Source: a virus | Direction: 5' to 3' (one strand) | DNA: 64,000 bases | IMG/VR virus record: IMGVR_UViG_3300033402_000312 | Part shown: positions 1 to 64,000 of the stretch, piece by piece | How the letters are laid out: the number at the start of each line of letters is the position of its first letter | How positions within the stretch are numbered: position 1 is the first letter of the stretch | The notes under the pieces: model-generated | Told to the model about the DNA's origin: nothing | Databases searched by the model: none | The model's input: the letters and a program-made list of their open reading frames with translations, nothing else | Translations under genes and position numbers: made by a program

Positions 1-244
1 GCTCTTCGAGGAAGCGCTCGGACGGGCGCACGTCCATGGGGTAGCGCTGGAGGAAAACTTGGAGGTCTAGGCAGTTTTCGGGGGTCGCCCTGAGGCGGTG
101 CTTCCTGCCGTAGTCGGCGGAGTCGATCCTGGGGAACCAGCGCTTCAGGCGAATACTGACATGTGGTTCAGTTTCGATTTCCCAAGCCTTGATCGCCTTG
201 TAATAGGTGCAGGTGCCGTATAGCTTGCGTTGGGCGGGTTCCAC
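1..244 (-). CDS. hypothetical protein; the gene runs off the window start, so only the N-terminal ~81 aa are visible
   Basis: Minus-strand frame not in the ORF track. It is open from a GTG near 244 down to position 1 (VEPAQRKLYGTCTYYKAIKAWEIETEPHVSIRLKRWFPRIDSADYGRKHRLRATPENCLDLQVFLQRYPMDVRPSERFLEE...). There is an in-frame stop just upstream at ~251-253. It has the same orientation as the neighbouring genes. Confidence 0.3.
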   Translation of the reverse strand, partial: MEPAQRKLYGTCTYYKAIKAWEIETEPHVSIRLKRWFPRIDSADYGRKHRLRATPENCLDLQVFLQRYPMDVRPSERFLEE

Positions 245-486
245 CCTATGTCAATACTCAATCGAAAAGGAAACGGAAAGCGGATGCAACAAGCGGTTCA
301 GCGATCTTGAGCGCAGCCCAGCAGGTGAATGCCGTGGCGATGTCGCAGAAGATCGCCCATCCCCAGCTTTCGCTGACAGCGAAAATGACCCCGCCGTCGA
401 AAGCCCCCGCCATCATATAGACATACTTGGCATGTCGGGCGGGTATGATCTCCCAAAAGAGGATGTCGTATACTTTCATGCGGATT

Positions 487-879
487 TCAGCGAACCCTTG
501 GCGGTTCTGGCAGCGCGGCAAATGCCTTGTCCATCGCCTCTTGCACTCCCGCGAAGCTGTTGGCGTAGCGAAGATGCCTTGACGCCCTGAGCCATTCCGA
601 ATAGTAGTGCCTCAATGCCACAAGGTACGCCCTCCGCTCCGCACGCGGGAGCTTCTTCGCCCATGCTTCCAAAAAGTCCATCTTATCCGCTTCATGGGCG
701 AGTTCCACTTCGTTGCTGGGCGCGATGAAATGGCCCTCGTTGTCGTAATGCCCATACTGCCTGAGGGAAATAGCTAGCTTGCGCTCAGCCGCCCAAGCGA
801 ACCCGGCGCGTTCCGCCTTGCGCTTGCTCATCTTTTCCCGCAATCGAGAGAACAGGCTCAAGGCATCGCCTCCATGCAT
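487..879 (-). CDS. hypothetical protein (130 aa)
   Basis: ATG-initiated minus-strand ORF in the operon orientation with protein-like composition. No recognisable motif. Confidence 0.4.
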   Translation of the reverse strand: MHGGDALSLFSRLREKMSKRKAERAGFAWAAERKLAISLRQYGHYDNEGHFIAPSNEVELAHEADKMDFLEAWAKKLPRAERRAYLVALRHYYSEWLRASRHLRYANSFAGVQEAMDKAFAALPEPPRVR

Positions 880-913
880 TAGATGCCCACAAACGGCAGC
901 AGGACGCAGGCTT

Positions 914-1282
914 TCATAAAAAACTGTTCAAATATACCACGTAAAGCGGCTTCCCGAGAATCTCGCCGGGGAGGTTGCGATGCTTCGACCGCGTGGTGAT
1001 CAGGATGATCGCCTTTACGTCATCGCATTTCGCGTATCTCCACAGTTGGCGCGTCACCGCCGAGAGGCCCGCGCCGCCGCGAGAGTCGTTCGTCTTGCAC
1101 TCGATGCCGATGCCGCCCGCGAGGAAGAAGTCCACGCGGTCGCGCCCGCTCAGCGGGTACTCCGGCGCGAAGGGCAGCTTCAGGGCTTCGAGGCACTGGG
1201 CGACGCCCGCCTGAAGCTCCTTCTCGTCCTTGCAGCGGAAGCGGTAGAGCGCCAGCGCACCGGCGAGTTCCTCGGCGGTCAT
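914..1282 (-). CDS. small PD-(D/E)xK-like nuclease-fold protein (122 aa)
   Basis: Segment DRVDFFLAGGIGIECK has the D...E-x-K arrangement typical of restriction-endonuclease-like folds. The ATG at 1282 overlaps the upstream gene's stop (ATGA), which suggests translational coupling. Confidence 0.45.
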   Translation of the reverse strand: MTAEELAGALALYRFRCKDEKELQAGVAQCLEALKLPFAPEYPLSGRDRVDFFLAGGIGIECKTNDSRGGAGLSAVTRQLWRYAKCDDVKAIILITTRSKHRNLPGEILGKPLYVVYLNSFL

Positions 1283-1569
1283 TGCCCACACTCGCGCAAT
1301 TTAAGTTTGTTGGAAATTGGGCAGATAGCGGAGTACATGCGGCGTACAACCCAACAATTTTCCGTTATTTGGAACGTGAGTTTGCAAATCCAGCACTGCG
1401 CAGTATCGCCCAGCATGCCGGGCACAGCGAACTCCCACTCCTTGAGGATGACAATCTCCTCCGCGCCGCAGGAGGGGCATATCAGGTCTTCCGCCCATCT
1501 CCCCTCGGCGATGCCTTCAGGATAACGTGTGTAGAAGGCATACGGTTGATGTTTCGCGCTGTGTTCCAT
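1279..1569 (-). CDS. small zinc-ribbon protein (96 aa)
   Basis: CPSCG...CWIC four-cysteine arrangement. The start at M36 of the listed ORF is preceded by TGGAG. The longer starts at 1602 and 1674 lack an SD, and 1674 would overlap the upstream gene. Confidence 0.4.
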   Translation of the reverse strand: MEHSAKHQPYAFYTRYPEGIAEGRWAEDLICPSCGAEEIVILKEWEFAVPGMLGDTAQCWICKLTFQITENCWVVRRMYSAICPISNKLKLRECGQ

Positions 1570-1606
1570 GCAACTCCAATACTGCGGAACACAAAGTCGC
1601 ATTGTA

Positions 1607-1837
1607 TCAGTACGTGACCACGACGCTCGGGAGCGGCAGCGGCATGCCCGTTGTGGACGGCTGCGTGTAGTCAAACCAGGCAGGCTCGCCGATCCAGACC
1701 GGCTGCGGGTACGGCGGGTATGGCGGGTACGGGTAGCCCGGCTGGTACGGCACGAAGTAGGGATCGCCCCTTCCGCACGTCGGGCAGTAGCCGCAGCGGG
1801 GACAGGGCTTGGGTGAGCAGCAGCAATCAGCCTTCAT
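1607..1837 (-). CDS. Cys/Pro/Tyr-rich small protein (76 aa)
   Basis: ATG at 1837 preceded by GGAGGT. Sequence is CCCSPKPCPRCGYCPTCG followed by PYFVPYQPGYPYPPYPPYPQP repeats. Confidence 0.45.
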   Translation of the reverse strand: MKADCCCSPKPCPRCGYCPTCGRGDPYFVPYQPGYPYPPYPPYPQPVWIGEPAWFDYTQPSTTGMPLPLPSVVVTY

Positions 1838-2483
1838 GACCAACCTCCGCTGCTACAGGCCCCTCGACCTCAGCTTTGGCGTCCGCCTTCGGCTCGTCTT
1901 CCATCGCCCCGGTCGAGAGATCGACCGTGAATTCGGGCTGGCTGCCTGCGGTAGTAGTCGTGACAGCCTGCCAAGCAGGGCTGGAAGAACCGCTGCTGTT
2001 CAGCACGGCGCTGTTCAGCCCGCTGAGGTTGCTGGAGCAGTTCAGCGTCACCGCGCCGCTGTTGGCGTTCGACAGCATGGTATTGCCGGACGTAACCGTG
2101 TTGAGGCTCCCGCTGTTGAGGCTCCCGTAATAGACGGAAGTCTGCGGGGTCCCGAGGTTCACAGTCCACGTGTTGCCGTTCCAGTACCAGCCGTACGGGT
2201 TGTTGTACCATACCCATTGGGGGTAGGAATAGACGTAGCGCACGTTCTGGGGCGGCTCCGTGCCGTTTATGAGGGCTTTTAGCGAACGGTCGAGCATGTC
2301 GAGCCTCGCGACCTCCGCCAGAAGCTCCGTGTGGCTCTGCTGGGCTTTGGCGAGGGCTTTCTCGGCCCGCACCAACGCTGTTTTCTTGGCTGCAAGCTCC
2401 TTGGAGCAGACGGCGGCCAGCTTTCCGTACTTCGTAGACCGCTTTTTGGGGGTCTTCACTGCTTTTTGCTTCGGTTTTGCCAT
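1827..2483 (-). CDS. basic N-terminus / coiled-coil protein with Trp-Tyr-Asn-rich low-complexity C-terminal half (218 aa)
   Basis: ATG at 2483 preceded by GAGGTG. Basic N-terminus MAKPKQKAVKTPKKR, helical segment, then VRYVYSYPQWVWYNNPYGWYWNGNTW and an Asn/Ser/Gly-rich tail. Confidence 0.5.
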   Translation of the reverse strand: MAKPKQKAVKTPKKRSTKYGKLAAVCSKELAAKKTALVRAEKALAKAQQSHTELLAEVARLDMLDRSLKALINGTEPPQNVRYVYSYPQWVWYNNPYGWYWNGNTWTVNLGTPQTSVYYGSLNSGSLNTVTSGNTMLSNANSGAVTLNCSSNLSGLNSAVLNSSGSSSPAWQAVTTTTAGSQPEFTVDLSTGAMEDEPKADAKAEVEGPVAAEVGHEG

Positions 2484-2593
2484 GTGGCACCTCTGGAATT
2501 GCACCCGGCAGTCTGAAAACTGAATGAAACTGTCAAACTGACATGCGGTTTCAAAGGTCTAATACTTGAAAACCAGATATATTGAGAATTTAG

Positions 2594-3772
2594 CTATACG
2601 TTTGCTATAAAGTAGGCGAGCGTTATTTTCGCTGTTCCGTCGCCCTGAGAAACGGGCGGCGAGCCAGCAGGACCGCTCACAGATACAACATCCACTGTAA
2701 ATCCGGTACCCACTCCAGGCTGCGGACCGTCTGCGGTTGTGGGGTCATCTTCTAAACTATCCACTAATGTGGTCGTGCCATAGTAAGTTCCTGGGTTGGT
2801 GATTTCGTAGGTTAACACCGCCCCGCTGTCGTCCACCGTCAGGACTCGGTACGTTGCGTCCATGCTGCTGTTGTTTTGGCGTATTGTGCCGGTGTCCCCG
2901 ACGGCGTACGCAGTGCCCCCACGAGGTCCGTATATTCCCCCGAAAAACTGGCCCAAAATCGTGGAGACTATCGGGGCTTTTGTGTATGTCGTAGTGCTGT
3001 TGGCATATACGACTATCTGCTGGTTGTCAGCCTCGGTCTCGGGCAACCCCTGCACGCCCGACGGACCGCTGGTGACAGGAGGAAGGGCGCTAAACCCCAG
3101 AATGTCGGCCGTAGATGTTAGGGGACTCGAAAAAGACAAAAGATTTGCTCCGAAGCCCGCGTCGTACGGAAAGGAGCCTGCATAGCCGACGTAAAGGAGC
3201 GCGTTTGCGTACGGCGTCGTGTTGAACTTGTAGGAAAGCACGCTAAGCGCCAAGGGCACTATGAATCTTCCAACGCCGGGGACGGGGATGGGGAATGCCA
3301 CCGAGACTACGCTGAGGGAGTTCAACTGGGCCGCTGACAAATCCAATTCTACTGTGTGGATAAGGCTGGAAAGCGGCATGCCGGAACTCTGCACGTTACC
3401 GTCCCCATCCGTAGTGACTATGTTGCCGCCTTCGGCCGTTTTGATGCTGCCGCTCGAATCGGTTACGGCCACGAGCGAGCCGTTGGTGCTCGTTCCCAAT
3501 ACCGTAATTGAACCCGAAGAGGTGACTATACCTGTCGCAATGCCCGCGCCTGAGACTGAAGCTACTGTTCCGCTAGCGGGACTTGCCCAGCCGAGGAATA
3601 CGTTGTTCCCGTTGATCACGGCGGCGTCGAGAAGCTGCCCCTGGATCGGCGCTATGTTCGGGAGCAGGAACGTCAGGTTGCCCCCGATGCCCTGCGCCTG
3701 GATCGTTGCCTGCCCGGCGACCGACCCCGAGAACGTGAGCGTACTGACTACCGGGTTGCCTGCGTCCGCCAT
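2594..3772 (-). CDS. tail fiber-like virion protein (392 aa)
   Basis: Gly/Ser/Thr/Val/Asn-rich beta-type composition typical of phage fibers (GSITVLGTSTNGSLVAVTDSSGSIKTAEGGNIVTTDGDGNV). Adjacent to a second fiber-like gene. Confidence 0.55.
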   Translation of the reverse strand: MADAGNPVVSTLTFSGSVAGQATIQAQGIGGNLTFLLPNIAPIQGQLLDAAVINGNNVFLGWASPASGTVASVSGAGIATGIVTSSGSITVLGTSTNGSLVAVTDSSGSIKTAEGGNIVTTDGDGNVQSSGMPLSSLIHTVELDLSAAQLNSLSVVSVAFPIPVPGVGRFIVPLALSVLSYKFNTTPYANALLYVGYAGSFPYDAGFGANLLSFSSPLTSTADILGFSALPPVTSGPSGVQGLPETEADNQQIVVYANSTTTYTKAPIVSTILGQFFGGIYGPRGGTAYAVGDTGTIRQNNSSMDATYRVLTVDDSGAVLTYEITNPGTYYGTTTLVDSLEDDPTTADGPQPGVGTGFTVDVVSVSGPAGSPPVSQGDGTAKITLAYFIANV

Positions 3773-3784
3773 ACCGCCCCGGCC

Positions 3785-4318
3785 CTACAGATTCCTGACG
3801 TACACGTACACGAGGTTGCTGCTCGCCTGGAATTGGACTTGCCCGTTCGCCTGCGTGAACACGGATGACGGAAGGACTAGGAACTCAACCGACTGCTGCG
3901 TCGAGTCGAAAACCGGGAGCGGATAGCTGACGACATTCGCTGTGCGGCCCGTGCAGGAGTCGGGTGCCGATGTGATGCTGAGGGTGGACGAGGCGTACAG
4001 CGCCCAGAATGTTGGGCTTGTCCCTGGACTTTGGTTTAGGTTTGGGCTGGGGTTTGCAAGAGCGATGTAAGTGCCCGCAGGGGAGCCTCCATTTACGACT
4101 TGACCCTGTGTGTACGTCACCGTGGTGCTCCACGCCGCAGCCGACGACGCGGGGAGGCAGATGAACGTCACGAGGTCGCGGTTGGTCGCCGTGAAATAGT
4201 TGCCGTTCAGCGGATCGCATGCCACGTACTGTGCGTTGAGCAGGGGCGACGGTTGGGATACAGGCGCTGTCGGGAAGAGATCGATTGCCGGAGTATTTGG
4301 TATCGCTGTCAATGCCAT
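3785..4318 (-). CDS. tail fiber / virion structural protein (177 aa)
   Basis: ATG preceded by AGGGGA. Ser/Thr/Asn/Pro-rich composition. Immediately upstream of the 392-aa fiber-like gene. Confidence 0.45.
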   Translation of the reverse strand: MALTAIPNTPAIDLFPTAPVSQPSPLLNAQYVACDPLNGNYFTATNRDLVTFICLPASSAAAWSTTVTYTQGQVVNGGSPAGTYIALANPSPNLNQSPGTSPTFWALYASSTLSITSAPDSCTGRTANVVSYPLPVFDSTQQSVEFLVLPSSVFTQANGQVQFQASSNLVYVYVRNL

Positions 4319-4399
4319 AGTTTCCCCCTATTAAGAGAGGCGTAGCCGAAAAACGGCTTCGCTAATTGCCGGTTTTTAGGGGGTTTCTAAAGCGTCCTG

Positions 4400-5122
4400 T
4401 TAGTGCCGGTCGTAACGGACTAGCTCAAAGCGGCCATCGTGATGCTCGACAATGGCGGTTAGGGACACCCAATCGCCGCAATTGAAATAGCCTTTGTCTT
4501 CGTGGAGCGCCGCAGTATGGATGTGCCCGCAGATGACGCCGTCCGCATCCGCGCTCTTGGCAAGCTCAAGCAGGGACTCCTCGAAATCCCCTATGTAGGC
4601 GACAGCTTCCTTGACCTGCTTTTTGATGACTGCTGAGAATGAGAGAAACTTCATGCCGAACAGCTTGCGAAGCCAATTTACTGAGGTATTGAAGGCGACG
4701 AGCCAGTCGTAAAGGACTGATCCGACCTTGGCGAGCCATTTGGCGTGCCCCATCACCGGGTCGAAGATGTCGCCGTGGATGACGAGGAGCTTGCGACCAA
4801 GCAGCCCCGTGAAGACGCGCTTGTCCACGATCTCGATGTTGCCGATCTCGAAGCCCTCGAACAGGCGAAGCTCCGGGTCGTGGTTGCCCGGCAGGATCAC
4901 GAACTTGGAGCCTTTGCGGGCTTTGCGGAGAATCTTCTGGACGACCGTGCTCGCCTCAACAGGCCAAGAATGCGAGCGCCTGACCTCCCACAGGCCGAGG
5001 AAATCGCCGACGATGTACCAGGTGTCGGCTTCGTTGTCGCGCAGGAAGTTGAGCAGGGCCGAATAGTTGCATGCCCCGCCGAGATGCAGGTCGCTGATGA
5101 AGATGGTTCGGTAGTGCGCCAT
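4400..5122 (-). CDS. calcineurin-like metallophosphoesterase, LpxH (UDP-2,3-diacylglucosamine pyrophosphatase) family-like
   Basis: N-terminus MAHYRTIFISDLHLGG...WYIVGDFLGLW...ILPGNHDPE...VIHGDIFD...ICGHIHTA reproduces the ordered metal-binding motifs of LpxH-type phosphoesterases (DxH, GD, GNHD, GH, GHxH). Confidence 0.7.
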   Translation of the reverse strand: MAHYRTIFISDLHLGGACNYSALLNFLRDNEADTWYIVGDFLGLWEVRRSHSWPVEASTVVQKILRKARKGSKFVILPGNHDPELRLFEGFEIGNIEIVDKRVFTGLLGRKLLVIHGDIFDPVMGHAKWLAKVGSVLYDWLVAFNTSVNWLRKLFGMKFLSFSAVIKKQVKEAVAYIGDFEESLLELAKSADADGVICGHIHTAALHEDKGYFNCGDWVSLTAIVEHHDGRFELVRYDRH

Positions 5123-5182
5123 TACCTATTAGATGGAAATCTGTGTTACGGGAGTGTTAATTTACCGGAGCTTGCAGTCGAG

Positions 5183-5977
5183 TCATGTCAACTTCTCATA
5201 GTTTTGGATGAACGACCCGATCAGCGCAGGGATCACGGGCGTGCAGGCATTGCCTAGCGCTTTAAGTCGGTATGACCAATCGGGAATCCCATAAACTGCT
5301 CTAACGCCTCGGGCGTAGGCATCAGATTCTGGTTCTTCTGGATCACCGCTCGAACGAGCATTTCCTGCGCCCAGTTCATACTCCCAGTAATGCCAGTCTT
5401 GGCACGCTTGCGCCATCTTCCTTTCGAGTTCTGGTGAAAGCGTCCATCCTCTGGCCACGTCTTCTCCAAGGCATTTAATGCCGTGGGGGTCGTGATGCGC
5501 GAGGATGAAAACGCGTTCCCGTTGGAATGGCGCACCGAAAGCTTCAGCACCCACCACGGACGACCAGCAGGAGTAGCCTGCTCCTTCCAAGTCAGAGACG
5601 ACCCGGTCAGCGCCTTTAGTCTTGAGATTAGGAACGTTCTCAACAAGGACCCAACGAGGCTGTAGTTCCCGGACGACTCTTGCGTACTCGAACCAGAGAC
5701 CGGAGCGGTTGTGGAGTCCTCGCTCTTTGCCCCCGGCTGCAACGCTGAGGTCTTGGCAGGGAAAGCCGCCGCTGATGAGACCGACTGGCTGGAGGTTGTG
5801 CTTGCCGACGTCTCTGACGTCGGAGAATCTTGAGACATTAGGCCACCTAGCCTCTAATACTCGGTTGCAGAAATTGTCAATTTCCACCTGCCAGATGGTC
5901 TCAAAATTAGCCCACGAGAGTCCCAGGTCGATTCCGCCTATTCCAGTGAACAAACTGCCGTGGGTCAGACTCCCCAT
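5183..5977 (-). CDS. dcm: DNA (cytosine-5)-methyltransferase
   Basis: Motif I LFTGIGGIDLG (FxGxGG), motif IV GGFPCQDLSVAG (PCQ), motif VI ENVPNL (ENV), and QRERVF (QxRxR), all in canonical order. Confidence 0.9.
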   Translation of the reverse strand: MGSLTHGSLFTGIGGIDLGLSWANFETIWQVEIDNFCNRVLEARWPNVSRFSDVRDVGKHNLQPVGLISGGFPCQDLSVAAGGKERGLHNRSGLWFEYARVVRELQPRWVLVENVPNLKTKGADRVVSDLEGAGYSCWSSVVGAEAFGAPFQRERVFILAHHDPHGIKCLGEDVARGWTLSPELERKMAQACQDWHYWEYELGAGNARSSGDPEEPESDAYARGVRAVYGIPDWSYRLKALGNACTPVIPALIGSFIQNYEKLT

Positions 5978-5990
5978 GGAGCCTAATACT

Positions 5991-6027
5991 GCAAAAGAAA
6001 GGGGCTGCCCTGTTACAGGACAGCCCC
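5991..6027 (-). terminator. intrinsic terminator after the Mrr_N-like gene (coordinates approximate)
   Basis: On the minus strand, a near-perfect 11-12 bp GC-rich hairpin GGGGCTGTCCTG-taa-CAGGGCAGCCCC is followed by TTTCTTTTGC. Confidence 0.55.
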
Positions 6028-6057
6028 AACTTTCCTCTATGTATTGTCTGGTTCAGC

Positions 6058-6318
6058 TTAGCGGGCGTAGCTGGTCAAGCCCCACGTGCCGTCGTTTTGA
6101 CGGGCAATTACGCCTTGTGTAGCTAGGGCGTATTGATCACGGCGAAGCTGATGCTGCCACGCGAACTGAGACGGACGGGATGCATCGCGGCGTCGGCTGC
6201 GGGTGAGCATCAATTTCCGGGTGCGGGCGAGGTTATAAAGCTCTTCCGTCGTGTAGTGCCCACGGTTGAGGGTGCGAACGATGAACGATTGGAAGTTTGT
6301 ATCTGCTGATCGAGCCAT
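6058..6318 (-). CDS. stand-alone winged-helix protein resembling the N-terminal domain of Mrr-type modification-dependent restriction enzymes (86 aa)
   Basis: HYTTEELYNLARTRKL...FAWQHQLRRDQYALATQGVIARQNDGTWGLT matches the Mrr_N layout (helix, conserved W, G-hydrophobic-x-R, G-x-W-x-L-T wing). ATG preceded by AGGAGA. Confidence 0.45.
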   Translation of the reverse strand: MARSADTNFQSFIVRTLNRGHYTTEELYNLARTRKLMLTRSRRRDASRPSQFAWQHQLRRDQYALATQGVIARQNDGTWGLTSYAR

Positions 6319-6390
6319 GCGATCTCCTATTGCAGCATTTGCTGCTAAGAAATAATACCGCTAATCTCGGGTTTTAAGGCTTTCGGGCCA

Positions 6391-6600
6391 TTAAAAAAAG
6401 GAATCCGGGACAAGTCCCCACACTTTCAAGAGCGCCTCGGGTATGTAACGCGTATTTTTGTGCACGACCGCCCACGCCCGAAGCTCCCTCGACTGGATGT
6501 ACTGGTCGGGAGTCAGCCCAAGCTCATTGGCTTTAAGCTCGAAAGCGCAGACAGCCGATTGGTCTTTTTTCCGGTTGGGGTTTCCGACGCATCTTGGCAT
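6391..6600 (-). CDS. hypothetical protein (70 aa from the internal ATG; 98 aa if the GTG at 6687 is used)
   Basis: ATG at 6600 preceded by AAGGGGGA. Conserved-looking core LRAWAVVHKNTRYIPEALLKVWGL. Confidence 0.4.
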   Translation of the reverse strand: MPRCVGNPNRKKDQSAVCAFELKANELGLTPDQYIQSRELRAWAVVHKNTRYIPEALLKVWGLVPDSFF

Positions 6601-6719
6601 GCGAATTCCCCCTTTGGCTTGATGAGAAGCTCGGTCTTTGCTCCCCCTTGGGAATGGCTCGGCATGCGCACGGGGTATATGTCGCACTTCGAGTACAAGC
6701 TTCTGATGAACGGGCGGTC

Positions 6720-6748
6720 ATTATAGGACAGCATCCAGCCGTTGTCCA
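6720..6748 (-). promoter_or_regulatory. sigma-70-like promoter (TGGACA-N17-TATAAT) reading into the 6391-6600/6687 gene (coordinates approximate)
   Basis: On the minus strand, TGGACA, a 17-nt spacer, and a perfect TATAAT, located in the intergenic gap after the stop of 6772..8139. Confidence 0.45.
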
Positions 6749-6771
6749 TGCCCACGGCATCCTTACCCTAC

Positions 6772-8139
6772 TCATCCTGCCGAAGCAGCACGTTTCTTGT
6801 ATGGCTTCCTTTGCTTGGGAGCATGCTGCTTCTTGAGGAAGAACTCGGCAAGCTGCTTGAGGCGCATGCGGCAACGGGCGAACTCCTGTTCGGTGACGCC
6901 CATGTACTCTGCCGCCTCCCCCATCGATCCGCACGACTCCAGCGCTTCTATCGCAGGGTAGATGCTCGGGTCTTCCCTGCGCACGTATTGCTTGAACTCG
7001 CTTGTGTACAGGCGGTCGTCATGCTGCTTCTGCATGCGCAACGACTGCGTTGCCAGCAGCGGCGAGTTGGCGTGGATGAACTCGTCGCTGCTGGACGTCG
7101 GGTCCGCCTCGTCCAAGGATACGCCGAAAGCAATGTTTCCGGGGCGGCATATCGGATTCTTCTGGCGCTTGCTCTGCATGGTGTTGAACTTGTTTGCAAG
7201 GCAGAAATTGATATAGTTGCGGAAGCGGCATTCGGACGCCCCGTACTGCTGGTACGGATTGAACGTTTCGACCACATCCGCGCATCCCAGCAATCGTCCG
7301 TTCGCGCCGGGCATCCTGTGCTTGGATGCCTGCGGGAGCCATTTCATGTGGATCAGTAAATCCTGCGTCCAATCCTCAACGTCTTCGTCTACCACGAAAC
7401 GGTTGAGGCGCTTCTGCACCCACCTGAGCACGTACTTCGGGAAGCGGTCATAAAACTCGTCAAAGTTCCTTGGAACCACGAAGCCGTCCATGCCCACATA
7501 ATGCCCGTCCGCGTTGACTGTGAACGGGTCGCCCGTGTAGTCGAAATCGATCTCATCTTCGGCTGCCTCGCCTGCCACAGAAATAGGTTCCGGCGCGGTT
7601 AGCAGGGGTGCGGGGGTTTCCGCAACGGGCTGCGGGACGGGTTGCGGGGCAGGTTGGGCAACGATCTTAGGCTCAGAAAACTTCGCCTTTTCCAAGGCTG
7701 CGACTTGGCGCATTTTCTGCTGGCGTTGCGCAAGCTCCATTGCCGCTGGGTCAATCGCAACAGCCCACCCGTTTGCGGCTACCCACCCGGTGATCGTCCC
7801 AATAATCGGGCGTCCCCACGGAGCCTTGCCTTGCAAAGACTTCTTGCCATCCCATGCAATCACAGGAGCGCCGGTGAGGTCGGCACTGTCAGCGACCACG
7901 ACATAGCTCGGAATGACTGCTTTTTTCCATGGCCGGAGGTTTTTGTAAACGGTTTTTTCCGGCTCCACGGACGGCTGCGGTCTGCGGGGCCCCGTAAGGT
8001 TGTAGGCAAAAGAAATGAGCGCGGCATGCTCAGAATAAGACAAGTCCAAGTACACGAACCGCAAAGTGACGTTTTTATCGGGATTTTGAAGCGCGTAAAT
8101 TGGTACCGACTTGCCACTACTGGCCTTCTTTGTTGGCAT
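6772..8139 (-). CDS. sigma-70 family (ECF-like) protein with long N-terminal extension (455 aa)
   Basis: Region-2-like FYDRFPKYVLRWVQKRLNRFVVDEDVEDWTQDLLIHM (AED...Q-type). Region-4-like HTH at the C-terminus: SMGEAAEYMGVTEQEFARCRMRLKQL. ATG at 8139 preceded by GGAGAG. Confidence 0.5.
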   Translation of the reverse strand: MPTKKASSGKSVPIYALQNPDKNVTLRFVYLDLSYSEHAALISFAYNLTGPRRPQPSVEPEKTVYKNLRPWKKAVIPSYVVVADSADLTGAPVIAWDGKKSLQGKAPWGRPIIGTITGWVAANGWAVAIDPAAMELAQRQQKMRQVAALEKAKFSEPKIVAQPAPQPVPQPVAETPAPLLTAPEPISVAGEAAEDEIDFDYTGDPFTVNADGHYVGMDGFVVPRNFDEFYDRFPKYVLRWVQKRLNRFVVDEDVEDWTQDLLIHMKWLPQASKHRMPGANGRLLGCADVVETFNPYQQYGASECRFRNYINFCLANKFNTMQSKRQKNPICRPGNIAFGVSLDEADPTSSSDEFIHANSPLLATQSLRMQKQHDDRLYTSEFKQYVRREDPSIYPAIEALESCGSMGEAAEYMGVTEQEFARCRMRLKQLAEFFLKKQHAPKQRKPYKKRAASAG

Positions 8140-8204
8140 AGCTCTCCGTGTACACACTCACCGCGCCGGGAGTCGGTGCCTACGCGGCTGCATGAAAATG
8201 AATT

Positions 8205-8405
8205 TTACTTCAATCCAAATGTGGGCGGAAAGTTTTCCCCGAGAAGAGCTTCTTCCTCCTCGATGCGCTTTTTCAAGTCTATCATCATGGGACACTTTTC
8301 GCCGAGGCCACAGGTCGGGTCTTGGACGTGGCTGGCATAGATGTCTTTCATGAGTTCGACTGCGCGGGATCTTTGGCGCTCGGATTGGATGATGTTTTTG
8401 GCCAT
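8205..8405 (-). CDS. hypothetical small protein (66 aa)
   Basis: Short minus-strand ORF in the operon orientation. Internal ATG preceded by a GGAG-containing stretch. No motif. Confidence 0.3.
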   Translation of the reverse strand: MAKNIIQSERQRSRAVELMKDIYASHVQDPTCGLGEKCPMMIDLKKRIEEEEALLGENFPPTFGLK

Positions 8406-8515
8406 CACTCCATGCCTCTTGAGCACTTTACCGCAGATGCGTGGGGAATGTCAACGGGCCGCAGGAGACTTCTTTTCAAGGCCTCGGTGTTAAGCACTCG
8501 ATGGTCTTGGAGTCT

Positions 8516-8737
8516 TTAGCTTGTGTTCCTCTTGGTGCTGGCTTTATCCGTCTCGCTCTTTGCGCCCTCGGCGAACGAGGCCTTTTGAGCCAGCTTCAGG
8601 AACTGGTCAAAACGGGAATTGATGGACAAATGTATGTTCTCAATCTGATTCCTCACCATCCAACCGAGGGTGAAGGTCAAAAAGGCAGGGACAGCCGTGA
8701 TGCAAGCAGCAACAATCAACACTTGGTTGTTGGTCAT
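8516..8737 (-). CDS. small membrane protein (73 aa, one predicted TM helix)
   Basis: Hydrophobic stretch VLIVAACITAVPAFLTFTLGWMV followed by a polar, charged tail. Holin-like size class, but the function is not supported by any motif. Confidence 0.4.
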   Translation of the reverse strand: MTNNQVLIVAACITAVPAFLTFTLGWMVRNQIENIHLSINSRFDQFLKLAQKASFAEGAKSETDKASTKRNTS

Positions 8738-8802
8738 AATAAGGAGGGGGGAATTAGTTTTTTGGCGGGTTCACAACCGAGTCGGATTGGAATAATAGGG
8801 AA

Positions 8803-10932
8803 TTACCTTCTCCCTCTCCTATTCCAAGGGCTTACGGGGTTAGTTCCCATGTAAGAAGCTGCATGTTGTTGGGATTTCTTGAGCTTTTCCATGATCTTCA
8901 GGACTTGCATGGGGATGCCGTCCATGCCGAGCAGCGGGGCCGGGGGGCGCATCATCTGCGCCTGCATGAGCAGGCTGAGACCGGAGGGGTCCATCATCTG
9001 CCCCTGCTCCAACAGCCAGCGCTGGGCAAGGAAGGCGCACAGCATGGCAGCGTCCGCCATGTCGTCATGAGCGCCCTTTTCCTGCGGCGCTGCGACGCGA
9101 ATGCGGTACTTCGCCATAACCTCAAGCTCGACGAGCTTCAGTTCCTGGATGAACTTCGGCACGTAAGGGAAGCGGCAGCGCTCGGACTCGATGTAGCCGC
9201 GCAGGGCGTATGCCATCTGCGAGTTGATCGCGGGCGTCAGGTTGACAAGCTCGAAGTTCCTGATCTTCTTCAGTTCAAGTGTCTGTACAAGCTGCTGGCC
9301 TCCATGCTGGTCGGTCGCCCCCTTGAAGCATGGAAGAATCTTGTTCATCTCCTCCATCCAGTCGAGGATGTCTTCCAGCGGAAGAATCTGATAACCCTCG
9401 TATTTGTTTTGCCCGATCCCCACCTTTACGCCCGGCCATTCGCCCTTCTCGCCGACCATCATCCGGTCGATATAGTCGTAGATCAGCTTGATCGTGCCGT
9501 GCGGACCGCCTGGCTCAAGGTGCCCAATGGCGAGCGCGGATGCGTCGTTCGTCATGCCGAGGTCGAAGCCCCAGAAATAGTTCCTGCCGATCTGCATCGG
9601 AGTGAAGCGCTGGATGTTGATGCGTGCGCTTCCCTCGACAGGCAACCCCCTCTCGTCCCACTTGCAGTCCGTGCATTTCTTCACCGATGCCTCAGTCACA
9701 TAGGATTCGGACGACTCTAGGAACTTGCCGCCATATTCGGCCTTGAATGTAAGCGGGTTCTTCTTGTACTCAGATTTGAGGAACTTCGCCAGCAGCTTCG
9801 GGTTCATCTCGGCGCTTGGGCAATTAAGCGTGAAGATGCCGGAAACGATAGGTCCCTCTTCCAACGCCATCTTGTGAAGCTCGTACATCTTGCCGATCTT
9901 CTTGAGCGGGCTGCTGATGCTCAGAATCATGGAGTCCTGAATGCCCTCGTTCTCGTCCTCGAACTCAAGACCCGGCTCGGTTTCCTCGAAACGCACATTG
10001 GAGTCCGTGCCGAAATCCGTGCCCATCGGCTCTTCCGGCAAGGTGCCAGCCGCGACGAGCTTCTCGTGGTGGAAGTCTGCCGTGGACGGCGTAGCCGCCG
10101 CGTACATGTCGTCCGACGTCGATCCTTTCGCGGAGCGGAAGTGTGCAAACTCGTCGAGCGCAAGGAAGATGGATGAAGGCGAACGCACGGCGTTCGTGGT
10201 GCATGGAAGGCAGCTTACTGTGACCGTGGGCGTGGACTCCTGCTTCTCGCGGTCGGCGAGCGTGACGAATGCCAAGTCCTTTGCATTAGTATCCTTCAGG
10301 TACGGGGCAAAAAAGCTTTCAGCCTTGAGCACCTGCTCGCGCAGCTTCTTGAACAGGCGGTGAGCGCCGTTCTCATCCTGCGCAAGAAACGTGAAGTCAA
10401 TGATGGAGCCGGGAAACAAACCGAAGTGCTCCTGCGGAGACCTGATATTTAATAGCAAGTAAAGCTTGTAGCAGGCCACAGCCGCCACTAGCTCCGACTT
10501 GCCTCCTCTCCGCCCGGCGAAAACGCACGCCTCATTGAAGCCCGCCTCGCCGGGGATGCCGCCCATGTTCGGGATGTCGCGCCAGTCGGAAACGTTGCAG
10601 CGCTGCTCGTTAAACGTAATGCGGAGGTACTCCTCCTCGGTCACGTCCGCGTGCAGTTTCTTCTCGCGGAACACGTCGTACATCGGCACCATGCCCCATC
10701 CGGGGATGCGCGACGTCCATTCTGGCTTGTAGTCGAAGGGAACGCCATAGATCGCCTTGACAATAACGCGCTGCACCGGACGCAGCACGATGCCTATGCC
10801 GCCCGGTCCCTCGATAAATTCGATGGCGTTTTGCAGCTTGCTCGGGTCTTCGATGCTCGCGGCAATGGCTGCGCCGAAGACGGAATCCTTGGCGGCCTTG
10901 CCGAAACGCTTGCTTCTGCGGATGTTAGCCAT
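8803..10932 (-). CDS. terL: terminase large subunit (709 aa)
   Basis: Walker A-like FAGRRGGKSELVAAVACYKL, then FLALDEFAHF (Walker B/DE), then a nuclease-like C-terminal half with acidic residues. The size and position are typical for TerL. Confidence 0.85.
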   Translation of the reverse strand: MANIRRSKRFGKAAKDSVFGAAIAASIEDPSKLQNAIEFIEGPGGIGIVLRPVQRVIVKAIYGVPFDYKPEWTSRIPGWGMVPMYDVFREKKLHADVTEEEYLRITFNEQRCNVSDWRDIPNMGGIPGEAGFNEACVFAGRRGGKSELVAAVACYKLYLLLNIRSPQEHFGLFPGSIIDFTFLAQDENGAHRLFKKLREQVLKAESFFAPYLKDTNAKDLAFVTLADREKQESTPTVTVSCLPCTTNAVRSPSSIFLALDEFAHFRSAKGSTSDDMYAAATPSTADFHHEKLVAAGTLPEEPMGTDFGTDSNVRFEETEPGLEFEDENEGIQDSMILSISSPLKKIGKMYELHKMALEEGPIVSGIFTLNCPSAEMNPKLLAKFLKSEYKKNPLTFKAEYGGKFLESSESYVTEASVKKCTDCKWDERGLPVEGSARINIQRFTPMQIGRNYFWGFDLGMTNDASALAIGHLEPGGPHGTIKLIYDYIDRMMVGEKGEWPGVKVGIGQNKYEGYQILPLEDILDWMEEMNKILPCFKGATDQHGGQQLVQTLELKKIRNFELVNLTPAINSQMAYALRGYIESERCRFPYVPKFIQELKLVELEVMAKYRIRVAAPQEKGAHDDMADAAMLCAFLAQRWLLEQGQMMDPSGLSLLMQAQMMRPPAPLLGMDGIPMQVLKIMEKLKKSQQHAASYMGTNPVSPWNRRGRR

Positions 10933-11330
10933 ACCTATTAAAAGGGCTGAAAAGCTGGGGTATTCTGTCTACAAAGAGAGGTATTTGGGGGGAGCCGGTG
11001 CGTAGATTCCCGGCTCTCCCATCGACCCGCCATGCGGTAGAGGTGCCTTATGGCGAAGCCCATACACCATTGCGGTCACTGGATCAGCCCTGCAAACCAG
11101 TCGAGGTTATCGGGATTATGCAACGGCACCTATCACAAAGCTCAGTTATTACGCCGTCTTCAACGGGAACCACCCGTGAGGTGTGTGATTTCCCCTTTGC
11201 CCCTCTGCCACCGCTCCGGCTTTCGCTTTCACGGACAGCAACCTAACACGCCTTTTCGCCTTGCGGCACGGCTAAGTCGGTCAACCGTTTAGTCAGAGTT
11301 TTTCTGACCGCAATTTTTTAGAACGCTGCG

Positions 11331-11702
11331 TTAACGCCCGTTCCCCAGATTCTTTAATACTGAAGCGACATGCAATTGCGCATCGGCAAACTCTTGGTCC
11401 CAGTTCGCCTCGCGCACCACCGCCTGCTTGCGCCCAAAATTGTCGGCTCGGCGCAGCATGCTGCCGGTGCGGGTCTGCGGCGCGATGCCCGGCTCCTCCT
11501 CGTCAAACACGGCTTGGAAAGACATCGGGTCTTCGAGCCAAAGCTCCACGACTGCTTCCTCCTCCTCGGAACTGGCGGCAGACTCAAGCTCGCGGTCGCA
11601 CTCGTCCACTACTTCCTGCCAGTGGCGGAACTCGACGGGATGCCCGTCAGCGATAGCTCCCATCTTGACGAAGCCGGAGCCTGTGATGCGGACGACCCTC
11701 AT
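11331..11702 (-). CDS. acidic hypothetical protein (123 aa)
   Basis: The ATG overlaps the TGA of the upstream gene (ATGA). Glu/Asp-rich. Confidence 0.45.
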   Translation of the reverse strand: MRVVRITGSGFVKMGAIADGHPVEFRHWQEVVDECDRELESAASSEEEEAVVELWLEDPMSFQAVFDEEEPGIAPQTRTGSMLRRADNFGRKQAVVREANWDQEFADAQLHVASVLKNLGNGR

Positions 11703-11989
11703 ACGCGATCCTGAAGCTCCCTGATGACCTCTTCGAGCGTGAACTGCGCCTTGTAAGGCATCTCGGATTGGATTTTATGTGCCTCCGCATTGATCTCCCG
11801 GATGACGGAGACGACGATCTTGTCCACAAGCGGCTTGAACTCAGGGTAGCGCTTCAAGCCCATCAACGGGGGTTCGTGCTCGATTGCACCGATGCCCAGA
11901 CCCCCTGTCGGTATGGATTTCGTGTGGCGTGCGATCTCCTTCTCAGCCACCTTGGCGATGAACGCCGCTCGGATTTTCAGGTCTGCCAT
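11699..11989 (-). CDS. hypothetical protein (96 aa)
   Basis: ATG preceded by AAAGGAAAA. Translationally coupled to the downstream gene. Confidence 0.45.
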   Translation of the reverse strand: MADLKIRAAFIAKVAEKEIARHTKSIPTGGLGIGAIEHEPPLMGLKRYPEFKPLVDKIVVSVIREINAEAHKIQSEMPYKAQFTLEEVIRELQDRV

Positions 11990-12000
11990 GTTGTTTTCCT

Positions 12001-12822
12001 TTATGCGACACCTGCGACTGTTGCTTTTGCCCGCACGATTCCGGTGAGGGGCTGTTTCATAATTCGTTCAGCGATTTTGAACTTTCTGGGCAACGCAATG
12101 ACACAGTCTTTGTAAAGTAGTGCAGTAGCATTACGAGCGCGGTCGCCACAAAGTAAAACATCATGTATGGAACCATGCGGTCCCACTTGCCCATAAATGT
12201 TGTTATCAGCGAGAAAATTCACGAATGTTGTGCATGACGCGAGCGATCCGCAAAGTTCCATGACTGCTGTGTTTTTAGATGTGGCTGGATAGCCGTCCCC
12301 GTCAACCATGCCCCGCCAAAAATGCCTACTGTTAACAACCTCGGCGGAGGGGGCGGCTGTAAAAGACTTGCGTTCAGTTATACCTAGTTCCCTGAGGCGG
12401 CGATACAGCTTATCGGAAAGAAGTTGAACTGTATTACATCCAGCCCTTGTTGGAGAAATTGGATACGAAGACTTCAAGAAATCCAAAAATAATCTAAGGT
12501 GCTTTTTATCCTTCTTCGCCAATTTCAGCCTTATTCTGGCCGCTGCGTTATGTTTGCGGTTTCCTTCAACAGTTCCGTCCGCTAGCAAAAATCCGATCCA
12601 ATAAAGCGCCTCTTCGCCTAGAGGCGCATCAAATGCGGTTTCATTGACGGAATACTTCCTGAAAGCTTCTGAGCGACTTCTGACAGCACCATCACCTTCT
12701 ACCCTGACGATCTTCAGAATTGTGGCGCGGCAAAGACGGTAAGCCTTTTGCAAATCAACGGAGCTTTCTCCAGATTTGTACCGTGTTAAAATTTCCTTGC
12801 GAGTTTTATCCATGATCTTCAT
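12001..12822 (-). CDS. LAGLIDADG-family homing endonuclease (double-motif, ~273 aa)
   Basis: Two LAGLIDADG-type motifs, LYWIGFLLADGTVEG and FWRGMVDGDGYPA, preceded by an N-terminal HTH-like segment. The ATG at 12822 lies 17 nt after the stop of the 1591-aa gene. Confidence 0.8.
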   Translation of the reverse strand: MKIMDKTRKEILTRYKSGESSVDLQKAYRLCRATILKIVRVEGDGAVRSRSEAFRKYSVNETAFDAPLGEEALYWIGFLLADGTVEGNRKHNAAARIRLKLAKKDKKHLRLFLDFLKSSYPISPTRAGCNTVQLLSDKLYRRLRELGITERKSFTAAPSAEVVNSRHFWRGMVDGDGYPATSKNTAVMELCGSLASCTTFVNFLADNNIYGQVGPHGSIHDVLLCGDRARNATALLYKDCVIALPRKFKIAERIMKQPLTGIVRAKATVAGVA

Positions 12823-12838
12823 AAATCTCAGATACCAC

Positions 12839-15800
12839 TTACTCACGAGTGCCACAAACAAAACGGTATTTCATGATGAGGCTGTCAGTATCAATAGTCT
12901 CTGGGCGAACAAAAACCTCATAGACGAACCCACCGTTTGGGTCATCGTTCCAAACGGCTGCTTGCGCCCAACTAGAATTCAGAGCGCTCTTAATGTCCCC
13001 GTCGTTGAGTTTTTTCATCAACCACGCAACACGACCGCCTTTGCCGGTGACTCCTAATGGTTGTGTCTGTTGACCCTGCTCAATAATGTCAAGCTGAATT
13101 TCCCCTACGCCTGGAACTTTATCAAGCAATGGACGTTGTGTAATTTTGAAACTTGCTACGAAAGTTGCGGCTATTTCCCCGCATACCTTTTTCAAAAACT
13201 CGGAGAATTGCTTAACTTCGTCTCCCGCAGCGACTTTCTGAGAGGCGATGGCCATCGCGGCTCCCGGTATTCCCTCATACTGACCATAAAATTCATCAGT
13301 AAACATATACCCTCTAATATCGTTCTCCTTGCGGAGAGGCGCTCCTTCGAGAACCTCGGGCTTGCCGTCGCGCCCGATGCCCATTCCGCCCGCTGGCTTA
13401 GTGGACGAGTAGTCCGCCGCAGCCATCGCGAGAGGCTCGACTTCGCCTACGTCGGCAGGCAACTGGATCATCTCGATCACGTTGGTGTCGAGTGCCTCGT
13501 CAAGCATGCCCTCAAGCTCGTGGCTGTCGTCTCCGACGATCTCCGGGTTGCCTGCGCCGCTCATCGGCTGGTTGGTTGCGTTCGGGTAATCCACGATCTC
13601 ATGCTGGATTTCCGGGTAGAATTCCTTCACCACCTGTCCGGGGAAGAAGAAATTGAAGCCCGCTTCCTTTTCGACCTGCTCTTCTGTTTTTGCCATACCG
13701 TCTCCTGCTGTCTTGCCCGCGTCAATTTGCGCCATCGCATCCAAGAACCGTTTCTCTCCGCGACCGCTCTTCAAGGCGGCAATCGCGTCCCGAGCGTTCT
13801 GACCAAACATTTTCAGATTCTCGCGACCTTGGTTTCCGCGCAAAGGATTTTCGCGGGGCAAGTTAACGCCCGCGCCGCCGATAGGCTTGCCCTTATAATA
13901 GAGCATGTAGCCATCGGCATTTGCTTGGTAGGTTAAATCTTCCGCCGCTTTTTTAACGCCCACATTCACGACTTTGGAGAAATCTTTCTTTGTGCCGCGC
14001 CTGTAGCTTTCCCAGCAATCGGATGTGTCTGGGGCGTCGCACTTGATCTTCTTGAAGAGCGTCCAACTGCCTTTTGGCTCCCGGGCCCCCTCGGAGTCTT
14101 GCGTATCCTCGGTCACAAGCTCTATTTTGATTTTCCGATTCGTCGGATGAAAGAAAAACATGTACAATGAACCGTCCACGTTTTCTTGCTTCCAGCCGTT
14201 CGCCCTCAGCAGTTTCTTCATCTGCGTGATGAGCTTGCTATGCCCCCAGCCCTTCTGAGCGGCTTTCTTCACGCCCGTGCCCCCTGCCGTGTAGGCTTTC
14301 TCGTCCCAGCGCAGGCCGTACTGCGCGAGTATCTGCTCGGACTCTTCCCTGTCCGGGCCGCCCATGACGTTGACCATCGGGTCGGGCATCTTCATCGTCT
14401 GGACGGCGATCTGAAGCTGGTGCCATTCCGGCGTGCCCTTCTGCGGCATGCGCTTCACAGAGGTGACATGGATGGCTGCGTTCTTCAGCGAGGAAGAGAT
14501 GCCGACGCTTTTCATGAAGGCGCTGTCTTGGATGTCGGTCTCCCTGCGTTCGTAGTCCATGTTCGCCTTGGCAAGCTCGACCCAGTTCGGCTCTTCCCAC
14601 GGCTCGTTTCCCTCGAACCCGGATTCGCGCTTAAGCTCTTCGTATTGCTTCCTGAAAGTCTTCTTCAGTTGCTCGGCAAGCTGCTCCGGCGTCAAGCCCT
14701 CCTTGATGGCGCGGCGCACCATGTCCTGCTTGAGTTCGAACGTCTCCCTGCTCTCGTTGTCGAGCCACATGTCAAGCTGCCCGGTCTCCCAGTTCGACCA
14801 GTGCTCCTCGCTAATGCCTTGCGGGTCGTCGGCGGTTTTGCCCGAGCTTGCTGATGTTTTCATCGAGATGCATTCGTTGCACAGCCCACGGCCTTCCTCT
14901 AGCTCCGTGCCGGGCAGAAGCTCCTCGCCGCACTTGTAGCAAAACCGCTCAGGATGCTCCGATTCCCCGGATTGCTGCTGCAATTCCTCAAACTTTTTGC
15001 CGCGAGTACCCGCCCCCGCTTGGTCGTAGAATACGTAGGTGTCGCTTTCCGGCGCGTAATCCATCTGCAAGCCCAAGGCTTCCGCAGTGTCCATCATGAA
15101 CGTCGTAAGCTGCTGCTCGAAGGAATCCATGTAGCCTTGCGGGTTCCTCTTCTTCAAGTCCGCGAAGATGCCGTTGAGCCTGTCCGTGACCGCCTTGATC
15201 ACGTCGGTCTTGTTCTTCTCGCTGACGCGGCTCTCGATGGACAGCGCCCTCTTGCCGAAGGAGGCCTTCTTGGAGGCGCTCACGATCCTCTCGGTCTCCC
15301 AGTCGTCGAAACGCATCGCAGGCTTGCCATCCACTTGCCCGCGCACAGCCCAAGTGAAGTCTTGCCCGTTGTGCTCCGGGTCAATCGTCGGGTACTTCTT
15401 TTGAGCCTCGGCGAGGTTCGGGAAGACCTCGCGCCCCTTGCTGCGGGTCACGACCTCGACGGGCGAGTTCACATAGCTCCTCCATTCGACCCACGCTGCT
15501 GTCTTTGTCCTTACGGCAGTTTTGAGGTGCCAGCGCATCTGCTTGTGCTTGAGCAAGCCTTCCCTGAGGAGGTCCTGGAGCACAGGATAAGCCATGTTGG
15601 TGTACTTGCCGCCGCCGAGCGCTTTTTCGATTTCGTCCGTCGTCTTCGGGCCGTGGCCCAGGATTTCCAGCACAAGGTTGCGCTTCGCAGGATCGGCTGC
15701 CGCTGTCTTCTTCACGGGCGGTTTTTCGGGCGGAATCGGCGTTTCGCTCACGGCAGTATGGGAGTTCCACCCGCACGAGCAGGCGTAGGAGTCCTCGGGC

Positions 15801-17614
15801 TTGCCCTTCGATGTCATTTTCCCGCACCACGGGCACCTCATAGTCCAGTTGCTCGCGAACTTGCTGAACTTAGCGGATGCGCTCTTGATGAAGGCATGCG
15901 CTTCCTTGAAGGAGGAGAACGAAGCCTCGCGCCGGGTGCCGCGAAAGACGAACCCAACGTGGAACGATGGGCCCTCTAAGTCCGTGCCGCCGAAAGCCCC
16001 GGTGCCCATGCCCGATGTGACTTTGCCTTGGTTTTCGCCGCCGATTGGCTCAGCGCCCTGCTTGACTTCGGAGGCATCCCCGATCTCGCGCCATATCCCG
16101 CCGCTTTGATCGACCCAAACGTTTTCTGCTTGGTTGTAGTCGAACTCTTCGCTGTTTTCGCTGGCAGCGGCAAGCTCTCCAATGTCGTGGACTTGGACGC
16201 GCTTGCCTTGGCGTTCAAGGACACGGAGGTTGGCGGTCTTTGTTGACTCAGCGCCCTTTTTCTCCTTCGCGATCTCGGCCTCGACGACGGCTTGGGCGTC
16301 GGAAGTGGTGAGACCTTCCTCTTCCAGTTTCCTGACCCTCTCCGCGTAGTCGGGACTCGGGTCGTTCGGGTACTGTTGACCGCCGGTCCCGATGCCCAGC
16401 TTGTCCCGAATATCGACGAATTTCTGCTGGGGATTGATGGGTTTAAGGCTCGTCAGGAGCTTCACCAATTGATGGTAGTTTTCGTTTTCCAATTGGTCGA
16501 TGACGGCTTGGGAGATGCGCTTGAAGCCAGCAGTCTTCATCGCCGCAAGCATCGCCGCCTGGTAGCGTGCCTCCAGTTGCGGGTCCTCCATGATCTGGCC
16601 GCCGCTTTCGATGCCGAGCCTGTCCCAGACATCGTTCTCCAGCAGCATGAGCCTCTCGGCTTGGGAGACCGCCGTCTTGGAGCCGACGTTGATGATGATC
16701 TGGGTGCCTGGCTTCGCGGAGACCTCGGTTGCGCCAGCCGGGGCCTCGCCGTTGAGCTTGGCTTCCGTCTGCTCCACGGCACGCTCGACTTGCTCCTGCT
16801 TGACCTCGATGGGCTTGTGGACTTCCATTTCCGCCTGCGTCTCGATTGCCTCGCGGATCGCGTTCACGTTCTGGCGCTCCGGGGACTTGATTCCGCCGTC
16901 GGCCACAGGGACGCCGTTTTCCTCGTGCGTGTTCGCATGAAGCTCGTCGTTGGAGGCCCCCGCTTCCGGCCCGTCGATGTGGGCTTCGCCGTACGCGTTC
17001 TCTATCGGCTCCATCATCTTCGAAAGCTCTTGGTCGCTGTGGATCAGTTCGGCCGCCAGCTTGTAGGCTTCCGGGCTGTAGCCGTCGTCGGCGAACTTGA
17101 TCGTCACGCCTGTTTTCGTCGAGGCCGCCTTAAGCTTCGCCTCGTATGGCTGCTCTTTCGCGGGCAGCCCCAACGCTTCCAGGTGCTTGCACTTGCGGTG
17201 GCCGATCCAGCCGGGGCAGTTGCAGCCCCAATAGCGCCACTTCTTGTTCTGCGCGATGGTGTAAAGCCTGCCGGAAGACTCGGACTTGATGTAGAAGCGG
17301 TTCGTCCATTGCTTGTTGTCAGGCAGCAGTTGCCCCTCAAATCGTTGTCCGTTGATAACTATGGCTTGCGGGTTGTACTCGGGGTCGTCCGCAGGCTGCG
17401 GGGCTTTGCCCTCGGGTCGCGGCGCTTTCTTCTCGGATTGCTGGGACGGGACGGCGATGTTGAGGGGCTTCATGCCTGCCTCTTCGCGCATCTCGTTGAG
17501 GGCGTCGATCTCTTCCTGCTCGACCGGGTGCCCTTCGGTGAGCTTCCAAAGCAGCGTCTTCGTGAAGACGTTGACTGCGTTGGTTATGTCCGCGATTTTA
17601 TTCTGCTGGTTCAT
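12839..17614 (-). CDS. giant virion-module protein (1591 aa) with N-terminal SWIM-type zinc finger
   Basis: ATG preceded by AAGGGAG. SWIM CxCxnCxH: WGCNCPGWIGHRKCKHLEAL. Additional zinc ribbon CPWCGKMTSKGKPEDSYACSCG and a KYCYKCGEE...CNEC pair. Acidic overall. Confidence 0.7.
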   Translation of the reverse strand: MNQQNKIADITNAVNVFTKTLLWKLTEGHPVEQEEIDALNEMREEAGMKPLNIAVPSQQSEKKAPRPEGKAPQPADDPEYNPQAIVINGQRFEGQLLPDNKQWTNRFYIKSESSGRLYTIAQNKKWRYWGCNCPGWIGHRKCKHLEALGLPAKEQPYEAKLKAASTKTGVTIKFADDGYSPEAYKLAAELIHSDQELSKMMEPIENAYGEAHIDGPEAGASNDELHANTHEENGVPVADGGIKSPERQNVNAIREAIETQAEMEVHKPIEVKQEQVERAVEQTEAKLNGEAPAGATEVSAKPGTQIIINVGSKTAVSQAERLMLLENDVWDRLGIESGGQIMEDPQLEARYQAAMLAAMKTAGFKRISQAVIDQLENENYHQLVKLLTSLKPINPQQKFVDIRDKLGIGTGGQQYPNDPSPDYAERVRKLEEEGLTTSDAQAVVEAEIAKEKKGAESTKTANLRVLERQGKRVQVHDIGELAAASENSEEFDYNQAENVWVDQSGGIWREIGDASEVKQGAEPIGGENQGKVTSGMGTGAFGGTDLEGPSFHVGFVFRGTRREASFSSFKEAHAFIKSASAKFSKFASNWTMRCPWCGKMTSKGKPEDSYACSCGWNSHTAVSETPIPPEKPPVKKTAAADPAKRNLVLEILGHGPKTTDEIEKALGGGKYTNMAYPVLQDLLREGLLKHKQMRWHLKTAVRTKTAAWVEWRSYVNSPVEVVTRSKGREVFPNLAEAQKKYPTIDPEHNGQDFTWAVRGQVDGKPAMRFDDWETERIVSASKKASFGKRALSIESRVSEKNKTDVIKAVTDRLNGIFADLKKRNPQGYMDSFEQQLTTFMMDTAEALGLQMDYAPESDTYVFYDQAGAGTRGKKFEELQQQSGESEHPERFCYKCGEELLPGTELEEGRGLCNECISMKTSASSGKTADDPQGISEEHWSNWETGQLDMWLDNESRETFELKQDMVRRAIKEGLTPEQLAEQLKKTFRKQYEELKRESGFEGNEPWEEPNWVELAKANMDYERRETDIQDSAFMKSVGISSSLKNAAIHVTSVKRMPQKGTPEWHQLQIAVQTMKMPDPMVNVMGGPDREESEQILAQYGLRWDEKAYTAGGTGVKKAAQKGWGHSKLITQMKKLLRANGWKQENVDGSLYMFFFHPTNRKIKIELVTEDTQDSEGAREPKGSWTLFKKIKCDAPDTSDCWESYRRGTKKDFSKVVNVGVKKAAEDLTYQANADGYMLYYKGKPIGGAGVNLPRENPLRGNQGRENLKMFGQNARDAIAALKSGRGEKRFLDAMAQIDAGKTAGDGMAKTEEQVEKEAGFNFFFPGQVVKEFYPEIQHEIVDYPNATNQPMSGAGNPEIVGDDSHELEGMLDEALDTNVIEMIQLPADVGEVEPLAMAAADYSSTKPAGGMGIGRDGKPEVLEGAPLRKENDIRGYMFTDEFYGQYEGIPGAAMAIASQKVAAGDEVKQFSEFLKKVCGEIAATFVASFKITQRPLLDKVPGVGEIQLDIIEQGQQTQPLGVTGKGGRVAWLMKKLNDGDIKSALNSSWAQAAVWNDDPNGGFVYEVFVRPETIDTDSLIMKYRFVCGTRE

Positions 17615-17628
17615 GCCGCCTGGCTCCC

Positions 17629-20600
17629 TTACTTTTCTTCTTCGTCTTCCACGAGGACGATGTCAGCCAAATCTCCGGCCCCAAAATCGAACTCTACCGA
17701 CTCGGACTGATCCTCACCGCACGCCGTCTTGTCTTTGCTGGCAAAATGCTCCGGGTTCACCGTGTCTTCCGCTGCGGGTTCGCCCGCGATTGCCGCCTTG
17801 TCGAAATCGACTCCCGCATCCGCTTCAGCGAGGTCTCCCTCGACGCCGCCGTCATGCTTCGGCCCGACGATCTGCTTGACGGCGGAGTTCTTTCGCCCGG
17901 CCTGCTCCGCTGACTCGGTCTGCGTCGCCATCGGCTCGCCCGCGACCCCGGCCTTGTCGTAGTCAAGCCCGGACTTCGCCTCGCCCATGTCGCCGCTGAT
18001 GTCATCCGCAACTTTTTCGACATCATTTGGCTGACTGTCCTGGACGCGAACAGATAAATGGGGCAAATCCCCCATCATTGCGCGAGCCAGATGGTCTGCT
18101 TCTTCATTGGTATCAAAAGAGTCAAAAACAAATTCTTTGCCACTGTTGTGGACTGGGTTCCTTACTATGACTTGGAATCTTTTTCCATGAACATCATGAG
18201 AAGCTTTGCGCCTGCCCGCGTCGAGGACGGAGACTGTCGGCTGCGGGATGTCCTTGTCCACGGCGTTCGGGCTGGTGCTCTCGGACTTCGCCTGCGCTAT
18301 GTCGCCCTCGATCCCGTGGTCGTGCTTTTCGCCGACCATCTGCTTGACGCCCGTGTTCTGGTTCGCGCTCTTGGTGTTGCTCGGCGTCGGCCCTGAGGTG
18401 TCCCTCTTCTCGACGACCTTCTTGTTCTCCGGCGCTCCCTTGCCGTCGTTCTCCATGTTGTACGGGTTGTCGGCGGTGTCGGCTTTCTTCGCGTTCGCGG
18501 GCTGCGCTTTTCCGTCGTTCGGCGGCGCATCCGCACGACGCTCATTTCTGATCGCCTCCTCCATATCCTCTACAGAGGGGATCGCTTCTATCGCGCTCGT
18601 CTTGTCCTTCCCCTGGGCATGCTCGGGCTTGCTTTCCATCCGGTCGTCAAGCCCCGCCGTCCCGTATTCGCGGACGGAACGCAGCGCCTTTCCCGCCTCC
18701 TCGGTAGTCATGGGCCTGAGCACGCTGCCAGCCGCATCGGCTTTCTTCTGCCCCTGCGGGGGAGCATCCGGGCCGCTGGTGTCCTCAACGTCCGCGTCGG
18801 TCTTGGGCTGGATCACGCCCTCGCCGCCCCTCCAGTTGGCGGGGTTGTCGGCAGTGTCGCTTCTCTTTCTCCTCAGCGGCTTCTTCGGTGCCTTCTTTGC
18901 CTGCTGGGCGATCATTTTCTCGATCATCGCCATCAGCGGCTTGTAAGTCATGAACGTTTTTCCGCCGAGACTGATGAGATAGCCGTTGGAACTGCTTTGA
19001 TCCTCAAAGAGACCGTAGACCGGGTGAACCAGGTCGCCGCTCTCGTCCTCTCTGAATCCTGCACGCTCAAGGGCGTTGTGGATTCTCGCCATCGAGAACT
19101 GCGTTGGAAGAGAGTTGTCATCTCCCTCTTCTTCGTCGTCTTCTTCGTCAACCAGGAATCCCTCGCTGTTCGTCCGTGGCGACCATCCCTTTCCCTTCGG
19201 CGCTGCTTGTTTGATGTCCGCGCCAGCCTCGGGCCTCGGTCGGTCTGTGCCCTTGGAGCGCTCGGCGTCGGTGTCCTTGTGGCACTCGACGGTGCCGCTC
19301 GGCCCGGTCTCCTCGGAGGTCGGGTCCGAAGCAGCGTCGATGTCGTGCTCGTTGTCCGCCGTGTCGGCGACTTTGGCAGAGGCTTCTTTCTCCTGCGACT
19401 CGCCGGTCTCACCGCTAACGCGGGGGAAACTGCGCCGCAGATTCTTATCTCTAGCAAGCGCAAATGGATGAAATTCTCCATCCGCGTCAATGATGCCATC
19501 CTTGTTTTTGGATATGATGCGACCGCAGCCCACGCAATCTATCGGAGCATTTACCGCCTGGCAAGACGGGTTGGTGCAATGAGACGCCGTGCCGTGCGGG
19601 TACCTCCTGTTGCATTCTGGGCAACGACCACTGGCAGCACCACAATGCGGGCACTTAAGCCGAGGCTCCGCTGTCTTGGCGCTCGCCTCATGCTGATAGC
19701 TGCGGATGCGCTTGAAAAGCGCCGCCGCTTCCTGCTTTTCCTGAGGCTCAAGACCGGCCGCGCTGAGCAGATTATCCCAGTTGCGCCTCAGGTCGGACAC
19801 GTCGCCGATCATGTCGTTCATGCCGATGTCGCCCGACTGCTGCGCCATGACGAAGCCGTCGCTGGTGATCGCCATGTCGGTGATTGACGGGTTGGTGTAG
19901 GTCTCGCCGAGGATGTACCCCACGATTGCCGCCATCTTGCCGGACATGTCGGAGAAGCGGCCGGGGAACAGCTTCTTCTTCAGGCCCTCGGACGCCGCTG
20001 CCGTCTTGGACGCCATGCACTCATGCTGGATTTCATCGCTTTCGGCTGAGCAGCAAGGGTCGTCCTCGTCAACGTCGAAGCCGCACTCGCGGCACTTGCG
20101 CTGCCTGACCCACCTGCCGCTCTCCTCGTCCCAGCGTGCGTTCGCGTTCGGGCAGCCGTGCTCGTGGCAGGGCACGCCGTTGATCGCCGCCATCTCGCAC
20201 TGGTCGCAGCTTACGCGGCGGCCGGAGTCCTCGATCTCGCCGGAGACTTCGTCCACGAAGTCGGCGAACTTGCTGTCGATGCGCCAGGCGGACTGCTTGG
20301 TGGCCTCGTTTTCGAGACCGGACTCTTCCCTTTCCGCATCGCCTTCGGAGACCTCCTTTTTGTCCTCCGGCTCGGGGCTGCGGAACGCCTCCGGCAGGTC
20401 TCCCACGTCGCGCTTGTTTGGGCGTGCGCTGCTGCGCGGCTCCGTGCTCTGGCTCTCGCCTTCCGTGTTGGACGGGGCGGAGTTGCTCGGGTCGGTGTCA
20501 ACGTCCACCAGCGGAGCCGGACCCATGTCCTCGGTGATCGCGTCCCAGATGGAGTCGATGTCAAGCTCGACCGCCGTCTTCGGGCGGAACCTGTCGAGCA

Positions 20601-23600
20601 GGGACTCCTTCTCGGCGCGTGCCTGCTTGCCCCTTGTCGAAATGGCTTCGTAGCCGCCATCGCTGTCCACGATCTTAGCCAGCTTGTTAGCAACGTATGC
20701 TGGCGAGAAAGACTTGGACTTCGCGGAGGCGACGTGAACCATGTGGTCGTCGCCGATGTACAGGTCGGACTCGCCGAAGCTTCTCGCGACTTCGCTCAGC
20801 CTGTCCCCCAGACCGCCTTCTTTGAGGGCCTCACGATCCCAGAACCCCACGCCGTGGCCGCAGCGGGTCAGCCAGAAGTCGTGCCCTGCCATGGCCTGAC
20901 CTGACCATTCGCCGGGGCGATCATAGCCTGGGCGCTGGTAGGCTTCCTGAAGCAGAGGCGCGGCTTTCTTCTGGAAATCCGCGCAATCCTTGCGAATCTG
21001 CTGCATGCCCTCGTCGGAGATGTCCTCGATGTCGTAGTTCCTGTCCAGCGGCTCGCCGCCGCTCGGATCGGAACCGTCGTTGGTTGACCAGAGAGCGGCT
21101 TCGATGTAGCCGCGCTCAAAATCGTTCAGGATGTCGCGGTTCACTGCACCGCGCTTGAACTTCAGCGGAATCTCGACGCTGCCCCACTTCTCCTCCGCCT
21201 TCTTGGAGAACGAGTTGTCGCCAGCCGCAGACTTGTCGAGCGGGTACTTGCCGTATCCGCCAGCCTTGATCTCCTTGGCATGGTCGGCAACGGCGCTTGG
21301 ACTCTGGGAATCCGGCTGTGTGGTGGCGGTGATGTACGCCGCAACCTCCTTCGGAGGCGCGTTGCGCTTGTCTACAAAGCCGCCGCTGTACATCTTGGCG
21401 TAGTGGTCGGTGAGATTCGCGTTGATCGGGGGTTCTATCTGCTTGCCACGATTGTCGAAGCCCTCCTTTTCGGGGTGTGGCGTCTTCACGATCTTCGCAG
21501 TCTTGCCCTCTTCTTCCTTGCGGCGGGGATCGCTGCTTGCGGCATTCTTATCCGAAGCCAAAAATCCCCCTTGGTCGGCATATCCCTTAATCCTGTCGAT
21601 GAGACCGTCGGTCCGGTGGGCGGGCATATTCGGATCGTAGCCGGGATTCTCCTCGTTGTACTTGTCGCGGCACTCGTTGGAGCAGAAGTTCGCTCCCGGC
21701 TCTACAGTCGCCTCGCACTGCTTGCAGTGCCCCCAGTGGTCGGCTTTCTTACCTTTGCTGCCGACCTTGGCTTCCTCCTCCTTGCGGCGAGGCACTCCGG
21801 TCTCGTCGATGGCGATGCCGATTGGGCCGCCGGTCGATTCGTCTTCCCTGCCCTCGTCGCCTTGGACGCTCTCCTTCATCGCCGGGGCGGAGGCTTCCTG
21901 CTCGGCGTGGGCTTCGGTCCCCGGGCCGACGTTCGTGAACGGGGTCTCGTGCGGGGCGCAGGCTTCCTTCGCGCTGCCCGTCATCTGCCGCTCGTCAAAG
22001 GCCGCAGCCTCGAAATCGCGTGCCGCCTGTTTCCCGCAGTCCTCGCCGTCGCAGTAAACCGTCTTGGTCTTCGGGTAGTAGTAAACCCGTTCCCCGGCAT
22101 TGATGTCCCGCCCGCACTTCTTGCAGCGGGAAGGCTGCTTGGCTTCCAGCCAGCGGGGGTCGCCGCTGTAGGCTTTCTTCTCGGCGGAGCCTTTGTGCGA
22201 CTCCATGTTCCTCAAGCCTTCTTTTGCCGCATCTTCGGACTTGAAGCTTTCCAGAATCTTGCCCGTCTCGTGCTGCTTGATGCACCATTCGGCCTTCTCG
22301 CCCTTCGAGTTGCGGTGACCGGGGCAATGCGACACGTAGGCGACCTTCTTGAGCGACGCCGCCTTGCAGGTGCAGTTCTCGCAGGAGCACTCGCCGCCAG
22401 CCTTCTTGCAGCCGGGGCACACGCCGTCCGCGCCGATGTGGGCGACCTTCTCGGAGTCAGCCTTGCTCTTGCTGTAGCCGCACTTCTTGTTCGTGCAGGC
22501 TTCCCTCTTGATGGGCTGCCCGGCGACAAACACCTTCTCGACCTCCGTGTCGCTCCCGCACTCGGGGCACTTCTGTCCCTTTTCCTTCTTAGCCTTTTTG
22601 GCGGAGGACTCTTTCTTGTCCTTCTCCTTGGAGCCGAACGGCGGGGCCTGCTTGCCGCCGAAAGCCTCGGAGGCTTCGTGCGCCACGGTAGGCTCGTCGC
22701 CTTCGATGGCGCGGAGCCACTCAGCGGGGACTTGGTCTCGCGGGACTTCTTGGCAGCCCTTCAGGAACTCTTCGCTGATGGCTGTGGTTTGGACAGAGCT
22801 AACACTCCCGGCGATAGCTGTCCCGCGCCCTTCGTACTGGTCTTCGCCGAAGTTCTTTTGGTAATAAGACAACGAATCCGGGTCGATAGCCAAATAGTCG
22901 CCGTTGGACTCTTGGAAAAACCTTAACGGCTCGCCGTTTGCTTCCTTCGACGAAGCCTCGCGGGGCACGCCCGGCTTCGCTTCGGGGGCCTTGAACCCGC
23001 CCTCGCCCTGTGCGCCATCGGCGCTGGGGAGCAGGGACTGCTCAAGCGCCTGGTTCAGGGAGTCGAACACGTCGAGTTCCTGGGGGTCGAGCGTCTGCTT
23101 GGCGATCTCGTCGGCGGTCTTCCTGTTCAGTAGCACCGTCGCCCTCTTCCAGCCAGCCGACTTCTCAAGCTGCGGGAACTGCTTCAGCGGGTTCTCGGAC
23201 AGGAACGGGTAAGACAGCTTCGGCGTGATGTCGGTGACGTCCACCTTGGTCGTGTCCACGTTGGTCATCAGCGCGTTGAAGGCGCTGGACACTGCGGGGT
23301 TGTAGTACGCCGAGAAGACCAGGTGGCGCAGGTCGTTCTTAAGCTGCTCGGCGTTGTCGCTGAAGTGGAAGCAGACGTACTCGCGGGAGTTCATCCAGTT
23401 CGGGGCGAACACCACTAGGGAGGCTTCCTCGCCCGTCTTCGCATCGGTGAAAAGCTCCTTCTTGATCGTGTCGAAATCCGCTTGGCTGTACTCGTCGAAT
23501 TCGCCAGCCCCGATTTTCTTCTCGATGAGGTCGGCGACCTCCTCGCCTCCGGTGCCGAACACGCGGACGAGAGCGCCGTGGAGCAGCGCCGTGGGGAAGT

Positions 23601-23847
23601 TCTGCCTGTCGTTGCACACCTTGGCGGGGACGACCATGATGCGCCCGAGGGAGATGTTCTGGCGAAAGCCGTGGCAGAAGACCTCGAACGACTGCACGTT
23701 GCCGGACGAGCGGGCCTCCTTCTCGCCAGCCTGGACGGCTTCGACGACTTTTTGCAGCAGTTCCTCGCTTACCGTGAATATCTGGAAGCTCTTGCCTGCG
23801 ACGCTGTTGCCGCCGACGCCAGCCTTCTTGGTGATTTCCTTTGCCAT
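17629..23847 (-). CDS. giant acidic zinc-ribbon-rich protein (2072 aa)
   Basis: ATG preceded by AAAGGGGAA. At least 8 CxxC...CxxC ribbons (e.g. CPECGSDTEV...CTNKKCGY, CKKCGRDINAGERVYYYPKTKTVYCDGEDCG, KCPHCGAASGRCPECNRRYPHGTASHCTNPSCQ). N-terminal GNSVAGKS fits [AG]x4GK[ST]. Conserved-looking GHDFWLTRCGHGVGFWD. Confidence 0.7.
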   Translation of the reverse strand: MAKEITKKAGVGGNSVAGKSFQIFTVSEELLQKVVEAVQAGEKEARSSGNVQSFEVFCHGFRQNISLGRIMVVPAKVCNDRQNFPTALLHGALVRVFGTGGEEVADLIEKKIGAGEFDEYSQADFDTIKKELFTDAKTGEEASLVVFAPNWMNSREYVCFHFSDNAEQLKNDLRHLVFSAYYNPAVSSAFNALMTNVDTTKVDVTDITPKLSYPFLSENPLKQFPQLEKSAGWKRATVLLNRKTADEIAKQTLDPQELDVFDSLNQALEQSLLPSADGAQGEGGFKAPEAKPGVPREASSKEANGEPLRFFQESNGDYLAIDPDSLSYYQKNFGEDQYEGRGTAIAGSVSSVQTTAISEEFLKGCQEVPRDQVPAEWLRAIEGDEPTVAHEASEAFGGKQAPPFGSKEKDKKESSAKKAKKEKGQKCPECGSDTEVEKVFVAGQPIKREACTNKKCGYSKSKADSEKVAHIGADGVCPGCKKAGGECSCENCTCKAASLKKVAYVSHCPGHRNSKGEKAEWCIKQHETGKILESFKSEDAAKEGLRNMESHKGSAEKKAYSGDPRWLEAKQPSRCKKCGRDINAGERVYYYPKTKTVYCDGEDCGKQAARDFEAAAFDERQMTGSAKEACAPHETPFTNVGPGTEAHAEQEASAPAMKESVQGDEGREDESTGGPIGIAIDETGVPRRKEEEAKVGSKGKKADHWGHCKQCEATVEPGANFCSNECRDKYNEENPGYDPNMPAHRTDGLIDRIKGYADQGGFLASDKNAASSDPRRKEEEGKTAKIVKTPHPEKEGFDNRGKQIEPPINANLTDHYAKMYSGGFVDKRNAPPKEVAAYITATTQPDSQSPSAVADHAKEIKAGGYGKYPLDKSAAGDNSFSKKAEEKWGSVEIPLKFKRGAVNRDILNDFERGYIEAALWSTNDGSDPSGGEPLDRNYDIEDISDEGMQQIRKDCADFQKKAAPLLQEAYQRPGYDRPGEWSGQAMAGHDFWLTRCGHGVGFWDREALKEGGLGDRLSEVARSFGESDLYIGDDHMVHVASAKSKSFSPAYVANKLAKIVDSDGGYEAISTRGKQARAEKESLLDRFRPKTAVELDIDSIWDAITEDMGPAPLVDVDTDPSNSAPSNTEGESQSTEPRSSARPNKRDVGDLPEAFRSPEPEDKKEVSEGDAEREESGLENEATKQSAWRIDSKFADFVDEVSGEIEDSGRRVSCDQCEMAAINGVPCHEHGCPNANARWDEESGRWVRQRKCRECGFDVDEDDPCCSAESDEIQHECMASKTAAASEGLKKKLFPGRFSDMSGKMAAIVGYILGETYTNPSITDMAITSDGFVMAQQSGDIGMNDMIGDVSDLRRNWDNLLSAAGLEPQEKQEAAALFKRIRSYQHEASAKTAEPRLKCPHCGAASGRCPECNRRYPHGTASHCTNPSCQAVNAPIDCVGCGRIISKNKDGIIDADGEFHPFALARDKNLRRSFPRVSGETGESQEKEASAKVADTADNEHDIDAASDPTSEETGPSGTVECHKDTDAERSKGTDRPRPEAGADIKQAAPKGKGWSPRTNSEGFLVDEEDDEEEGDDNSLPTQFSMARIHNALERAGFREDESGDLVHPVYGLFEDQSSSNGYLISLGGKTFMTYKPLMAMIEKMIAQQAKKAPKKPLRRKRSDTADNPANWRGGEGVIQPKTDADVEDTSGPDAPPQGQKKADAAGSVLRPMTTEEAGKALRSVREYGTAGLDDRMESKPEHAQGKDKTSAIEAIPSVEDMEEAIRNERRADAPPNDGKAQPANAKKADTADNPYNMENDGKGAPENKKVVEKRDTSGPTPSNTKSANQNTGVKQMVGEKHDHGIEGDIAQAKSESTSPNAVDKDIPQPTVSVLDAGRRKASHDVHGKRFQVIVRNPVHNSGKEFVFDSFDTNEEADHLARAMMGDLPHLSVRVQDSQPNDVEKVADDISGDMGEAKSGLDYDKAGVAGEPMATQTESAEQAGRKNSAVKQIVGPKHDGGVEGDLAEADAGVDFDKAAIAGEPAAEDTVNPEHFASKDKTACGEDQSESVEFDFGAGDLADIVLVEDEEEK

Positions 23848-23857
23848 ACGTTCCCCT

Positions 23858-24358
23858 TTACTTCTTGGAGTCGAGCTTGTCGATCTCGCGGCGAATCTCT
23901 TCTTCCTTTTCCGCCATTATGTCCCGCCAGTGGTTGAGAATGCTGTTGATGGTCGTGTCGTCGAGCTTCACCATCCGCATCGCTTCCTTCAGGCCCTCGG
24001 AATACTGGATGAGGGCGTACTTGAACTTCTTGCCGTCCATGTTGAGGAAATCCTTGTGGCTGAGCGTGTCGGCTTCCATGATTTCCTTGCCAAGCTCGCG
24101 GAGCGACTTGACCTGCGTCTCGAAGACCTTGACTTTCATGCCCTCGATGATGTTGACGTCGTTCCCGTACTTGATCATCAGCATGTTGATCGACGCGATC
24201 TCTTCCGCGATGAGCCTCTTGATCTTCGCCGGGGGCGTGGTTTCGTCGGCGATCAGCCTGCGGATTTCGCCGAGCTTGGAGTCGCGCTCCTGCTCGGACT
24301 GTTCCTTTTCGCCGCTGACGTTGCCGTTCTCGTCGATGTTGAGCGTCCACTCTTCCAT
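23858..24358 (-). CDS. hypothetical helical/charged protein (166 aa)
   Basis: ATG 4 nt after the upstream stop, preceded by TAAGG. Lys/Glu-rich. Confidence 0.5.
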   Translation of the reverse strand: MEEWTLNIDENGNVSGEKEQSEQERDSKLGEIRRLIADETTPPAKIKRLIAEEIASINMLMIKYGNDVNIIEGMKVKVFETQVKSLRELGKEIMEADTLSHKDFLNMDGKKFKYALIQYSEGLKEAMRMVKLDDTTINSILNHWRDIMAEKEEEIRREIDKLDSKK

Positions 24359-24362
24359 TGCC

Positions 24363-26498
24363 TTAGTCCAAGTCCACCTTGTAGTGCTCTCCGATTTCCA
24401 CGTCGTCCCTCTTCGGCCCGCTGACGTCTATGTCCGGCATGTCGTGGCTCCCGGTCAGGTCGAACTCGTTCAGGATCGCATGGCCGTCCGTCGCCTTCTT
24501 TTCCCCCGCGTGCTTGCCCATGCCGGGGTAGGACAGGAAGTTTGCATCTTCCGGCACGCTCGCCACGACCTGCGTCACTGGGCGGCGCTGCGGGTCGAGC
24601 ATCCTGACCTGCTCCGGGCGGAACCCCAGCTTGCCGATGAGGAATGCACGGTCGTTCTCGGACACGGCGACCTTGCCGGGGCGCTTCCTCATGTCCTCGA
24701 CGAACCCCGCGACCGCCCTGTGTGCCTCGACCGACCCCACCTTGCCCGCCGCGCTCTTGTAAATCCTCTCGACGCTGTGCCCGGCTTGGTGCAGCATGCG
24801 CACCTTCGCGGCGGTGACGACGATCTCGGCTTCGCGGTCGGGCTGCTTGCTCGCCGCGACATGGGAGGACGACTCCGCGAACTTTGCCGCGACGCGCCCG
24901 GCCTTGGAGCTTGTCTTGCCGCTCTGCTGATACGCCATCAAGTCCTGCTGGCTGATGGGCTGAACTTCGCCGCAAGAGGTGCAGAACACCTCGCTGTGCT
25001 CGTCGTAGGTGAAGTAGTGCTGGTCTGCGCCGCAGTTCGCGCACGGCCGGATGTCCACCGCGCTTTCCTCGTAGTCGAGGATCGGGGACAGCGCCTTCTT
25101 GTGGTACTCGCAGCTTGCGCACCTCTCCTTGCCCTCGAAGGCGGCGTTGCGGATTCCGATGCTGTTCAGGAACGACAAGTCCTTGCTCGCGACCTCGATC
25201 CTGCCGCTCGCGTTCTTCCTCAGGCCCTGGACGAAGCCACGGAACGCAAGGCTCACGTCCACGCTGCCGAACTTCTCCTCAGCCCATTTGTAAATCTGCT
25301 CAAGGGACGCGCCCTTGCCGTGCATCTTTGCCACGTGCTCGGAGGAGAAGCGCCTGCTCGTCTCCCGGCTGTCCGAGAACTGGTAGCTGGCACGCTTCTC
25401 CTGGTTGCGGACCTTGGCGTCCGCCGTCTTGACCACGCCGGTCTGCTCGGCGACCTTCGGGTTCTGCACCCGCTTTCCGTCGCCGTTCGCGAGGACTACC
25501 AGAGCCGCGTGCTTGCGCTTCTCCGGCACGCCCGGCGTCAGGTGGTTCACGATCTGCGAAAGCTCCTGTGCGTTGGCGACTACCGGGAGGTGGTACAGGT
25601 TGCAGGTCTTGCTGCGTGCGCCCTTGCCGAAGTACTGGCAGCCTTGGCACGCTGCGATCTGCTTCACGCTGTGCGCCTGCGGCTTGATGCCCGCCTGATC
25701 CCACGCCTTCTTCTGCGCGACGCAAACATTGCTGCTACTTTTTGGCAAAGCCCGAAAACCTAGCTCTCGCACATGACCACATTTCGGGCATTCATACTGA
25801 CCGCCTGAGTGCTTCATTTTAGTGCCGCATTTTGAGCACTTCGGGTTATCTTCAATGTTTTTGTCAACAGCCGTGTGCTCGTAGGTCGGGCTGTTCTTGT
25901 CCATGTAGGTGTTCGGCTCAAGGTAGGCAATGCCCAGCAGGCCCGCATTGCGCTGTAGGTAGTCCGTCGCGCTCTGGTGGTTGAAAAGCTCGATCTCGGC
26001 GAGCTTCTGAAGCTGCTGGGCGACCTTCGCCGGGGAGGTGCCTTGGTTGAGCAGGTCGCGGACGTACTTGAGCACCTGCGCGTCCGACACCTCTTTCTTC
26101 GCCGCGCTGTTCTCCGCGAGGTTGCTGCTGGAGTACGCCTTCTCGATGCTCTCGGTCACCTCGTTCATCAGGGAATCATTGTCGCCGTCCTCGGACTTGT
26201 ACTCGTCCATGCGGCGGTACGCCGTCACGGAATTGATGCGCGGTGCCGCCGCCTCCTTCTCGGCGATGCGCTCCTCGTAGATGCGAGCGCCGGACTTCGG
26301 TCCCCAAATCGGGGTGTGGCGGCTTGCCGACTCGGCGATGTCGTCCTCGAAATCCGTGTCCGCGTACTGGTGCGACCAGTCCGCGACCTCCTCGCCGGAC
26401 TTCCGGGCGTCTTCCATGCCGATGTCTTTCCAATTGGGTTCTCGGCGATCCAGTAGAGCATCAATTATATTGGAATATGGCTGTTTTTCTGTTGCCAT
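24363..26498 (-). CDS. zinc-ribbon protein with three internal ~45-aa repeats (712 aa; 730 aa if the GTG at 26555 is used)
   Basis: Repeats LEQIYKWAEEKFGSVDVSLAFRGFVQGLRK, VERIYKSAAGKVGSVEAHRAVAGFVEDMRK, and QVLKYVRDLLNQGTSPAKVAQQLQKL. Ribbons CSKCGTKMKHSGGQYECPKCGH and CANCGADQHYFTYDEHSEVFCTSCGE. The ATG at 26498 is 4 nt after the GIY-YIG stop. Confidence 0.5.
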   Translation of the reverse strand: MATEKQPYSNIIDALLDRREPNWKDIGMEDARKSGEEVADWSHQYADTDFEDDIAESASRHTPIWGPKSGARIYEERIAEKEAAAPRINSVTAYRRMDEYKSEDGDNDSLMNEVTESIEKAYSSSNLAENSAAKKEVSDAQVLKYVRDLLNQGTSPAKVAQQLQKLAEIELFNHQSATDYLQRNAGLLGIAYLEPNTYMDKNSPTYEHTAVDKNIEDNPKCSKCGTKMKHSGGQYECPKCGHVRELGFRALPKSSSNVCVAQKKAWDQAGIKPQAHSVKQIAACQGCQYFGKGARSKTCNLYHLPVVANAQELSQIVNHLTPGVPEKRKHAALVVLANGDGKRVQNPKVAEQTGVVKTADAKVRNQEKRASYQFSDSRETSRRFSSEHVAKMHGKGASLEQIYKWAEEKFGSVDVSLAFRGFVQGLRKNASGRIEVASKDLSFLNSIGIRNAAFEGKERCASCEYHKKALSPILDYEESAVDIRPCANCGADQHYFTYDEHSEVFCTSCGEVQPISQQDLMAYQQSGKTSSKAGRVAAKFAESSSHVAASKQPDREAEIVVTAAKVRMLHQAGHSVERIYKSAAGKVGSVEAHRAVAGFVEDMRKRPGKVAVSENDRAFLIGKLGFRPEQVRMLDPQRRPVTQVVASVPEDANFLSYPGMGKHAGEKKATDGHAILNEFDLTGSHDMPDIDVSGPKRDDVEIGEHYKVDLD

Positions 26499-26502
26499 GG
26501 CA

Positions 26503-27306
26503 TTAAGCGGCTGCTGCCGCACTCCTTTTGTTATTGACCGCGTTGGCACAAGCACGCTTGCAATACTTTCTCGTCTTCACAGAACTAAAATCCTTCCTAC
26601 GCGGGATGATAAAGGAGCCACACGCAGCACAGAAGTTCGGATGAGCTAGATACTCATTCCATTCACGATTTTGCCGCTCTTTTGTAGACTCCTTACGCAA
26701 AGAATTCACAAAACTACGTACACTTTGGATGCCTTTGGAGTACCCGTTTGCCCGCAAACGTTTACAAATCGTAACTGCATCCATCTGTGGCGTCCGTCGA
26801 AGCCACAAGATAATCATTTCCCGAAAAGCATCGCACGCTTTGGCAGGAGGATGCTCTTTACGATACTGACTTAGCTTTTTCCGTCCCTCGGCATTTTCAG
26901 CCCATTTCTGTCCCAAATGCATTTTTCCACCAACCGCGCCCCCTTTTCGACAACCTTCTAACAGTCGCCCAGTCTTAGGACGTCCATACATCCAATTCAA
27001 CTTGCCCGGTGCTGCCCCGTCGCCCCCCAGCGTCATGTTGTAGCCGTTCGCCGGAACGTGGCTTTGGTGCAGGACGATGAAGAAGGTCTCCATTGCCGAA
27101 AGCTCTTCCGGGGTCTTGGCTCGGCGGATTACCTCGACGGTGAAGGCGTCGGCTCCGTACTTGCGGATAGCATTTGACAAATACAACGTGCTTCCGTTTT
27201 TTGCAGCGCGAATATGCTGTTTCCATCGGTCTCGGGCAGACCGTCCCTGCCATTTCCCAATGTAAATTTTGCCGTTCTTCCGGTTTGTAATTTTGTATAT
27301 CAGCAT
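26503..27306 (-). CDS. GIY-YIG homing endonuclease (I-TevI-like, 267 aa)
   Basis: MLIYKITNRKNGKIYIGKWQ (GIY...YIG), R...H, FIVLHQ, and NGYNMTLGGDG (the I-TevI NGYN motif). Basic C-terminal DNA-binding tail with a CxxC. Confidence 0.8.
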   Translation of the reverse strand: MLIYKITNRKNGKIYIGKWQGRSARDRWKQHIRAAKNGSTLYLSNAIRKYGADAFTVEVIRRAKTPEELSAMETFFIVLHQSHVPANGYNMTLGGDGAAPGKLNWMYGRPKTGRLLEGCRKGGAVGGKMHLGQKWAENAEGRKKLSQYRKEHPPAKACDAFREMIILWLRRTPQMDAVTICKRLRANGYSKGIQSVRSFVNSLRKESTKERQNREWNEYLAHPNFCAACGSFIIPRRKDFSSVKTRKYCKRACANAVNNKRSAAAAA

Positions 27307-27308
27307 GG

Positions 27309-27629
27309 CTAGAATTCGAGGTCATCCAAAATATTTGCCAAAAATGCAGCCGGTTTATCGTCTGGGGCCGCTGGAATGCTTTGTCCATCATCAACCTCAT
27401 TACCAACTAGCTTGATGATACGTCCGCCTTTGACAGCCCAGAACGATCTATCCGCTGGGCACTCGTACACGTTGCCTGCCACGCGGCGCAGCATGAGGCT
27501 GTCGATCTCGAACTGCACGTCGCGGGGAATCGCCATCATCGACGCGAAATGGTTCTTCGAAAAGATGGACTCGCCGGGCTTCTCGCCCCTCACGCCGTGC
27601 GCGACTTTCGGGTAAACCTTCCTGCTCAT
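27309..27629 (-). CDS. small protein tightly coupled to the fiber-like gene (106 aa); possible fiber chaperone
   Basis: ATG 2 nt after the TAA of 27632..28525. Only the C-terminal 106 codons of the listed 300-aa ORF look protein-like. Confidence 0.45.
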   Translation of the reverse strand: MSRKVYPKVAHGVRGEKPGESIFSKNHFASMMAIPRDVQFEIDSLMLRRVAGNVYECPADRSFWAVKGGRIIKLVGNEVDDGQSIPAAPDDKPAAFLANILDDLEF

Positions 27630-27631
27630 AG

Positions 27632-28525
27632 TTAGCCTCTCAACCCCTCTAGGTATGCGACGGTGCTTGCGCCGCCGTGCGTGACCCTCAGGAATTTCCA
27701 AGTCATGTTGGACGACGACCATATCAAGTTGCCGCCGCTTATGAAGACAGCAACCGCCGTGTTGGTGTTGGACGTAAGGGTGCTGAGTCCGGCCCCGTTG
27801 CTGACGCTCACGCCGGAACCTGTGCCCCCGGACTGGTCGCTGGACGGCGGAGTCCATTGCGTTTGCTGGAACCCGTTGACCATCGAGAAGTTCTGCCCTT
27901 GCACCTTGACGACACTGCCGATGACGTTGGTTATCAATGGCAGCGCCCCGCTGATCGCGAAGCGCGTGGACTGGTTCGGGCCGAGCGGGTTCACCGTGCC
28001 TCCCACTGTGCCGATGCCGTCGATGAGGCGTTGCGGGTTGTATTGCGGCGCGGTCTGCAAGACTTCTTTGCCGCTGCTCAAGCCCACGTAGCAGTTCCAG
28101 CCGGTGACGTACGGCTGCTGCGCAGCACTCGGGACTGGGGCCGCGACAAAAAGGTAGTTGCCCGCCAAGACCGACAGGGAGGATTCCGGGGATGCCGTGG
28201 TTTCGCCCCACTTGGTGATGAACGTGGTCTTGACGTAGAAGGTCTGCGGCGGAAGCGTGCTGGTGTCAACGTTGCCGGGCGGGGTTGAGAGGCTTCCCGG
28301 CGTGGACAAAAATTGGCTCAGCACGGGAGCCGCGCCCGGAGCGCCGATGCCCGAGCCGTCGATCATCACATTCGGGTCGTTCGAAACCTCGATGTCGGTG
28401 CTGGCGGCGACGTAGTTGTTGATCTGAACCGAGATGGCCACGAGGTTGCTGACATCGATCCAAGAACCGTTGGAGTTCGGCGGGCTGCCGCTGGTGCTGT
28501 AAATCTGTAAGGTTTGAACCTGCAT
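27632..28525 (-). CDS. tail fiber-like structural protein (297 aa)
   Basis: ATG preceded by GAGGGG. Ser/Thr/Asn/Gly-rich beta-type composition (STSGSPPNSNGSWIDVSNLVAISVQINNYVAASTDIEVSNDPNV). Confidence 0.5.
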   Translation of the reverse strand: MQVQTLQIYSTSGSPPNSNGSWIDVSNLVAISVQINNYVAASTDIEVSNDPNVMIDGSGIGAPGAAPVLSQFLSTPGSLSTPPGNVDTSTLPPQTFYVKTTFITKWGETTASPESSLSVLAGNYLFVAAPVPSAAQQPYVTGWNCYVGLSSGKEVLQTAPQYNPQRLIDGIGTVGGTVNPLGPNQSTRFAISGALPLITNVIGSVVKVQGQNFSMVNGFQQTQWTPPSSDQSGGTGSGVSVSNGAGLSTLTSNTNTAVAVFISGGNLIWSSSNMTWKFLRVTHGGASTVAYLEGLRG

Positions 28526-28582
28526 GCTCTTTCACCCCTCGCTTAAGGAACGCGATAGTTTGAAAAATGCTATAGAAACCGC

Positions 28583-28618
28583 AAAAGGGACGGTTGCCCG
28601 CTGCCGAGACCCTTTTTA
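28583..28618 (-). terminator. weak, imperfect hairpin flanked by A-tract and T-tract; possible bidirectional terminator (approximate)
   Basis: AAAAGGGACGGTTGCCCGCTGCCGAGACCCTTTTT between the HNH gene and the fiber gene. Confidence 0.3.
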
Positions 28619-28721
28619 GAGTCCTGCCCACCCATAACCCGGCGTCCTCGTCGGGTCTCGACGCGAGGCGTGATCCTCCGTGGGGTGCCGGGGCTGGCAG
28701 GACGGAAAATAGTCCCGGCAT

Positions 28722-29171
28722 CTAAACTTCGTGCCCGGCTGGTTCCTTGGCGCTTCCGTCTACCTGCTCCAGAGCCTTCCTTAAAATCCCCGGATCGTCC
28801 TTGAAGCACTCCATGCCCCGGTTACAATTAGTGCAAAGCAGACGTTTCCGGGAACCGAATGCGTGGATGTGGGTGTCGCGATGGTACAAGGTGAGGGAGG
28901 CCCCGCAGATGAGGCACTTCTTGTCCTGCGAACGCCATAGCTCAAGGTAGTCGCCGGGTGACATGCGCCACTTTTGCTCAAGAAGCTGCTCGAAAGCGGA
29001 GACCTTGGCCCAAAACGACCCGGTGTAGGCATTGTGGCAGGTCTTGCAATAGTCCTGCCTGCCGGAGGCGGTGCGGCGGTTCTCGCCGAAGGCGTCGTAG
29101 GGCAAGACTTTGCCGCAGCGGTTGCACCATTTGGTCTTGGCTATCTCGTCAAAAAGCCTCTTACGCCCCAT
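28722..29171 (-). CDS. HNH endonuclease, phage T4 endonuclease VII-like (149 aa)
   Basis: CNRCG...CKTCH zinc site, then CLICGASL...HRDTHIHAFGSRKRLLCTNCNRG matching the EndoVII C-x2-C / H-x-H / LLC-x2-CN pattern (looser than the 58264 copy). Confidence 0.65.
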   Translation of the reverse strand: MGRKRLFDEIAKTKWCNRCGKVLPYDAFGENRRTASGRQDYCKTCHNAYTGSFWAKVSAFEQLLEQKWRMSPGDYLELWRSQDKKCLICGASLTLYHRDTHIHAFGSRKRLLCTNCNRGMECFKDDPGILRKALEQVDGSAKEPAGHEV

Positions 29172-29305
29172 TATTCCACCGGCACTTTTCCATAAATCCC
29201 CTTAATTCCCTAATACCGCCGTTTTCCCCCTAAAACGATTTCAGTAGTCAAAGGATTTCGCTACCTATGCTCTTTGTAGAGGACACTTCCTCCAAGGTTT
29301 CTTAA

Positions 29306-30886
29306 ATGGCTAACAACATTGTTCTGAACCCGCAGCGCGGCGACTCCTTCGCCCTGACGGGCGTGGCAAGCGTCTACAACCAGCCTTCTGCATTCCAGCC
29401 AATCGGCGTGACGGTCTACAGCACCGCCAGCATCGCGGCAAACGCGAACAGCGCCCTCGCAGGCAAGGCCCTGACCATCTCGGGTTTCGCCAACGCCAAA
29501 AACAACGGCACATTCCTCGTCACGGCATCCACGGCAACGACTGTGACGACCAACAACGCATACGGCGTGGTCGTGTCGGCAGCAGGCACTGCGACCTTGG
29601 AGACGTCCGGCTTCCCAGCGCAGTACGCCTCGAAGGTCACAAACATCTGGTCGAACCAGAACGGCGACAACGTGACGGTCAACGCCAACGCAGGCGACAC
29701 GCTCGTTGCGATCATCGTCGGTCTCAAGGCTTACAACCAATTCGACTTGCTCCATGGAACGGCACCTTACGGAGTCAAAGTCGTGTCGTCACCTGTTGAG
29801 TACAGCTTCAGTTTCGGTCAGTTGCAGGGCTTGAACGACTTCAACGCAAACCCGTCGATCACCGACCAAGCGAACGGCATCCCCATCGACATCGCAGCGA
29901 CCTCAGTCGCTTCGAACGTTTTGACTGTCACGCTCGAAGAGAACGCTTCGCCAGCGCTCGTGGGCGGCCAAGCTGTCCTGCTCAGCGGCACGCAAGAGTC
30001 CTTCCTGAACGGGCAGTCCGTCACTGTGGTCGCTTACACAGCCGCCACGTTTACTACGCTCAGCAACGGCCAGACAGTGCAGAAGACGCCAGCCAAGTTC
30101 ACCGCTTCGTTCCACACGTCGAACTACAGCAACGCGGATGACACGGGCAGCGCGACCCCGGCAGGCAACACATGGTCCCTGATTGCAAACGCGAACATTG
30201 TGGACTCGGACTACATCGCGTCCCTCCCAACCGCCAACGGCAGCGTGACACCCTCGGTGTGGAACGGTCGGTTGACGTACACCTCGAAGGGCGCATATGC
30301 ATACGGGTCGAACCTCGCCACGTCGTTGACGGCGTCGTCCCCATACCAGTCCAGCAAATGGAACCTCGATGGGTACTACCCGAGCATCTACATCTTCGTC
30401 GCGCAGAACGTCAAGTCTGGCAGCTATAAGGTCGGTGTCAATTCGATGTACCAGCCCGGAGCCGCCAACAACCTGATCGACTGGTCACAAGGCGCTGTCC
30501 CGATCTTTGATGGCGGCGTGAACGTGCAGGTCTACTGCATCAGCGGCGCTGCAACAAGCGGCGGCGTGTCGGCGTCGATCTCGACCACAGACACCACATC
30601 CAACCCGGCGACTGCCCCGTCCCCGCTTACCATCTCGGCTGCGGACGGCGGCGCTCTGCTCTCCATCGGTCTGATGAAGAGCGGCAACGTCTTTGCGCCC
30701 GGCACCTTGGCTGGCAGCCCGCCAGACGCCACCATGACGCAGGTCGGAAACGGCATGCTGGTCGGCTCCGACGCTCGCTACTTGGTTGAGTTCGTGACTG
30801 TGCCTGCGGGCACTTGGAACCCCGGCTTCGCCAACCCCCTCGGGTACTCGATGCTGGTCGCGTCCGTAGCGATCTCCTCGACCTAA
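29306..30886 (+). CDS. plus-strand structural-like protein (526 aa; Ala/Ser/Thr/Asn/Gly-rich); fiber or capsid-decoration candidate
   Basis: ATG preceded by AAGG. Beta-rich low-charge composition similar to the fiber genes. Followed by a clean terminator. Confidence 0.55.
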   Translation: MANNIVLNPQRGDSFALTGVASVYNQPSAFQPIGVTVYSTASIAANANSALAGKALTISGFANAKNNGTFLVTASTATTVTTNNAYGVVVSAAGTATLETSGFPAQYASKVTNIWSNQNGDNVTVNANAGDTLVAIIVGLKAYNQFDLLHGTAPYGVKVVSSPVEYSFSFGQLQGLNDFNANPSITDQANGIPIDIAATSVASNVLTVTLEENASPALVGGQAVLLSGTQESFLNGQSVTVVAYTAATFTTLSNGQTVQKTPAKFTASFHTSNYSNADDTGSATPAGNTWSLIANANIVDSDYIASLPTANGSVTPSVWNGRLTYTSKGAYAYGSNLATSLTASSPYQSSKWNLDGYYPSIYIFVAQNVKSGSYKVGVNSMYQPGAANNLIDWSQGAVPIFDGGVNVQVYCISGAATSGGVSASISTTDTTSNPATAPSPLTISAADGGALLSIGLMKSGNVFAPGTLAGSPPDATMTQVGNGMLVGSDARYLVEFVTVPAGTWNPGFANPLGYSMLVASVAISST

Positions 30887-30903
30887 ACCTATCCGAAACC
30901 CGG

Positions 30904-30938
30904 AAAAGGCGGGCTTGTGGCCCGCCTTTTCCTTTTGC
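30904..30938 (+). terminator. rho-independent terminator (approximate coordinates)
   Basis: GGCGGGC-ttgtg-GCCCGCC followed by TTTTCCTTTTGC, immediately after the stop of 29306..30886. Confidence 0.6.
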
Positions 30939-31085
30939 TTCTTCAAAATTCACAGTATTGGAGTATTGGGTGGTGGGGTTTTGCGATTAAATCCAAAGGA
31001 CACACCACCCCATTATAATCGTACCACAAAATTTCATGGAGGCACGACGTAAGTCGTTGACAATAAAATCGAGAACACGCCCTAC

Positions 31086-31802
31086 ATGGATAGCATCTCG
31101 GCCGAACGGTCAATGCTCCTTACCGAGGAGGAGCAGCTAGAGGGCACCACCACGATCAGCCTTGAAACGCAGGCTGACATGACCGAGGAAGACGTATTGA
31201 CGTACATCATGGAAAATTTTGCAGAATTCCTAAAGTTCCTGCGCTACCTGAAGAAAGAAGACCAAGAGCTTCTGCTGTCGTACTACCTGCTCAGCAAGAC
31301 CCAAAACACCCTTGCGATCATCCACAAATCCACGCAGACAGTTTGTTCCTTCCGAATCCGCATGGCTGTCAAGACGCTGGCTTGCTTCATCATGATGGGG
31401 GAACCAACCGTCGAGCACATGCACGGCATACTTGAGGGGGCGGGGCTGGAGAAAAGCCTTGAGAAGATCGACTTGTCGGAGGTCATCGACTTGTACGCGA
31501 AGACGCGCTCGTTCCAGCGGATCGCGGAAGTCCACGGTCTGCACCGCCCCGACATACGCCGTGCCATGAGCCGGGCATCGAAGGCGCTCATGGAGTCGAA
31601 AGACCCGAGTGAGCATGCCCTCGGCGCGTACATCCATTCGCTGATAGACAAGGCAAACCCGTCAGGCGTCGGCTACAGCAAGAGAAAGATGCAAAAGTTG
31701 GGCCACATCTACCGCGTAGACCCGGCTATTTTAGGCGAGTTTCGCATAGATGTCTCTAACCCCGACTTCGACCACATGTTCGTCAGCCGGGCGAACCGCT
31801 GA
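31086..31802 (+). CDS. regulator with two sigma-70 region-4-like HTH segments (238 aa) in a lower-GC block
   Basis: LLLSYYLLSKTQNTLAIIHKSTQTVCSFRIRMAVKTL and VIDLYAKTRSFQRIAEVHGLHRPDIRRAMSRASKAL both follow the region-4 pattern (aromatic, T/S, hydrophobic-EIA, V-x2-R-x2-A-x2-L). Codon usage is visibly more AT-rich than the surroundings. Confidence 0.45.
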   Translation: MDSISAERSMLLTEEEQLEGTTTISLETQADMTEEDVLTYIMENFAEFLKFLRYLKKEDQELLLSYYLLSKTQNTLAIIHKSTQTVCSFRIRMAVKTLACFIMMGEPTVEHMHGILEGAGLEKSLEKIDLSEVIDLYAKTRSFQRIAEVHGLHRPDIRRAMSRASKALMESKDPSEHALGAYIHSLIDKANPSGVGYSKRKMQKLGHIYRVDPAILGEFRIDVSNPDFDHMFVSRANR

Positions 31803-32007
31803 TGCTAGTTTTTCTCTTGAGATGCCCTGTGTGGTAAAACCCGCAAAACGTGCATGGGTAAACGACCCGACTGCCGGGGCAGTTTCGCTTGGCAGCCGCC
31901 TCGTTCAGGTAGCGCGTCTTTCGACCGCACTCCTTGAGCTTCCGCAGCAGCCAATATGTCCGTTCATCCATATATGAAATCTTATTTTGTCGGGAAGAGC
32001 CAGTCAA
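31783..32007 (-). CDS. small Cys/His-containing protein (74 aa)
   Basis: CPGSRVVYPCTFCGFYHTGH, a possible zinc-binding regulator. Overlaps the 3' end of the plus-strand gene by 20 nt. Confidence 0.3.
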   Translation of the reverse strand: MTGSSRQNKISYMDERTYWLLRKLKECGRKTRYLNEAAAKRNCPGSRVVYPCTFCGFYHTGHLKRKTSISGSPG

Positions 32008-32120
32008 CGAGCCAGTCAGCGAAAGCTTCCCAAGCTGCGTTCAGCACGTAAAAGATTATGAAGAGCAAAACCGCGACCGTCGCGCACGCAAACGCCAACG
32101 TGAGATCGGAAAGCACCTGT

Positions 32121-32330
32121 TCAGTATAGTACGTTTTCCCTTTCCTTTGGGGAAAGAATCTCGTGCGCTTTGTAGTACGTTTCCCAATCCTTGAGAAGCT
32201 CCTCGGCTTCCTTGTAAGTCGCGACCTGCGGCCCGTAGACCACGCCGTTTTCGTCTTGCACAACGAAGCCGCTGTCCTTCGCCGCTATTCCAAGCTTTCC
32301 CATGGTGCTCCTTTCGATTGGGTCGGTCAC
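32121..32330 (-). CDS. hypothetical protein (69 aa)
   Basis: Balanced composition (MTDPIERSTMGKLGIAAKDSGFVVQDENGVVYGPQVATYKEAEELLKDWETYY). Overlaps the start of the downstream gene by 4 nt. Confidence 0.4.
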   Translation of the reverse strand: MTDPIERSTMGKLGIAAKDSGFVVQDENGVVYGPQVATYKEAEELLKDWETYYKAHEILSPKERENVLY

Positions 32331-32740
32331 TTCGTTTTCAATTTCACTGTCTTGATCATTAGCGCGATGAACGTGCCCATAGACCTGTTCGCTTCCCTAA
32401 ACTCATTTTCAGCTTCGAGCCAATTCTGCGAGGCTGTGCGGGACGCTTTCTCGGCATTCTCGGCGACCTGACGGAGGCGGTTGGTCTTGGTAGCCATCGC
32501 TTGGGCGTTGCCGAAGTTCTGGTTCGCGGCGATGGCTGCGGTCATCAGCTTGGGGTTGTGCTCGAAAAGCTGTTCGAGCGCGATCACACGCTGCCACAGC
32601 GGCATGTCGGTGAGCAAGCCATCAAGGTGCGACGCGGTGGCGTCGGCAGTGCGGAGCGCGAGGCTGGAATTCTTGTAGATGACCAGCTTTTTCTGGCATC
32701 CATCGGCACCGGGATAATAATGAACTTTCAGCACTTGCAT
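32327..32740 (-). CDS. hypothetical protein (137 aa)
   Basis: ATG at 32740 preceded by GGAGGG. Confidence 0.45.
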   Translation of the reverse strand: MQVLKVHYYPGADGCQKKLVIYKNSSLALRTADATASHLDGLLTDMPLWQRVIALEQLFEHNPKLMTAAIAANQNFGNAQAMATKTNRLRQVAENAEKASRTASQNWLEAENEFREANRSMGTFIALMIKTVKLKTK

Positions 32741-32845
32741 TGTCCCTCCAGAAGCTCCTTGCACACCCCCAGTATACAGGCAACAATGCGGAATCGTCTA
32801 GTTTTAAGTGTTTTGTTTTCCTTTACTTATAGGAATGCGGCAGCC

Positions 32846-33808
32846 TTACGACCGACCAGCCGCCTTGGCATTTCCGGCAGCCTCGGACTTGCCCTGAGAC
32901 TGGGGGATGTTCTTCACGAACTCCTCCGCTGCCGGGGCTGCGGGAGTGCCGGGGGAAACGATCTGCGTCCTCGGGCGGACGCGCCCGGCTTTGCCTGCGC
33001 CGACCTCCGCCTTGCCTTGGGATTGCGGGATGTCTTTCACGAACGACTCGGCGGACGCCGCACCGTCTTCCGCACGCTTCCTGCTTGCATCCTTGATGGA
33101 AGTCTGAGCTTCGCCGCCTTCGACCTGCGGGCTTACGACCTTCTTCGGGGTCTCGGGCTTGCCCTCATTGCTGCGGTCAGTCACAAAGCCCTGGCTTCCG
33201 GGGCCGCTGTTCGCGGTGCGGGGGACTTCGACCCGCTCCGGGGTCTTGGGTTGACCACCCCCATCACGGTCAGTGACCCAAGCATCAGAGCCAGCGCCTT
33301 CCTTAATTTCCTCGTCCACCGGGGCTTCCTCGCCGACCTCCTCGCCTGCTTCCTCACCGTGCTCAAGCTCTTCGATGCCCTCGTTGGAAAAGGCTTCCTC
33401 GGCAGGCGTGGCGTTCAAATCGACTCCAAGCTGGTCAGCCGCCATCTCCAAGGTACCGGCGATCTCGTCAAGGCTCTTGTACGCCTCTTGGACCGCCTCG
33501 GCAAGCTGCTCGGGGGCTTCCTCGGCGATACGTTGAAAGGATTTGGCATAGTTCCGCGCAGCCGCGACGCGAACCTTGAGGGAAGCCTCTTTGGGGGCTT
33601 GGACAAGGTCTAGGTTTGCCTTCAGGTTCTCGAATGCCTCGGCTTGAGCCGCGCAAAGCTCGGACAGGTAGGCAAGCTTTTTTTCGAAGTCGCTTGCGCC
33701 CTCTTCAGCCGCGTGGCGCATCTTCGCCCACTTAGCCTTCTCCGCCGCCTCTTTCTCAGCCTTGCGGGCTTGGATTTTCTTCAGCAATTCCGCACGTTTC
33801 GTTGCCAT
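32846..33808 (-). CDS. acidic coiled-coil protein with C-terminal repeats (320 aa); scaffold/assembly-like
   Basis: Lys/Glu/Ala helical N-terminus, acidic middle, and a repeated FVKDIPQSQGKAEV / FVKNIPQSQGKSEA unit. Confidence 0.5.
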   Translation of the reverse strand: MATKRAELLKKIQARKAEKEAAEKAKWAKMRHAAEEGASDFEKKLAYLSELCAAQAEAFENLKANLDLVQAPKEASLKVRVAAARNYAKSFQRIAEEAPEQLAEAVQEAYKSLDEIAGTLEMAADQLGVDLNATPAEEAFSNEGIEELEHGEEAGEEVGEEAPVDEEIKEGAGSDAWVTDRDGGGQPKTPERVEVPRTANSGPGSQGFVTDRSNEGKPETPKKVVSPQVEGGEAQTSIKDASRKRAEDGAASAESFVKDIPQSQGKAEVGAGKAGRVRPRTQIVSPGTPAAPAAEEFVKNIPQSQGKSEAAGNAKAAGRS

Positions 33809-33861
33809 AAATAGTCCCTCTTAAACAGATTGTGTAGTTACGTTTTTCAGATACTGGGCTG

Positions 33862-36800
33862 TTAGCCGTCCAAACCTGCTTCCCGCGCCAGCCGTTCCTC
33901 CTCGGAAGCAATCAAAGCGCCCATCATGTGGTACTTGGCGTTCGGTAGTTCCGGTTCGATGGTGTGCCTTCTCTCGCCGCCCGGCTCTTCTTGCCCCTCG
34001 CCCGGTATGATCGCCACGGTGCTGCCGCCCGGCCCGGGTGCCTGCTCCTGCGGGCGGACAAGGTTCAGGTTCTGCTGCACATTCGGATGCACGGCTGCCG
34101 GGGCTGCACCCGCCGCGTCCTTCATGCCGCTCAGCATGCCGTCCGTTGACAGACCTTCCGTCCTGTGCTCGTAGAAATTCTCGCGCCAAAGGTCGCCAGC
34201 GCCACGGACGTCGTCATTGCCGCTGTTCGAGCCAGCGGCATCCTTATCAAATAATCTTGTTTTATCCGCAAAATGCCCGTTCACCATATCCCCGAGATAT
34301 TGACGTTGCCCGTCCGAATAAACCCCGTAAACTCTTTCCCCCTCCTTCATTTTTCTGATTGCGTCAATAAACGTAGAAAATGGGAGGACTTTGCCCTTTC
34401 TTTCGACTTCATACGAAATAGGAAAGCCTCCATCTTCTTCGGCGGACGTCTTGCTGCGCTCGTCCTCGCGGGCGGCGTCGGCGTCCCGATCAAGCTCAAA
34501 ATCAGGTTCGATCTCCCCCTCGATTCTCCCCATCCTTTCGAGCATGCTCCACTCGTCGCCAGGGGGGTTGCCGGGAGTCTCGCGGTAATCGCGTGCCGGT
34601 CTGCCGGGCACAAGCCTGCCCTCGTAGGTCACCTGCTCGCAATCCTCGCAGTAGATTTTGTAGCCTTCGCTCCCGACTGCGTCAACGTCGATGTTGGTGC
34701 CGTGGCACCTCGGGCACGTGATTTCCTCAGGGTCTTCGATGCTCGCGGTGCTGGACATCCCGGTCTCGCCCTCAGTGCCGGACGGGACGTTAACGATGCG
34801 CGGCTGGATGCCGGGGGATCGCGGGGCGGTCGCCGGGGCGTTCGAGCTATGCGGACCGGGGATTTGGTCGATTGCATTGGGCACCGCTATCGGCTGCCCC
34901 TTGCTGGGCACGTTCGGGTCGGTGACGTTCTGCTCCTGCATCGTGACCGTGGTGTTGCCGCCGCCTTGCGCGGTCTTTCCGATTTTGGGATCAGGATTGG
35001 GGCTGATCCTGCGCTCCCGGATCGGCACCATGCGCCTCTCCACCTCGACCGGCTTGGTTTCCCGGATCGTGCTGACGCCCTCTGTTGGCCCGGCAGGGAG
35101 GGCTGGCTGCTGGTTATCGAGGGCTTCCGGGTGGACAGCCTCCGATCCGCACGCCCCGCACCGACCTTCGCGGTTCAATTTCCCCACATTCCCGCAGTCC
35201 ATGCACTTCCAGCGCTCGTTGCTCGGAATAGCCCCGCTCTTGCCCATCGTGCCCAGCGACGTCGCCAGACCCGTTTCGCTCTCAAAGACCTCGCGGAGCG
35301 AGTCCGCGTAGACGTCGTCGTGCTTGGAGATCACCGTGTCCTTGCTGCCGCGCAGCCGGGAGAAGGTCACGTTGTAGGTGTCGTTCGGGGTGAGGTCGAT
35401 GCGCACCACATTGATGCCGTTCTTGATAAATCCGCCGGAGCCGGGGAGCCTGAACGACAGCCCGTTCCCGGTGTCGATGAAATTTCGCGCCCCGGTCATG
35501 GCGATGAACCTGCGCCCGCCGAGTTGCTCAAGGATCGTTTTCGCAACGGAGTGTGCTTCGTCAGCCGCTTGCCTGCGCTCCCTGAACTCCGCCGTGTCCG
35601 CCTCGCCCGACACGTACGCCGTGTCCGGGTATGTTTCGTTGCGGATAGCCTGGCCGTCCGCATTGTCGAACTCGTGCGGGATCATCGCTTTCTTATAGAC
35701 AGCTTTTTTGGGCTGTGTACGGTACCGCGTCTCCACAGCTATGTCCACGATGAAAGGCTTTCCGCAGTCGGGGCATTCTACTTCCCACTCGCCCGAAAGC
35801 CTCTCGCCGTCATCCGTATTCCACTCCTCATCCGTCAACCCAGCGCCGCAGTGCGGGCACTGAAAGTCGTTTCCATTATGGGTAACCCAAAACCAGCCTC
35901 GGTTTGAGAGGGCAGCCTTCTTCTTTGCGTGGATTCCGATCCCCATGTACTCTTCGCGCTCGGGGTAGAATGCCTTCCACTCTTCGATCACCTCGTCGTT
36001 CCCGGCTCCGGTGTCTTCCGCTTCCGTGATCATCGAATTGAGGTAGCGGTAGCCCTCGGTCGTCAGCGGGTTCTCAAGGAAGACGCCGCAGCGTGCGCAG
36101 TGCTCCGGTGCGTCGGACTCCTGGTCGAAGTACGGCCCCTTGGGGTAGTAGTCGGAGTCGTAGGAGTACTCGTCGCTCGGCTTCTCGGGAGCTTCGCCTG
36201 CGGCGTCGAGTTTCTCCCTTATCGCTTCGCCGCACATCTCGCAATACGGCTCAGCCTGGTAGATGTACTGCCCCTTGCCAGGATTGTACGCCGCCTTCTC
36301 CATGGCGAACTTATGCGCCAAGGAAGCGGCCACGGGGAGTTGCTCCGGCGCGAGGTAGGCTGGCACCGCGTGGCGGCGCGGCAGGAGCTTGCCTGCGTTC
36401 GTGAAGTAGAACGCATGTTCCCTCAGCCACTGTTCGTCTGTCTGGAGGGGGATCGTCGGGTGCTGGTGGCCTTCCGCCGAGGTTGTGTTGACGTACGGGT
36501 CCTTTTGTACGTCGCACTTGTCGCAGTGGTAGACGTCGCCCCGGCGCTCGTTGTCGGAAGTCCAGCGGTAGATGAAGGCGTCCTTCACCTGCTTGATTTC
36601 GTCCGGCGCAAGCTGGTCGCCACGGACGAGCTTTTGCGCGGTTTTCATGGAAGCCCGTAAACTCTTCTTCGGATTTTGAGCATGAGCGATGGCGTTGTCC
36701 AAAACTTCATCGGGACGAAGCTCTGCATTGGTGATTCGAGAACTGCCTCCGGGGTTTGCGTGATTTTCATGGAGGTGTTCCCTGCCCTCTTCCCAAGTAG

Positions 36801-38844
36801 GAAACGGACCATAAGCAGTTGCGGACTCGCGCCAATCCCACCCGCCCTTGGGGGAGTCCCAATTCTCAAGCAAGTAATACCAAACACCGGGCTTGTATTC
36901 GATGAATTGACACTCTAAGCCTGTCGAGGACTGCTTCGCCTTCCGCACGCTGACGATGTTCTCCACGGTCGCGACGCCGGGCGTGCCGTGCGCCCCGCCC
37001 ATGTTCAGCGCGACGCGGTCGGGCGAGACGATGACCGCCCTCCCGGTCGCCTCCGTCCACTCCTGCCCCCCGCGCCCCGTCCCTGCGGGAATCCAAATTG
37101 TGACGCGGTCGCCGGGGCGGACGGATTTCAGAAGCTCTTCGCGCCTGATCCTTTCCTCCCCACTTGCCGACGTCCATTCATGCTTGCACTCGTTGCATCT
37201 TTCCTTATCGCCCAAGGTGACGGAGCGGTCAACATCCGGGCTGCCGCACTTCGGGCAGTTCTTCACACGGTCCCGATTGAACCATTCTCCGGGTTTCCAA
37301 TCCCGTTCTGCTGGATTAGCCGGATTAGCAGCAGTCTTTTCCGCGCCCTCTTCTTCTTCGTCCCCCTCGCCTTCCCACTTCTTGGCTTCCTCGACGCTGT
37401 CAAGCCAGTACTGGGCCGCCTCGTCGCGCTCCCAGTCCTCCTGCGTGTACTCGGCGGTCTTCATGCTGCACGCCGGACAGGACTCGACATAGGTGGTCGT
37501 TTTCGGCTCCGAGCAGCGGCAGGTCCGCACGTTCCCGCACTTGCACTCGATGCGCTCGTGATGGTGTGCCTGCCTTGCCTCAGCGTAGTCCTGCTCGACG
37601 CCAGCGATGTTCAGCGACGACACCATGGCGGGGCGGGCGCGTTCCCTTTGGTAGTACTCGCGCTGCGTGCGCTCGGAGCGGATGACATTCATCAAGTCGA
37701 TAAATATGTTCTTGTCGCCAAGTTCGGCGCTGTGGGACATGATGAACCGCTCGATCATGTCGGGGAGCCGGGTGAAGTAGTCCTTGAATGATCCGAATCT
37801 CAGCCCTGTCTTCTCTATCCATTCCTGCTCAAAGTCGCTGCGCTTGACGTCGGCATCCTCCTCGGTCTGGAGGATGCGCCAGAAAATATCGAACATCAAA
37901 AGGAAGTTGTTGCCGGTCTTCTCTCCGACAGTCTGGCGGAGCCACTTCCTGAAGCCCTCGCGGAATTTGGCAATGTCCTTCTGTGCCTCGGCACCTTGGA
38001 ATTCCTCTTCGCCGACCCCATACTCCTTGGTTTCAAGGATATTGGCCTCTTCACCCTCGTTCCGAAGGTCGTGGCTCGGCTGCCACATGGAGATTTCCTC
38101 AGGAGGATTTTGTTTCTGGAATTTGTTCTGCATCTCGTTGATGCGGTACATGAAGCTGCTGATGAGGAAGTCGGTGAGCTTCTTCGCGGCGTTTTCTTTA
38201 TTCACGCCGCCGCCGAAGCTTTCTGCCTTGGCGACAAACTGGTCGAGAACCCTGCGCTGCCCAAGCGTCGTGAACAGCATCTCGTGGATGAGTTCGTCTT
38301 TGATGATTTGCTTGTCCTCGGCGTCGCCGCGCCCCGGCACGTAGAGCTTGGGGGAGACTACCTTCTGGAACCAGTCAGCCCAGCGGAACGCCTTGCCGTC
38401 ATGCCCCACAGGGTAAGGCAATTGATGGGACATCTCCGACTCAAGCTCCTCGCCCAAGAGCTTGCGCTGTTTTTTGTCGGTAACGCGCTTGAGCGCCTTG
38501 CGGATGTTTTTGGCACGCTCGGCATGGTCATTGTTGTGCTTTTCGATGTATGAGTTGATGTACAGGTCGAAGTCGCGGTTGTAGGCGAGATGGTACCGCA
38601 ACCACGACGCGAAGTGCGCCGCAGCAAGCCCGACCGGACGAAAATCAGGGGGCGTCTGGACAGGCTCCCCTCGCAGGCTGGACAGCCTCACGACAACGCC
38701 GTCCGGGCTGGCAAACTTGGACGCCACCCGGTAGACAGAACCGTCGATTCCTCGAACGATTTGCCCCGGCTCCGGGGAGGAAAGCTTGGCCGACGCCGCT
38801 TTCGGCTGATGTTCGTCGCCGAAGATCAACGCGGCGTACTTCAT
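33862..38844 (-). CDS. giant zinc-ribbon-rich protein (1660 aa)
   Basis: At least 8 CxxC pairs (CKCGNVRTCRC...CPACS, CPKCGSPDV...CNECKHEW, CPHCGAGL...CPDCGKPF, KCMDCGNVGKLNREGRCGACGSE, CPRCHGTNIDVDAVGSEGYKIYCEDCEQ). No enzymatic motif recognised. Confidence 0.7.
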   Translation of the reverse strand: MKYAALIFGDEHQPKAASAKLSSPEPGQIVRGIDGSVYRVASKFASPDGVVVRLSSLRGEPVQTPPDFRPVGLAAAHFASWLRYHLAYNRDFDLYINSYIEKHNNDHAERAKNIRKALKRVTDKKQRKLLGEELESEMSHQLPYPVGHDGKAFRWADWFQKVVSPKLYVPGRGDAEDKQIIKDELIHEMLFTTLGQRRVLDQFVAKAESFGGGVNKENAAKKLTDFLISSFMYRINEMQNKFQKQNPPEEISMWQPSHDLRNEGEEANILETKEYGVGEEEFQGAEAQKDIAKFREGFRKWLRQTVGEKTGNNFLLMFDIFWRILQTEEDADVKRSDFEQEWIEKTGLRFGSFKDYFTRLPDMIERFIMSHSAELGDKNIFIDLMNVIRSERTQREYYQRERARPAMVSSLNIAGVEQDYAEARQAHHHERIECKCGNVRTCRCSEPKTTTYVESCPACSMKTAEYTQEDWERDEAAQYWLDSVEEAKKWEGEGDEEEEGAEKTAANPANPAERDWKPGEWFNRDRVKNCPKCGSPDVDRSVTLGDKERCNECKHEWTSASGEERIRREELLKSVRPGDRVTIWIPAGTGRGGQEWTEATGRAVIVSPDRVALNMGGAHGTPGVATVENIVSVRKAKQSSTGLECQFIEYKPGVWYYLLENWDSPKGGWDWRESATAYGPFPTWEEGREHLHENHANPGGSSRITNAELRPDEVLDNAIAHAQNPKKSLRASMKTAQKLVRGDQLAPDEIKQVKDAFIYRWTSDNERRGDVYHCDKCDVQKDPYVNTTSAEGHQHPTIPLQTDEQWLREHAFYFTNAGKLLPRRHAVPAYLAPEQLPVAASLAHKFAMEKAAYNPGKGQYIYQAEPYCEMCGEAIREKLDAAGEAPEKPSDEYSYDSDYYPKGPYFDQESDAPEHCARCGVFLENPLTTEGYRYLNSMITEAEDTGAGNDEVIEEWKAFYPEREEYMGIGIHAKKKAALSNRGWFWVTHNGNDFQCPHCGAGLTDEEWNTDDGERLSGEWEVECPDCGKPFIVDIAVETRYRTQPKKAVYKKAMIPHEFDNADGQAIRNETYPDTAYVSGEADTAEFRERRQAADEAHSVAKTILEQLGGRRFIAMTGARNFIDTGNGLSFRLPGSGGFIKNGINVVRIDLTPNDTYNVTFSRLRGSKDTVISKHDDVYADSLREVFESETGLATSLGTMGKSGAIPSNERWKCMDCGNVGKLNREGRCGACGSEAVHPEALDNQQPALPAGPTEGVSTIRETKPVEVERRMVPIRERRISPNPDPKIGKTAQGGGNTTVTMQEQNVTDPNVPSKGQPIAVPNAIDQIPGPHSSNAPATAPRSPGIQPRIVNVPSGTEGETGMSSTASIEDPEEITCPRCHGTNIDVDAVGSEGYKIYCEDCEQVTYEGRLVPGRPARDYRETPGNPPGDEWSMLERMGRIEGEIEPDFELDRDADAAREDERSKTSAEEDGGFPISYEVERKGKVLPFSTFIDAIRKMKEGERVYGVYSDGQRQYLGDMVNGHFADKTRLFDKDAAGSNSGNDDVRGAGDLWRENFYEHRTEGLSTDGMLSGMKDAAGAAPAAVHPNVQQNLNLVRPQEQAPGPGGSTVAIIPGEGQEEPGGERRHTIEPELPNAKYHMMGALIASEEERLAREAGLDG

Positions 38845-38856
38845 CTTTGCTCCCTG

Positions 38857-39093
38857 TTAATCTTTGAGGACGTCGTTCGGGGCGAAGTCTTCGGAAGCGT
38901 CAGCCTTCAAGGCAGACTGGAGGAGGTCAAGGTACTCATCGTGATCCTTGAACGCTTGCGGTGCCTCGGGTGCGCCGTTCTGGTCGCGGACGTCGCCGTC
39001 TGCGGCGATCTTCGAGCCGGACATCTTTTCGTACTCGGACGCGAACAACGAGTTCATGTTGTCGGCGTCGATTTTGGCGATCTTTTTAGCCAT
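38857..39093 (-). CDS. small acidic protein (78 aa)
   Basis: ATG-initiated. Immediately downstream of the 1660-aa gene. Confidence 0.45.
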   Translation of the reverse strand: MAKKIAKIDADNMNSLFASEYEKMSGSKIAADGDVRDQNGAPEAPQAFKDHDEYLDLLQSALKADASEDFAPNDVLKD

Positions 39094-39216
39094 TTGCAGT
39101 CTCCTAGCGGTGACGGGGATAGTTTTCCCCTACAGAAGGGGCAGAAATACGAGTTTTAGCTTGGTGATTGTTGAGGCGCAAGCTGTATGCTGCACAACCC
39201 CTTGATTCTTAAGCAA

Positions 39217-39570
39217 TTACGTAACGACAAGGAAATAGACCGATGTCGCTGACAATAGGTTGCTGCTCAGGTCGTAGGTGTACAGCCCGAAAACTCGTGT
39301 GGACGGGAAGCCGCTCGGAATCACGAGGGTGCCGCCGCTGACGGTCGGGTTGGCGATTATGCCGGTGTCGAACGGTGGCGAACTGTTGAAAGCCGTGATG
39401 CGGACTTTAGCGACATTGAACGTTGCCCAAACCAAGGTAACCGGGGTGTTGGGGGCCACGGGGGATGCGGGCATCGAAGCCAGGGAGGCGTAGGGCGGCA
39501 GGCTTCCGTCCCCCGCCGTGGTGTACGACGCTACCAACGCGAAGCCGCCGATCAGAGGCAGTGACGGCAT
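39217..39570 (-). CDS. virion structural protein (117 aa)
   Basis: Pro/Ser/Thr/Val-rich beta composition. Start overlaps the stop of the upstream Ig-like gene by 1 nt. Confidence 0.45.
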   Translation of the reverse strand: MPSLPLIGGFALVASYTTAGDGSLPPYASLASMPASPVAPNTPVTLVWATFNVAKVRITAFNSSPPFDTGIIANPTVSGGTLVIPSGFPSTRVFGLYTYDLSSNLLSATSVYFLVVT

Positions 39571-40565
39571 CAGGGCACCACCACTACCACGGTGTTGGAC
39601 GTGCTGCCAGCGAAGTAGCTCTCCGAGGGCGGGGAGGTCGGCACCACTACCACGGTGTTGGACGTGCTGCCAGCGAAGTAGCTCTCCGAGGGCGGGGAGG
39701 TCGGGGGCATGTATTGAGCGCTAAGGCTGTGCGTGCCGGGGGGAAAGAAGTTATTGCCAGCGGTCAGCACCATTCCCCACAGTATTGTTTCGTATATGTT
39801 AGAAGCTAAAGCACCGTTTGTTACAGTAAACGTGTAGGTTCCAGGCGATGCTATGATTTGATCCCAAGCTGAGGCACTTTCGGTCCCGTAAGGCGGGGGA
39901 TTCACTCTGTTCGTAAACGTTCCCGGAGACATCACGACAGACCAAGTACCGGCTGTGTAGGAATAATAAAACAAGACCGCTTGTTGGTTGGGGGCCGTAG
40001 TAGTAAGGCTCACGCTGATAGTGGGCGTGTGCGGTATTGTCACATTGGATGCAGAGGCAACCAATGCCGGAACCCCAGAACTCCCCGCATATTCCACCAG
40101 AAAAATGTTGGCACCGCCAGGGGTTTGACTATAAGTTGCTGTTACCGAATTTGAGCCGCCTGCAATGTTCTCCGCCATAAAGACAGAAGTCCAACGTAAA
40201 TCAGTCGGGTAGTCAGCGGTACCCAACTGGGTGTAGTGGTTGTGGTTGGTGTCGCTGACGCCGAATGTCCCGGCCAACGCGTTGTTGATGTCGATATACA
40301 CAAGAAGAGTGTTCCCCGGTACGTTGGTAAACGGCAGTGTGGGACTATTGAGGTTTCCCGCTTTGAATTGGTAAAACGTCGGTTCCGGGGTGGGGAGCGT
40401 TAGAACGGCAACCCCGTCCACCAGGGTCACTGGGCTGCCGATGGGGGTTGTCCCAGGCGGCGACCCGCCTGAATCATAGAACTGCACTGTCCCAACCGGG
40501 GCAGACGGCGGAACGGGAGGGGGTGGGGTTGAAACTGTCACTGTAGCAGTCAATGTTGTTGGCAT
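39570..40565 (-). CDS. Ig-like (bacterial Ig-like domain) structural protein with C-terminal tandem 20-aa repeat (331 aa)
   Basis: TVQFYDSGGSPPGTTPIGSPVTLVDGVAVL is a Big-type Ig segment. The C-terminus carries TSPPSESYFAGSTSNTVVVV twice. Confidence 0.55.
   Translation of the reverse strand: MPTTLTATVTVSTPPPPVPPSAPVGTVQFYDSGGSPPGTTPIGSPVTLVDGVAVLTLPTPEPTFYQFKAGNLNSPTLPFTNVPGNTLLVYIDINNALAGTFGVSDTNHNHYTQLGTADYPTDLRWTSVFMAENIAGGSNSVTATYSQTPGGANIFLVEYAGSSGVPALVASASNVTIPHTPTISVSLTTTAPNQQAVLFYYSYTAGTWSVVMSPGTFTNRVNPPPYGTESASAWDQIIASPGTYTFTVTNGALASNIYETILWGMVLTAGNNFFPPGTHSLSAQYMPPTSPPSESYFAGSTSNTVVVVPTSPPSESYFAGSTSNTVVVVVP
39575..39704. repeat. in-frame tandem direct repeat, 2 copies of ~60 nt (one copy has 3 extra nt); coordinates approximate
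   Basis: GCACCAC(CAC)TACCACGGTGTTGGACGTGCTGCCAGCGAAGTAGCTCTCCGAGGGCGGGGAGGTCGG occurs twice back-to-back at the 3' end of 39570..40565. Confidence 0.6.
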
Positions 40566-40582
40566 TTTCTCTCCGCTCCGGT

Positions 40583-41176
40583 TTAGGTGACCACCAGTTG
40601 AGTCATCGTCTGGAACACGACGACCTCCTCGCTAACGATGTTCGATATGCCTGAAACAAAGGGGGATTCGCCCGCAGTGTATACCGCGAACAGTGGATGG
40701 ATTCCCGCCGCCAGCGACGAGTCCGTGTACGAGGCGGTGCCCGACACGAGGGTCTGCGGGCTTCCTATCGGGATAGCCCCGTCATAAAACTGGATGGTGC
40801 CTGTCGGAGTGCCCGCACTCGATGTCACTGTCGCCGTGAGAACAACCGGGGCTGTCAGGTATGTTGGGTTCGGGCTTGCCGCCAGCGAATAGGCCATGCC
40901 GCTGCCGCTCACGAACGGCGGCGACGGGACATGGTGGATGACTTGGATCACGCCCTGCAAATTGATCACGTTCGCCATGAAAAGCAAGTAACGATTGTTC
41001 GCCGGATCGAACGAGAAGGTCTGCACCGCCTGAAGCACGCCGTCAACGTACACGCTCAGGTCGCGGCGGGGATCAAACGAATCGAGCAAGCCGCCCTGCA
41101 CGAACGGCCCCGCAAACGGCGCGAGCGCGATCTGTATGCGGTTTGAGTAAGGCTCATTGGTCTGCGCGTGCATCAA
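40583..41176 (-). CDS. Ig-like structural protein (197 aa)
   Basis: TGTIQFYDGAIPIGSPQTLVSGTASY Big-type segment, paralogous to the segment in 39570..40565. Confidence 0.5.
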   Translation of the reverse strand: MMHAQTNEPYSNRIQIALAPFAGPFVQGGLLDSFDPRRDLSVYVDGVLQAVQTFSFDPANNRYLLFMANVINLQGVIQVIHHVPSPPFVSGSGMAYSLAASPNPTYLTAPVVLTATVTSSAGTPTGTIQFYDGAIPIGSPQTLVSGTASYTDSSLAAGIHPLFAVYTAGESPFVSGISNIVSEEVVVFQTMTQLVVT

Positions 41177-42228
41177 TCTTCCTCTTCGCCTTTGACGAAT
41201 TTCTTGATCTTTTTCCAGACATCGCGGCGCTTGTCAGGGTCTTTGACGCGCATCCAAAGGTTGTGCAGAATGTCGAACGCGGATTCGCCCTTTTCCTCTT
41301 CCTGGTACGGAAGGCCTTTGTGGATGTGCGGCTCGCCTTTTTCGTGGGCTTCCTCGATCCTTTTTTCTTCATCGTCAGTCAACTCCCCGATGTCAGCAGC
41401 CTCCTGTTCCTCGACCGTCTTCGCCGGGGCTTTGGCTGGGGTCGGTGGGGTTGGTGCTTCCTCATGCGGCTGCGTCGCTGGCTCGGTGCGCTCGACCGCG
41501 CCTCCCTCAGGCACCTGTTCCTCAAGCTCCCTCTCATGGAGCATCCTCGCCTCTTCTTCCTTGCGCAGCGCGTCCAGCAGCTTTTCCTTGATCTCCACGT
41601 CCTTCGTCTTGCGGACCTTGTCGATTTTCTTCCTCTTCTCCTCCCGTTCCTTCTGCTTCTGGAGAAGCTCGGGGCTGCTCTCAACCTCCAGCTTGCGCTG
41701 CTCCATCTCTCGTTTCCGAAGGATGTTCACGATGTTGTGCTGCACGCTCGGCAGGATGCGCTCGAACACCGCGTGGATGTGCTTGCAAATGACGTAGTTC
41801 CCCCGCAGGTCAAGGCGCTCCTTCGGGGCTTGCAGCAGCGGGCGGGAAGGCCCAAGCAGGCCGTCGCGCTGGTGAAGGTTCCACTGGGCACCCCAGTAGA
41901 GGAACGCCGGGCACGAGCACTGGACTTGGATGTCAAGGTCTTTCGCCTTCTGTGACTCCTGCACCTTCGTCACGTCGAACTGCGTCCTGACGTCGTGACC
42001 GGCAGGATCGCTGTCATCCTTGTTGCACTTGACATTGTAATGAAGGAACAACGCCTTCGGGTTCGAATCCAGCAGGCGGGGCTGGCAGCCGCCGCGATAC
42101 TTCTTCGAGAAAGCATTAGTCTGGCGGACAAGGTCGGGGAGGGAGATCGCAGTCTTGACGGCACGCTCGCCGACGCCTTCGATGACATCCACGGCAGCGG
42201 AAAGCGGGATTGTAATAAACTCAGCCAT
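41173..42228 (-). CDS. SWIM zinc-finger protein with Lys/Glu-rich coiled-coil C-terminal half (351 aa)
   Basis: QVQCSCPAFLYWGAQWNLHQ...YVICKHIHAVF equals CxCxnCxH. The C-terminus is a KEEE repeat-rich helix with an acidic tail. Confidence 0.6.
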   Translation of the reverse strand: MAEFITIPLSAAVDVIEGVGERAVKTAISLPDLVRQTNAFSKKYRGGCQPRLLDSNPKALFLHYNVKCNKDDSDPAGHDVRTQFDVTKVQESQKAKDLDIQVQCSCPAFLYWGAQWNLHQRDGLLGPSRPLLQAPKERLDLRGNYVICKHIHAVFERILPSVQHNIVNILRKREMEQRKLEVESSPELLQKQKEREEKRKKIDKVRKTKDVEIKEKLLDALRKEEEARMLHERELEEQVPEGGAVERTEPATQPHEEAPTPPTPAKAPAKTVEEQEAADIGELTDDEEKRIEEAHEKGEPHIHKGLPYQEEEKGESAFDILHNLWMRVKDPDKRRDVWKKIKKFVKGEEED

Positions 42229-42288
42229 TTGGACGCACTCAACCCTTCACTTAGGGTTCAAAAAGCACGCATTTAATAGCTGAAAGGG

Positions 42289-42447
42289 CTACTGTTTTTG
42301 CGCAGTGTTTTTGGCACGGAAACAGACCTTCAGCGGAATGCCCTTCGCAAGCTTGCGCTGGCATTCCTTACAGATAATCCAATCGATGGCGTAGCCCAGC
42401 CACTCGTATGCCTTGCAGTAGAAGACGCAGAGACGCTTTTTACCCAT
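42289..42447 (-). CDS. unlisted 52-aa Cys-rich small ORF (coordinates +/-2)
   Basis: MGKKRLCVFYCKAYEWLGYAIDWIICKECQRKLAKGIPLKVCFRAKNTAQKQ. Its ATG overlaps the TGA of 42447..42872 (TGATG). It fills an otherwise unexplained 218-nt gap. Confidence 0.3.
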   Translation of the reverse strand: MGKKRLCVFYCKAYEWLGYAIDWIICKECQRKLAKGIPLKVCFRAKNTAQKQ

Positions 42448-42872
42448 CAAATTGTCTCGTCCTCGATCTCTTCAAGCTTAACTTTGCCGGAAGGCTTCGG
42501 CTTCGGTACAGATTCTGGCAGCTTTTCGCGCTTGAGCGGCTTTGGTTCTTCTCTCGAAGGCGCGGAGACAGGCGGCTTAGGCGTCGGCTTAGGCTCTTCC
42601 CTCTTGGGGACTGGCTTGGAAGCCTCCGCAGGCTTCGGGGGCGCTTTGGGAACCGCTTTGGCAGCCTGGATCACTTCTTCGATGAACCCGCTTTTTTGCA
42701 TGGCGGCAAGCCCCAAGAACGTCTGTTTCACGGCTTTGACAACCTCCCCGTTGCGGTACACCGTCAGGCGGTTGGCGTTGGAGGTATCGTGAACCAGTAT
42801 GTCCCCGACCTTCACGAAGAAGCCGAAATCGGCGAAATGCACCGGGGACTTGACTAGGTAACTACGCTGCAC
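42447..42872 (-). CDS. hypothetical protein with Pro/Lys-rich C-terminal half (141 aa)
   Basis: ATG-initiated. PKPAEASKPVPKREEPKPTPKPP low-complexity tail. Confidence 0.45.
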   Translation of the reverse strand: MQRSYLVKSPVHFADFGFFVKVGDILVHDTSNANRLTVYRNGEVVKAVKQTFLGLAAMQKSGFIEEVIQAAKAVPKAPPKPAEASKPVPKREEPKPTPKPPVSAPSREEPKPLKREKLPESVPKPKPSGKVKLEEIEDETI

Positions 42873-42890
42873 GTGTATTTTTCCCTCTAA

Positions 42891-43874
42891 TTAGATACCG
42901 AGATTGTCTGTATTGCTGGCTTTCCGGGCTTTGTGAGACGCCCTCATCCTTTGCCTAGTGGACTCTGGGCGTGTCTTTCCCGCCCAATATCCGGGCTTTC
43001 CGAAGCGGTTATTGCCAGCCCCCTGCCTCTGTTCGGATAGCCGCTTGCGTGCTTCATCCGACCATTTCCAGTGCTTTCCCTCGGCTGCCACGCGGACTTT
43101 CGCGGCGTGTTCCTTCGAAAGTTTGCGTCCATCCAATGTTTCGCTGATCTTGTCAGCGACTTCCTTGGGGCAGCCGCCTGCACGATGGTGCCGATCTCTG
43201 TGCGGGAGGTAGGAATAGGCGTTTGGTTTTCCCTTCTCTAGTTGATGATGCGCTTTGCTTCTTTCGCCTACTTTCATCTTAAATTCGCTTGAATGATAAG
43301 TGGGCCTCCCCAAGCAAAATCCTCGCTCCAAAGACGATTGAACCTCCTCGACTGGGACACGGTAAGACTCTTCTCCCTTGTGTACCCATTGGCGCGGCGG
43401 AGCGACCTGTGTCCATCCATCTATGAGCTTGGTGTCGAGTTCTTCGGCGGACACCACGGTGTGCAGCTTGCCTTTGTAAATATGCATCCAGCCTTCGACT
43501 GACACAGCGCCGGAGCGGATGCGCTCGTATTCTAGTGACATGTCCCGCACCAACGCCTCGTCGTAATTGCTCTGCACCAAAATGTTGAGGCGCTCCACGG
43601 ATGCCATCTTGAGGAAGGACAAGTAAGCAACCGGATGCTTCGGCAAAGCGCGGTAGAGGTAGTAGTGCGCTACGAAATGGTCGGACGGTGTGAGACGCTT
43701 CAGATTCCATGAGTGGTCTCTGAACGACTCGAACTCGGGGAACATGGCGCGTGGCAGAATGTGGTGGCGATGGCTGCGACCTGCCGGGGATTTGGCGGAC
43801 GTGACAAAATCCAGATAAGCGCCAATCCAATTCTGGTCAGCGCCCAGCCGACCGAAGTACGTTTTGAAATCCAT
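42891..43874 (-). CDS. HNH homing endonuclease with NUMOD-like C-terminal DNA-binding repeats (327 aa)
   Basis: SHRHHILPRAMFPEF...NLKRLTPSDHFVAHYYLY (HH...N...H HNH_3 pattern). C-terminal LSKEHAAKVRVAAEGKHW and GKPGYWAGKTRPESTRQRMRASH NUMOD-like repeats. Confidence 0.75.
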   Translation of the reverse strand: MDFKTYFGRLGADQNWIGAYLDFVTSAKSPAGRSHRHHILPRAMFPEFESFRDHSWNLKRLTPSDHFVAHYYLYRALPKHPVAYLSFLKMASVERLNILVQSNYDEALVRDMSLEYERIRSGAVSVEGWMHIYKGKLHTVVSAEELDTKLIDGWTQVAPPRQWVHKGEESYRVPVEEVQSSLERGFCLGRPTYHSSEFKMKVGERSKAHHQLEKGKPNAYSYLPHRDRHHRAGGCPKEVADKISETLDGRKLSKEHAAKVRVAAEGKHWKWSDEARKRLSEQRQGAGNNRFGKPGYWAGKTRPESTRQRMRASHKARKASNTDNLGI

Positions 43875-43913
43875 GCAGTCTAATACTGCGATTTTTGAAA
43901 TTCAAAAGAAAAA

Positions 43914-43943
43914 GCCCCAAAGCGAGTTCGCTTTGGGGCTTTT
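43914..43943 (-). terminator. strong intrinsic terminator after the putative major capsid gene (approximate)
   Basis: GCCCCAAAGCGA-gt-TCGCTTTGGGGC perfect inverted repeat. On the minus strand it is followed by TTTTTCTTTTG. Confidence 0.65.
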
Positions 43944-43967
43944 GGTAGGTTGTTGGAAAACTTAGGG

Positions 43968-44927
43968 TTAGTTCTCACCCGTGTTCGCCGAGCTAACGAA
44001 ACGTCCGTTAACCGTCAAACGCTGGACTCCCGAAGGATTGAAAACCAAAAATCCCAAATTCTCGAAGATCGAGAAGCCGATCTGGCGGAGGTCCGGACGG
44101 TCGGCAGACATCACCGTGAGCGGAATACGCTCGGGGATGACGCCGAGGAACTCTGCGTCCGCAAGGATGTAAATGGAGCCGTAGCCGACCTTACGGGACT
44201 GGAGCAGCGTTGCGCCCCAGAGGTAGCCCATGACGCCGGTCTTGAGCAGCTTGCGCTGGGTTTCGCGGTCGATGTTCTGCTGAGTCCACTTGAGCAGGTC
44301 GGTGTAGTCGCGCGGGTTGAAGAACACGAACGCAACCGAGAGGTCGTGACGCTGCACCTGACCGAAGCCATCAGCCATGCTGTTGATGTCGATAGGGGCG
44401 TTGATCGCGATGTCCGGGTTGTACACCGGGTCGTTTGCCGCGTGCGTTGCCGCTGCGGAAGCGACTGCGTCGAAGAGCGAGAAGACGTAGGCGTCTTCCT
44501 GCGCTCCGACTTCTGCCTTCGCCAAGTTCAGGGAACGGGCGACGAGGTCGAAGCGGCGCTCCTTGATCTGGGTGATGGGGATCATCGGGTTGGAGACGAT
44601 TTCGAACGTCGGCACGGTGACGCGCTTCGGCTTGGTGACGCGGACGATGTCGCCGCCCTCTTCACCAACCACGAAAGCTTCGACGAAGGACGAGCCGGGT
44701 GTGGAGCCGACTGTCATCGCCGCCGTGTCGAATTCCTTGTCGTAGATCGGCAGTGCGCCGTCAGGCAGTGTCTCGACCATGAGCGCCTTGCGTGCGATGC
44801 TCATGTAGTCGCGACGGCGGCGAAGGGAAGGACCCAACGACGCTGCGAGCTTCTGGCGTCCGCCTGCTGTCTTGAGCAGTTGCCCAAGCATTGCGGTCTG
44901 TTGCTGCGTGCGTGAAAGATTTGCCAT
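43968..44927 (-). CDS. putative major capsid protein (319 aa from the internal ATG)
   Basis: ATG at 44927 preceded by TTAGGAGAAAAA. Sits after the scaffold-like gene and is followed by the strongest terminator in the window. Size and composition are compatible with an HK97-fold coat protein. No motif-level proof. Confidence 0.5.
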   Translation of the reverse strand: MANLSRTQQQTAMLGQLLKTAGGRQKLAASLGPSLRRRRDYMSIARKALMVETLPDGALPIYDKEFDTAAMTVGSTPGSSFVEAFVVGEEGGDIVRVTKPKRVTVPTFEIVSNPMIPITQIKERRFDLVARSLNLAKAEVGAQEDAYVFSLFDAVASAAATHAANDPVYNPDIAINAPIDINSMADGFGQVQRHDLSVAFVFFNPRDYTDLLKWTQQNIDRETQRKLLKTGVMGYLWGATLLQSRKVGYGSIYILADAEFLGVIPERIPLTVMSADRPDLRQIGFSIFENLGFLVFNPSGVQRLTVNGRFVSSANTGEN

Positions 44928-44968
44928 GATAGTTTTTCTCCTAAGAAGTTGTCTTAGTCGATTCCCCC

Positions 44969-45541
44969 TTACAGCAAGCTCGCAACGCCCAGCCACGGCT
45001 CGGGAGCCGTGGGGACGTGCGTGACGATGCCAACGGCAGGCGAGGCTGAACCCTTGTGAGCGGAGTCAGTGTACTTGCCGACGTTGGATTTTGTGTTGCC
45101 GCCTGCGTAGGCGTACTGCCCGAGCGCGAAGTTCGCGTTGGCATCGTAGCCTTGGAAGTCAACGTTGCCTTGCCACAAAGCGCGGACAACAGGAGCCTTG
45201 CGGGAGCCGGAAGGCCCGATAGCACCAGCGAACTCGCCGGGGCCATTGAGCAGTGTTGCGAACGGGACGTTGCCCTCGGAAGCGCCATAGGAAGGCGACG
45301 CCGCGTCAGTGTCAACGGGGACGATGTTTCCAATGGAACCCATCGCAGGCTCGTATGACGGCTGGAACGCAAGGGGGGCGGTCAAGGTCGCGGACGAGTC
45401 GATGATCGCCACGATGACGCCGCCGAGGTAGCCAGCGGAGGTAAGAGTCTGTTGGTCAGTGCCCGGATCGCCGGTCAGGAAGACGGCCGGGGTGCAATTG
45501 ACCGAATCGTTCTGACCATAGTATGTCAATTTCAAAGACAT
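44969..45541 (-). CDS. head-module protein (190 aa), Gly/Ala/Ser-rich; decoration or minor capsid candidate
   Basis: ATG preceded by TGGAGAAA. Located between the scaffold-like gene and the capsid gene. Confidence 0.45.
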   Translation of the reverse strand: MSLKLTYYGQNDSVNCTPAVFLTGDPGTDQQTLTSAGYLGGVIVAIIDSSATLTAPLAFQPSYEPAMGSIGNIVPVDTDAASPSYGASEGNVPFATLLNGPGEFAGAIGPSGSRKAPVVRALWQGNVDFQGYDANANFALGQYAYAGGNTKSNVGKYTDSAHKGSASPAVGIVTHVPTAPEPWLGVASLL

Positions 45542-45733
45542 AGTGGTTTCTCCAGTTTATGAAACGAAAAGATACGCTCTTGATTTGCCTAACCCAATCC
45601 GGTCACCTTGGGGGCGAGTAGGACTATAGGTTTTGGCGCGTATACACTTAAGGGGGTGGTAGCGGGGATTTTTGTTCATTATCGACGTGCCACGTGCAGT
45701 ATTAGTCTGGAGTCCAGTTGAGGAGACGCAGCT

Positions 45734-46312
45734 ATGACCAAGGGAACAAGAAGAATCTATTACCAATTCTCGACGTCCAGAGGGGTAGGCTCTTGGTTCA
45801 TCCGCTGGTTCACTTGGTCAGAGTTCAGCCACGTGGACTTGGTGGAGCCGGACGGCTGGCTTCTGGGTGCCCGCCTCTTCGCTAACCATGCGCCAAGCGG
45901 GAAAGGCGGTGTGCAACGGAGACCGCCCGAGTACGTCAAGTTCACTAAGACCCTTCGTGTCTGCATCGAGGTGACGCAGACCCAATACGAAACATTCTGG
46001 GCGGAGGCGCACAGGCAGATAGGCAAGAAGTACGACTGGCTGGCTGTCTTTGGGTTTCTGTTCAAGAAGGACTGGCAGAACCAAGATCGGTGGTTTTGCT
46101 CAGAGTTTGGTCTTTGGGTGGCTGTGCAGGCTGGGGTGCGAATGCTGAACCTTAGCCGCATAGACAGGTGCTCCCCAGAGCTACTTCTCTGCTCGCCTGA
46201 GTTTCACAGAGAAGACGAAGACGAGTACTACAAATACTACTCTGAGTGGACGATTGGAAAACGAGATTGGCCACGAAGCCCGATGCCCGCTTCTCGAACC
46301 TTCGTTAAATGA
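45734..46312 (+). CDS. permuted papain-fold (NlpC/P60 superfamily, YiiX/YaeF-like) amidase/peptidase (192 aa)
   Basis: ATG preceded by GAGGAG. Has SHVDLV (His) ahead of DRWFCSEFGLWV (Cys in a CSEL/F-type context), the His-before-Cys order of permuted NlpC/P60 enzymes. Confidence 0.5.
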   Translation: MTKGTRRIYYQFSTSRGVGSWFIRWFTWSEFSHVDLVEPDGWLLGARLFANHAPSGKGGVQRRPPEYVKFTKTLRVCIEVTQTQYETFWAEAHRQIGKKYDWLAVFGFLFKKDWQNQDRWFCSEFGLWVAVQAGVRMLNLSRIDRCSPELLLCSPEFHREDEDEYYKYYSEWTIGKRDWPRSPMPASRTFVK

Positions 46313-46345
46313 AAAAAGGGCAGGAGCTATTTGCCCCTGCCCTTG
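46311..46345. terminator. bidirectional intrinsic terminator (approximate)
   Basis: AAAAAAGGGCAGG-agctatttgcc-CCTGCCCTT. On the minus strand the hairpin is followed by TTTTTTCATTT. On the plus strand it follows the stop of 45734..46312. Confidence 0.7.
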
Positions 46346-46367
46346 TCGTGCAGCCTTTCGGCTGGAG

Positions 46368-48593
46368 TTAAAATTCGTCGTCGCCAAGCAGTGCGCCAGC
46401 GATGTCGAATGGCTTCTGCTCCGAAGCGGTGATATTCTTGAGCTTCTTGATGACCGGGACCTTCTCGGCAACCTTCTCCTTGGCGGGAGCGGCTGCGTTG
46501 GCTGCCTTCGCGGACGATGACTTCGGCGCTTGCAGAACGTTGGTCTCGTCCTGCTTGACGCGCTTGAAGCCTCCGTCCTCGGGCTTCTGGTCTTCGATGG
46601 CTTCCGCGAACAGGTCGCCTTCGTGGTCGTTCTCGTTGTCGCGGCTCTCGCCGGTCGCGGAGTCAGACTCGAAATGCTTCGCGGCTTCGCCTGTGAACGA
46701 CGGGACGACTTCCATCCCGGCGACTTCGGCTGCGGTGCGAACCTCGCCTGCGATCAGTGCGCGGAGAGGGTCGGAGTCGGAGCCTTGCAGGGAGAAGAAG
46801 TCCTCCATCGATGCGATCTGCGTGTCGTCGAGGCTGGCTTCCATGCTCTCTGCGGCGGACGGAGCGAAGTACTCTTCGCCATTGCCCGCGACGTGCTCTT
46901 CGCCTTCGTTGGCAAGGGCGGAGACCTTTTCTTCTATCTCGTCCTCGTTGAAGACCTTCGCAAGGTCAAGCTCCTCTTCTCCCTCTTGCAGGATTTCCTG
47001 CTCAAGGGCTTTGATGGCTTCCTGCGCCTCCTCGATTTTCTCCTCAACGACCATCTTCTTCTCGTCGCTTAGAACTTCGCCAGCAGTGTCAGCTTCCGCG
47101 CCTTCGTCCACCGGCAAGTCTGCCGGGGCTTCCTCAATCGGGGCCTCTTCAACCGGGGCTTCTCCGAGAGCTTCCGGGGCTTCCTCAATCGGGGCCTCTT
47201 CAACTGGAGGTACATCCCCTGCGGGAGCGTCTATCGTCTCGTCAGCCTTCTTGGCTGCGGCTTCCTTCGCGCCGCACTTACACGGTCCCTCGCACTTGCA
47301 TTCTGCTTCAGCCTTCTTGGGCGCTGCGGCTGCCTTGGAAGCTGCCTTGCCGTCGCCTTCGGACTTGTTGACTGTGTTCTCGGGACGGTTGGCAGCCTCG
47401 GTCTGCGATGCAGACGTGCCTGCATCCATGGGCTTCGGCTCGGTATGCTTGCCGCCGCCTGCGCCGCGCCCATCGTTGTAAGTCTCGGTCTGCGGTCCCG
47501 CGTCCTTGCGGTCGTCAGCCTTCTTCTCAACGGCGGCGTTCTTGGGATCGCCCTTGACTTCGGCTGCGACTTCTTTTTTGAGGGACGAGAGGACTGAGGG
47601 GTCTTCTAAGGCATCGTTAAGCTCGACCTTATGGACTTGCTTGAAGGTCTCGGCAAGCTTGGAATAGTGCGCGTTTTTTGCCGTCTGACGAAGCATCGCG
47701 TTCAGGACTTTCGTGCTGTTTGAGAGCAAGCTGGATGCGGCGTCCTTCTGCGCCTCTGCCGGAGCGGTCGGGAGCATCGTCTTAGCGATAGTCCACGCGG
47801 CCGCGACGCGCTGCTGCGCCTCGCGCCTGATAGCCTCGCGCTTGGTCTTCACTTCTGCCAGCTTCTCTTGCACCGAAGCTTTGGCTGGGGTCGAATTTGC
47901 CATGTTGGAGCCTTCCTTTTTCGTGTCAGAACGGGCAGAAACGCCCTTCTTAACAGGGGATGCGTAGCTGTTTTTCTTGCCGATTGCGTCCTTGCTTTGT
48001 CTAACTCCGCAGTAAATGCACTGGTTGTTCGGGTCGTTGCCTGGGTTTTGCCCGCAAACCCAGCACTTCTTGGCAGCAGTCACCGAGGCTGTCGGAGGTT
48101 CCAGCGGGGCTGGTTCTGCTGCTGGTTCTGCGGCGGGGATTTCAGGTGCCGGAGCGGGTTCGGCAGGAAGTGCTTCAGGAGCGGGGGGTATTGCTGCCTC
48201 AGGAACAGGGGCTGCTTCCGGCAGAGGTGCCGGGGCTGCCAAGCCGGGGGCGGGTGCTATGCCGCCAAGCTCGTCTGCCGCTGCCACTTCCCCGCCAGCG
48301 ATGTCGCTGATCTCGATGTCGATCTCGCCGAGCAAGCCCTTTATCTGCTCAGACCACGGGCCGTCCTTGAACTTCTCCCACTGGGAGATAAGCTCGACCC
48401 CCTCGCGCATCTGCCGAATCTCTTCCTCAAGCTCCTCGCGCTTCTCGGACAAAAGGTCAAATTCAGGAGAGACTGCCATGTTGGCTGGAGCCTCGGGTGC
48501 CATCTCAGGCATGCCCATGATTTGGTCGTCCATTACGTCCAGATCAGCTTGCTTCTTCGCCAATGCAGCTTGCAATTTCTTTAAGTTTGCCAT
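46368..48593 (-). CDS. acidic low-complexity scaffolding-like protein (741 aa)
   Basis: ATG preceded by TAGGGAG. Coiled-coil N-terminus, APIEEAPEALGEAPVEEAPIEEAP repeats, CWVCG...CIYCG and CKCEGPCKCG cysteine clusters, pI strongly acidic. Sits in the slot upstream of the capsid gene. Confidence 0.55.
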   Translation of the reverse strand: MANLKKLQAALAKKQADLDVMDDQIMGMPEMAPEAPANMAVSPEFDLLSEKREELEEEIRQMREGVELISQWEKFKDGPWSEQIKGLLGEIDIEISDIAGGEVAAADELGGIAPAPGLAAPAPLPEAAPVPEAAIPPAPEALPAEPAPAPEIPAAEPAAEPAPLEPPTASVTAAKKCWVCGQNPGNDPNNQCIYCGVRQSKDAIGKKNSYASPVKKGVSARSDTKKEGSNMANSTPAKASVQEKLAEVKTKREAIRREAQQRVAAAWTIAKTMLPTAPAEAQKDAASSLLSNSTKVLNAMLRQTAKNAHYSKLAETFKQVHKVELNDALEDPSVLSSLKKEVAAEVKGDPKNAAVEKKADDRKDAGPQTETYNDGRGAGGGKHTEPKPMDAGTSASQTEAANRPENTVNKSEGDGKAASKAAAAPKKAEAECKCEGPCKCGAKEAAAKKADETIDAPAGDVPPVEEAPIEEAPEALGEAPVEEAPIEEAPADLPVDEGAEADTAGEVLSDEKKMVVEEKIEEAQEAIKALEQEILQEGEEELDLAKVFNEDEIEEKVSALANEGEEHVAGNGEEYFAPSAAESMEASLDDTQIASMEDFFSLQGSDSDPLRALIAGEVRTAAEVAGMEVVPSFTGEAAKHFESDSATGESRDNENDHEGDLFAEAIEDQKPEDGGFKRVKQDETNVLQAPKSSSAKAANAAAPAKEKVAEKVPVIKKLKNITASEQKPFDIAGALLGDDEF

Positions 48594-48672
48594 GAGACTC
48601 CCTATAAGTAGGCTGCTATAGTGGAAATTTTGTATTGATATTGGCCTATTTCCGACTTGGAAGCAGCCGCTT

Positions 48673-49596
48673 TCAACGCCTCAAGTCCCCGCGAAAATCC
48701 GACTCAAGCAAAAACTCCCCGGTATCTTGGGCAAGGGTTTTTGAAGCAATCATGGCAAATTTAGAAGCTGCCGACTGCTTCTTGGTGTACGGGGTCGAGG
48801 GGCCGACCCATTCCTCGGCGACGATGCTTCTTTTCGCGGCTCCGGGGAACGCCGGGGTTGCAACCCAGCTTGCCTCGACGAATTTCACGCCGCCGTTGAC
48901 CATGGTCTTGTGCCCGCAAAGCTCGGCGATGCGGCGCGGGATGCCGTCGTCGTCGGCCAAGAACGTGCCCTTCTGGAAAGAGAGGTGGTTGCAGTACGTG
49001 TTGGCGTCAGTGACGCGGGTCCCGCAGTAGGAGCAGATGACAAGGTCGGTCACGCACCCCATGGACAGGTAGCGGACGTTGCCCTCGCGGATGTCGTTTA
49101 CCAGCTTCTCATGGGTGATGTCGGTCGCCACCAGGATGTCGCAGTAGTAGACCCAGATTTCGGGGGTAATGTTGATCTTGCGCAGGACTTGATCCAAGAT
49201 ATGCCCTTTTGCGTATTTACTGTTCTGAAAATGCTCGACGAAGTTGAAGGCTCCGACAAACGAAGGCGCTGACAGCTTCAAGACTTCGTTAGTCCATGCG
49301 TCATCGTTGTTGTTGACCAGGTGGCTTGTCTCGGGCTTGATCAGGTAATCGAACGGCTCTTCCTCCGTCATCACGCTGCTCATGATCGTTACGTGCGACA
49401 GCAAGTACTTTGAAGAAGAACCAGCGGCCATTTTTCGGCGTGCTGCCGCTGCGCTTCTGCTTGCAACTTTGCAGAACGGATGATCGCTGTCGATGTCGCA
49501 GCCGCGAAACGCACGCTTCCCGAACATCTTTTCCCAGTCGCCGGGATTCAGGATGGGTTCGTTCAACTGCGCGTTTGCTATCTTGTTAAACGGCAT
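48673..49596 (-). CDS. head-module protein (307 aa); prohead protease candidate by position only
   Basis: Lies between the 1883-aa gene and the scaffold-like gene. Contains conserved-looking His/Cys/Ser residues but no motif I can assign. Confidence 0.4.
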   Translation of the reverse strand: MPFNKIANAQLNEPILNPGDWEKMFGKRAFRGCDIDSDHPFCKVASRSAAAARRKMAAGSSSKYLLSHVTIMSSVMTEEEPFDYLIKPETSHLVNNNDDAWTNEVLKLSAPSFVGAFNFVEHFQNSKYAKGHILDQVLRKINITPEIWVYYCDILVATDITHEKLVNDIREGNVRYLSMGCVTDLVICSYCGTRVTDANTYCNHLSFQKGTFLADDDGIPRRIAELCGHKTMVNGGVKFVEASWVATPAFPGAAKRSIVAEEWVGPSTPYTKKQSAASKFAMIASKTLAQDTGEFLLESDFRGDLRR

Positions 49597-49608
49597 AAGC
49601 TTCCCTAC

Positions 49609-52600
49609 TTAATGGCTTGGTAAGTTCGTCTTTCCCGCGACAGTCCCGATGCGCTGAACCACCTCGTCGTCCGGGCGCTCGCTCTTGCCCCATGCCGCGT
49701 CAATCTCGCCGAAAAGCGGGTTTTCCGCAGCGCTGCTCTTGTGCCTTTCCTCGCTGGGAACTTCCTCGTCGGGAACTTCTTCATCAGTGAAGTCGTGGAC
49801 GCGCTTGTACGGGTAGCCGTAGAACTCGGCGGTGTACTCCTCACCCGCCATGTCCCACATCTCGTCCATGGTCTTCGAGTTCTCCTCGGCGAGTTGCTTG
49901 ATGTAGCCCTCCTGCATGAAGTGGCGCTTCACCTCGTCCTCAGCGTCCTGCTCCTGTTCGAGAAAGTACTGCGCCTCCTCGCCGCGCTCCGTGTCCTGTT
50001 GCGCGTACTCGGCGGTTTTTGATGCCATGCGCTCCTCTTGTTCTTCCATTGAAGGACGTCGATGTGACGGATTAAGGTTTATACTGTACGGAGTTAAGCT
50101 CATTGGAACCTCACGTTCATCAACCTTCGGCGTTATCCTTACCTCCGCTGCGGGTAACTTATTGACGTGGTCGCGTAAAGCAGTACGAGCTTTCAAAAAA
50201 CTTTGCCATTCTGGTGTGCGCCTTCGCTCAAACTTGTTCTCCTGATAGCCTTTCGCCCAACTCCATGGCGTCTCTTTTTCTTTGGCTTTATACAGCTTGT
50301 AGGCTGTCACGACCTGCTTGCACAACTCAAGAAGTCTCGGTGCATTCCTGCCCGTGGCTTTTTCGACTAATGTCATGAAGCGCTTTGACGGATTATCCGG
50401 GGTAACAAACAGAAACTCCTTTGCCTCCCCAAGGAGAGAGGCGATCTTGCCTTTGCCCTCAAGCATCCTGCGGATGTCTGCGGGGCGCGACCATTCGGGA
50501 AGCTCCTTGGCGTCCAAGTCTGGCGGAAAATAGAAAATCCATTTATCCGTGACGGACGGCTCCCAGTTAGCGGCGAACGCCGTTGCCTGCGCGATTTGCT
50601 GCGGCGTCAGCCCTTTCGGCGGAAGGTGATAGAACAGCACGCCATCGTGCAAACCGACGCGCAGCGCCCCGGTGTCCTTAAGGAACGCGACAATCGCTTC
50701 CTCGTCCTCGTACTCTTCGTCGGTATAAAAGTTCTCAACCGTGAAATGGTCCATGTCGTCGCAATTCAAGATGGTGCCGTTCCGAAGGACGTAGATACGC
50801 TCATTGTCCACGGAGCCGATGCCGAACTGGTCGAGAGCAAGCTTTTCAAGTTCCTGCTTGCTGCGAGCGGCCGTCTTCGGGCGGGTTCCTTTGCTAGCGC
50901 ACTCCTTCGAGCAGAACGGGCGGCAACCCTCTGATTTCTTGTAATAGTTCGGTCCGCCGCAAACCGGGCAGTGGTGGCTCGGCTGCTTGACTTCGATTGC
51001 CGCGACCACGCCGTCAGGATTGATGCGCGGGTCGATCATCGGAATGCGCTTCTTTTTCGGGTTCAGCGGCTCATGCACGCCCTGCATCACGCCCTTGGTG
51101 AGCAAGTCCTGCTCCTGCTGGTCGAGGTGCTCCTTCATGTCGTCGCGGGGCGGGAGCTTGTCCGATGTCTCGTGCATCTCGATCAGCGCTTTCTTCTTGA
51201 GCAGAAAGGACTGGAACTGAAATCGCATCTGGTTCTTGTCTGTCTTCTGCTGCGGCGAACCGCCCTCGGTGTACCACTTCTCCATAAGCTCTGGCGCTTC
51301 GTACTCCTCATCACGGTCGCTGTAGTCCGGGTTCGGGTCAACCCAAAGCTCAAGCTGTCCATCACTGATGTCCTTCGGACCGTCGCTCAGCATTCTCGAC
51401 GCGCCCCAGCGGTCGAGAACTTCGTAGACCGGGGCGATCCTCCATTCGTAGCCGAAGCTCTCGTCGAACTTTGGGCCGTAGCGAAGCTCGGTGTAGACGT
51501 TGTCGTTGCGCTCGCGCATGCCGTCAGTGAGTTCGTAGTGAAGGTCGCTCGTGCGGTCATCCGCGTATCGCGCCTCGCCGCTGAGGCGGTAAGCCTCATG
51601 GATGTTTTTCCAAACCGAGCAGTCCGGTGCATAGCGTGCCATCGTCAGAAGAATTGACCGCATTTGGTTCTCATCTGTAAAGTCAATCTGCTGAACTTCA
51701 CGAGAAGAAGTGACTCGGCCTGCTTTTTGCTCCTGCGCCCACCATTGGAGCACCCCCTCTTCTTCCTGCTGGAGAGACTGACCGATCCGGCGCATCGCAT
51801 CGTAGCTGAGCGCTTTCACAAGCTCGTCCGCCATCTCCCTGTCATCAGGCATTTCCGGCGTGGGTCTGGTGCCCTCCGACCTCAGCGCGTAATACAGCGC
51901 GTCGTTTGCGCCCTCATTGCCGATCTGGGAGACACACTCCTCTAGGTCGTCCCACTCGCGCACGATCCACAGGTCTTGCTCGGGGCGGAAGTTGCGCTTG
52001 TCCAGCCCGGATTCAGGGGCGATACGCTCCATGAACTGCTCCCACATCTCGCTAGGGAAGAAAGTCTTCGCGTAAAAGTGCTCGTTTTTAGCGTCAGACG
52101 CAATAAGCGCTTCCTCGTGGAATGTGCCGTCTGGCATTGGTTCGATCCCCGGCGTGTCGCGCCATGCCCGCTTCAGTACTTCGACTGCGTATTTCGCTGA
52201 GCCAAACGCAGTCTCAAAGTTTGGCTGCGCTTTGTGTAATTTTGCTTCAAACTCCGGCCAGCGTCCTTTGATGACTCGAAGGGCATAGTCTACTGCCTGT
52301 GACATCATTGACCTGACTCCATATTTTTCGCTGCTCTTGGTGGGGAATGCTTTTTGTAGAATCTTCTTTTCGCCCGCTGCCCAACGCCCCCTGACAAATT
52401 CAAGCGCGTAATCCGTTATCTCTTGCTCCCTATCTTTGGCGCTGAGAACGGCTTTCTCCAACGGTGCCCATCGTTGCCCGGCGTGGAATTTTGCCCCGTA
52501 CCTCATAAGGAGAGGCAACTCGACCTGTTTCCCGAGGTGCTGCTCTTCCTCGGGGCTGAGAGGCTCGCCCTTCGCCAACGCGTACTGTACTGCCATGGTG

Positions 52601-55212
52601 CGGGTCTTCGTGCCTTTTGCCGATTCCTCCTCCTTTTTCTTGCCGAGGATTTCCACCAACGTTGCGGGGTCGGTGGCATTCTCCTTTACCCAAGCCGCGA
52701 CGTCCGGCGCTTTCGCGGATAGAAGCTGAAGCCCGCGCAAGGCGGTCGGGTCGTCAACGAATTTGGCGATGGTCTGCCCCTCGTCCTCGATCTCCTGAAC
52801 CATGCACACGTCGGTGCGATTCATAAGCTGATCGGAGGCGGGATGAAGCTGTGCGAAGGCGCTGCCGCCCTTGAAGAAGACGTAGCTGGGACCCTCGCTG
52901 AGATACTGCTTGCTCCACTTATTGTGCGCCGTGCACCAGTTCGTGCCGCCCGAAAGCTCCATGAGCGCGGCAGCGTCTATGACCTTATAGATCGTGAGGT
53001 CGCCGTCTTTCACGATGATCTCCGATCCTTTGGCGACGTCTTGGCGCACTTTCTCCTTTTTGCTGACCGCCTCTTGGTTCTGTTTAACGGTCTCGTACAG
53101 GGATTCCGGCATGTACGACTGAATGTCTTTGTTGCCTTGGAATTTCGGCGACTTCTTCAGCTTGTTGAACAGGTCAAGCTGCTGCTTGAGCTTCGGGGCA
53201 TCCTCGGGGAGCTTGATCAGATTCCTGCCGAGCCACTTCGCGATTGTTGCGACGAAGTCCGTCTGATTCGGGCTGGGGTCGGCTTGGATGCAAAATTCAA
53301 TCTGTTCGGGTGTGAGCCTGAACTGTTTCTGCAAAAGCTCGATCTTCTGCTCGGTAGGGCGTGCAGACTTGGCGAACCATCCGCAGTTGTCGGTGCTGCC
53401 GATTTTCCCCATCGCGACAGCTAGGTCGTTGCCATCCACCTCGGAGGCCCACAGGCGAGCTTGGCTGTCATATTCGTTTTCTTCAGACGAAGTCATGTTC
53501 AGCATCGCCTCGCCCTCGTCGAGTTCCTCTTCGTCGGAAGCCCCCGCGTCGGGGTTGTCGGTGCCGCCTATCGGCGTGCCCATGCCGTAGCTCTTGGTCG
53601 GGACGTCAGCGGTTTTTTTGCACGGGTCATTGATGCCCGGAACGATGCCGTGACCCCAATTTTTCCCGCAGGAGTTGCATTTCGCCGTTTCGAAGTCGGC
53701 AGGCATCAGACCGTAGTCGTCCGAGCCGCAGTGCGGGCACTTTGGCTTGCCGCCCAGCTTGACTTCCCTGTTCTGGATCACCGCCTTGACCATCTCTGGC
53801 TCAAGCGCATGCACGGAGACGATCTGCTCCGGCTTGACGGAGCCAACGGCTTTCAGCCAGCGCCCGGCGTTCGCCGCCTGCGAGATCGGGTCGGAGGTGT
53901 CAACCTTCCACTGCTCCGTGCCGAACTTGAAGGCAATGATGGAAATCTTGCCCGTGCCCATGCCCTTGTTAAACTCCCAGTCCATCTTGGATGCCCAGCG
54001 CACCGCATCGGCAGGGTTGTCGATTGCATAAATCTCGCCCTCGCCGTAGCGCTCGCCTTCCGGGCTGCCCTTGATCCAGTTGGAGGCCTGAAGCGGGAGG
54101 ATTCCCTTCTGCCTGATGCTTGGGACTTTGTCCGTGAACGTGACGTGGTACAGCGTTCTGCCTGCGCCTGCTGCCGTCCTTGCAAGCTCGGCGATGGTGA
54201 CGAGGCTGGCATCCTTGTGCGGCTTGTCGCCCTCGTCCCATTCCGCGCAGCAGGCAAGGGGAACAATGTGCATCCCCCAGAAAGCACACCATGACTTGCG
54301 ACCGTGCTGGTCTGGGGCTTCCGCCTCGGTGCCGTACTCGCAGCGGTGGCACCCGAAGCCGCCCTCGTGCTCGGCGTACTTGGCTTCCGCCCTGGAGAAC
54401 TTCTTCTCCATCGGCATCTGGTTTTCCGGGCTGCCTCTGTGGTACAGTCGGCACGACCCCTTCTCGAAGCTGATGGGTCCGTTGACGCGCATGCACTCGT
54501 CTGTACCTTGCCGCATGTCGCACGTCCCGCACAGGTAGTTGCCCTCCGGGTCGAATGACTTGATGTTGTCGGTGTTGACGTTGTCGGCAGGCTCGGCATA
54601 TTGCGACCACTGCTTAGCTTCCCTGCGCACGTGGTCTTCGTGCTCAAAATCGTACTGGCCTGAATCAGGGAACTGCCCGTGCGCTTTTTTGACGACTGGC
54701 GCGTGCTTGTAAAACTCGTGCTCCGCCTTGTCTTCTTCGACAGGGACAATCTCGCGAGCTTCCTTCTCTTCGCCTTGCACTTCCCTTAGCACGTTCTCAA
54801 TTGGCTTCACGCCGAGGCTGACGAGCGTAGCCTGCGCCTCGACCTGCGCCTCGCTCCAGTCCGGGTGCGCCTCGGCGATCTGGATATAGGTGTTGAGGTG
54901 GCGGCGATTCGCCGGGCGGCGGTGGTAGCGGGTCCCGACCTTCGGCTCGGACTCCTTGAAGAACTCCGCGTCCTCCGGGCCGGACGGGGGCGCAAGGTCT
55001 TTCGGCGGGATGACCACATTGATCTCGCCCGAGTTCCTGTCGCCCTTGTTCTCGAACTCGGTGCCCTTGCTCCCCCCGGTGCCGCCGATGGGGCTGGCGT
55101 AAGGCTTGTTGCCCTTGTCCACGCCGTGACCGCCGAGCGACTGGTAGTCGTCGGTCATCATCGAATCCAGAAGGGCGTCAAGGGCGCGTTTCTTCAGCAG
55201 TGGGGATTTCAT
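49609..55212 (-). CDS. giant protein (1867 aa from the ATG at 55212; 1883 aa from the GTG at 55260) with zinc ribbons and a possible ART-fold segment
   Basis: CGTCDM...C, CHRCEYG, KCPHCGSDDYGLMPADFETAKCNSCG, and CPVCGGPNYYKKSEGCRPFCSKEC ribbons. The segment LYHVTFTDKVPSIRQKGILP resembles the LYHGT...I...GL-P start of Tpt1/DarT-type ADP-ribosyltransferase folds. Confidence 0.7.
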   Translation of the reverse strand: MKSPLLKKRALDALLDSMMTDDYQSLGGHGVDKGNKPYASPIGGTGGSKGTEFENKGDRNSGEINVVIPPKDLAPPSGPEDAEFFKESEPKVGTRYHRRPANRRHLNTYIQIAEAHPDWSEAQVEAQATLVSLGVKPIENVLREVQGEEKEAREIVPVEEDKAEHEFYKHAPVVKKAHGQFPDSGQYDFEHEDHVRREAKQWSQYAEPADNVNTDNIKSFDPEGNYLCGTCDMRQGTDECMRVNGPISFEKGSCRLYHRGSPENQMPMEKKFSRAEAKYAEHEGGFGCHRCEYGTEAEAPDQHGRKSWCAFWGMHIVPLACCAEWDEGDKPHKDASLVTIAELARTAAGAGRTLYHVTFTDKVPSIRQKGILPLQASNWIKGSPEGERYGEGEIYAIDNPADAVRWASKMDWEFNKGMGTGKISIIAFKFGTEQWKVDTSDPISQAANAGRWLKAVGSVKPEQIVSVHALEPEMVKAVIQNREVKLGGKPKCPHCGSDDYGLMPADFETAKCNSCGKNWGHGIVPGINDPCKKTADVPTKSYGMGTPIGGTDNPDAGASDEEELDEGEAMLNMTSSEENEYDSQARLWASEVDGNDLAVAMGKIGSTDNCGWFAKSARPTEQKIELLQKQFRLTPEQIEFCIQADPSPNQTDFVATIAKWLGRNLIKLPEDAPKLKQQLDLFNKLKKSPKFQGNKDIQSYMPESLYETVKQNQEAVSKKEKVRQDVAKGSEIIVKDGDLTIYKVIDAAALMELSGGTNWCTAHNKWSKQYLSEGPSYVFFKGGSAFAQLHPASDQLMNRTDVCMVQEIEDEGQTIAKFVDDPTALRGLQLLSAKAPDVAAWVKENATDPATLVEILGKKKEEESAKGTKTRTMAVQYALAKGEPLSPEEEQHLGKQVELPLLMRYGAKFHAGQRWAPLEKAVLSAKDREQEITDYALEFVRGRWAAGEKKILQKAFPTKSSEKYGVRSMMSQAVDYALRVIKGRWPEFEAKLHKAQPNFETAFGSAKYAVEVLKRAWRDTPGIEPMPDGTFHEEALIASDAKNEHFYAKTFFPSEMWEQFMERIAPESGLDKRNFRPEQDLWIVREWDDLEECVSQIGNEGANDALYYALRSEGTRPTPEMPDDREMADELVKALSYDAMRRIGQSLQQEEEGVLQWWAQEQKAGRVTSSREVQQIDFTDENQMRSILLTMARYAPDCSVWKNIHEAYRLSGEARYADDRTSDLHYELTDGMRERNDNVYTELRYGPKFDESFGYEWRIAPVYEVLDRWGASRMLSDGPKDISDGQLELWVDPNPDYSDRDEEYEAPELMEKWYTEGGSPQQKTDKNQMRFQFQSFLLKKKALIEMHETSDKLPPRDDMKEHLDQQEQDLLTKGVMQGVHEPLNPKKKRIPMIDPRINPDGVVAAIEVKQPSHHCPVCGGPNYYKKSEGCRPFCSKECASKGTRPKTAARSKQELEKLALDQFGIGSVDNERIYVLRNGTILNCDDMDHFTVENFYTDEEYEDEEAIVAFLKDTGALRVGLHDGVLFYHLPPKGLTPQQIAQATAFAANWEPSVTDKWIFYFPPDLDAKELPEWSRPADIRRMLEGKGKIASLLGEAKEFLFVTPDNPSKRFMTLVEKATGRNAPRLLELCKQVVTAYKLYKAKEKETPWSWAKGYQENKFERRRTPEWQSFLKARTALRDHVNKLPAAEVRITPKVDEREVPMSLTPYSINLNPSHRRPSMEEQEERMASKTAEYAQQDTERGEEAQYFLEQEQDAEDEVKRHFMQEGYIKQLAEENSKTMDEMWDMAGEEYTAEFYGYPYKRVHDFTDEEVPDEEVPSEERHKSSAAENPLFGEIDAAWGKSERPDDEVVQRIGTVAGKTNLPSH

Positions 55213-55355
55213 CCTAATAGAAGAACGGGAAAGTCCGAGAAAACAGAGAATATAAAGCACTGAAAACGCAGGAGATCGCTACTGGACATTTTTTGATGCC
55301 CGGCTGTATACTATTGGCGTACGAACGGCATCAAATAAGAAGGAGGAAGGAACCC

Positions 55356-56147
55356 ATGAAGAACGGAGCTTCGGCAGTCCTTTCAGCCCACGCCGATACC
55401 AACCTGGTGACCCGCGAAACCCTCCGGGCGCTCCCGGCTGTGGTCGGCACCGACACTTTCAAGCCTGTTGCCCACATCGAACTGATCGAGACCCTCGAAA
55501 GAAAACTCAACGACCGCAGCATCCAGATCATCCGCGAGCAGTACGCAATGTCCAAAGACGGCATGAAGCTGTTCGGCACCCTCGACCTGACGCTGGACGG
55601 CGTCGAAGGCATGGGCGCGAGCCTCGGCATGCGCACCGCCAACAACCGCGAAATGGCGCTCCAGATGATCGCCGGGATGCGCGTTTTCGTTTGCGACAAC
55701 ATGGCGTTCAGCGGCGAGACGATCATCCTGCGGCGCAAGCACACTTCCGGTCTGAACCTGATCGGCGAGTTGGCGAACGCCCTCAACCAGTACGAAATAC
55801 ACTACCGGAAACTCAAGGCGGAGATCGGCGACCTGCGCGACTACGGCATGTCCGACCGCGACGCGAAGGTCATGATTCACGACATCTTTGCCAAACAGAT
55901 CATGCCCGTCCGGTACATGCCGGAAGTGAGCGACGTCTACTTCACGCAGTTCGTGCAGAGCGACGAGCCTCAGTTCGCCGCGTTCCGCAATCGCTCTGCG
56001 TGGAGCCTCCTGAACAGCTTCACCGAGGTCGCCAAGCTGATGCCCCTGACGACCCGCATGGACGCCACCCAGGAGATCGGCGCGATCTTCGGCAAGCTGG
56101 TCGCCAGCGCCGAAGCCACGGGTCTCGACCGCTTTAACATTCATTAG
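55356..56147 (+). CDS. DUF932-like phage/plasmid protein (263 aa)
   Basis: ATG preceded by AGGAGGAAGG. FGTLDLTLDGVEGMGASLGMRTANNREMALQMIAGMRVFVCDNMAFSGE resembles the DUF932 core (NSHDGS-like stretch followed by R-x-x-C-x-N). Confidence 0.45.
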   Translation: MKNGASAVLSAHADTNLVTRETLRALPAVVGTDTFKPVAHIELIETLERKLNDRSIQIIREQYAMSKDGMKLFGTLDLTLDGVEGMGASLGMRTANNREMALQMIAGMRVFVCDNMAFSGETIILRRKHTSGLNLIGELANALNQYEIHYRKLKAEIGDLRDYGMSDRDAKVMIHDIFAKQIMPVRYMPEVSDVYFTQFVQSDEPQFAAFRNRSAWSLLNSFTEVAKLMPLTTRMDATQEIGAIFGKLVASAEATGLDRFNIH

Positions 56148-56250
56148 TAGGTAGCCAGTTTCGGGAAGTCGGCTGTATACTCAGTATGACTAAATGAAAC
56201 CGCTGGACAGGCGGGGCGCAAGCCCCGCCGCCAGCCTCAAGGAGAGAAGA

Positions 56251-56466
56251 ATGTGCGAGATTGGAAAGCCTCTTGAAATCCTGAACGTCGAACCACTGGT
56301 TCACCCCGCGCCCCTGCGCCGGGAAACGGAGCAGCCGGAAGAGCAGCCCACGGAGCAGCCCGTGATTGTCCCGGTTGAAGTTCCGGTTGGAGAACCGACG
56401 TGCAAAGGCGCGACGGTGTCCCCGGTTGCTGGCACGGAAAAGACCGCCTACCCGTACATCTACTAA
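56251..56466 (+). CDS. small Pro/Glu-rich protein (71 aa)
   Basis: ATG preceded by AAGGAGAGAAGA. Confidence 0.35.
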   Translation: MCEIGKPLEILNVEPLVHPAPLRRETEQPEEQPTEQPVIVPVEVPVGEPTCKGATVSPVAGTEKTAYPYIY

Positions 56467-56468
56467 CC

Positions 56469-57347
56469 GTGCCGAGGCGAGCCAAACGCGGCGGGTACGA
56501 AGCTCTCCCTCACGCCGGGTACGGCGTTGACTTGAGCAAGGTGCCGGACACGTACATCGAGCCGTTCACGGCGTACCGTTCGTGGAACTGGACTACCAAG
56601 GGCGTCACGTCCCTCAACGGCACGCTGTGGACTCCCAAGCAAGCCTTCGAAGCCACGTGCCCGCACGCCGACGACCTGCGCTCGATGCAAGCCGCGTGCG
56701 GCTCAGAAGCAGGGAGCAGATTTTGGCAGAAGCAAGCCCACCTTGTCCCCGACCCCGGCTGCACGTGCGGGATGTACGCCGGGATAAACATGCAGCACCT
56801 TCTCGACATCGGCTACATCCAGCGGGGCATCCACGGCGAGGTCAGCCTTTGGGGCAGATTGTATCGTCACACCCTCGGCTGGCGTGCCCAGTTCGCGTAC
56901 CCCAAGTTCTTCGTCGTGCCGATGAATATGATTCCGTTCCGGCTCGACGAGGCAAAACAGCAGCTTAACATGCTCGCCGAATTCGGCGTGGACGTCTACC
57001 TTCAGCCGGAGAAGGAAGCGCAGGTCGGGCAGGAAAGAATCCCGCTGTGGATGAGCGACTACGGCTACAGCCAGCAGGGCTTGTCATTGCTGGTCGAGAA
57101 GCGTGCGCAGTGGTACGCGGAACACCCGATGGTGCATCCCGTCCTCGCAGTCGGCGACCGCGTGGCGGTATTCAGCAGCGTGAACGGCGGCGGAATCGGC
57201 ATCGTCACGGAAATCATCGGCGAAGAAATGTTCTACAACTTGTTCAACCCGAACGTGGTCTACCGCAAGCCAGTCAAGGAAGTCCTGTGGAACGAGCAGA
57301 ACTGGCGCTGGGAGACGAGCGGACTCGGCTTCATGCGCAGGGTGTAA
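56469..57347 (+). CDS. hypothetical Cys/His-containing protein (292 aa)
   Basis: GTG 2 nt after the upstream TAA (translationally coupled). Contains CPHADDL and DPGCTCGMYAG. Confidence 0.45.
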   Translation: MPRRAKRGGYEALPHAGYGVDLSKVPDTYIEPFTAYRSWNWTTKGVTSLNGTLWTPKQAFEATCPHADDLRSMQAACGSEAGSRFWQKQAHLVPDPGCTCGMYAGINMQHLLDIGYIQRGIHGEVSLWGRLYRHTLGWRAQFAYPKFFVVPMNMIPFRLDEAKQQLNMLAEFGVDVYLQPEKEAQVGQERIPLWMSDYGYSQQGLSLLVEKRAQWYAEHPMVHPVLAVGDRVAVFSSVNGGGIGIVTEIIGEEMFYNLFNPNVVYRKPVKEVLWNEQNWRWETSGLGFMRRV

Positions 57348-57368
57348 ACACCGCAAGTAAAAGGGGAC

Positions 57369-57566
57369 GTGATGTCAGGGCGCACAGGAAAAATGACGGC
57401 GGAAGCCCTTGCGGCTCGCGGGCCGAGGATGGCTCTTGCTCAGGTGGACGGCAAACTCAAGATTTTTGACAATGAGCACGATGTGCCGGTCGGCGCGACC
57501 ATCATCGCCAAGTCTTTCAGCTTGAACTACCTCAAGAAGATCGAGAAAACCAATCGCCTTTTTTAA
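57369..57566 (+). CDS. small protein (65 aa)
   Basis: ATG preceded by AAAGGGGA. Confidence 0.4.
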   Translation: MMSGRTGKMTAEALAARGPRMALAQVDGKLKIFDNEHDVPVGATIIAKSFSLNYLKKIEKTNRLF

Positions 57567-57569
57567 TCC

Positions 57570-58250
57570 TCAGGAACCCGAGTAAAGAAGCGACTGACCC
57601 GTCGCGTCGCTGCGGCTCAGACCTGCGTCGAGGAACTCGCCGTAGACTGAACCGGAGACGTCGAAAATGTCGGTGACGGTGATGGTGCAGTCTTCCGCGA
57701 CGGCGGCCGTGTCCACGGTGTAGCCCGTGTTGTACGATTCCATCCAGCACCCTTCGTAAACCGTTGCTACGCAGAACACGCCGGGGTTGCCCGTGTTGTC
57801 CAGACCGCCCTCTGCGGGCACGTCCGCGACGGTCGCCTCCCCGACGTTGCCGGAATTGAACGACGCCAGTTCCGAGAACACGACCTCGGTCTTGATGTCG
57901 AAAGGCCAGCGGTGGTGCCTCAGGGAGCGGACCGCGCCGGAAGTGCCTGCCTTGTAGCCGAGGACTTGCATGAGGTTCGCGAGGTAGAGGCAGGTGCGAG
58001 TGATGCTGATGCTCAGCGGGGTGGTGACGCCAGGCACAAGCTCCGCGACCTGGTCGCCGTAGCCGAGACCGCGCACCGGGTCGATTGTCTTGCTTTCAGT
58101 GTAGGTGAAGCTGGAGGTCACGCCCAGCTTCACGAATGCCCCGACGTCCACCAAGTCCGTGAAAATCTTGAACCTTGTGGACAGGACGGTTTCCGTGTTC
58201 GGGGTCGTGCCCTGCCTATAAATGTAGGCTCCCTGCGTTGCTGCTGCCAT
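57570..58250 (-). CDS. virion structural protein (226 aa), tail-module
   Basis: Beta-rich Thr/Ser/Gly/Val composition. Lies in the tail region next to the tube and sheath genes. Confidence 0.5.
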   Translation of the reverse strand: MAAATQGAYIYRQGTTPNTETVLSTRFKIFTDLVDVGAFVKLGVTSSFTYTESKTIDPVRGLGYGDQVAELVPGVTTPLSISITRTCLYLANLMQVLGYKAGTSGAVRSLRHHRWPFDIKTEVVFSELASFNSGNVGEATVADVPAEGGLDNTGNPGVFCVATVYEGCWMESYNTGYTVDTAAVAEDCTITVTDIFDVSGSVYGEFLDAGLSRSDATGQSLLYSGS

Positions 58251-58263
58251 AGTATGCTTTCCT

Positions 58264-58698
58264 TTAGAAGCTTACTGCTCCTGTCACAAGGGTTGCAAAG
58301 TTGGAGTTTAGATATTCACTTGCCTTTCGGAGTAGGTTGCTGTCATCTCTTCCCATTCCGAGTAACCTATTGCATCGCCCGCACAAAAGTCCTCTTATGC
58401 ACTTACCGCAACTGCGCGAACCGGGGCAACAAGCATGGTCATGGTCTAATTGCAGCCGCCTAGGGCCTTCGACGACTTGCCCACAGATAGCGCAAGCTCC
58501 TTTTTGTTTTTCCAACAAAGCATTGAATTGCTCTAATGTGATCCCATGCCTTTCGATTTTCTGCCCTCGTGCACGTTGGTTGTGGCAGACTTTGCAGTAC
58601 GTTTGAACCCCAAATCTGCGCGACGCATCCTTGTAAAACTTTTCAAGGTCAGTTTCCCCGCAAGGGCAGACTTTGAACAACTTAGCTTTACGCCCCAT
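58264..58698 (-). CDS. HNH endonuclease, T4 endonuclease VII family (144 aa)
   Basis: CPCGETD...CKVCHN zinc site, then CAICGQVV...LQLDHDHACCPG...CIRGLLCGRCNRLLG, close to the EndoVII signature CLIC...HLDHDH...VRGLLCNLCN. Confidence 0.8.
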   Translation of the reverse strand: MGRKAKLFKVCPCGETDLEKFYKDASRRFGVQTYCKVCHNQRARGQKIERHGITLEQFNALLEKQKGACAICGQVVEGPRRLQLDHDHACCPGSRSCGKCIRGLLCGRCNRLLGMGRDDSNLLRKASEYLNSNFATLVTGAVSF

Positions 58699-58839
58699 TT
58701 TGACTACACCCCTACAAAGAATTGAGTAGTCAAAATGCTCCGGGGGCGGCTACCATTTCCATCTGCTTCCTAGCCCGTAACCATAGCGATCCCAAGGTCA
58801 GCCACGAAGCCCGGCATTTTGATGCCGTCCCCGAACTCG

Positions 58840-60741
58840 TTACTCAGCGGCAGCCAGCGCGAGACCCTCGAACGAGGACTTCTTGCCCTTGTTCTTTTCC
58901 TTGATCTCGGCGGCAGCAGCCTCGGATTCCTCCTGCTGGCGCTGCTTGCTGAGCGCCTTCGTCGCCTCGTCGAACATGTCCGCAGCGCGGAAGATCGCCT
59001 CCACCGCCTCGCGCACCGCCCGCGTGTCGTTGACCTGAGTCAGCGGCTTCGCTTCCAGGTACATCTTCTTCAGGTCGTCGCCAAGCTGCTCGGACTGCTT
59101 CACAGCCTTGCTGGTGGTCATGTCTGCCGCGACCTTCGCCCCGGTCTTAAGCCCCCGCTGCTCGCTCAGCTTGATCGGCGCGACGACTGCTGGCTTGTCG
59201 ATCCCGGTGTTGTCTTCGAGACCGGCGTGGGCCTCGGCGATCTCCGGCGTACGCCCGCCGTCCTCTTCGACTTCCATTGGCTTGTAGCTGGTGTACCAGC
59301 CGCCGCCGTAGCCCGCCGACGCGTACTTCGCGTATTTGGACGCAAGGAACGTGTGCATTTCAGCCTGACGCGACTTCCAGTGTTCAAGCGCCGCCAAGCG
59401 GCGGTCAACGGAGTCCGGCTCGTCGTTGGATTCCTTATAGTGCGGCTTGTCGCCCTTTTCCTTCATGTAGTAGGCGAGGGCGAAAGGATTGTCAATGTCC
59501 TTGTGCTTCTTCATGTGCTCGACGGTGCCGCCCCAACCTTCGGGCGAGACGGCTTCCTTATTCACGGAAGCTGACATCGGGACTTCCTGCATTTCATTCG
59601 GAAAATCTACCGATGGCGGAACTCCATGCTCTTCCTGCTCTTGCAAGTCCGGTTTCCCGCCGCTCGGGCGGATGCCCTCCTCGGTGAGCTTATAGTCCTG
59701 AATGCGGTAGTCGTCGGCCGTCTTTTCCTCTTCGAGGGAAGCGAGGCTCAGACCGCCGAGGTCGATCTCGGCTTTCTGAGGCTCAGGGTTGGCGCTGATC
59801 TGTTCCGGGGCTGCGCTGCTGCCGTTTTGCCCGACCTGCGCCGAAGCGCCGGAGCCGCTGCTGATCGTTCCGTTGTCGCCCATGGCATGGTCGCCGAGGT
59901 CTGCCTTCTTGGCAGACGCCGCGACCGGGACCGCCGCAGGCTCGGCCAGAGCCGGGGCAGTGGACTGAGCAGGAGCCGCTGGGGCTGGTGCCTTGCCGCC
60001 TTCCTGCTCAGGCGGAAGGACCGGGCGGGTCTTCAGAATTTCGGTCAACTGGACGACCGCATCCTGCTTGCCCTTGTTCTGCGGGAAATCGTCTTCCTTC
60101 GGAAGGTCGCCGATGACCTTGATGAGGATTTCAGTCGGGATGTAGTCGATTGGGTTCGTGCTGCCCGCTGCGGGAACTGGTTCTTGCGCTGGTACTGCCG
60201 CCGCTGGCGCTGGTACTGCCGCCGCTGGCTCCTCGGGCACGGCTTCCTTCTTTTTCTTTGCCAAGCGGGGGACTTCAAGCTTCTCCGGGGCCTTGGCTTC
60301 GCCCTTCTCGTCGCGGTCGGTGGCGAACGCCGCGCCGCCGTCCGCCTGCTTCCTGCTCGCGGCAACGCCAAGCTCGGCGACCGCCGAGTCGGGGACGTAA
60401 TCGACCTGCTGGCGTGGTTTGCGCTGCTGTCTGTTCATTTTTAAGATCATATCCACCTCGCTCTTCAGCTTCCTCGCTTCCTCTGGCATTTTGGCGTCGT
60501 CCATGTAGTCCGAGATGCTTGCCGCGCCATCTTGCCTCATCTGCTGCGGGTCTGCTTTCAGAATCCGCGACATGTGGGACACGGCTTCCTCGATCTTGTC
60601 GATTTCGGGATCGCTCGGGTTCGACTCCATCAGGCTCTCGACGAGCATGTTGGCGCGTTGCACGGCTTCCTCAAGCGTCCTCTTGGACACCAAGATCGTT
60701 GACTTCTTGCTGCGCCCGGCGATGAACCTCGACTTTGCCAT
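58840..60741 (-). CDS. acidic Ala/Pro-rich protein (633 aa), tail-module
   Basis: AAVPAPAAAVPAQEPVPAAG low-complexity. Charged helical N- and C-termini. Position after the tube gene suggests an assembly/chaperone or tape-measure-associated role (inference). Confidence 0.5.
   Translation of the reverse strand: MAKSRFIAGRSKKSTILVSKRTLEEAVQRANMLVESLMESNPSDPEIDKIEEAVSHMSRILKADPQQMRQDGAASISDYMDDAKMPEEARKLKSEVDMILKMNRQQRKPRQQVDYVPDSAVAELGVAASRKQADGGAAFATDRDEKGEAKAPEKLEVPRLAKKKKEAVPEEPAAAVPAPAAAVPAQEPVPAAGSTNPIDYIPTEILIKVIGDLPKEDDFPQNKGKQDAVVQLTEILKTRPVLPPEQEGGKAPAPAAPAQSTAPALAEPAAVPVAASAKKADLGDHAMGDNGTISSGSGASAQVGQNGSSAAPEQISANPEPQKAEIDLGGLSLASLEEEKTADDYRIQDYKLTEEGIRPSGGKPDLQEQEEHGVPPSVDFPNEMQEVPMSASVNKEAVSPEGWGGTVEHMKKHKDIDNPFALAYYMKEKGDKPHYKESNDEPDSVDRRLAALEHWKSRQAEMHTFLASKYAKYASAGYGGGWYTSYKPMEVEEDGGRTPEIAEAHAGLEDNTGIDKPAVVAPIKLSEQRGLKTGAKVAADMTTSKAVKQSEQLGDDLKKMYLEAKPLTQVNDTRAVREAVEAIFRAADMFDEATKALSKQRQQEESEAAAAEIKEKNKGKKSSFEGLALAAAE
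60186..60227. repeat. 21-nt tandem duplication (approximate)
   Basis: GCGCTGGTACTGCCGCCGCTG x2 inside 58840..60741. Confidence 0.4.
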
Positions 60742-60752
60742 TCACTTCCTTC

Positions 60753-61199
60753 TCAAACGTTTGTTGCCGGGATCACCGGCAGCAGCACCATCGACCGGAG
60801 CAGCATCATCGCCTGCGCGATGCGTCCCGTGCCCGGCATGATCATGATATTGACCCATGCCTGCGCCGCTTCGCTTGGGTCTGTCGTGATGCAGTCAAGC
60901 GGCCCTTGGATCGGGGCTGGCTGGTTCGGGTTGTACGGCGCTGGCAACGCCTCCATGAATCGCACCGTGTAGCTTGACATCTGCGTCGTGATCCCCACGT
61001 AAAGCTCGGTCGTCGGGAACTGGAACGTGAACGACGGGTTGCTCGGGTCGGCGAAGCTGCCCGCGATGTTCACGACCGGGTCGCCAAAAGCCGCGATCCT
61101 CGCTTTGTCCGTGGCATCCGTTGGGTCGCCGACGAACAAGGCTTGCACCACCACGCTTATGATCCCGTTCGCCTGCGTTACTATCGGCGTTAGCTTCAT
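60753..61199 (-). CDS. putative tail tube protein (148 aa)
   Basis: Small beta-rich protein immediately downstream of the sheath-like gene. Confidence 0.45.
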   Translation of the reverse strand: MKLTPIVTQANGIISVVVQALFVGDPTDATDKARIAAFGDPVVNIAGSFADPSNPSFTFQFPTTELYVGITTQMSSYTVRFMEALPAPYNPNQPAPIQGPLDCITTDPSEAAQAWVNIMIMPGTGRIAQAMMLLRSMVLLPVIPATNV

Positions 61200-61224
61200 T
61201 GCGCTCCGGCTCCCTTAGCTTTCA

Positions 61225-63999
61225 TCACAAACTTGTTTGGACGGTGAACGTCACCGACAAGTACAGCAAGCTGAAGATAGGCGCGAAGGTGACCGTCACG
61301 TCAACTTCGGTCGGGTCGTTCGGGTTCTGGATGACCACAAGGCTCTGGTACCCGGAGATGATCTGCAAATCCTTCAGGTTCTTGAGCAGGCTGTTGCTGA
61401 CCACCGTGATGTCGGTCACGAGGCTGTCCACCAGCTTGCGGCCGATGAACTGCTGCAAGGTCGAGCGGAACTGCTGCGCGACGTAGTCCGCGATGGTCGT
61501 CGAGGTCGGCTCGCTCACGAGCGTGTTCTGCGGGTCTGTGGTCTTGTAGTGGCGGATGAGCAGGCTGCCGTTGTTGTCGAGCAGCCAGGTCAGGCCGTTC
61601 GCTGCCCCGAGGTCCATCGTCGGGTTGTCGTAGGTGATGAGCAGGCGGCTGAACCCGACCAGGTTCTGGAGGGTCAGCGTGGTCGCCACGTCGTTTGCCG
61701 GGTTGCAGTTCAGGCCAGCCATCGCGGCTGCCATGAACGGTCCGTCAACGAGGTATTCTATTGCGACGCCCGTCGTCGGGTTGGTGATCAGGATGCCCGC
61801 CGCTGCGTTGCCGATGGCGATCACGCGCTGGCTGAGCAGGCTTTGCGCGTTCGCGCTCGCTTGCGCAGCCGTCGTGAACTGGCTGTATCCCACGAAGCTG
61901 ATTGCCTCGCCCTTGTACCGTGCGGTCGCCTGGGTCGTCAACTGGCGGCTCAAGGCCTGGTGCACTGTCGGGTCGTTGCTCAGCGGCACCACGACGTCCG
62001 CCTTGCGGTTGAGGCCGGGCAGGTTGCTCGTAAGCTGCTGGAGCGCCGCGATGTAGTCGCTGGAGGCAGCCACGTTCGTGCCGGGCTGCACCGGGACTTG
62101 GATCGCACCGAAGGTCTGCACGCCGTTCAGTGCCATCAACTGGATGCCCAGCGAGAGGCGGTTGATCGTGGAAGGCTGCCCGTAGTTGCTGTAGGCTGCC
62201 GATGCCGACGTGTAAAGCTTGAGGGCGTAGTCGCTCGCGACCTTGTTCGTCGTGAAGGTCACATAGTAGAACGTGCCGACAGCCGGTCCGTCGCCGCTGC
62301 CACGGAAGGTGCTGACGACAACCGTGTCGCCGGTCGTGGCGTTGTAGTCCGAGACTACTTCCGTCTTCAGGCCGGGGATCGCGATTGCGTTGTTGCTGTA
62401 CGCCGGGGAGATGCCGGGGGTGCCGCAGTTGCGTGTCGCCGCGCTCGCGCCGGAGGCGTCAGCCTTCACGATGAACCGGAGCGTGTCGCCCACCCCATAG
62501 CTGTAGCTTGCCGGGATCGAGGTCACGCCGTAGGCGACGTGGTCGGCCGGGTTGACGATGGTGACGCGGAATCCGGTCACGATGTCGATGTACGTTTGGT
62601 CAAGGTAGCCGATGTTCGACCCGCCAGTGCCGGAACCCCTCGGGTTGGTCGAGGTGACGGTGTAGCTGTGCGTGACCGGGGTGAAGACCGCGTCAGCGCC
62701 GCCAACCAAGTTGGCTGCCGCAGTGGTCGCCACGTTCGTGGTGTTCGGCGTCACGACTGTCGCGAGAACCTGACCGCCGCTTGCCGTCCCTGCGGACGGG
62801 AAGTTTGCCGCGATCTGAGCCAAGGTCTGCAACGCGCCAGTCCAATTGGCGTATATCGTAACGAGGTTGCCGCTGACCGTCACGGGGACAGGACTCAGGG
62901 AGGACGCGTCGAGCGCGATCTGCACGCTGTCGCCGTTTGCGCCCGGAACTGACGCGGTGAAGGTGATCGAGCCGTTGGAGCCGAAGCTCGTCGTAAGGTG
63001 AGCCTGCACTGCCGGGGTGGTCACGCTGTTGCCGTCGTTGTTGAACGTGAGGGTGATCGTCTCGTCCACCGCCGCCCCGGCGACCGCCTGCGCGTCGCCT
63101 GTCTGGTACGGGCTGTCGAACGACACCACGCCCGGATAGATGATGCCGGTCTCGCCGAACGCAGCGCCCTGCGCAACCGAGTTCGCGCCGCCGATGACAA
63201 GCGGGGCGATGCGCCCCAGTTCGTCGGCGATCTGGTAAGTGCCCAGTCCGACGTAGCCGGGGGTGACGACTGAAACCGTGTACTGGTGCGAAGCCAAGGT
63301 GTTGCGGTAGTAGGATGCCCACACGCCCACCGGCTGGGCTGGCTGGCTTCCGCCGCCGCTTGACGGCTGAGGGGGATTGAACAGGGTGACCTGCTGCTGC
63401 GCCTCACCGCTGAGCGCCGCCACTACGACCGCGCCAGCTTCGAAAGCCTCCAGCGGGTCGGAGCCGACATAGACTTTGATGAGCGACGGGTTGTCCGTTG
63501 GGCGGCCCAATCCGCTGCCGTCAGTCGGCGTGTCAGGAATAGAGAAGACCGCGTTGCGGCCGTTGACGACGCCGGACAGCGGGCGGAGCCAAACCTGCTC
63601 GTCCACAAGGGTTGTCAGAATCTCGGACGGGGTGAAGTTCGCAAGCTCGCCAGCGGACGACGTGCCGACCGCCTCGCTCACGTTGTTGCCCCAGTTGACC
63701 GTGTTCGACACGACGTTGCCCAGCTTGTCGTATGCCTCGCCGAGGACGTAGTCCACGCCCTGTGCGAAATCCGTGCGGTTCGGCCCGAGGCCGACCTCGA
63801 TGATCGAGGCGACATTCGAGCTTGGGAGCAAGTCGAACGTGTTCTGCCACGTGTTGTAGTAGTAGGTGAACGTGAGGGTCGAGCCGTATGCCACCGGGCT
63901 GGCGAGGGTGATCTGGCCAGCACCGCCGTTGACCGCCGCAACCACAACAGGGGAGCCGTTGACCAAAGCGGCGACAAGCGCCGGGTTGGTCGTGGTCAC
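61225..63999 (-). CDS. putative contractile tail sheath protein (>=924 aa; the gene probably continues beyond the window end)
   Basis: The C-terminal ~120 aa (LLIRHYKTTDP...IADYVAQQFRSTLQQFIGRKLVDS...VDVTVTFAPIFSLLYLSVTFTV) follow the conserved sheath C-terminal pattern. Central Ig-like insertions. First in-window start is a GTG 1 nt from the edge. Confidence 0.55.
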   Translation of the reverse strand: MTTTNPALVAALVNGSPVVVAAVNGGAGQITLASPVAYGSTLTFTYYYNTWQNTFDLLPSSNVASIIEVGLGPNRTDFAQGVDYVLGEAYDKLGNVVSNTVNWGNNVSEAVGTSSAGELANFTPSEILTTLVDEQVWLRPLSGVVNGRNAVFSIPDTPTDGSGLGRPTDNPSLIKVYVGSDPLEAFEAGAVVVAALSGEAQQQVTLFNPPQPSSGGGSQPAQPVGVWASYYRNTLASHQYTVSVVTPGYVGLGTYQIADELGRIAPLVIGGANSVAQGAAFGETGIIYPGVVSFDSPYQTGDAQAVAGAAVDETITLTFNNDGNSVTTPAVQAHLTTSFGSNGSITFTASVPGANGDSVQIALDASSLSPVPVTVSGNLVTIYANWTGALQTLAQIAANFPSAGTASGGQVLATVVTPNTTNVATTAAANLVGGADAVFTPVTHSYTVTSTNPRGSGTGGSNIGYLDQTYIDIVTGFRVTIVNPADHVAYGVTSIPASYSYGVGDTLRFIVKADASGASAATRNCGTPGISPAYSNNAIAIPGLKTEVVSDYNATTGDTVVVSTFRGSGDGPAVGTFYYVTFTTNKVASDYALKLYTSASAAYSNYGQPSTINRLSLGIQLMALNGVQTFGAIQVPVQPGTNVAASSDYIAALQQLTSNLPGLNRKADVVVPLSNDPTVHQALSRQLTTQATARYKGEAISFVGYSQFTTAAQASANAQSLLSQRVIAIGNAAAGILITNPTTGVAIEYLVDGPFMAAAMAGLNCNPANDVATTLTLQNLVGFSRLLITYDNPTMDLGAANGLTWLLDNNGSLLIRHYKTTDPQNTLVSEPTSTTIADYVAQQFRSTLQQFIGRKLVDSLVTDITVVSNSLLKNLKDLQIISGYQSLVVIQNPNDPTEVDVTVTFAPIFSLLYLSVTFTVQTSL

Positions 64000-64000
64000 G

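Follow-up and report, generated by a model that had tools for sequence, protein, structure and literature searches.

Four of the six nuclease genes flagged in the structural-gene region of an uncultured, high-GC, myovirus-like phage of ~450 kb are most probably selfish, mobile cassettes of free-standing homing endonuclease genes (HEGs) that lie between structural genes. The other two, EndoVII-1 and a PD-(D/E)xK-like gene, are ordinary genes that the lineage conserves as residents and that may probably have a role in the phage's own DNA processing. The region analyzed, hereafter the window, comprises 64,000 nt of one IMG/VR record (IMGVR_UViG_3300033402_000312), and no DNA-level relatedness of the source phage to any GenBank phage was found. 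HEG insertion is a well-known phenomenon in phages, of which the present case is a well-documented example. All six ORFs proposed in an earlier sequence-only reading of the window are present (Table 1), and their nuclease folds are supported by Pfam, PHROG, PDB sequence and predicted-structure matches. Their description as mobile-type nucleases holds for the four genes that have empty-site alleles in relatives, but not for EndoVII-1 and the PD-(D/E)xK-like gene, which are syntenic and conserved. Occurrence at the same position in relatives with no empty allele, the pattern named in advance as speaking against mobility, was found for these two genes and for none of the four HEGs.

Table 1 Nuclease genes and associated features in the window
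Coordinates	Strand	Feature	Basis
914..1282	-	Resident conserved small protein, PD-(D/E)xK-like fold	Conservation, model, synteny
12001..12822	-	Putative free-standing double-motif LAGLIDADG HEG with N-terminal HTH-like region	Pfam, PHROG, motifs
26503..27306	-	Putative free-standing GIY-YIG HEG	Pfam, PHROG, TIGR01453, I-TevI domain
28722..29171	-	Resident Endo VII/Hpy99I-like zinc-binding beta-beta-alpha-Me protein (EndoVII-1)	Endonuclease_7, synteny
42891..43874	-	Putative free-standing Mob-like HNH HEG with NUMOD3-type C-terminal repeats	PHROG, BFVD fold
43875..44058	-	Segment of the HNH cassette haplotype upstream of the ORF	Sliding-window comparison
43910-43943	-	Terminator hairpin with 15-bp stem, within the replaced intergenic region	
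43968-44058	-	Co-conversion tract, recoded ~91 nt at the end of the capsid gene	Identity comparison
58255..58732 (ORF 58264-58698)	-	Putative Endo VII/DHHRN-type free-standing endonuclease cassette (EndoVII-2)	Endonuclease_7

The nuclease domains of the four cassettes are those of recognized HEG families, as indicated by LAGLIDADG_3, GIY-YIG and Endonuclease_7 and, for the HNH gene, by PHROG and BFVD fold matches. Each ORF is located between the stop and start codons of neighbor genes that abut in relatives. An Rfam scan of the whole window matched 0 families, and the window is therefore without group I or II introns; the four HEGs are situated outside introns and inteins. Their base composition is foreign (GC 0.47, 0.50, 0.49 and 0.55 vs ~0.58-0.62 in neighbors). 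Together they account for 3045 nt or 4.8% of the window, a load that is high, but unusually high, as stated in the sequence-only reading, in relative terms only: it is below that of phage T4, in which 15 HEGs occupy ~11% of the coding potential (PMC2988022). The distance of 2-17 nt to neighboring genes that had been given for every nuclease gene applies to the LAGLIDADG gene, which begins 16 nt past the stop of a 1591-aa giant gene and ends 11 nt ahead of the next gene, and to the GIY-YIG gene, an exact fit with the upstream stop codon 2 nt and the downstream ATG (26498) 4 nt off. It is roughly true for the downstream sides of the HNH gene (18 nt) and EndoVII-2 (13 nt), but false for their upstream sides, where gaps of 93 and 141 nt, respectively, were found.

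For each of the four slots, related IMG/VR phages provide empty-site alleles whose junctions are clean, and further relatives harbor different nucleases or other cargo there. Nucleases are strongly over-represented among the slot occupants; non-nuclease cargo includes NUDIX, glycosyltransferase, collagen-like and ParB-like genes, and the slots are therefore general hypervariable sites at which nuclease-independent recombination operates as well.

A clear co-conversion signature is, among the four cassettes, restricted to that of the HNH gene, which directly follows the major capsid gene. Sliding-window analysis showed the terminal ~91 nt of this capsid gene to be 96-98% identical to HEG-carrying but 70-73% identical to HEG-free relatives, and the reverse pattern is apparent in the 90 nt just upstream, with 95-98% identity to HEG-free alleles. 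Past position -91, 20 of 20 informative sites are of the HEG-carrying type (Fisher p=4e-4, uncorrected for breakpoint choice). Changes within the tract are almost all synonymous, and its GC content is 0.49 as compared to 0.59. The recombination breakpoint of the cassette lies 91 nt inside the capsid gene, and the capsid 3' end therefore travels with the HNH nuclease; a second, shorter and weaker tract is present in the downstream flank. The cut site is probably located at the capsid gene 3' end or in the adjoining intergenic region. Of 39 distinct alleles, 18 have this slot empty and seven have it filled by an HNH gene of 39-78% identity.

Assignment of the HNH gene is based on PHROG matches (phrog_655 'homing endonuclease', 6e-18; phrog_12434 'HNH endonuclease', 4e-12) and on its predicted structure, which has 35 BFVD matches at E<=1e-3 to HNH/Mob homing endonucleases, including MobE and MobD. 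The protein had no Pfam HNH match, and a Foldseek search of its model against the PDB returned nothing significant. NUMOD3 scored 19.0 bits, just under the Pfam cutoff of 20.4, and is above cutoff in other members of the family. Residues H37/H38, N57, H66 and H70 are invariant in seven syntenic slot copies; across the broader family of 14 members, conservation is complete for H66 and H70 and almost complete for N57. These conserved His and Asn residues fall within the confident beta-beta-alpha region of the model.

The slot of EndoVII-2 is unoccupied in 30 of 39 distinct alleles, that of the closest relative, L094, among them. Upstream of gene 57570-58250, the cassette has displaced ~55 nt of the native intergenic sequence, and its flanks are ~95% identical to the L094 allele right up to the clean junctions, with no co-conversion seen in this comparison. 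The native segment is common to L094 and L095 and, more loosely, to L097 and L112. As HEG-free relatives have this segment in common, the window represents an insertion rather than the relatives a deletion, and the empty state is ancestral. An Endo VII gene was found at this slot in none of 71 loci (39 distinct alleles). EndoVII-2 is a singleton with best relatives at 52% identity, and no donor allele was found; its insertion alone, not its spread, is therefore documented. The protein scored 72 bits for Endonuclease_7 (Pfam) and its GC content of 0.49 is foreign-like. The criteria for the DHHRN/Endo VII motif are CX2-4C, DHDH (D, H, H), R, and CX2C followed by N, in the C-terminal part (PMC6083498). 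EndoVII-2 has CX2C, DHDH, R and CX2C-N in its C-terminal half, as in F-CphI (CAIC...LDHDH...IRGLLCGRCN, residues 59-118 of 144), and would accordingly be classified by motif with the F-CphI type.

The LAGLIDADG ORF (12001-12861/12822) matched LAGLIDADG_3 with 26.4 bits (Pfam cutoff 22.5) and phrog_4645 (4e-32). Both motifs (IGFLLADGT and RGMVDGDGY) are present, each with a catalytic acidic residue, as expected for a monomeric double-motif LAGLIDADG homing endonuclease, which the gene is predicted to encode. The public gene call places the start at 12813, giving 270 aa. The GC content of 0.47 compares to ~0.58 in the neighbors. Empty sites were found in L081, with a gap of 4 nt, and in L084, while in L178-L181, whose background differs, this slot holds a copy with 76% identity. 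Only the upstream flank, i.e., the 3' end of the giant gene, is common to the two backgrounds; as it is the sole flank found in both hosts, the cut site is probably near this 3' end, which as regards co-conversion displays an AT shift only.

The GIY-YIG gene (GC 0.50) was identified by Pfam GIY-YIG (28.5 bits, cutoff 22.6, residues 2-90), the homing-endonuclease families phrog_314/7168 and TIGR01453, and its best PDB sequence match is the catalytic domain of I-TevI (E=5e-4). Its relatives are alike only over the N-terminal ~100-150 residues, in keeping with modular C-termini; the predicted protein would thus have the I-TevI/Seg-like organization of an N-terminal GIY-(x10)-YIG catalytic domain and a separate C-terminal DNA-binding region. 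The slot is empty, with abutting flanking genes, in L081, L082, L083, L085, L091, and L093, and occupied by divergent GIY-YIG genes in L084, L086-90, and L092. The nearest empty alleles have ~74-79% amino-acid identity, too divergent for a co-conversion comparison.

We propose that four independent HEG cassettes invaded intergenic slots of the structural-gene module, most likely by intronless homing as for the T4 seg and mob genes. The seg genes of T4 encode GIY-YIG and the mob genes HNH enzymes, and intronless homing with co-conversion or marker exclusion is known for SegF, SegG, and MobE. When a related phage without the gene infects the same cell, the nuclease would cut this naive genome within or close to the conserved gene next to the insertion site. 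Recombination with the nuclease-carrying genome as template would then repair the break, and the cassette would be copied in together with a stretch of flanking sequence. Presence/absence alleles with precise junctions and different nucleases per slot were shown for the four cassettes; we infer that the four enzymes are active and site-specific, and that cleavage, rather than passive recombination, drives their spread.

Alternatively, the four genes could be moron-like accessory cargo of hypervariable slots, gained as well as lost by ordinary or illegitimate recombination and encoding nucleases that serve the phage, e.g., in breaking down the DNA of hosts or competitors or in hindering co-infecting phages, rather than their own homing. 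We consider this unlikely. NUDIX, glycosyltransferase, collagen-like and ParB-like genes do occur in the same slots of relatives, yet nucleases are strongly over-represented there. EndoVII-2 is without a known donor allele, and there is a report of a phage homing endonuclease acting in interference competition (PMC11620839), but all four genes are members of families known in phages as classic homing endonucleases. Moreover, the LAGLIDADG gene in its two backgrounds holds position relative to one flank only, and the HNH gene carries the capsid 3' end along. A function as cargo is compatible with homing and does not exclude it.

That all six genes are resident enzymes of DNA metabolism (resolvase, packaging, repair), inherited vertically and lost in some relatives, is very improbable. 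It conflicts with the foreign GC content of the four cassettes, with their absence from most relatives, including the closest ones, in which the flanking genes abut precisely, with the occupation of the slots by unrelated nuclease families across relatives, and with the native intergenic segment that was lost in the window yet is common to HEG-free relatives, i.e., an insertion. Resident status does hold, however, for EndoVII-1 and the PD-(D/E)xK-like gene. EndoVII-1 is found at the same position in L081 (84% identity), L082 (81%), L083 (75%), L084 (83%), and L091 (47%), its identity drops in step with that of the neighbor genes, and empty-site alleles were found in 0 of 5 relatives with conserved local synteny. 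Its GC content of 0.58 (GC3 0.76) is host-like; the gene is vertically inherited and shows no evidence of mobility. It matched Endonuclease_7 with 39 bits (Pfam), and its best PDB sequence match is Hpy99I. The predicted active site is non-canonical and departs from the central DHDH and conserved Asn of the DHHRN type: it reads RDTHIH (D-x-H-x-H), and K (L083) or Q (L091) stands at the Asn position in two orthologs.

The PD-(D/E)xK-like protein has no Pfam match. It has 85 homologs of 41-87% identity, nearly all 117-125 aa long; D51/E61/K63 are invariant over 35 homologs, as are E20 and Q79. The AF2 model (pLDDT 91.8) has the expected alpha-beta-beta-beta-alpha-beta topology, and its top Foldseek matches in the PDB (3dnx, I-Bth0305I, Cas4 SSO0001, Can2, PspGI, and BamHI) are PD-(D/E)xK-fold nucleases, with weak E-values from 8e-3 to ~0.1. 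The modeled protein would thus combine the PD-(D/E)xK core with the D...(D/E)xK motif. The gene is syntenic in L174 (85% identity) and represents a conserved single-copy family with no evidence of mobility.

The further proposal of the sequence-only reading, that EndoVII-1 and EndoVII-2 are recent paralogs of one HEG still spreading in this genome, is scarcely credible: both match Pfam Endonuclease_7 and align at E=2e-9, but they are only 33% identical over 114 aa, and there is therefore no sign of recent within-genome spread; they also differ in GC content (0.58 vs 0.49) and active-site motif (D-x-H-x-H vs DHDH), and EndoVII-1 has syntenic orthologs of up to 84% identity in relatives.

It is tempting to speculate, although this is less likely than not, that the capsid-downstream and similar slots are hotspots of nuclease-driven cargo exchange in these soil or peat megaphages. 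HEGs that cut in or beside the highly conserved capsid 3' end could spread themselves and could drag accessory genes (NUDIX, glycosyltransferase, collagen-like, large zinc-finger) as well as recoded capsid termini between co-infecting lineages, and would be weapons of interference competition among giant phages. More immediately, the pattern of T4-style free-standing HEGs, with insertion beside essential structural genes, turnover of nuclease families per slot and, for the HNH cassette, co-conversion of flanks, extends to uncultured high-GC phages of ~450 kb, for which concrete pairs of nuclease and empty-site alleles are now available for testing. The candidate new free-standing Endo VII-motif (DHHRN) and LAGLIDADG enzymes could supply new sequence-specific nucleases. 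As to annotation, the correction is that two of the six genes flagged as nucleases belong to the resident complement, with no indication of a recent duplication inside the genome, while the current understanding of homing endonucleases is unchanged.

Among known systems, EndoVII-1 resembles T4 endonuclease VII (gp49) and Hpy99I in its Endonuclease_7/beta-beta-alpha-Me zinc-binding domain, and a housekeeping phage nuclease in being conserved and syntenic. It differs in that its motif is located in the C-terminal half and reads D-x-H-x-H, the metal-binding Asn varies in two orthologs, and its best solved relative is a restriction enzyme; it is therefore at most a candidate resolvase. EndoVII-2 resembles F-CphI of cyanophage S-PM2, a homing endonuclease with the Endo VII motif (PMC6083498), in that it is free-standing and has the motif arrangement of the 'endonuclease clade', not of the resolvase clade, while its similarity to characterized members of the DHHRN family is confined to the motif region.

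In ICP1 and a variety of phages, HEGs are concentrated close to essential genes, those for capsid and terminase included, and replace one another at a given locus (Barth et al. 2023, PMC10448857). As in those phages, the nucleases studied here adjoin the major capsid gene and large structural genes and are situated near the terminase, different HEG families occupy a given slot in different relatives, and a nuclease marks a boundary of genetic exchange, the breakpoint in the capsid gene. Unlike in those phages, T5orf172 or IPA-HNH proteins were not identified, and the sequences are metagenomic contigs rather than isolates.

Intronless homing with co-conversion of flanks is established in T4 (PMC2988022). 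The present phage differs from T4 in being an uncultured phage with a high-GC genome of ~450 kb, in its lower HEG density (4.8% vs 11%), and in its LAGLIDADG and Endo VII-motif enzymes, which are absent from T4 as free-standing HEGs. Nevertheless, like the T4 seg and mob genes, the cassettes are inserted between conserved genes and not in introns, comprise GIY-YIG and putative HNH families with predicted modular C-terminal DNA-binding regions (NUMOD), and display presence/absence polymorphism, flank co-conversion (HNH cassette) and displacement of native intergenic regulatory DNA; the HNH protein is predicted to share the fold of MobE- and MobD-like proteins, and the GIY-YIG domain has its match in I-TevI.

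The window is the structural module of an uncultured megaphage lineage, as follows from its PHROG-matched genes, the blank comparison with GenBank phages at the DNA level (megablast of two 22-kb stretches), the IMG/VR relatives and the occurrence of window-identical proteins on large contigs. Its genes lie nearly all on the minus strand at a GC content of ~0.58-0.62 and include several giant ORFs of 1591-2072 aa. Because GenBank yielded no match, relatives were taken from IMG/VR, where many contigs of 150-460 kb encode capsid proteins 83-98% identical to that of the window; related loci carry L numbers here. Contigs that encode window-identical proteins measure 436-449 kb, apart from one of 894,233 bp, which is about twice 447 kb and may be a doubled (concatemeric) assembly rather than a true 0.9 Mb genome.

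The sequence-only reading had flagged six nuclease genes, and its observation is largely real. All six ORFs exist. Its interpretation as mobile genes is upheld for four, the LAGLIDADG, GIY-YIG and HNH genes and EndoVII-2, by empty-site alleles in related phages, and fails for EndoVII-1 and the PD-(D/E)xK-like gene, which are syntenic and conserved. Both motifs of the LAGLIDADG protein are intact (n=2). The closest solved relative of the GIY-YIG domain is the I-TevI catalytic domain, and NCBIfam added only a sub-threshold match to group I intron endonucleases. EndoVII-2 is closest to T4 Endo VII and EndoVII-1 to Hpy99I. In the HNH protein, H37/H38, N57, H66 and H70 are invariant in 7/7 syntenic copies, and across the wider family of 14 members H66 and H70 remain invariant and N57 nearly so; these residues map to a confidently modelled beta-beta-alpha region of the predicted structure. 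Sequence, profile and whole-model Foldseek searches of this protein against the PDB were all uninformative, and in BFVD the model had 35 significant matches, of which nearly all were to Mob-type or HNH homing endonucleases. The genes are free-standing, as Rfam detected no intron anywhere in the window. Screening of the other unassigned ORFs of the window revealed no additional nuclease and yielded just two assignments, an Ig-like domain protein and a C5 DNA methyltransferase whose GC is slightly reduced (0.55).

Features of the window, with coordinates and the basis of each assignment
Feature	Coordinates	Strand	Basis or remark
PD-(D/E)xK-like gene	914-1282		no Pfam match
C5 cytosine DNA methyltransferase	5183-5977	-	Pfam DNA_methylase, 1e-40
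Large terminase (TerL)	8803-10932		PHROG match
LAGLIDADG gene	12001-12822		Pfam and PHROGs
GIY-YIG gene	26503-27306		Pfam and PHROGs
EndoVII-1	28722-29171	-	Endonuclease_7, 39 bits
331-aa gene	39570-40565	-	weak bacterial Ig-like domain match
HNH gene	42891-43874		PHROG 'homing endonuclease' and 'HNH endonuclease'; sub-threshold NUMOD3
Hairpin at HNH start codon	43874-43890		GCAGT-ATTAG-ACTGC
Major head protein	43968-44996		PHROG match
Nuclease-free variable slot	45557-46312
ORF in this slot	45734-46312	+	phrog_1128
EndoVII-2	58264-58698	-	Endonuclease_7, 72 bits
EndoVII-2 cassette	~58255-58732
Tail sheath	61225-63999+		PHROG match

We surveyed mobility by running tblastn with all proteins of the window on 173 related loci; a search for related loci seeded with gene 2594-3772 found none, and the 914-1282 protein was used as seed instead. 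The slot between the capsid gene and the next gene, scored in 66 loci representing 39 distinct alleles, is empty in 18 alleles (gaps of 105-173 nt) and filled in seven by HNH-NUMOD genes 39-78% identical to that of the window. One further allele (L023-25/29) was scored as holding an Endo VII-type gene, and the remaining 13 contain other inserts (NUDIX, glycosyltransferase and collagen-like genes, large zinc-finger proteins and, in L036, an Endo VII-type gene alongside non-nuclease cargo). Non-nuclease cargo in L026, L036, L041, L048, L058 and L011 includes NUDIX, galactosyltransferase-like and collagen-repeat proteins, as well as proteins of 476-580 aa in which Cys motifs recur and an 'IEYHGLxWHSE' segment is present, but which have no Pfam match. 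At the EndoVII-2 site, none of 71 loci (39 alleles) carries an Endo VII gene; 30 of the 39 alleles, including the closest relative L094, are empty, and others hold GIY-YIG or ParB-like genes. The EndoVII-2 cassette stands in place of ~55 nt of native intergenic DNA that is common to L094 and L095 and, more loosely, to L097 and L112, which identifies the empty state as ancestral. In the close relatives L095, L097 and L112, the equivalent slot (window 58251-58839) contains a gene of 126-156 aa whose product has a ParB-like 'LDGHHR' motif; in L113, L114, L131, L123 and L165 a GIY-YIG gene takes its place, the L123 copy being seemingly frameshifted. A sequence upstream of 57570-58250 in HEG-free relatives (HEG, homing endonuclease gene), GACTTTGGGG, was considered as a recurrent phage promoter and rejected, with 4 matches versus 4.8 expected.

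The two flanking genes of the GIY-YIG slot abut in six alleles that are empty, and three are filled by a different GIY-YIG gene, whose identity to that of the window is 25% or, confined to the catalytic domain, 66%. For LAGLIDADG, the gap between the 1591-aa giant gene and the next gene is 4 nt in L081 and 11 nt in L084. In L178-L181, a 76%-identical LAGLIDADG gene follows the giant gene directly, in a background that differs and lacks the downstream neighbour of the window; the upstream flank is the only one in common. Cassette-flank junctions were clean in base-level alignments, and the four cassettes have a GC content of 0.47-0.55 versus ~0.60 in their neighbours. The proposed spacing of 2-17 nt holds for LAGLIDADG, GIY-YIG and the downstream sides of HNH and EndoVII-2, but not for the upstream sides of the latter two: 93 nt, including a strong terminator hairpin, separate the HNH gene from the capsid stop, and 141 nt separate EndoVII-2 from its upstream gene. 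A scan around these two cassettes found no sigma-70 promoters. Homology also suggests amended ORF calls at 26498-28525, with ATG 26498 rather than 26555 as true start of the 730-aa ORF, a short gene at ~27309-27630 (just the last ~106 codons of the 300-aa ORF 27309-28211 are conserved) and a real 297-aa gene in another frame at 27632-28525.

For one homing-type event, the natural-population evidence is unusually clear, and it lies at the capsid 3' end. Over its last ~91 nt, the capsid gene shares 96-98% identity with HEG-carrying L001 and L006 and only 70-73% with the HEG-free alleles of L003-L008, whereas the preceding 90 nt are 95-98% identical to HEG-free and 78-88% to HEG-carrying alleles. 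Scoring of 36 informative sites gave the HEG-carrying type at all 20 that follow position -91 and the HEG-free type at the six immediately before it (Fisher p=4e-4, uncorrected for breakpoint choice). Differences in this tail are almost all synonymous, and GC falls from 0.59 to 0.49. The downstream flank of the HNH cassette shows a shorter tract of ~60-90 nt. Such a pattern is what one expects from double-strand-break repair that copies the nuclease gene plus flanks, as reported for SegG, SegF and MobE of T4 (PMC2988022). The recoded tail could also shield the carrier genome from its own HNH nuclease. The same test at the 3' end of the giant gene beside LAGLIDADG gave no clean breakpoint.

In L009 (5400-5536) and L011, the 3' end of the 39%-identical HNH gene is a partial copy of the capsid's last codons (...QVQRLTVNTGEN, then stop), which suggests that this cassette entered inside the capsid 3' coding end, carrying a replacement tail. 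Such a remnant at the distal cassette end was significant against shuffles in L009 and L011 only; a search of the window cassette found no significant one. The hairpin abutting the HNH start codon of the window, where no Shine-Dalgarno sequence is obvious, is kept in all HEG-carrying alleles and may restrain translation, by analogy with some T4 endonucleases.

EndoVII-1 occupies the same position in L081, L082, L083, L084 and L091 (84, 81, 75, 83 and 47% identity), its identities fall in step with those of its neighbours, and its composition is host-like (GC 0.58, GC3 0.76). Its orthologues have D-x-H-x-H in place of DHDH, and two of them carry K or Q at the position of the metal-binding Asn. 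EndoVII-1 is a maintained resident protein of uncertain activity. Its supposed recent paralogy with EndoVII-2 did not hold: recent spread within the genome is ruled out by the low identity of the two proteins, 33% over 114 aa. In the 914-1282 protein, E20, D51, E61-x-K63 and Q79 are invariant; the top PDB matches of its model (pLDDT 91.8) are PD-(D/E)xK-fold nucleases, though weak. The family comprises 85 conserved homologues of near-uniform length, and in the closest large relative the gene keeps its syntenic position.

Further sites vary among these phages. The 331-aa gene lies between conserved neighbours but was matched by tblastn in none of the related loci, and marks another variable, non-nuclease slot. 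Yet another is the slot bounded by genes 46368-48593 and 44969-45541, filled in L001 and L002 by a GIY-YIG gene on the reverse strand and in L037-39 by an Endo VII-type gene. TerL of some relatives (L178:2308-4482, L093:18301-21294) contains an in-frame insert of ~340-380 aa right after the P-loop (GRRGGK/ALGIDEP ... VTHN/S) with LAGLIDADG-like motifs, very probably an intein; the window has the intein-free allele.

Each of the four cassettes is a new member of an already known HEG family, in a host lineage that is new for these genes, and for all four we infer enzyme activity, target sites and a driving role of cleavage. Their load, described as unusually high, is notable yet precedented: the four genes make up 4.8% of the window, and HEGs account for ~11% of the coding potential of T4 (PMC2988022). 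EndoVII-2 has the motif pattern that defines the DHHRN/F-CphI family, located C-terminally as in the 'endonuclease clade' (PMC6083498). The arrangement matches that of the free-standing seg and mob genes of T4 and their intronless homing (PMC2988022), and in ICP1 and many other phages HEGs are known to cluster around capsid and terminase genes, with different HEGs turning over at one locus (PMC10448857).

Follow-up and report, generated by a model that had tools for sequence, protein, structure and literature searches.

An orphan C5-cytosine methyltransferase, a stand-alone winged-helix protein and an LpxH-like phosphoesterase at one insertion-prone locus of a soil phage

DNA-methylating phages escape classical restriction but become targets of modification-dependent nucleases, and the known ways out are few. 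A minus-strand gene trio in a 64,000-nucleotide stretch of viral DNA (IMG/VR record IMGVR_UViG_3300033402_000312, analysed here as a whole and referred to as the window) was initially annotated as a candidate anti-restriction or epigenetic cluster, comprising an Mrr_N-like winged helix-turn-helix (wHTH) protein, a Dcm-type C5-cytosine methyltransferase (MTase) and an LpxH-family phosphoesterase. This raises the question of whether the three genes act together, and which of them could protect the phage. The window is a fragment of a soil jumbo-type phage from a little-studied lineage, whose hosts are probably Acidobacteriota. Its features at this locus are as follows.

4400..5122, minus strand: calcineurin-like metallophosphoesterase, 240 aa, with a putative LpxH-type helical insertion and the motif GNHD (His81), assigned from HMM and PDB alignments
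5183..5977, minus strand: orphan C5-cytosine DNA methyltransferase, 264 aa, assigned from family scores and motifs; short target-recognition region (~50 aa)
5984..5992, minus strand: promoter-like motif GCAGTATTA, ending 6 nt before the MTase ATG and conserved in relatives
5993..6027, minus strand: intrinsic terminator with a 12-bp G+C-rich stem, 3-nt loop and T tract (-27.1 kcal/mol, z = -4.3)
6058..6318, minus strand: 86-aa stand-alone winged-helix protein (pI 11.5, net charge +9), of an undescribed small family remotely related to Mrr_N
6324..6327, minus strand: Shine-Dalgarno GGAG, 5 nt before the wHTH ATG, the sequence reading ...aataGGAGatcgcATG
6353..6361, minus strand: candidate -10 promoter-like motif GCGGTATTA upstream of the wHTH gene; the motif family is enriched and is also found upstream of the wHTH gene in L006

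The three genes and the terminator are confirmed as annotated. Each gene is its own transcription unit, and some relatives have other genes between them. Three independent modules describe the "cluster" better, only the methylase having a clear anti-restriction role.

Transcription units and the winged-helix cassette

The trio sits between conserved sigma-like and p69 genes and tail-fibre-like genes, in a stretch that is insertion-prone. The adjoining block has the order sigma-like - p69 - wHTH, which places the sigma-like gene two positions upstream of the wHTH gene. Neither an Rfam search of positions 4200-6900 nor megablast of the region gave a match. The terminator between the wHTH and MTase genes is strong, as had been noted, and a hairpin occupies its position in 11 relatives, with different stems and, in L004, L019, L022 and L025, as two tandem hairpins.

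Copies of the GCAGTATTA motif family with at most one mismatch number 9 against 3.7 expected, 7 of them lying on the coding strand and several standing immediately before start codons. The arrangement CAGTATTA-N6-ATG before the MTase gene is kept in L006, L016-L018, L024 and L041, and an identical arrangement is found at window positions 43881-43889, ahead of the gene at 42891-43874. The proximity of the motif to the MTase ATG, together with the lack of a Shine-Dalgarno sequence in this gene, implies a leaderless or near-leaderless mRNA. We propose that the MTase is made from its own GTATTA-type promoter, and that its leaderless message would probably be weakly translated. No conserved operator-like inverted repeat was seen near the wHTH or MTase promoter. 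A wHTH-specific operator was considered and rejected, as neither L004 nor L006 keeps the 5-bp inverted repeat of the wHTH leader (GCAGC-N4-GCTGC); so was a C-box operator upstream of the MTase gene, where the only conserved element is GTATTA, common to unrelated genes.

With its candidate promoter, strong ribosome-binding site and strong terminator, the wHTH gene has the sequence layout of an optional moron cassette. Morons are promoter-gene-terminator cassettes inserted between conserved genes, classically described from temperate lambdoid phages and often expressed from the prophage. The likeness extends to a clean absence with the flanking genes unchanged: in L041, the closest relative, the p69 stop codon is followed by 24 nt and then by the MTase promoter. 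The cassette is present in most relatives but is missing from L041 and L043, both of which keep an MTase, so the MTase does not need the wHTH protein.

The methyltransferase and restriction-site avoidance

The initial claim of a Dcm-type C5 MTase is borne out. The 264-aa protein passes the family cut-offs of PF00145 (140.6 bits against 22, 1e-40) and TIGR00675 (121.9 bits against 100.65), matches phrog_363 across its full length and carries all catalytic motifs (I, FTGIGG; IV, GGFPCQD; VI, ENV; VIII, QRERVF; IX/X, YGIPDW...GNACTPVIP). Mutation of the motif IV cysteine in relatives was checked as a possible objection and not found, the catalytic Cys being kept in 9/9 clade sequences, while PCQ has become PCH or PCT in two. 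Judged by these motifs, the protein is apparently a bona fide, complete and active C5 enzyme. The gap between motifs VIII and IX, at only ~50 residues, is conserved within the clade and has no alignment to any solved MTase; alignment with solved structures covers motifs I-VIII only. A 194-aa ORF in an alternative frame (5254-5838), favoured by public gene calls, was rejected, since it has no family match and the overlapping 264-aa frame is the conserved full-length MTase.

An MTase of this type is found in all clade loci with sufficient sequence but one: in L043 a different C5 MTase, HhaI-like, takes the same place after p69. The closest described enzymes are the orphan short phage C5-MTases of phrog_363, such as those of Mycobacterium phages SG4 and Che9d, which align over the full length at ~37% identity and share the size (~250-265 aa), the minimal target-recognition region and the lack of a partner nuclease. 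These belong to another phage lineage and host phylum, and the window gene further differs from them in its leaderless-type start and in the optional winged-helix cassette upstream.

Thirteen hexamer palindromes have no copy in the window, although each is expected 7-35 times, whereas only 2/1778 comparable non-palindromic hexamers are depleted to that degree. The phage thus seems to counter restriction mainly by avoiding the sites. These statistics mark purged sites and do not point to the methylated site. Most likely, the target of the MTase in the phage genome is a short site not removable by mutation, and methylation would then complement the near-total purge of 6-bp palindromes. The lineage pairs extreme restriction-site avoidance with a conserved methylase.

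The winged-helix protein and its relatives

The 86-aa protein comprises a winged-helix fold of ~85 residues and ends 7 residues past the wing, with no nuclease domain. Fold searches return generic winged helices only (PadR, forkhead, H1). Searches with the single sequence and with profiles gave no match in PHROG, NCBIfam, PADLOC or PDB sequences, nor a useful one in Pfam, where there was only a weak hit to DUF6338 (E 0.044). A restriction-modification controller (C) protein was considered and rejected, the fold being a winged helix with no HTH_3/Xre match. There was likewise no match by tblastn against 50,697 phage genomes or by a pattern scan of IMG/VR for the family; the divergent P0050 form, in IMG/VR loci L042 and L044, lacks the pattern used. 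A profile search of 1.84 billion proteins yielded only 15 matches, including stand-alone proteins of 77-87 aa and two fusions of the winged helix to HNH_2. The family occurs in Acidobacteriota-type metagenome-assembled genomes (MAGs), one Deltaproteobacteria MAG and this phage clade. Stand-alone forms make up the majority of the family and nuclease-fused forms the minority, and the bacterial homologues have no adjacent MTase, lying in ordinary chromosomal neighbourhoods or beside toxin-antitoxin genes. Because most members stand alone with no MTase nearby, the family may be primarily a small regulator that is occasionally recruited by nucleases. It is an undescribed winged-helix family, without a model in Pfam, PHROGs, NCBIfam or PADLOC, and it is linked to type-IV-like nucleases.

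The initial annotation called the protein a stand-alone copy of the Mrr_N winged helix. The protein does stand alone as a winged helix, and Mrr_N is the described family nearest to it, while the kinship is remote and fails the Pfam threshold. The window protein has no match to Pfam Mrr_N (PF14338; gathering score 29.5 bits) at E <= 1, and the best family members, P0056 (27.6 bits, 3e-6) and P0053 (23.5 bits, 6e-5), both fall below the gathering score. Sub-threshold matches occur in 5/22 family members, and Mrr_N is the only winged-helix Pfam family approached by several of them. In profile-profile comparison, in which reversed-sequence controls gave E 0.7-0.8, the phage subfamily matches the bacterial subfamily (99.6%, E 1.8e-24) and the bacterial subfamily matches Mrr_N (86%, E 4.9e-6); the whole family matches the E. 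coli-type Mrr_N at 62% (E 7.4e-5, 84 columns) and the phage subfamily alone at 1.9% (E 0.026). The sequence kinship of the 86-aa protein to Mrr_N would thus be remote, and transitive through intermediates only; the protein does not look like an unrelated HTH.

The profile-profile alignment with Mrr_N runs end to end and stays in register through helix H3 and the wing (Q51/Q52, W54/Y55, L65/L66, G69/G70, G77/G78, W79/W80). The 86-aa protein and the Mrr_N domain of EcoKMrr are alike in fold class and length (~85 aa). The family differs from Mrr_N in a basic insert of its own in the H2-H3 loop (RSRRRDASRP), and the protein differs from EcoKMrr in lacking the Mrr catalytic domain (PD-(D/E)xK, PD-QxK). 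How Mrr itself senses modification has not yet been demonstrated in vitro (PMC12707154).

The only multidomain relatives, P0049 (229 aa) and P0058 (228 aa), join an N-terminal winged helix not to Mrr_cat but to a C-terminal HNH_2 domain (E 1e-11 and 9e-9, respectively). The HNH domain of P0049 matches VcaM4I (6YEX), a 5mC/5hmC-dependent nuclease, and its gene follows an AbiEi/AbiEii pair, a defence-gene neighbourhood. Both share the layout and size range of wH-HNH type IV restriction endonucleases, proteins of 224-283 aa whose modification dependence has been shown experimentally (PMC11037411); the window protein differs from these enzymes in having no HNH nuclease domain. The characterised wH-HNH enzymes sense 6mA, whereas the MTase gene neighbouring the window protein is predicted to make 5mC.

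Across phage, bacterial and HNH-fused members, whose overall identity is 33-40%, six of the nine residues of the recognition helix (W54-Q-H-Q-L-R-R-D-Q62 in the window protein), namely W54, Q55, H56, L58, R59 and Q62, are invariant or nearly so. Our best guess is therefore that all three forms bind the same DNA feature. The 86-aa protein is predicted to bind DNA and may read modified DNA. In P0049 and P0058 the winged helix, at the N-terminus, would direct to DNA an HNH nuclease of modification-dependent (type IV) build, and an abundant phage winged helix may occupy the same feature on (methylated) phage DNA and so compete with host enzymes of the wH-nuclease type. A decoy, shield or regulator role for the phage protein is possible but speculative. 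Overall, we tentatively favour three independent accessory genes: an apparently active orphan MTase, a winged-helix moron cassette that would shield phage DNA, and a functionally unrelated LpxH2-like phosphoesterase.

The rival that survives best, which we consider rather unlikely, is that the 86-aa protein is an ordinary phage transcription factor or nucleoid-type protein, either a repressor or activator acting with the sigma-like factor or an abundant histone-like protein, and that its adjacency to the MTase gene is meaningless synteny. Small phage wHTH proteins are mostly regulators. The best fold matches of the 86-aa protein are transcription regulators and linker histones, and its gene adjoins sigma-like and p69 genes as a separate transcription unit, from which the terminator insulates the MTase gene. 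The orphan small genes of the bacterial family members and the persistence of the MTase in the two relatives lacking the cassette point the same way, and the wHTH-MTase adjacency within the phage clade may be simply conserved synteny. However, the conservation of the recognition helix across forms of such low identity would be unusual for operator-specific regulators, neither promoter has a conserved operator-like repeat beyond the GTATTA that also stands at unrelated genes, and Mrr_N, the closest family described, belongs to a restriction enzyme as its DNA-binding domain and is no family of regulators.

A further reading is a "writer plus reader-as-shield" pair, with the 86-aa protein as a novel counter-defence factor. 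It would be a free-standing version of the winged helix with which host type IV (wH-HNH or Mrr-like) nucleases read DNA, made abundantly from the moron cassette, and would either occupy 5mC-marked phage DNA or poison the enzyme oligomer; this we regard as improbable. The functional niche, escape of modified phage DNA from type IV enzymes, would be that of the small phage inhibitors of modification-dependent restriction, T4 Arn (against McrBC) and T4 IPI* (against GmrSD). Arn works as an acidic mimic of DNA, and IPI* is an internal protein that is injected and binds the enzyme; neither of the two is a basic winged helix akin to the DNA-binding domain of the targeted enzyme. A literature search for a "reader-domain competitor" of this kind found none. 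If true, a winged-helix competitor that goes back to the DNA-binding module of the nucleases themselves would represent a simple anti-restriction principle of a new kind. The phage could then retain its protective C5-methylase and be spared the cost of modification-dependent restriction, and there would be an experimental handle on DNA recognition by Mrr-type winged helices. Regardless of its role, the locus offers an undescribed winged-helix family tied to type-IV-like nucleases, in a lineage with both site avoidance and a conserved methylase.

The phosphoesterase and gene order in relatives

The 240-aa protein has all the metal-binding motifs of its superfamily (DxH, GD, GNxD, H and GHxH, as SDLHLG, VGDF, GNHD, IHGD and CGHIHT). 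Its alignment with the LpxH models spans the full length, and among PDB sequences LpxH structures match it best (E 1e-6). It shares with LpxH and LpxH2 the metal-binding D11/H13, D40, N80, the H116 region and GHxH, and in full-length HMM and PDB alignments its residues ~122-185 align with the inserted helical segment that forms the LpxH lid, although the lid residues are poorly conserved. The phosphoesterases at this position fall into two different lineages in relatives, one of them overlapping a GT2 glycosyltransferase gene. We propose an LpxH2-like metallophosphoesterase, the function of which would be unrelated to that of the other two genes; nothing connects it to DNA modification.

The notion that the trio is one anti-restriction or epigenetic module, with the wHTH protein as regulator or decoy, the MTase as writer and the phosphoesterase acting on a nucleotide-derived substrate tied to DNA modification or defence signalling, is in our view very unlikely. 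The order wHTH - MTase - phosphoesterase does recur in L004, L013/L042, L019, L020 and L022, with wHTH identity down to 33%, and a phosphoesterase of LpxH-like layout has been retained here in both lineages. Against this, each gene has its own promoter-like motif, the first two are separated by the terminator, and unrelated ORFs are inserted in the wHTH/MTase gap in L020, L024 and L025 and in the MTase/phosphoesterase gap in L019, L020 and L022. Partial combinations also exist, L041 having the MTase and phosphoesterase without the wHTH gene and L006 the wHTH and MTase genes without the phosphoesterase. The phosphoesterase has no PADLOC match, and the overlap of its gene with the GT2 gene in relatives points to sugar or envelope chemistry.

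In LpxH the Arg of the GN(H/R)D motif (Arg80 of PaLpxH) is invariant and binds the lipid X phosphate, and the substrate of PaLpxH2-type paralogues is argued to differ from UDP-2,3-diacylglucosamine (PMC5016852). The window enzyme has GNHD in place of GNRD, a situation resembling that of PaLpxH2, and His81 is also found in all five phosphoesterases at this position in relatives. Of the initial LpxH-family assignment the layout thus stands, while true LpxH identity is rejected on this Arg/His test, and it is highly doubtful that the protein serves as an auxiliary LpxH, boosting or rewiring the lipid A synthesis of the host in infection: despite the end-to-end alignment, and despite the label UDP-2,3-diacylglucosamine hydrolase on homologues from Pelagibacter phage Mosig (41%) and Synechococcus phage S-SRM01 (29%), it scores only 42.4 and 38.1 bits against the equivalog cut-offs of 134 and 190 for NF003743 and TIGR01854, respectively. 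As the invariant Arg is missing here, phage "LpxH" annotations deserve caution.

The locus and its phage lineage

All three genes described in the initial annotation were found at the positions it gave, and every gene in this part of the window lies on the minus strand.

Features of the locus
8803–10932, minus: large terminase
between the large terminase and the 461-aa gene, minus: two small ORFs
6772–8157, minus: 461-aa protein with 35% identity to gp3 of Tunturiibacter phage Tunturi_5, annotated as a sigma factor
6391–6600, minus: p69, a conserved 69-aa ORF
6058–6318, minus: 86-aa ORF (winged helix)
6027–6001, minus: hairpin
5183–5977, minus: 264-aa ORF (methyltransferase, MTase)
4400–5122, minus: 240-aa ORF (phosphoesterase)
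3785–4318 and 2594–3772, minus: two tail-fibre-like genes

The large terminase shares 41.7% identity with its counterpart in Tunturi_5, an Acidobacteriota phage of 308 kb, and the clade relatives are contigs of 170–332 kb, which marks the window as part of a jumbo-type phage from soil. A nucleotide-level search of GenBank phages with the window gave no match. Neither did the 461-aa protein match Pfam, PHROG or NCBIfam; its identity to gp3, annotated as an RNA polymerase sigma factor, is confined to residues 210–459, and the two genes occupy the equivalent position after the terminase. The 461-aa gene is always followed by p69. Homing-endonuclease-type genes, all on the minus strand, are dispersed among giant ORFs (1591–2072 aa) without family matches: LAGLIDADG_3 (12001–12861, E 8e-6), GIY-YIG/SegE-like (26503–27306, E 2e-6) and endonuclease VII (28722–29171, E 7.5e-10). 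The terminase of the clade relative L043 (IMGVR_UViG_3300044801_000168, 8408–12862) comes in three matching pieces with gaps of ~1 kb between them, which may be due to inteins, introns or homing elements.

The winged-helix protein and its relation to Mrr_N

Within this locus the interest lies in the winged helix. The 86-aa protein is strongly basic (pI 11.5), with 15 Arg/Lys residues and 6 Asp/Glu, and searches of Pfam, PHROGs, NCBIfam, PADLOC and PDB sequences gave no match. Its 44 close homologues (63–100% identity, 80–103 aa) are all metagenomic, and screening 1.84 billion representative proteins with a profile returned only 15 matches, which split into the phage subfamily, a stand-alone bacterial subfamily (74–87 aa) with a Cys-x-Cys-x-His loop in place of the phage RSRRRDASRP, and two HNH_2 fusions of ~229 aa (P0049 and P0058) carrying the 86-aa-type domain N-terminal to the nuclease domain. 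The bacterial sequences derive from MAGs of Acidobacteriota and, in one case, of Deltaproteobacteria. In bacterial proteins of 74–80 aa (loci L027–L036, L038–L040, L010 and L011) the H2–H3 loop conserves D-C-x(4,5)-C-x-H-R, which may be a metal site; the corresponding loop of the phage proteins is basic. An identical copy of the 86-aa protein is also on record from an 894,233-bp contig, which may be a very large phage, a chromosomal prophage or an artefact of assembly, the other clade contigs being 170–332 kb. Eight of 22 family members weakly match Pfam DUF6338 (positions 104–143 of 205; best E 0.003), the match covering residues 36–79 of the 86-aa protein; it may reflect either the composition of the Arg-rich loop or true kinship.

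The initial annotation termed this protein Mrr_N-like, a kinship that stands only as a remote one reached through intermediates, the 86-aa protein itself having no match to Pfam Mrr_N at E ≤ 1. The family profile picks up P0053 (E 5e-6) and P0056 (E 6e-4) in the 1.84-billion-protein library, and these match Pfam Mrr_N just under its 29.5-bit threshold (6e-5, 23.5 bits and 3e-6, 27.6 bits, respectively). No winged-helix Pfam family other than Mrr_N is approached by several members (5 of 22). For profile–profile comparison we used an independent Mrr_N alignment made from E. coli-Mrr-type sequences, all annotated PF14338.

Profile–profile comparisons
Whole family vs Mrr_N: 62%, E 7.4e-5, 84 columns, end to end
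Bacterial subfamily vs Mrr_N: 86%, E 4.9e-6
Phage subfamily vs bacterial subfamily: 99.6%, E 1.8e-24
Phage subfamily alone vs Mrr_N: 1.9%, E 0.026
Reversed-sequence controls: E 0.7–0.8

The link to Mrr_N would be transitive, not by direct match, passing from phage to bacterial subfamily (99.6%) and from there to Mrr_N (86%). We conclude that the 86-aa protein probably represents an undescribed family of winged helices, with Mrr_N as the nearest relative described so far; it is not a member of PF14338 as now defined. The phage shares this new small family, remotely Mrr_N-like, with type-IV-like wH-HNH nucleases. The HNH domain of P0049 matches that of VcaM4I (PDB 6YEX, E 1.7e-4), a 5mC/5hmC-dependent EVE-HNH restriction enzyme; the P0058 HNH domain weakly matches a PADLOC type IV model. 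An AbiEi/AbiEii pair immediately precedes the P0049 gene. Modification-dependent endonuclease activity has been shown for wH-HNH proteins of 224–283 aa, and it has been argued that a nuclease–wH fusion without a partner MTase must target modified DNA, since it would otherwise be self-toxic (PMC11037411).

The winged helix very probably binds DNA. The main argument for a common kind of DNA feature, recognised by phage, chromosomal and HNH-fused forms alike, is the recognition helix W-Q-H-x-L-R-R-D-Q, in which six of nine residues are (near-)invariant across all three. It is conceivable, and we put it tentatively, that the winged helix reads modified DNA. Against a common feature, stand-alone members greatly outnumber fused ones, and the bacterial stand-alone genes have housekeeping or toxin–antitoxin neighbours; no MTase gene was found in their neighbourhoods. 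As a somewhat doubtful alternative, the protein would be just a transcription factor or a nucleoid protein. A role as shield or competitor against modification-dependent nucleases is unlikely. The toxin–antitoxin neighbours include a HicB-like gene in L030 and a HigB-like gene in L011, and a D5-type primase and McrBC lie near the homologue in L010.

Candidate promoters, terminator and the optional cassette

The strong terminator assigned between the winged-helix and MTase genes is borne out: the hairpin (−27.1 kcal/mol, z −4.3) is kept in eleven relatives with differing stem sequences, and doubled in four (L004, L019, L022 and L025). A conserved GCAGTATTA directly follows it, ending 6 nt before the MTase ATG, without a Shine-Dalgarno sequence, in the window, L006, L016–L018, L024 and L041; in L004, L013, L019 and L020 it is followed by a leader with GGAG before the MTase. 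The window holds 9 copies of the motif with at most one mismatch (3.7 expected), 7 on the coding strand, and an arrangement identical to that of the MTase, CAGTATTAGACTGCATG, precedes the gene at 42891–43874 (327 aa). A variant, CGGTATTA, lies upstream of the 86-aa gene, which has GGAG 5 nt from its ATG. The recurrent motif (G)C(A/G)GTATTA, conserved in relatives, occurs just upstream of start codons.

Copies of (G)C(A/G)GTATTA
5984–5992, minus: MTase; ends exactly 6 nt before the ATG, no Shine-Dalgarno
6353–6361, minus
43881–43889, minus: 327-aa gene; ends exactly 6 nt before the ATG, no Shine-Dalgarno
29211–29219, minus
11355–11363, minus
45696–45704, plus

This placement points to a −10 element of phage promoters from which leaderless mRNAs would be transcribed. 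We infer that the 86-aa gene is well expressed and that the MTase mRNA is leaderless and probably weakly translated. In L041 (IMGVR_UViG_3300043788_000023, 14797–15060), the closest relative by terminase (89%), 24 nt separate the p69 stop from the CAGTATTA-N6-ATG of the MTase (74%), the winged-helix gene and terminator being cleanly absent; L043 likewise has no winged-helix gene. Both retain a C5 MTase after p69, so the winged-helix gene is an optional promoter–gene–terminator cassette, presumably of high expression, the MTase is independent of it, and the constant of the clade is a C5 methylase following p69.

The methyltransferase, phosphoesterase and restriction-site avoidance

The 264-aa protein is predicted to be a C5-cytosine MTase by every test applied: it matches PF00145 (1e-40), TIGR00675 (121.9 bits, cut-off 100.65) and, end to end, phrog_363 (4e-63), its best phage relatives being ~250-aa orphan MTases of mycobacteriophages (37% identity). 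An inactive enzyme would have spoken against the reading in the initial annotation; motifs I, IV (GGFPCQD), VI (ENV), VIII and IX/X are all present and the catalytic Cys is invariant across nine clade sequences, which therefore argues against inactivity. The motif VIII–IX region comprises only ~50 residues and aligns with none of the solved enzymes. This ordinary but real MTase is unannotated on contigs identical to the window, where public gene calls instead show a Ser/Thr-rich 194-aa ORF in another frame (5254–5838, minus; 10481–11065 in L001), yet the gene calls in L004, L006 and L013 are correct. The L043 enzyme after p69 is a different, HhaI-like 328-aa C5-MTase (16106–17172) whose N-terminal motif I is out of frame with the rest, and is apparently frameshifted.

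What the initial annotation observed is borne out, and its interpretation is supported in part; the phosphoesterase should be left out of an epigenetic cluster and should not be named LpxH. All calcineurin-like metal motifs are present in the 240-aa protein, which aligns full-length with LpxH models and structures, although its scores (42 and 38 bits) are far under the equivalog cut-offs. It carries GNHD (His81) at the position of the Arg that is invariant in LpxH (PMC5016852), and so is LpxH-like in layout, or LpxH2-like, rather than LpxH. At the matching position L004, L013, L019, L020 and L022 carry a different phosphoesterase lineage, also GNHD, which shares ~25% identity with the window protein and is far more alike internally (71%, L004 vs L042). 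Its gene overlaps a GT2 glycosyltransferase gene (L004 4556–5320/5211–5951; L019 7984–8748/8642–9376; L020 8498–9211/9171–9902; L022 3955–4719/4619–5350; L042 16369–17761), likely a translationally coupled pair. The window has neither this lineage nor GT2, L041 has the window type (86%), and L006 has no phosphoesterase. This distribution points to a hot spot for accessory genes and, with the GT2 overlap, chemistry that would concern sugars or the cell envelope rather than DNA modification. A Pelagibacter phage Mosig protein is 41% identical to the window-type phosphoesterase.

Hexamer expectations were calculated with a maximal-order Markov model over the whole 64-kb window (1–64000), where 13 palindromes with expectations of 7–35 have zero copies.

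Depleted palindromes (observed, expected)
GCCGGC: 0, 35
GGCGCC: 0, 35
CGATCG: 0, 33
CCGCGG: 0, 32
GTCGAC: 0, 30.5
CTCGAG: 0, 27
GCGCGC: 0, 23
CTGCAG: 0, 16
GAGCTC: 0, 14
CAGCTG: 0, 11
AGATCT: 0, 11
ACCGGT: 0, 9
GGATCC: 0, 7
CGCGCG: 1, 20
TCCGGA: 1, 19.5
CCCGGG: 3, 40

Only 2 of 1778 non-palindromic hexamers with expectation ≥ 15 are depleted below 0.1. CCGG, GCGC and GATC show no depletion in the window, and GGCC (0.37), GGWCC (0.31) and CCWGG (0.43) are partially depleted. These counts point clearly to a phage lineage shaped by many type II systems, and an MTase covering a short, unavoidable site would be consistent with such palindrome avoidance.

Follow-up and report, generated by a model that had tools for sequence, protein, structure and literature searches.

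The window, by which we mean the whole 64,000-nucleotide stretch of viral DNA that was analysed, comes from a tailed phage whose lineage has a high GC content (about 58%) and very large open reading frames (ORFs). It carries genes for capsid, packaging and tail proteins, and no tRNA genes were found in it. The features referred to first are as follows:

8803..10932, large terminase
43968..44996, major head protein (phrog_2522, E=4e-44)
48673..49596, head protease
61225..63999, tail sheath
4400..5122, minus strand, plcP-like gene for a putative 240-aa binuclear metallophosphoesterase of the PlcP family, LpxH-like (ORF; Pfam Metallophos E=2.9e-13)
5183..5977, minus strand, upstream neighbour, a C5 cytosine DNA methyltransferase of 264 aa (Pfam DNA_methylase E=1e-40; phrog_363 E=4e-63)
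6001..6027, minus strand, GC-rich hairpin and T-run upstream of the methyltransferase gene (12-bp stem with 9 GC pairs, T-rich tail)

Between the methyltransferase stop codon and the start codon of the plcP-like gene downstream of it there are 60 nt, and the two genes are probably in one transcription unit. The same order is repeated in a relative that is 86% identical. The hairpin at 6001..6027 is likely the terminator of the preceding unit and would thus mark the 5' limit of the unit formed by the methyltransferase and plcP-like genes. A scan of the 60-nt gap for sigma-70 promoters returned none that was convincing, and the hairpin 3' of the plcP-like stop codon is no more stable than its shuffles (z=-1.5). 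We also considered a direct repeat just upstream of the start (TAACAC-N5-TAACAC, 5143..5159), which looks like a response-regulator site, and dropped it: it occurs once in the window, as frequently as chance would have it, and its first half has no conserved counterpart in the 86%-identical relative. A search for Pho boxes (CTGTCAT-N4-CTGTCAT, up to three mismatches) gave three matches in the window, none of them near 5100-6100 and with no excess over chance, although this is a weak test, as the consensus is of the E. coli/Pseudomonas type and may not be that of the host. At the DNA level, positions 1-8000 of the window matched cultured phages in a single 58-nt patch, which lies inside the methyltransferase gene.

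The ORF at 4400..5122 is complete, from ATG to stop codon. It is read from the minus strand, a detail that the original prediction did not give. Compared with the 86%-identical orthologue, the gene has a dN/dS of 0.09 at a dS of 0.80, and across four relatives dN/dS ranges from 0.07 to 0.19, which indicates that it is functional in the phage lineage. This is a genuine gene under strong purifying selection, not a chance ORF, and its protein has 5722 homologues at E<=1e-3. All of the metallophosphoesterase motifs are present in order (FISD11-L-H13-LGG, G39-D40, G79-N80-H81-D82, H116-G-D118 and G199-H200-I-H202), and they are located as follows:

5084..5092, minus strand, motif I, D11-L-H13, metal ligands, invariant in 120 homologues and equivalent to E. 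coli LpxH D8 and H10
5003..5008, minus strand, motif II, G39-D40, with the bridging Asp, invariant
4877..4888, minus strand, motif III, G79-N80-H81-D82, the canonical GNHD, read from the DNA
4553..4771, minus strand, H116-G-D118 and then a predicted helical insertion (residues ~118-190) at the LpxH lid position (AlphaFold model and conservation)
4517..4528, minus strand, G199-H200-I-H202, metal ligands, invariant and equivalent to E. coli LpxH H195 and H197
4463..4477, minus strand, G216-D-W-V-S220, the family motif N[CT]GD[WF]VES minus its Glu, through a one-codon in-frame deletion

The original prediction took the N-terminus and the order of the metal ligands to be those of an LpxH-like metallophosphoesterase rather than of a lambda-type phosphatase or Mre11/SbcD. 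We agree: the nearest solved or curated relative is LpxH, and an alignment with the E. coli enzyme reveals no lost metal-binding residue, with D11, H13, D40, N80, H116, H200 and H202 falling on LpxH D8, H10, D41, N79, H114, H195 and H197 (E. coli numbering). This seven-ligand site is common to the whole superfamily and is thus not discriminating. In the AlphaFold model, the insertion forms helices at residues 118-154 and 164-190, a block with low-confidence pLDDT values of 56-75 that rise to 91 at the C-terminus of the second helix. Within this segment Y138, R152 and K167 are family-invariant and N145 and K171 nearly so, and in the window protein alone a conserved Trp is replaced by L160. Of the phage clade to which the window gene belongs, 97% have the Glu that is missing from GDWVES here, as do 99% of bacterial PlcP-type proteins; the same Glu-less allele, encoding an identical protein, is found on six public contigs. 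One contig with the identical protein is reported to measure 894 kb.

The original prediction also expected LpxH chemistry, that is, cleavage of a nucleotide-diphosphate bond, and on this point the evidence leads elsewhere. Against the NCBIfam LpxH equivalogs TIGR01854 and NF003743, the window protein scores 38.1 bits (cut-off 190.35) and 42.4 bits (cut-off 134), whereas the E. coli LpxH control scores 388.9 and 364.3 bits. The same models give 30-60 bits for the proteins of SAR11 and Bradyrhizobium encoded at the plcP position, directly upstream of the glycolipid glycosyltransferase gene agt, for relatives in Rhizobium and Methylomonas and for other phage copies. The window protein scores as these do and is thus not LpxH. 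In the motif III column, it has H81 (GNHD) where E. coli LpxH has R80 (GNRD). This His is found in 100% of the phage clade, of 79 bacterial PlcP-type proteins and of the remaining viral copies. The solved LpxH structures (PDB 5b49, 5wly, 9cd1) resemble the window protein in fold, in the seven ordered metal ligands and, by the AlphaFold model, in having an insertion at the lid position, but overall identity to the E. coli enzyme is 24% (38.9 bits) and most of the lid residues differ. The substrate of LpxH is a UDP-sugar pyrophosphate, whereas that expected for the window protein is a phospholipid phosphodiester.

Judged by its sequence, the protein groups with PlcP, the family that is sister to LpxH. 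PlcP is an intracellular phospholipase C with which bacteria take phosphate out of their membrane lipids when phosphorus runs short. As a Mn-dependent metallophosphoesterase it converts PG and PE to diacylglycerol (DAG), lipid remodelling requires it, and trees of the family use LpxH as the outgroup (PMC8231724, PMC4796936, PMC9239053). It cuts the phosphodiester of PE, PG and PC and not a nucleotide diphosphate (PMC4796936, PMC8231724), and for this reason LpxH chemistry is not the chemistry to expect. Conservation among the 79 bacterial PlcP-type proteins reaches 95% or more at 65 positions, of which the window protein keeps 55 and E. coli LpxH 21. Those kept by the window protein include S10, G15, W53, Q62, K63, R66, R69, H81, D121 and W129, together with Y138, N145, K167, K171, C198, Y212, N214, D217, S220 and E226.

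Among cellular genes, bacterial plcP comes nearest, with an identity of about 50%. Over its full length, the protein is 44-53% identical to the product of the 'LpxH-annotated' gene that SAR11 and Bradyrhizobium have directly upstream of agt. For the SAR11 protein (a Pelagibacteraceae locus with agt immediately downstream) the figures are 44% and E=2e-75, for a Rhizobium PlcP-type protein 49% and E=4e-75, and for loci of Bradyrhizobium, Xanthobacteraceae and Roseibium 47-53% identity. The literature calls PlcP homologues at E<1e-40 (PMC4796936, PMC9239053), a threshold that the window protein passes against the plcP-position gene, and characterised PlcPs are mutually just 46-47% identical (PMC8528852, PMC4796936), so that its divergence is inside the known range of the family. 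This link to PlcP runs through orthologues picked by synteny and taxonomy, rather than through the characterised sequences SMc00171, MED193_17359/EAQ46983, PB7211_983 and PA3219.

Gene neighbourhoods, read by a tblastn-anchored analysis, point the same way. Of the 80 best bacterial loci, 58 have an agt-like GT4 gene (Pfam Glyco_transf_4 and Glycos_transf_1) within 5 kb, and in 40 it follows directly downstream in the same orientation; these plcP-agt loci include all five from Pelagibacteraceae as well as Bradyrhizobium. The arrangement has been published for SAR11 HTCC7211 and others (PMC4796936, PMC8231724, PMC9239053). An operon with a synthase for non-phosphorus lipid (agt, btaAB or another glycosyltransferase) accompanies plcP in about two-thirds of bacterial cases, and the published types 4 and 6 are without one.

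The known PlcPs (S. meliloti SMc00171, Phaeobacter MED193_17359, SAR11 PB7211_983, P. aeruginosa PA3219 and that of Methylosinus OB3b) are likewise LpxH-like metallophosphoesterases with a canonical GNHD and the same predicted helical insertion. The window protein differs in being phage-encoded and in having 240 aa without a C-terminal tail, against about 265-275 aa, and its gene has no agt, btaAB or other glycosyltransferase partner and no Pho box that we could find. Besides the missing Glu of the window protein, its phage clade deviates at several positions that are conserved in bacterial PlcP (D43G, Q55, N58, D59, E83P and H104F). Of 100 neighbour-joining bootstraps, 47 recovered this clade of 34 sequences, and the bootstraps did not separate a position sister to the sampled bacterial PlcPs from one nested within them.

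Relatives of the gene are encoded on 391 IMG/VR contigs. Among the best 80 of these loci, 40 have an agt-like GT4 gene, 12 a GT2 gene directly upstream and 7 a PstS-like gene nearby; in 52 of the 80, a partner of one of these classes adjoins the relative. Other viral relatives sit among T4-type gp44, gp45, NrdA/B and SegE genes. The clade of the window phage carries plcP alone, adjoining a C5 DNA methyltransferase gene: no agt-like, GT2 or pstS gene was found in the 64-kb window, nor within up to 10 kb on each side in six relatives (L086-L089, L167 and L168), and no phoH was seen in the window. The contigs that carry relatives in the clade measure 247-447 kb, so each virion is expected to need much phosphorus.

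The original prediction knew of no described LpxH-family representative in phages. Under the LpxH name such genes are in fact on deposit: Pelagibacter phage Mosig (QOI69083.1) and Synechococcus phage S-SRM01 (QPX48289.1) each encode a 'putative UDP-2,3-diacylglucosamine hydrolase', and a Lake Baikal virome study lists lpxH (K03269) in its gene table with other metabolic genes, under lipopolysaccharide biosynthesis (PMC9611531). A study of genomic islands also reads the gene as LpxH (PMC10734472). What stands of the claim is that we found no paper treating the phage copies as PlcP, or describing phage plcP, plcP-agt or pstS-GT2-plcP cassettes. The Mosig and S-SRM01 proteins are 41% and 29% identical to the window protein at 98-99% coverage, with motifs alike, and they too fall below the LpxH cut-offs, at 44-60 and 38-50 bits. 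Both phages are T4-like Kyanoviridae with marine and freshwater hosts, whereas the window phage belongs to a different lineage, and the Mosig gene adjoins a phosphate ABC transporter gene.

On the strength of these sequence comparisons, we consider it reasonably probable that the gene product is a PlcP-family phospholipase C of the cytoplasm that depends on a metal, probably Mn2+, and that the gene serves the phage as an auxiliary metabolic gene for phosphorus stress. In the infected cell, the predicted PlcP would cut the glycerol-phosphate bond of PE, PG and PC in the inner membrane, leaving diacylglycerol in the membrane and freeing phospho-headgroups. Host phosphatases could then release phosphate from the phospho-headgroups for the phage to build into nucleotides and DNA. 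In many other phages, the partner glycolipid glycosyltransferase would refill the membrane with phosphorus-free lipid; in the clade of the window phage, host enzymes would have to provide any glycolipid synthesis, because plcP is carried alone. A large phage would thus probably be drawing on the host membrane through PlcP, on the assumption that its host is limited for phosphorus.

This role would place the gene beside phage pstS, phoA and phoH. It is a host-type metabolic gene in a bona fide phage genome with a dN/dS of 0.09, and like pstS, phoA and phoH in cyanophages and pelagiphages it would be a host-derived phosphate-starvation gene in a lytic-type tailed phage. Relatives of it adjoin pstS in other phage contigs. 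PlcP differs from these genes in that it would act on membrane lipid and not on external phosphate. Against the proposed role count the neighbours of the gene, which are DNA methyltransferases and not genes of metabolism, the missing partner genes and Pho box, and the deviations at conserved PlcP positions.

A PlcP-type phospholipase might also benefit the phage in some way other than phosphorus supply, by weakening or remodelling the inner membrane and so aiding lysis or virion release, by altering the composition of the envelope and so blocking superinfection, or by providing DAG as a lipid precursor. The family assignment is identical under this explanation, which we regard as possible and rather unlikely. 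In its favour, the clade has no glycosyltransferase or pstS gene to mark a phosphorus-economy module, no Pho box was found, and reviews argue that lipid renovation by PlcP alters the membrane proteins that act as phage receptors (PMC9804370). It is opposed by the linkage to pstS and glycolipid synthase genes in other phages, which points to phosphorus economy, and no holin, endolysin or spanin was identified adjoining the gene.

We think it improbable that the PlcP scaffold has been re-tasked to a non-lipid phosphodiester such as a nucleotide immune signal, the enzyme then hydrolysing, as the original prediction suggested, cyclic oligonucleotides, gcADPR, ADPR or NAD adducts and blunting CBASS, Thoeris or Pycsar-type defence. 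The idea owes its place to the shedding of partner genes, to the methyltransferase neighbours, to the clade-specific changes at positions conserved in bacterial PlcP and to the deleted Glu; metallophosphoesterases can, moreover, evolve new phosphodiester substrates. If true, it would mean a new family of anti-defence enzymes. DNA methyltransferases, typical counter-restriction genes, adjoin the gene in three divergent relatives, but they are common throughout large phage genomes and their adjacency is weak evidence. Against such a function, a PADLOC scan of the protein was negative, no family of defence or anti-defence proteins was matched, and there is no similarity to known signal-degrading families. 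The 55 of 65 PlcP positions that are kept include N145, R152, K167 and K171 of the lid-like insertion, and this helical insertion, modelled at the place of the acyl-chain lid of LpxH, would suggest a lipid substrate. The immune-signal degraders Acb1 and Apyc1 resemble the window protein in the general idea of a phage-encoded phosphodiesterase only, and we found no link to them in sequence, profile or context. Acb1 is a 2H-type phosphodiesterase and Apyc1 has a metallo-beta-lactamase fold, both unrelated to that of the window protein.

A true LpxH, acting as a UDP-2,3-diacylglucosamine pyrophosphatase and altering host lipid A synthesis, is very improbable. LpxH is the name that public sources give to the close relatives and to the six homologue clusters that were checked, and it is the best solved-structure match. 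Set against this, both curated models are missed by about 90-150 bits where the E. coli control passes, GNHD stands in place of GNRD, identity to E. coli LpxH is just 24%, and the nearest cellular relatives are chiefly from Alphaproteobacteria. Metzger and Raetz are said to have found in 2010 that Alphaproteobacteria make lipid X with LpxI, and the alphaproteobacterial 'LpxH' is presumably the plcP that adjoins agt. Equally hard to credit is a phosphoesterase of DNA metabolism, whether an SbcD/Mre11-like, PdeM-like or Bxb1 gp47-like nuclease or replication factor, for which there are weak matches to PHROG 'DNA repair exonuclease'/SbcD-like profiles (E=3e-5 to 1e-3, confined to residues 3-85) and to PdeM, a BFVD structure search that gave solely remote SbcD-like matches and no close viral model, the DNA methyltransferase neighbours, and the precedent of Bxb1 gp47, a calcineurin-like phosphoesterase needed for replication (PMC11795197).

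For the window gene, the result is a reassignment within a known family and not a new mechanism or system. Its wider meaning is that the viral 'lpxH' labels of this family are a systematic mis-annotation, the genes being plcP on present evidence, and that viral 'lpxH' matches of this kind are most likely a sign of phospholipids being broken down under phosphorus stress and not of lipid A synthesis. Genes of this type are widespread in phage contigs, often as plcP-agt or pstS-GT2-plcP cassettes. As a pool of phosphorus, host membrane phospholipid is comparable in order of magnitude with the chromosome. Should the enzyme act as expected, phages could convert the phospholipid of the host membrane into substrate for their own DNA, and membrane phosphorus, if used, would matter most for very large phage genomes such as that of the window phage.

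The gene analysed here lies on the minus strand, and its product carries the complete motif set of the calcineurin-like metallophosphoesterases in the usual order:

4400..5122 (-), plcP-like gene, an ORF from ATG to stop, 240 aa
FISD11-L-H13-LGG, first of the five metallophosphoesterase motifs in the window protein
G39-D40, second motif
G79-N80-H81-D82, third motif
H116-G-D118, fourth motif
G199-H200-I-H202, fifth motif

The binuclear metal site is therefore intact, and low-confidence modelling predicts a helical insertion of ~70 residues at the place of the LpxH lid. This is no chance ORF, because a sequence search (E≤1e-3) returned 5722 homologues of the protein, six public contigs encode an identical one, and comparison with an 86%-identical orthologue gave a dN/dS of 0.09 (dS 0.80), which shows that the gene is under purifying selection. 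The original prediction of a real metallophosphoesterase gene, closer to LpxH than to lambda phosphatase or Mre11, is borne out by the ORF, the full motif set, the homologues and the dN/dS.

Its naming of an LpxH-type enzyme reached the right neighbourhood and missed the precise family, which is very probably PlcP, the phospholipase C of phosphorus-starvation lipid remodelling, with other chemistry and biology expected. Two curated LpxH equivalog models from NCBI gave the window protein 42.4 and 38.1 bits (cut-offs 134 and 190.35), and gave Escherichia coli K-12 LpxH, the positive control, 364 and 389 bits. BLASTP against E. coli LpxH gave 24% identity and 38.9 bits, and where LpxH has GNRD with Arg80, the window protein has the canonical GNHD, with His81 in the Arg80 column. 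LpxH identity was rejected on these three grounds.

The homologues form two layers, namely a tight group of ~240-aa proteins with 53-87% identity to the window protein, and thousands of bacterial proteins of 262-275 aa with ~50% identity, all labelled 'UDP-2,3-diacylglucosamine diphosphatase'. The bacteria were scanned with one genome per species, and the 80 best loci were taken for synteny; these are mostly from Alphaproteobacteria (Bradyrhizobium, Xanthobacteraceae, Roseibium, Mesorhizobium, Rhizobium, Methylobacterium and Pelagibacteraceae), with some Beta- and Gammaproteobacteria and Verrucomicrobiota. Within 5 kb of the plcP-type gene, 58 of these 80 loci have a GT4 glycosyltransferase, which in 40 follows immediately downstream on the same strand; these 40 include all five Pelagibacteraceae loci and, in addition, Bradyrhizobium. 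This pair is the published plcP-agt operon, in which PlcP strips the phospho-headgroup off PE, PG or PC under phosphorus starvation and Agt glycosylates the diacylglycerol left behind (PMC4796936, PMC8528852, PMC8231724, PMC9239053). PlcP has been described as a manganese-dependent metallophosphoesterase (PMC8231724), and LpxH is the outgroup of its phylogeny (PMC9239053).

Similarity, signature positions and LpxH-model scores together place the window protein in the PlcP family. It matches the SAR11 protein encoded directly upstream of agt with 44% identity (E=2e-75) and a Rhizobium PlcP-type protein with 49% (E=4e-75), far beyond the literature threshold for PlcP homologues (E<1e-40); characterised PlcPs share only 46-47% identity with each other (PMC8528852). 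It keeps 55 of 65 signature positions (those at least 95% conserved across 79 bacterial PlcP-type proteins), against 21/65 for E. coli LpxH. Equally sub-threshold LpxH-model scores, of 30-60 bits, were obtained for the proteins encoded upstream of agt in SAR11 and Bradyrhizobium, close Rhizobium and Methylomonas relatives, and four further phage copies. A neighbour-joining tree with E. coli LpxH as its root places the window protein within a 34-sequence clade of short proteins inside the PlcP-type radiation (47/100 bootstraps, with the deep branching order lacking resolution). As traced from these sequences, the link to PlcP runs via orthologues recognised by synteny and taxonomy rather than through a direct match to a characterised PlcP.

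The element carrying the gene is a phage, since head, protease, terminase and sheath genes lie in the same window:

2594..3772 (-), Gly/Ser/Thr-rich protein, 392 aa, two genes downstream of plcP
5183..5977 (-), C5 cytosine DNA methyltransferase, 264 aa (Pfam E=1e-40; phrog_363, E=4e-63)
6001..6027 (-), strong hairpin, a likely terminator, upstream of the methyltransferase gene
8803..10932, large terminase
12001..12861 (-), LAGLIDADG homing endonuclease, adjoining the 1591-aa ORF
12839..17614 (-), long ORF, 1591 aa
17629..23847 (-), long ORF, 2072 aa
33862..38844 (-), long ORF, 1660 aa
42891..43874 (-), HNH homing endonuclease (phrog_655, E=6e-18), directly downstream of the major head protein gene
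43968..44996, major head protein (phrog_2522, E=4e-44)
48673..49596, head maturation protease
49609..55260 (-), long ORF, 1883 aa
61225..63999 (-), tail sheath ORF, 924 aa so far (phrog_2839, E=2e-22; Pfam Phage_sheath_1C)

The sheath ORF runs to the window end, where its N terminus is probably cut off, and its length so far already exceeds what is usual for a sheath protein. Most window ORFs have no Pfam match; the four long ORFs (1591-2072 aa) lack any significant Pfam domain and match function-unknown PHROGs over short internal stretches only, as in the 2072-aa protein, where phrog_1915 matches residues 903-1039. The strand that encodes them has a strongly negative AT skew. The 392-aa protein, whose weak matches are to a head-decoration PHROG at E=2e-5 and, at E=2e-4, to domain I of sheath Gp18, is not conserved at the same position in the closest IMG/VR relative (L086, source of the 86%-identical orthologue).

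The plcP-like gene lies 60 nt downstream of the methyltransferase gene, an order also found in L086. Public gene calls on identical contigs place a 194-aa product within 5183..5977, whose size and position fit an ORF at 5254..5838 (-). The methyltransferase gene thus appears to have been overlooked by public annotation, since this called frame, which has no Pfam hit, overlaps the clear 264-aa methyltransferase ORF in another frame. A direct repeat, TAACAC-N5-TAACAC, at 5143..5159 (-), 20-36 nt upstream of the plcP-like start codon, is single-copy in the window, yet its frequency is not above chance; in L086 only its second half is conserved, along with GTAAATT and the sequence surrounding the ribosome-binding site.

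The window gene is not unique; it adds a further phage representative to an already known family of enzymes. Among cultured phage genomes, tblastn found homologues with 41% identity in Pelagibacter phage Mosig and 29% in Synechococcus phage S-SRM01; the copy in Mosig adjoins a phosphate ABC transporter gene and is annotated 'putative UDP-2,3-diacylglucosamine hydrolase', so genes of this kind are already deposited in phage genomes, mislabelled. Relatives are encoded on 391 IMG/VR contigs. Of the 80 best loci, many have T4-type genes around them (the clamp loader gp44, the clamp gp45, NrdA/NrdB and SegE) and therefore belong to genuine phages. The 80 include 40 with an agt-like GT4, 12 with a GT2 glycosyltransferase overlapping the plcP start, and seven with a PstS-like binding protein, all seven of which also have GT4 or GT2:

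L108, L109, L110 and L158 (IMG/VR loci), GT2 + plcP + PstS cassette
L119, L155 and L156 (IMG/VR loci), plcP + agt-like + PstS cassette

With plcP, a glycolipid glycosyltransferase and a phosphate-binding protein together, these look like complete phosphorus-starvation lipid-remodelling cassettes, and in some cases the surrounding genes are T4-type replication genes. A literature search found no paper recognising phage plcP or describing such phage cassettes.

Several short-protein homologues sit on contigs of 101-447 kb, and identical or close homologues (P0001, P0002, P0014, P0017 and P0020) on very large ones. The contigs with close relatives measure 447, 325, 247 and 215 kb; the contexts read on those of 325 and 247 kb are phage-like, with dense small unannotated ORFs, DNA methyltransferases and DNA ligase. 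One reported contig, of 894,233 bp, encodes a protein identical to the window protein; it would be exceptionally large if a single phage genome, and could alternatively be a mis-assembly or a host contig.

On balance, we favour a PlcP-family enzyme that mines host phospholipid for phosphorus, a role supported by the linkage of pstS and glycolipid synthases to the gene in other phages. The enzyme would act on the inner membrane of the host from its cytoplasmic side, splitting phospholipids into diacylglycerol and phospho-headgroups, which host phosphatases could turn into phosphate for nucleotide synthesis. By a rough textbook estimate, a Gram-negative cell holds about 2x10^7 phospholipid molecules, with some two times as much phosphorus as a 4.6-Mb chromosome; for a phage related to others with genomes of several hundred kb, this pool is worth mining.

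The gene stands alone in this clade, which makes the phosphorus role less certain here than membership of the PlcP family. Neither the 64-kb window nor the flanks of the gene in six related loci (L086-L089, L167 and L168; up to 10 kb on each side) contain an agt, GT2 or pstS gene, and no Pho box of the E. coli/Pseudomonas-type consensus, which may not be the host's, was found near the gene; its neighbours in this clade are DNA methyltransferases. The clade departs from bacterial PlcP at D43, Q55, N58, D59, E83 and H104. In the window allele alone, Leu replaces Trp160, and a one-codon in-frame deletion removes the conserved Glu of GDWVES (motif at 4463..4477, -), a residue that 97% of the clade and 99% of bacterial PlcP-type proteins retain; the allele recurs on six contigs and is therefore no sequencing error. 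These features leave room for other readings, of which phospholipase activity put to another use (lysis aid, envelope remodelling or superinfection exclusion) is a tentative one. That a re-tasked enzyme acts on nucleotide signals, as first proposed, is improbable, with no supporting family, profile or context evidence. True LpxH activity, against the model scores, and a DNA-metabolism role, methyltransferase neighbours notwithstanding, are both very unlikely.

The LpxH naming of PlcP is a systematic annotation error that is spreading into viral auxiliary metabolic gene lists. NCBI, UniRef and IMG apply it to the bacterial PlcP-type proteins checked (clusters of L047, L075, L051, L036, L004 and P0115), including those of SAR11 and Methylomonas. 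A Lake Baikal virome table files lpxH (K03269) under lipopolysaccharide biosynthesis (PMC9611531), and a study of phosphate islands of the SAR11-related HIMB59 reads the plcP-agt pair as LpxH and RfaG, lipid A/LPS genes (PMC10734472). Such viral 'lpxH' hits most likely represent plcP, and phages commonly carry cassettes that combine plcP with a glycosyltransferase gene and pstS; together, these observations may merit follow-up more than the single window locus.
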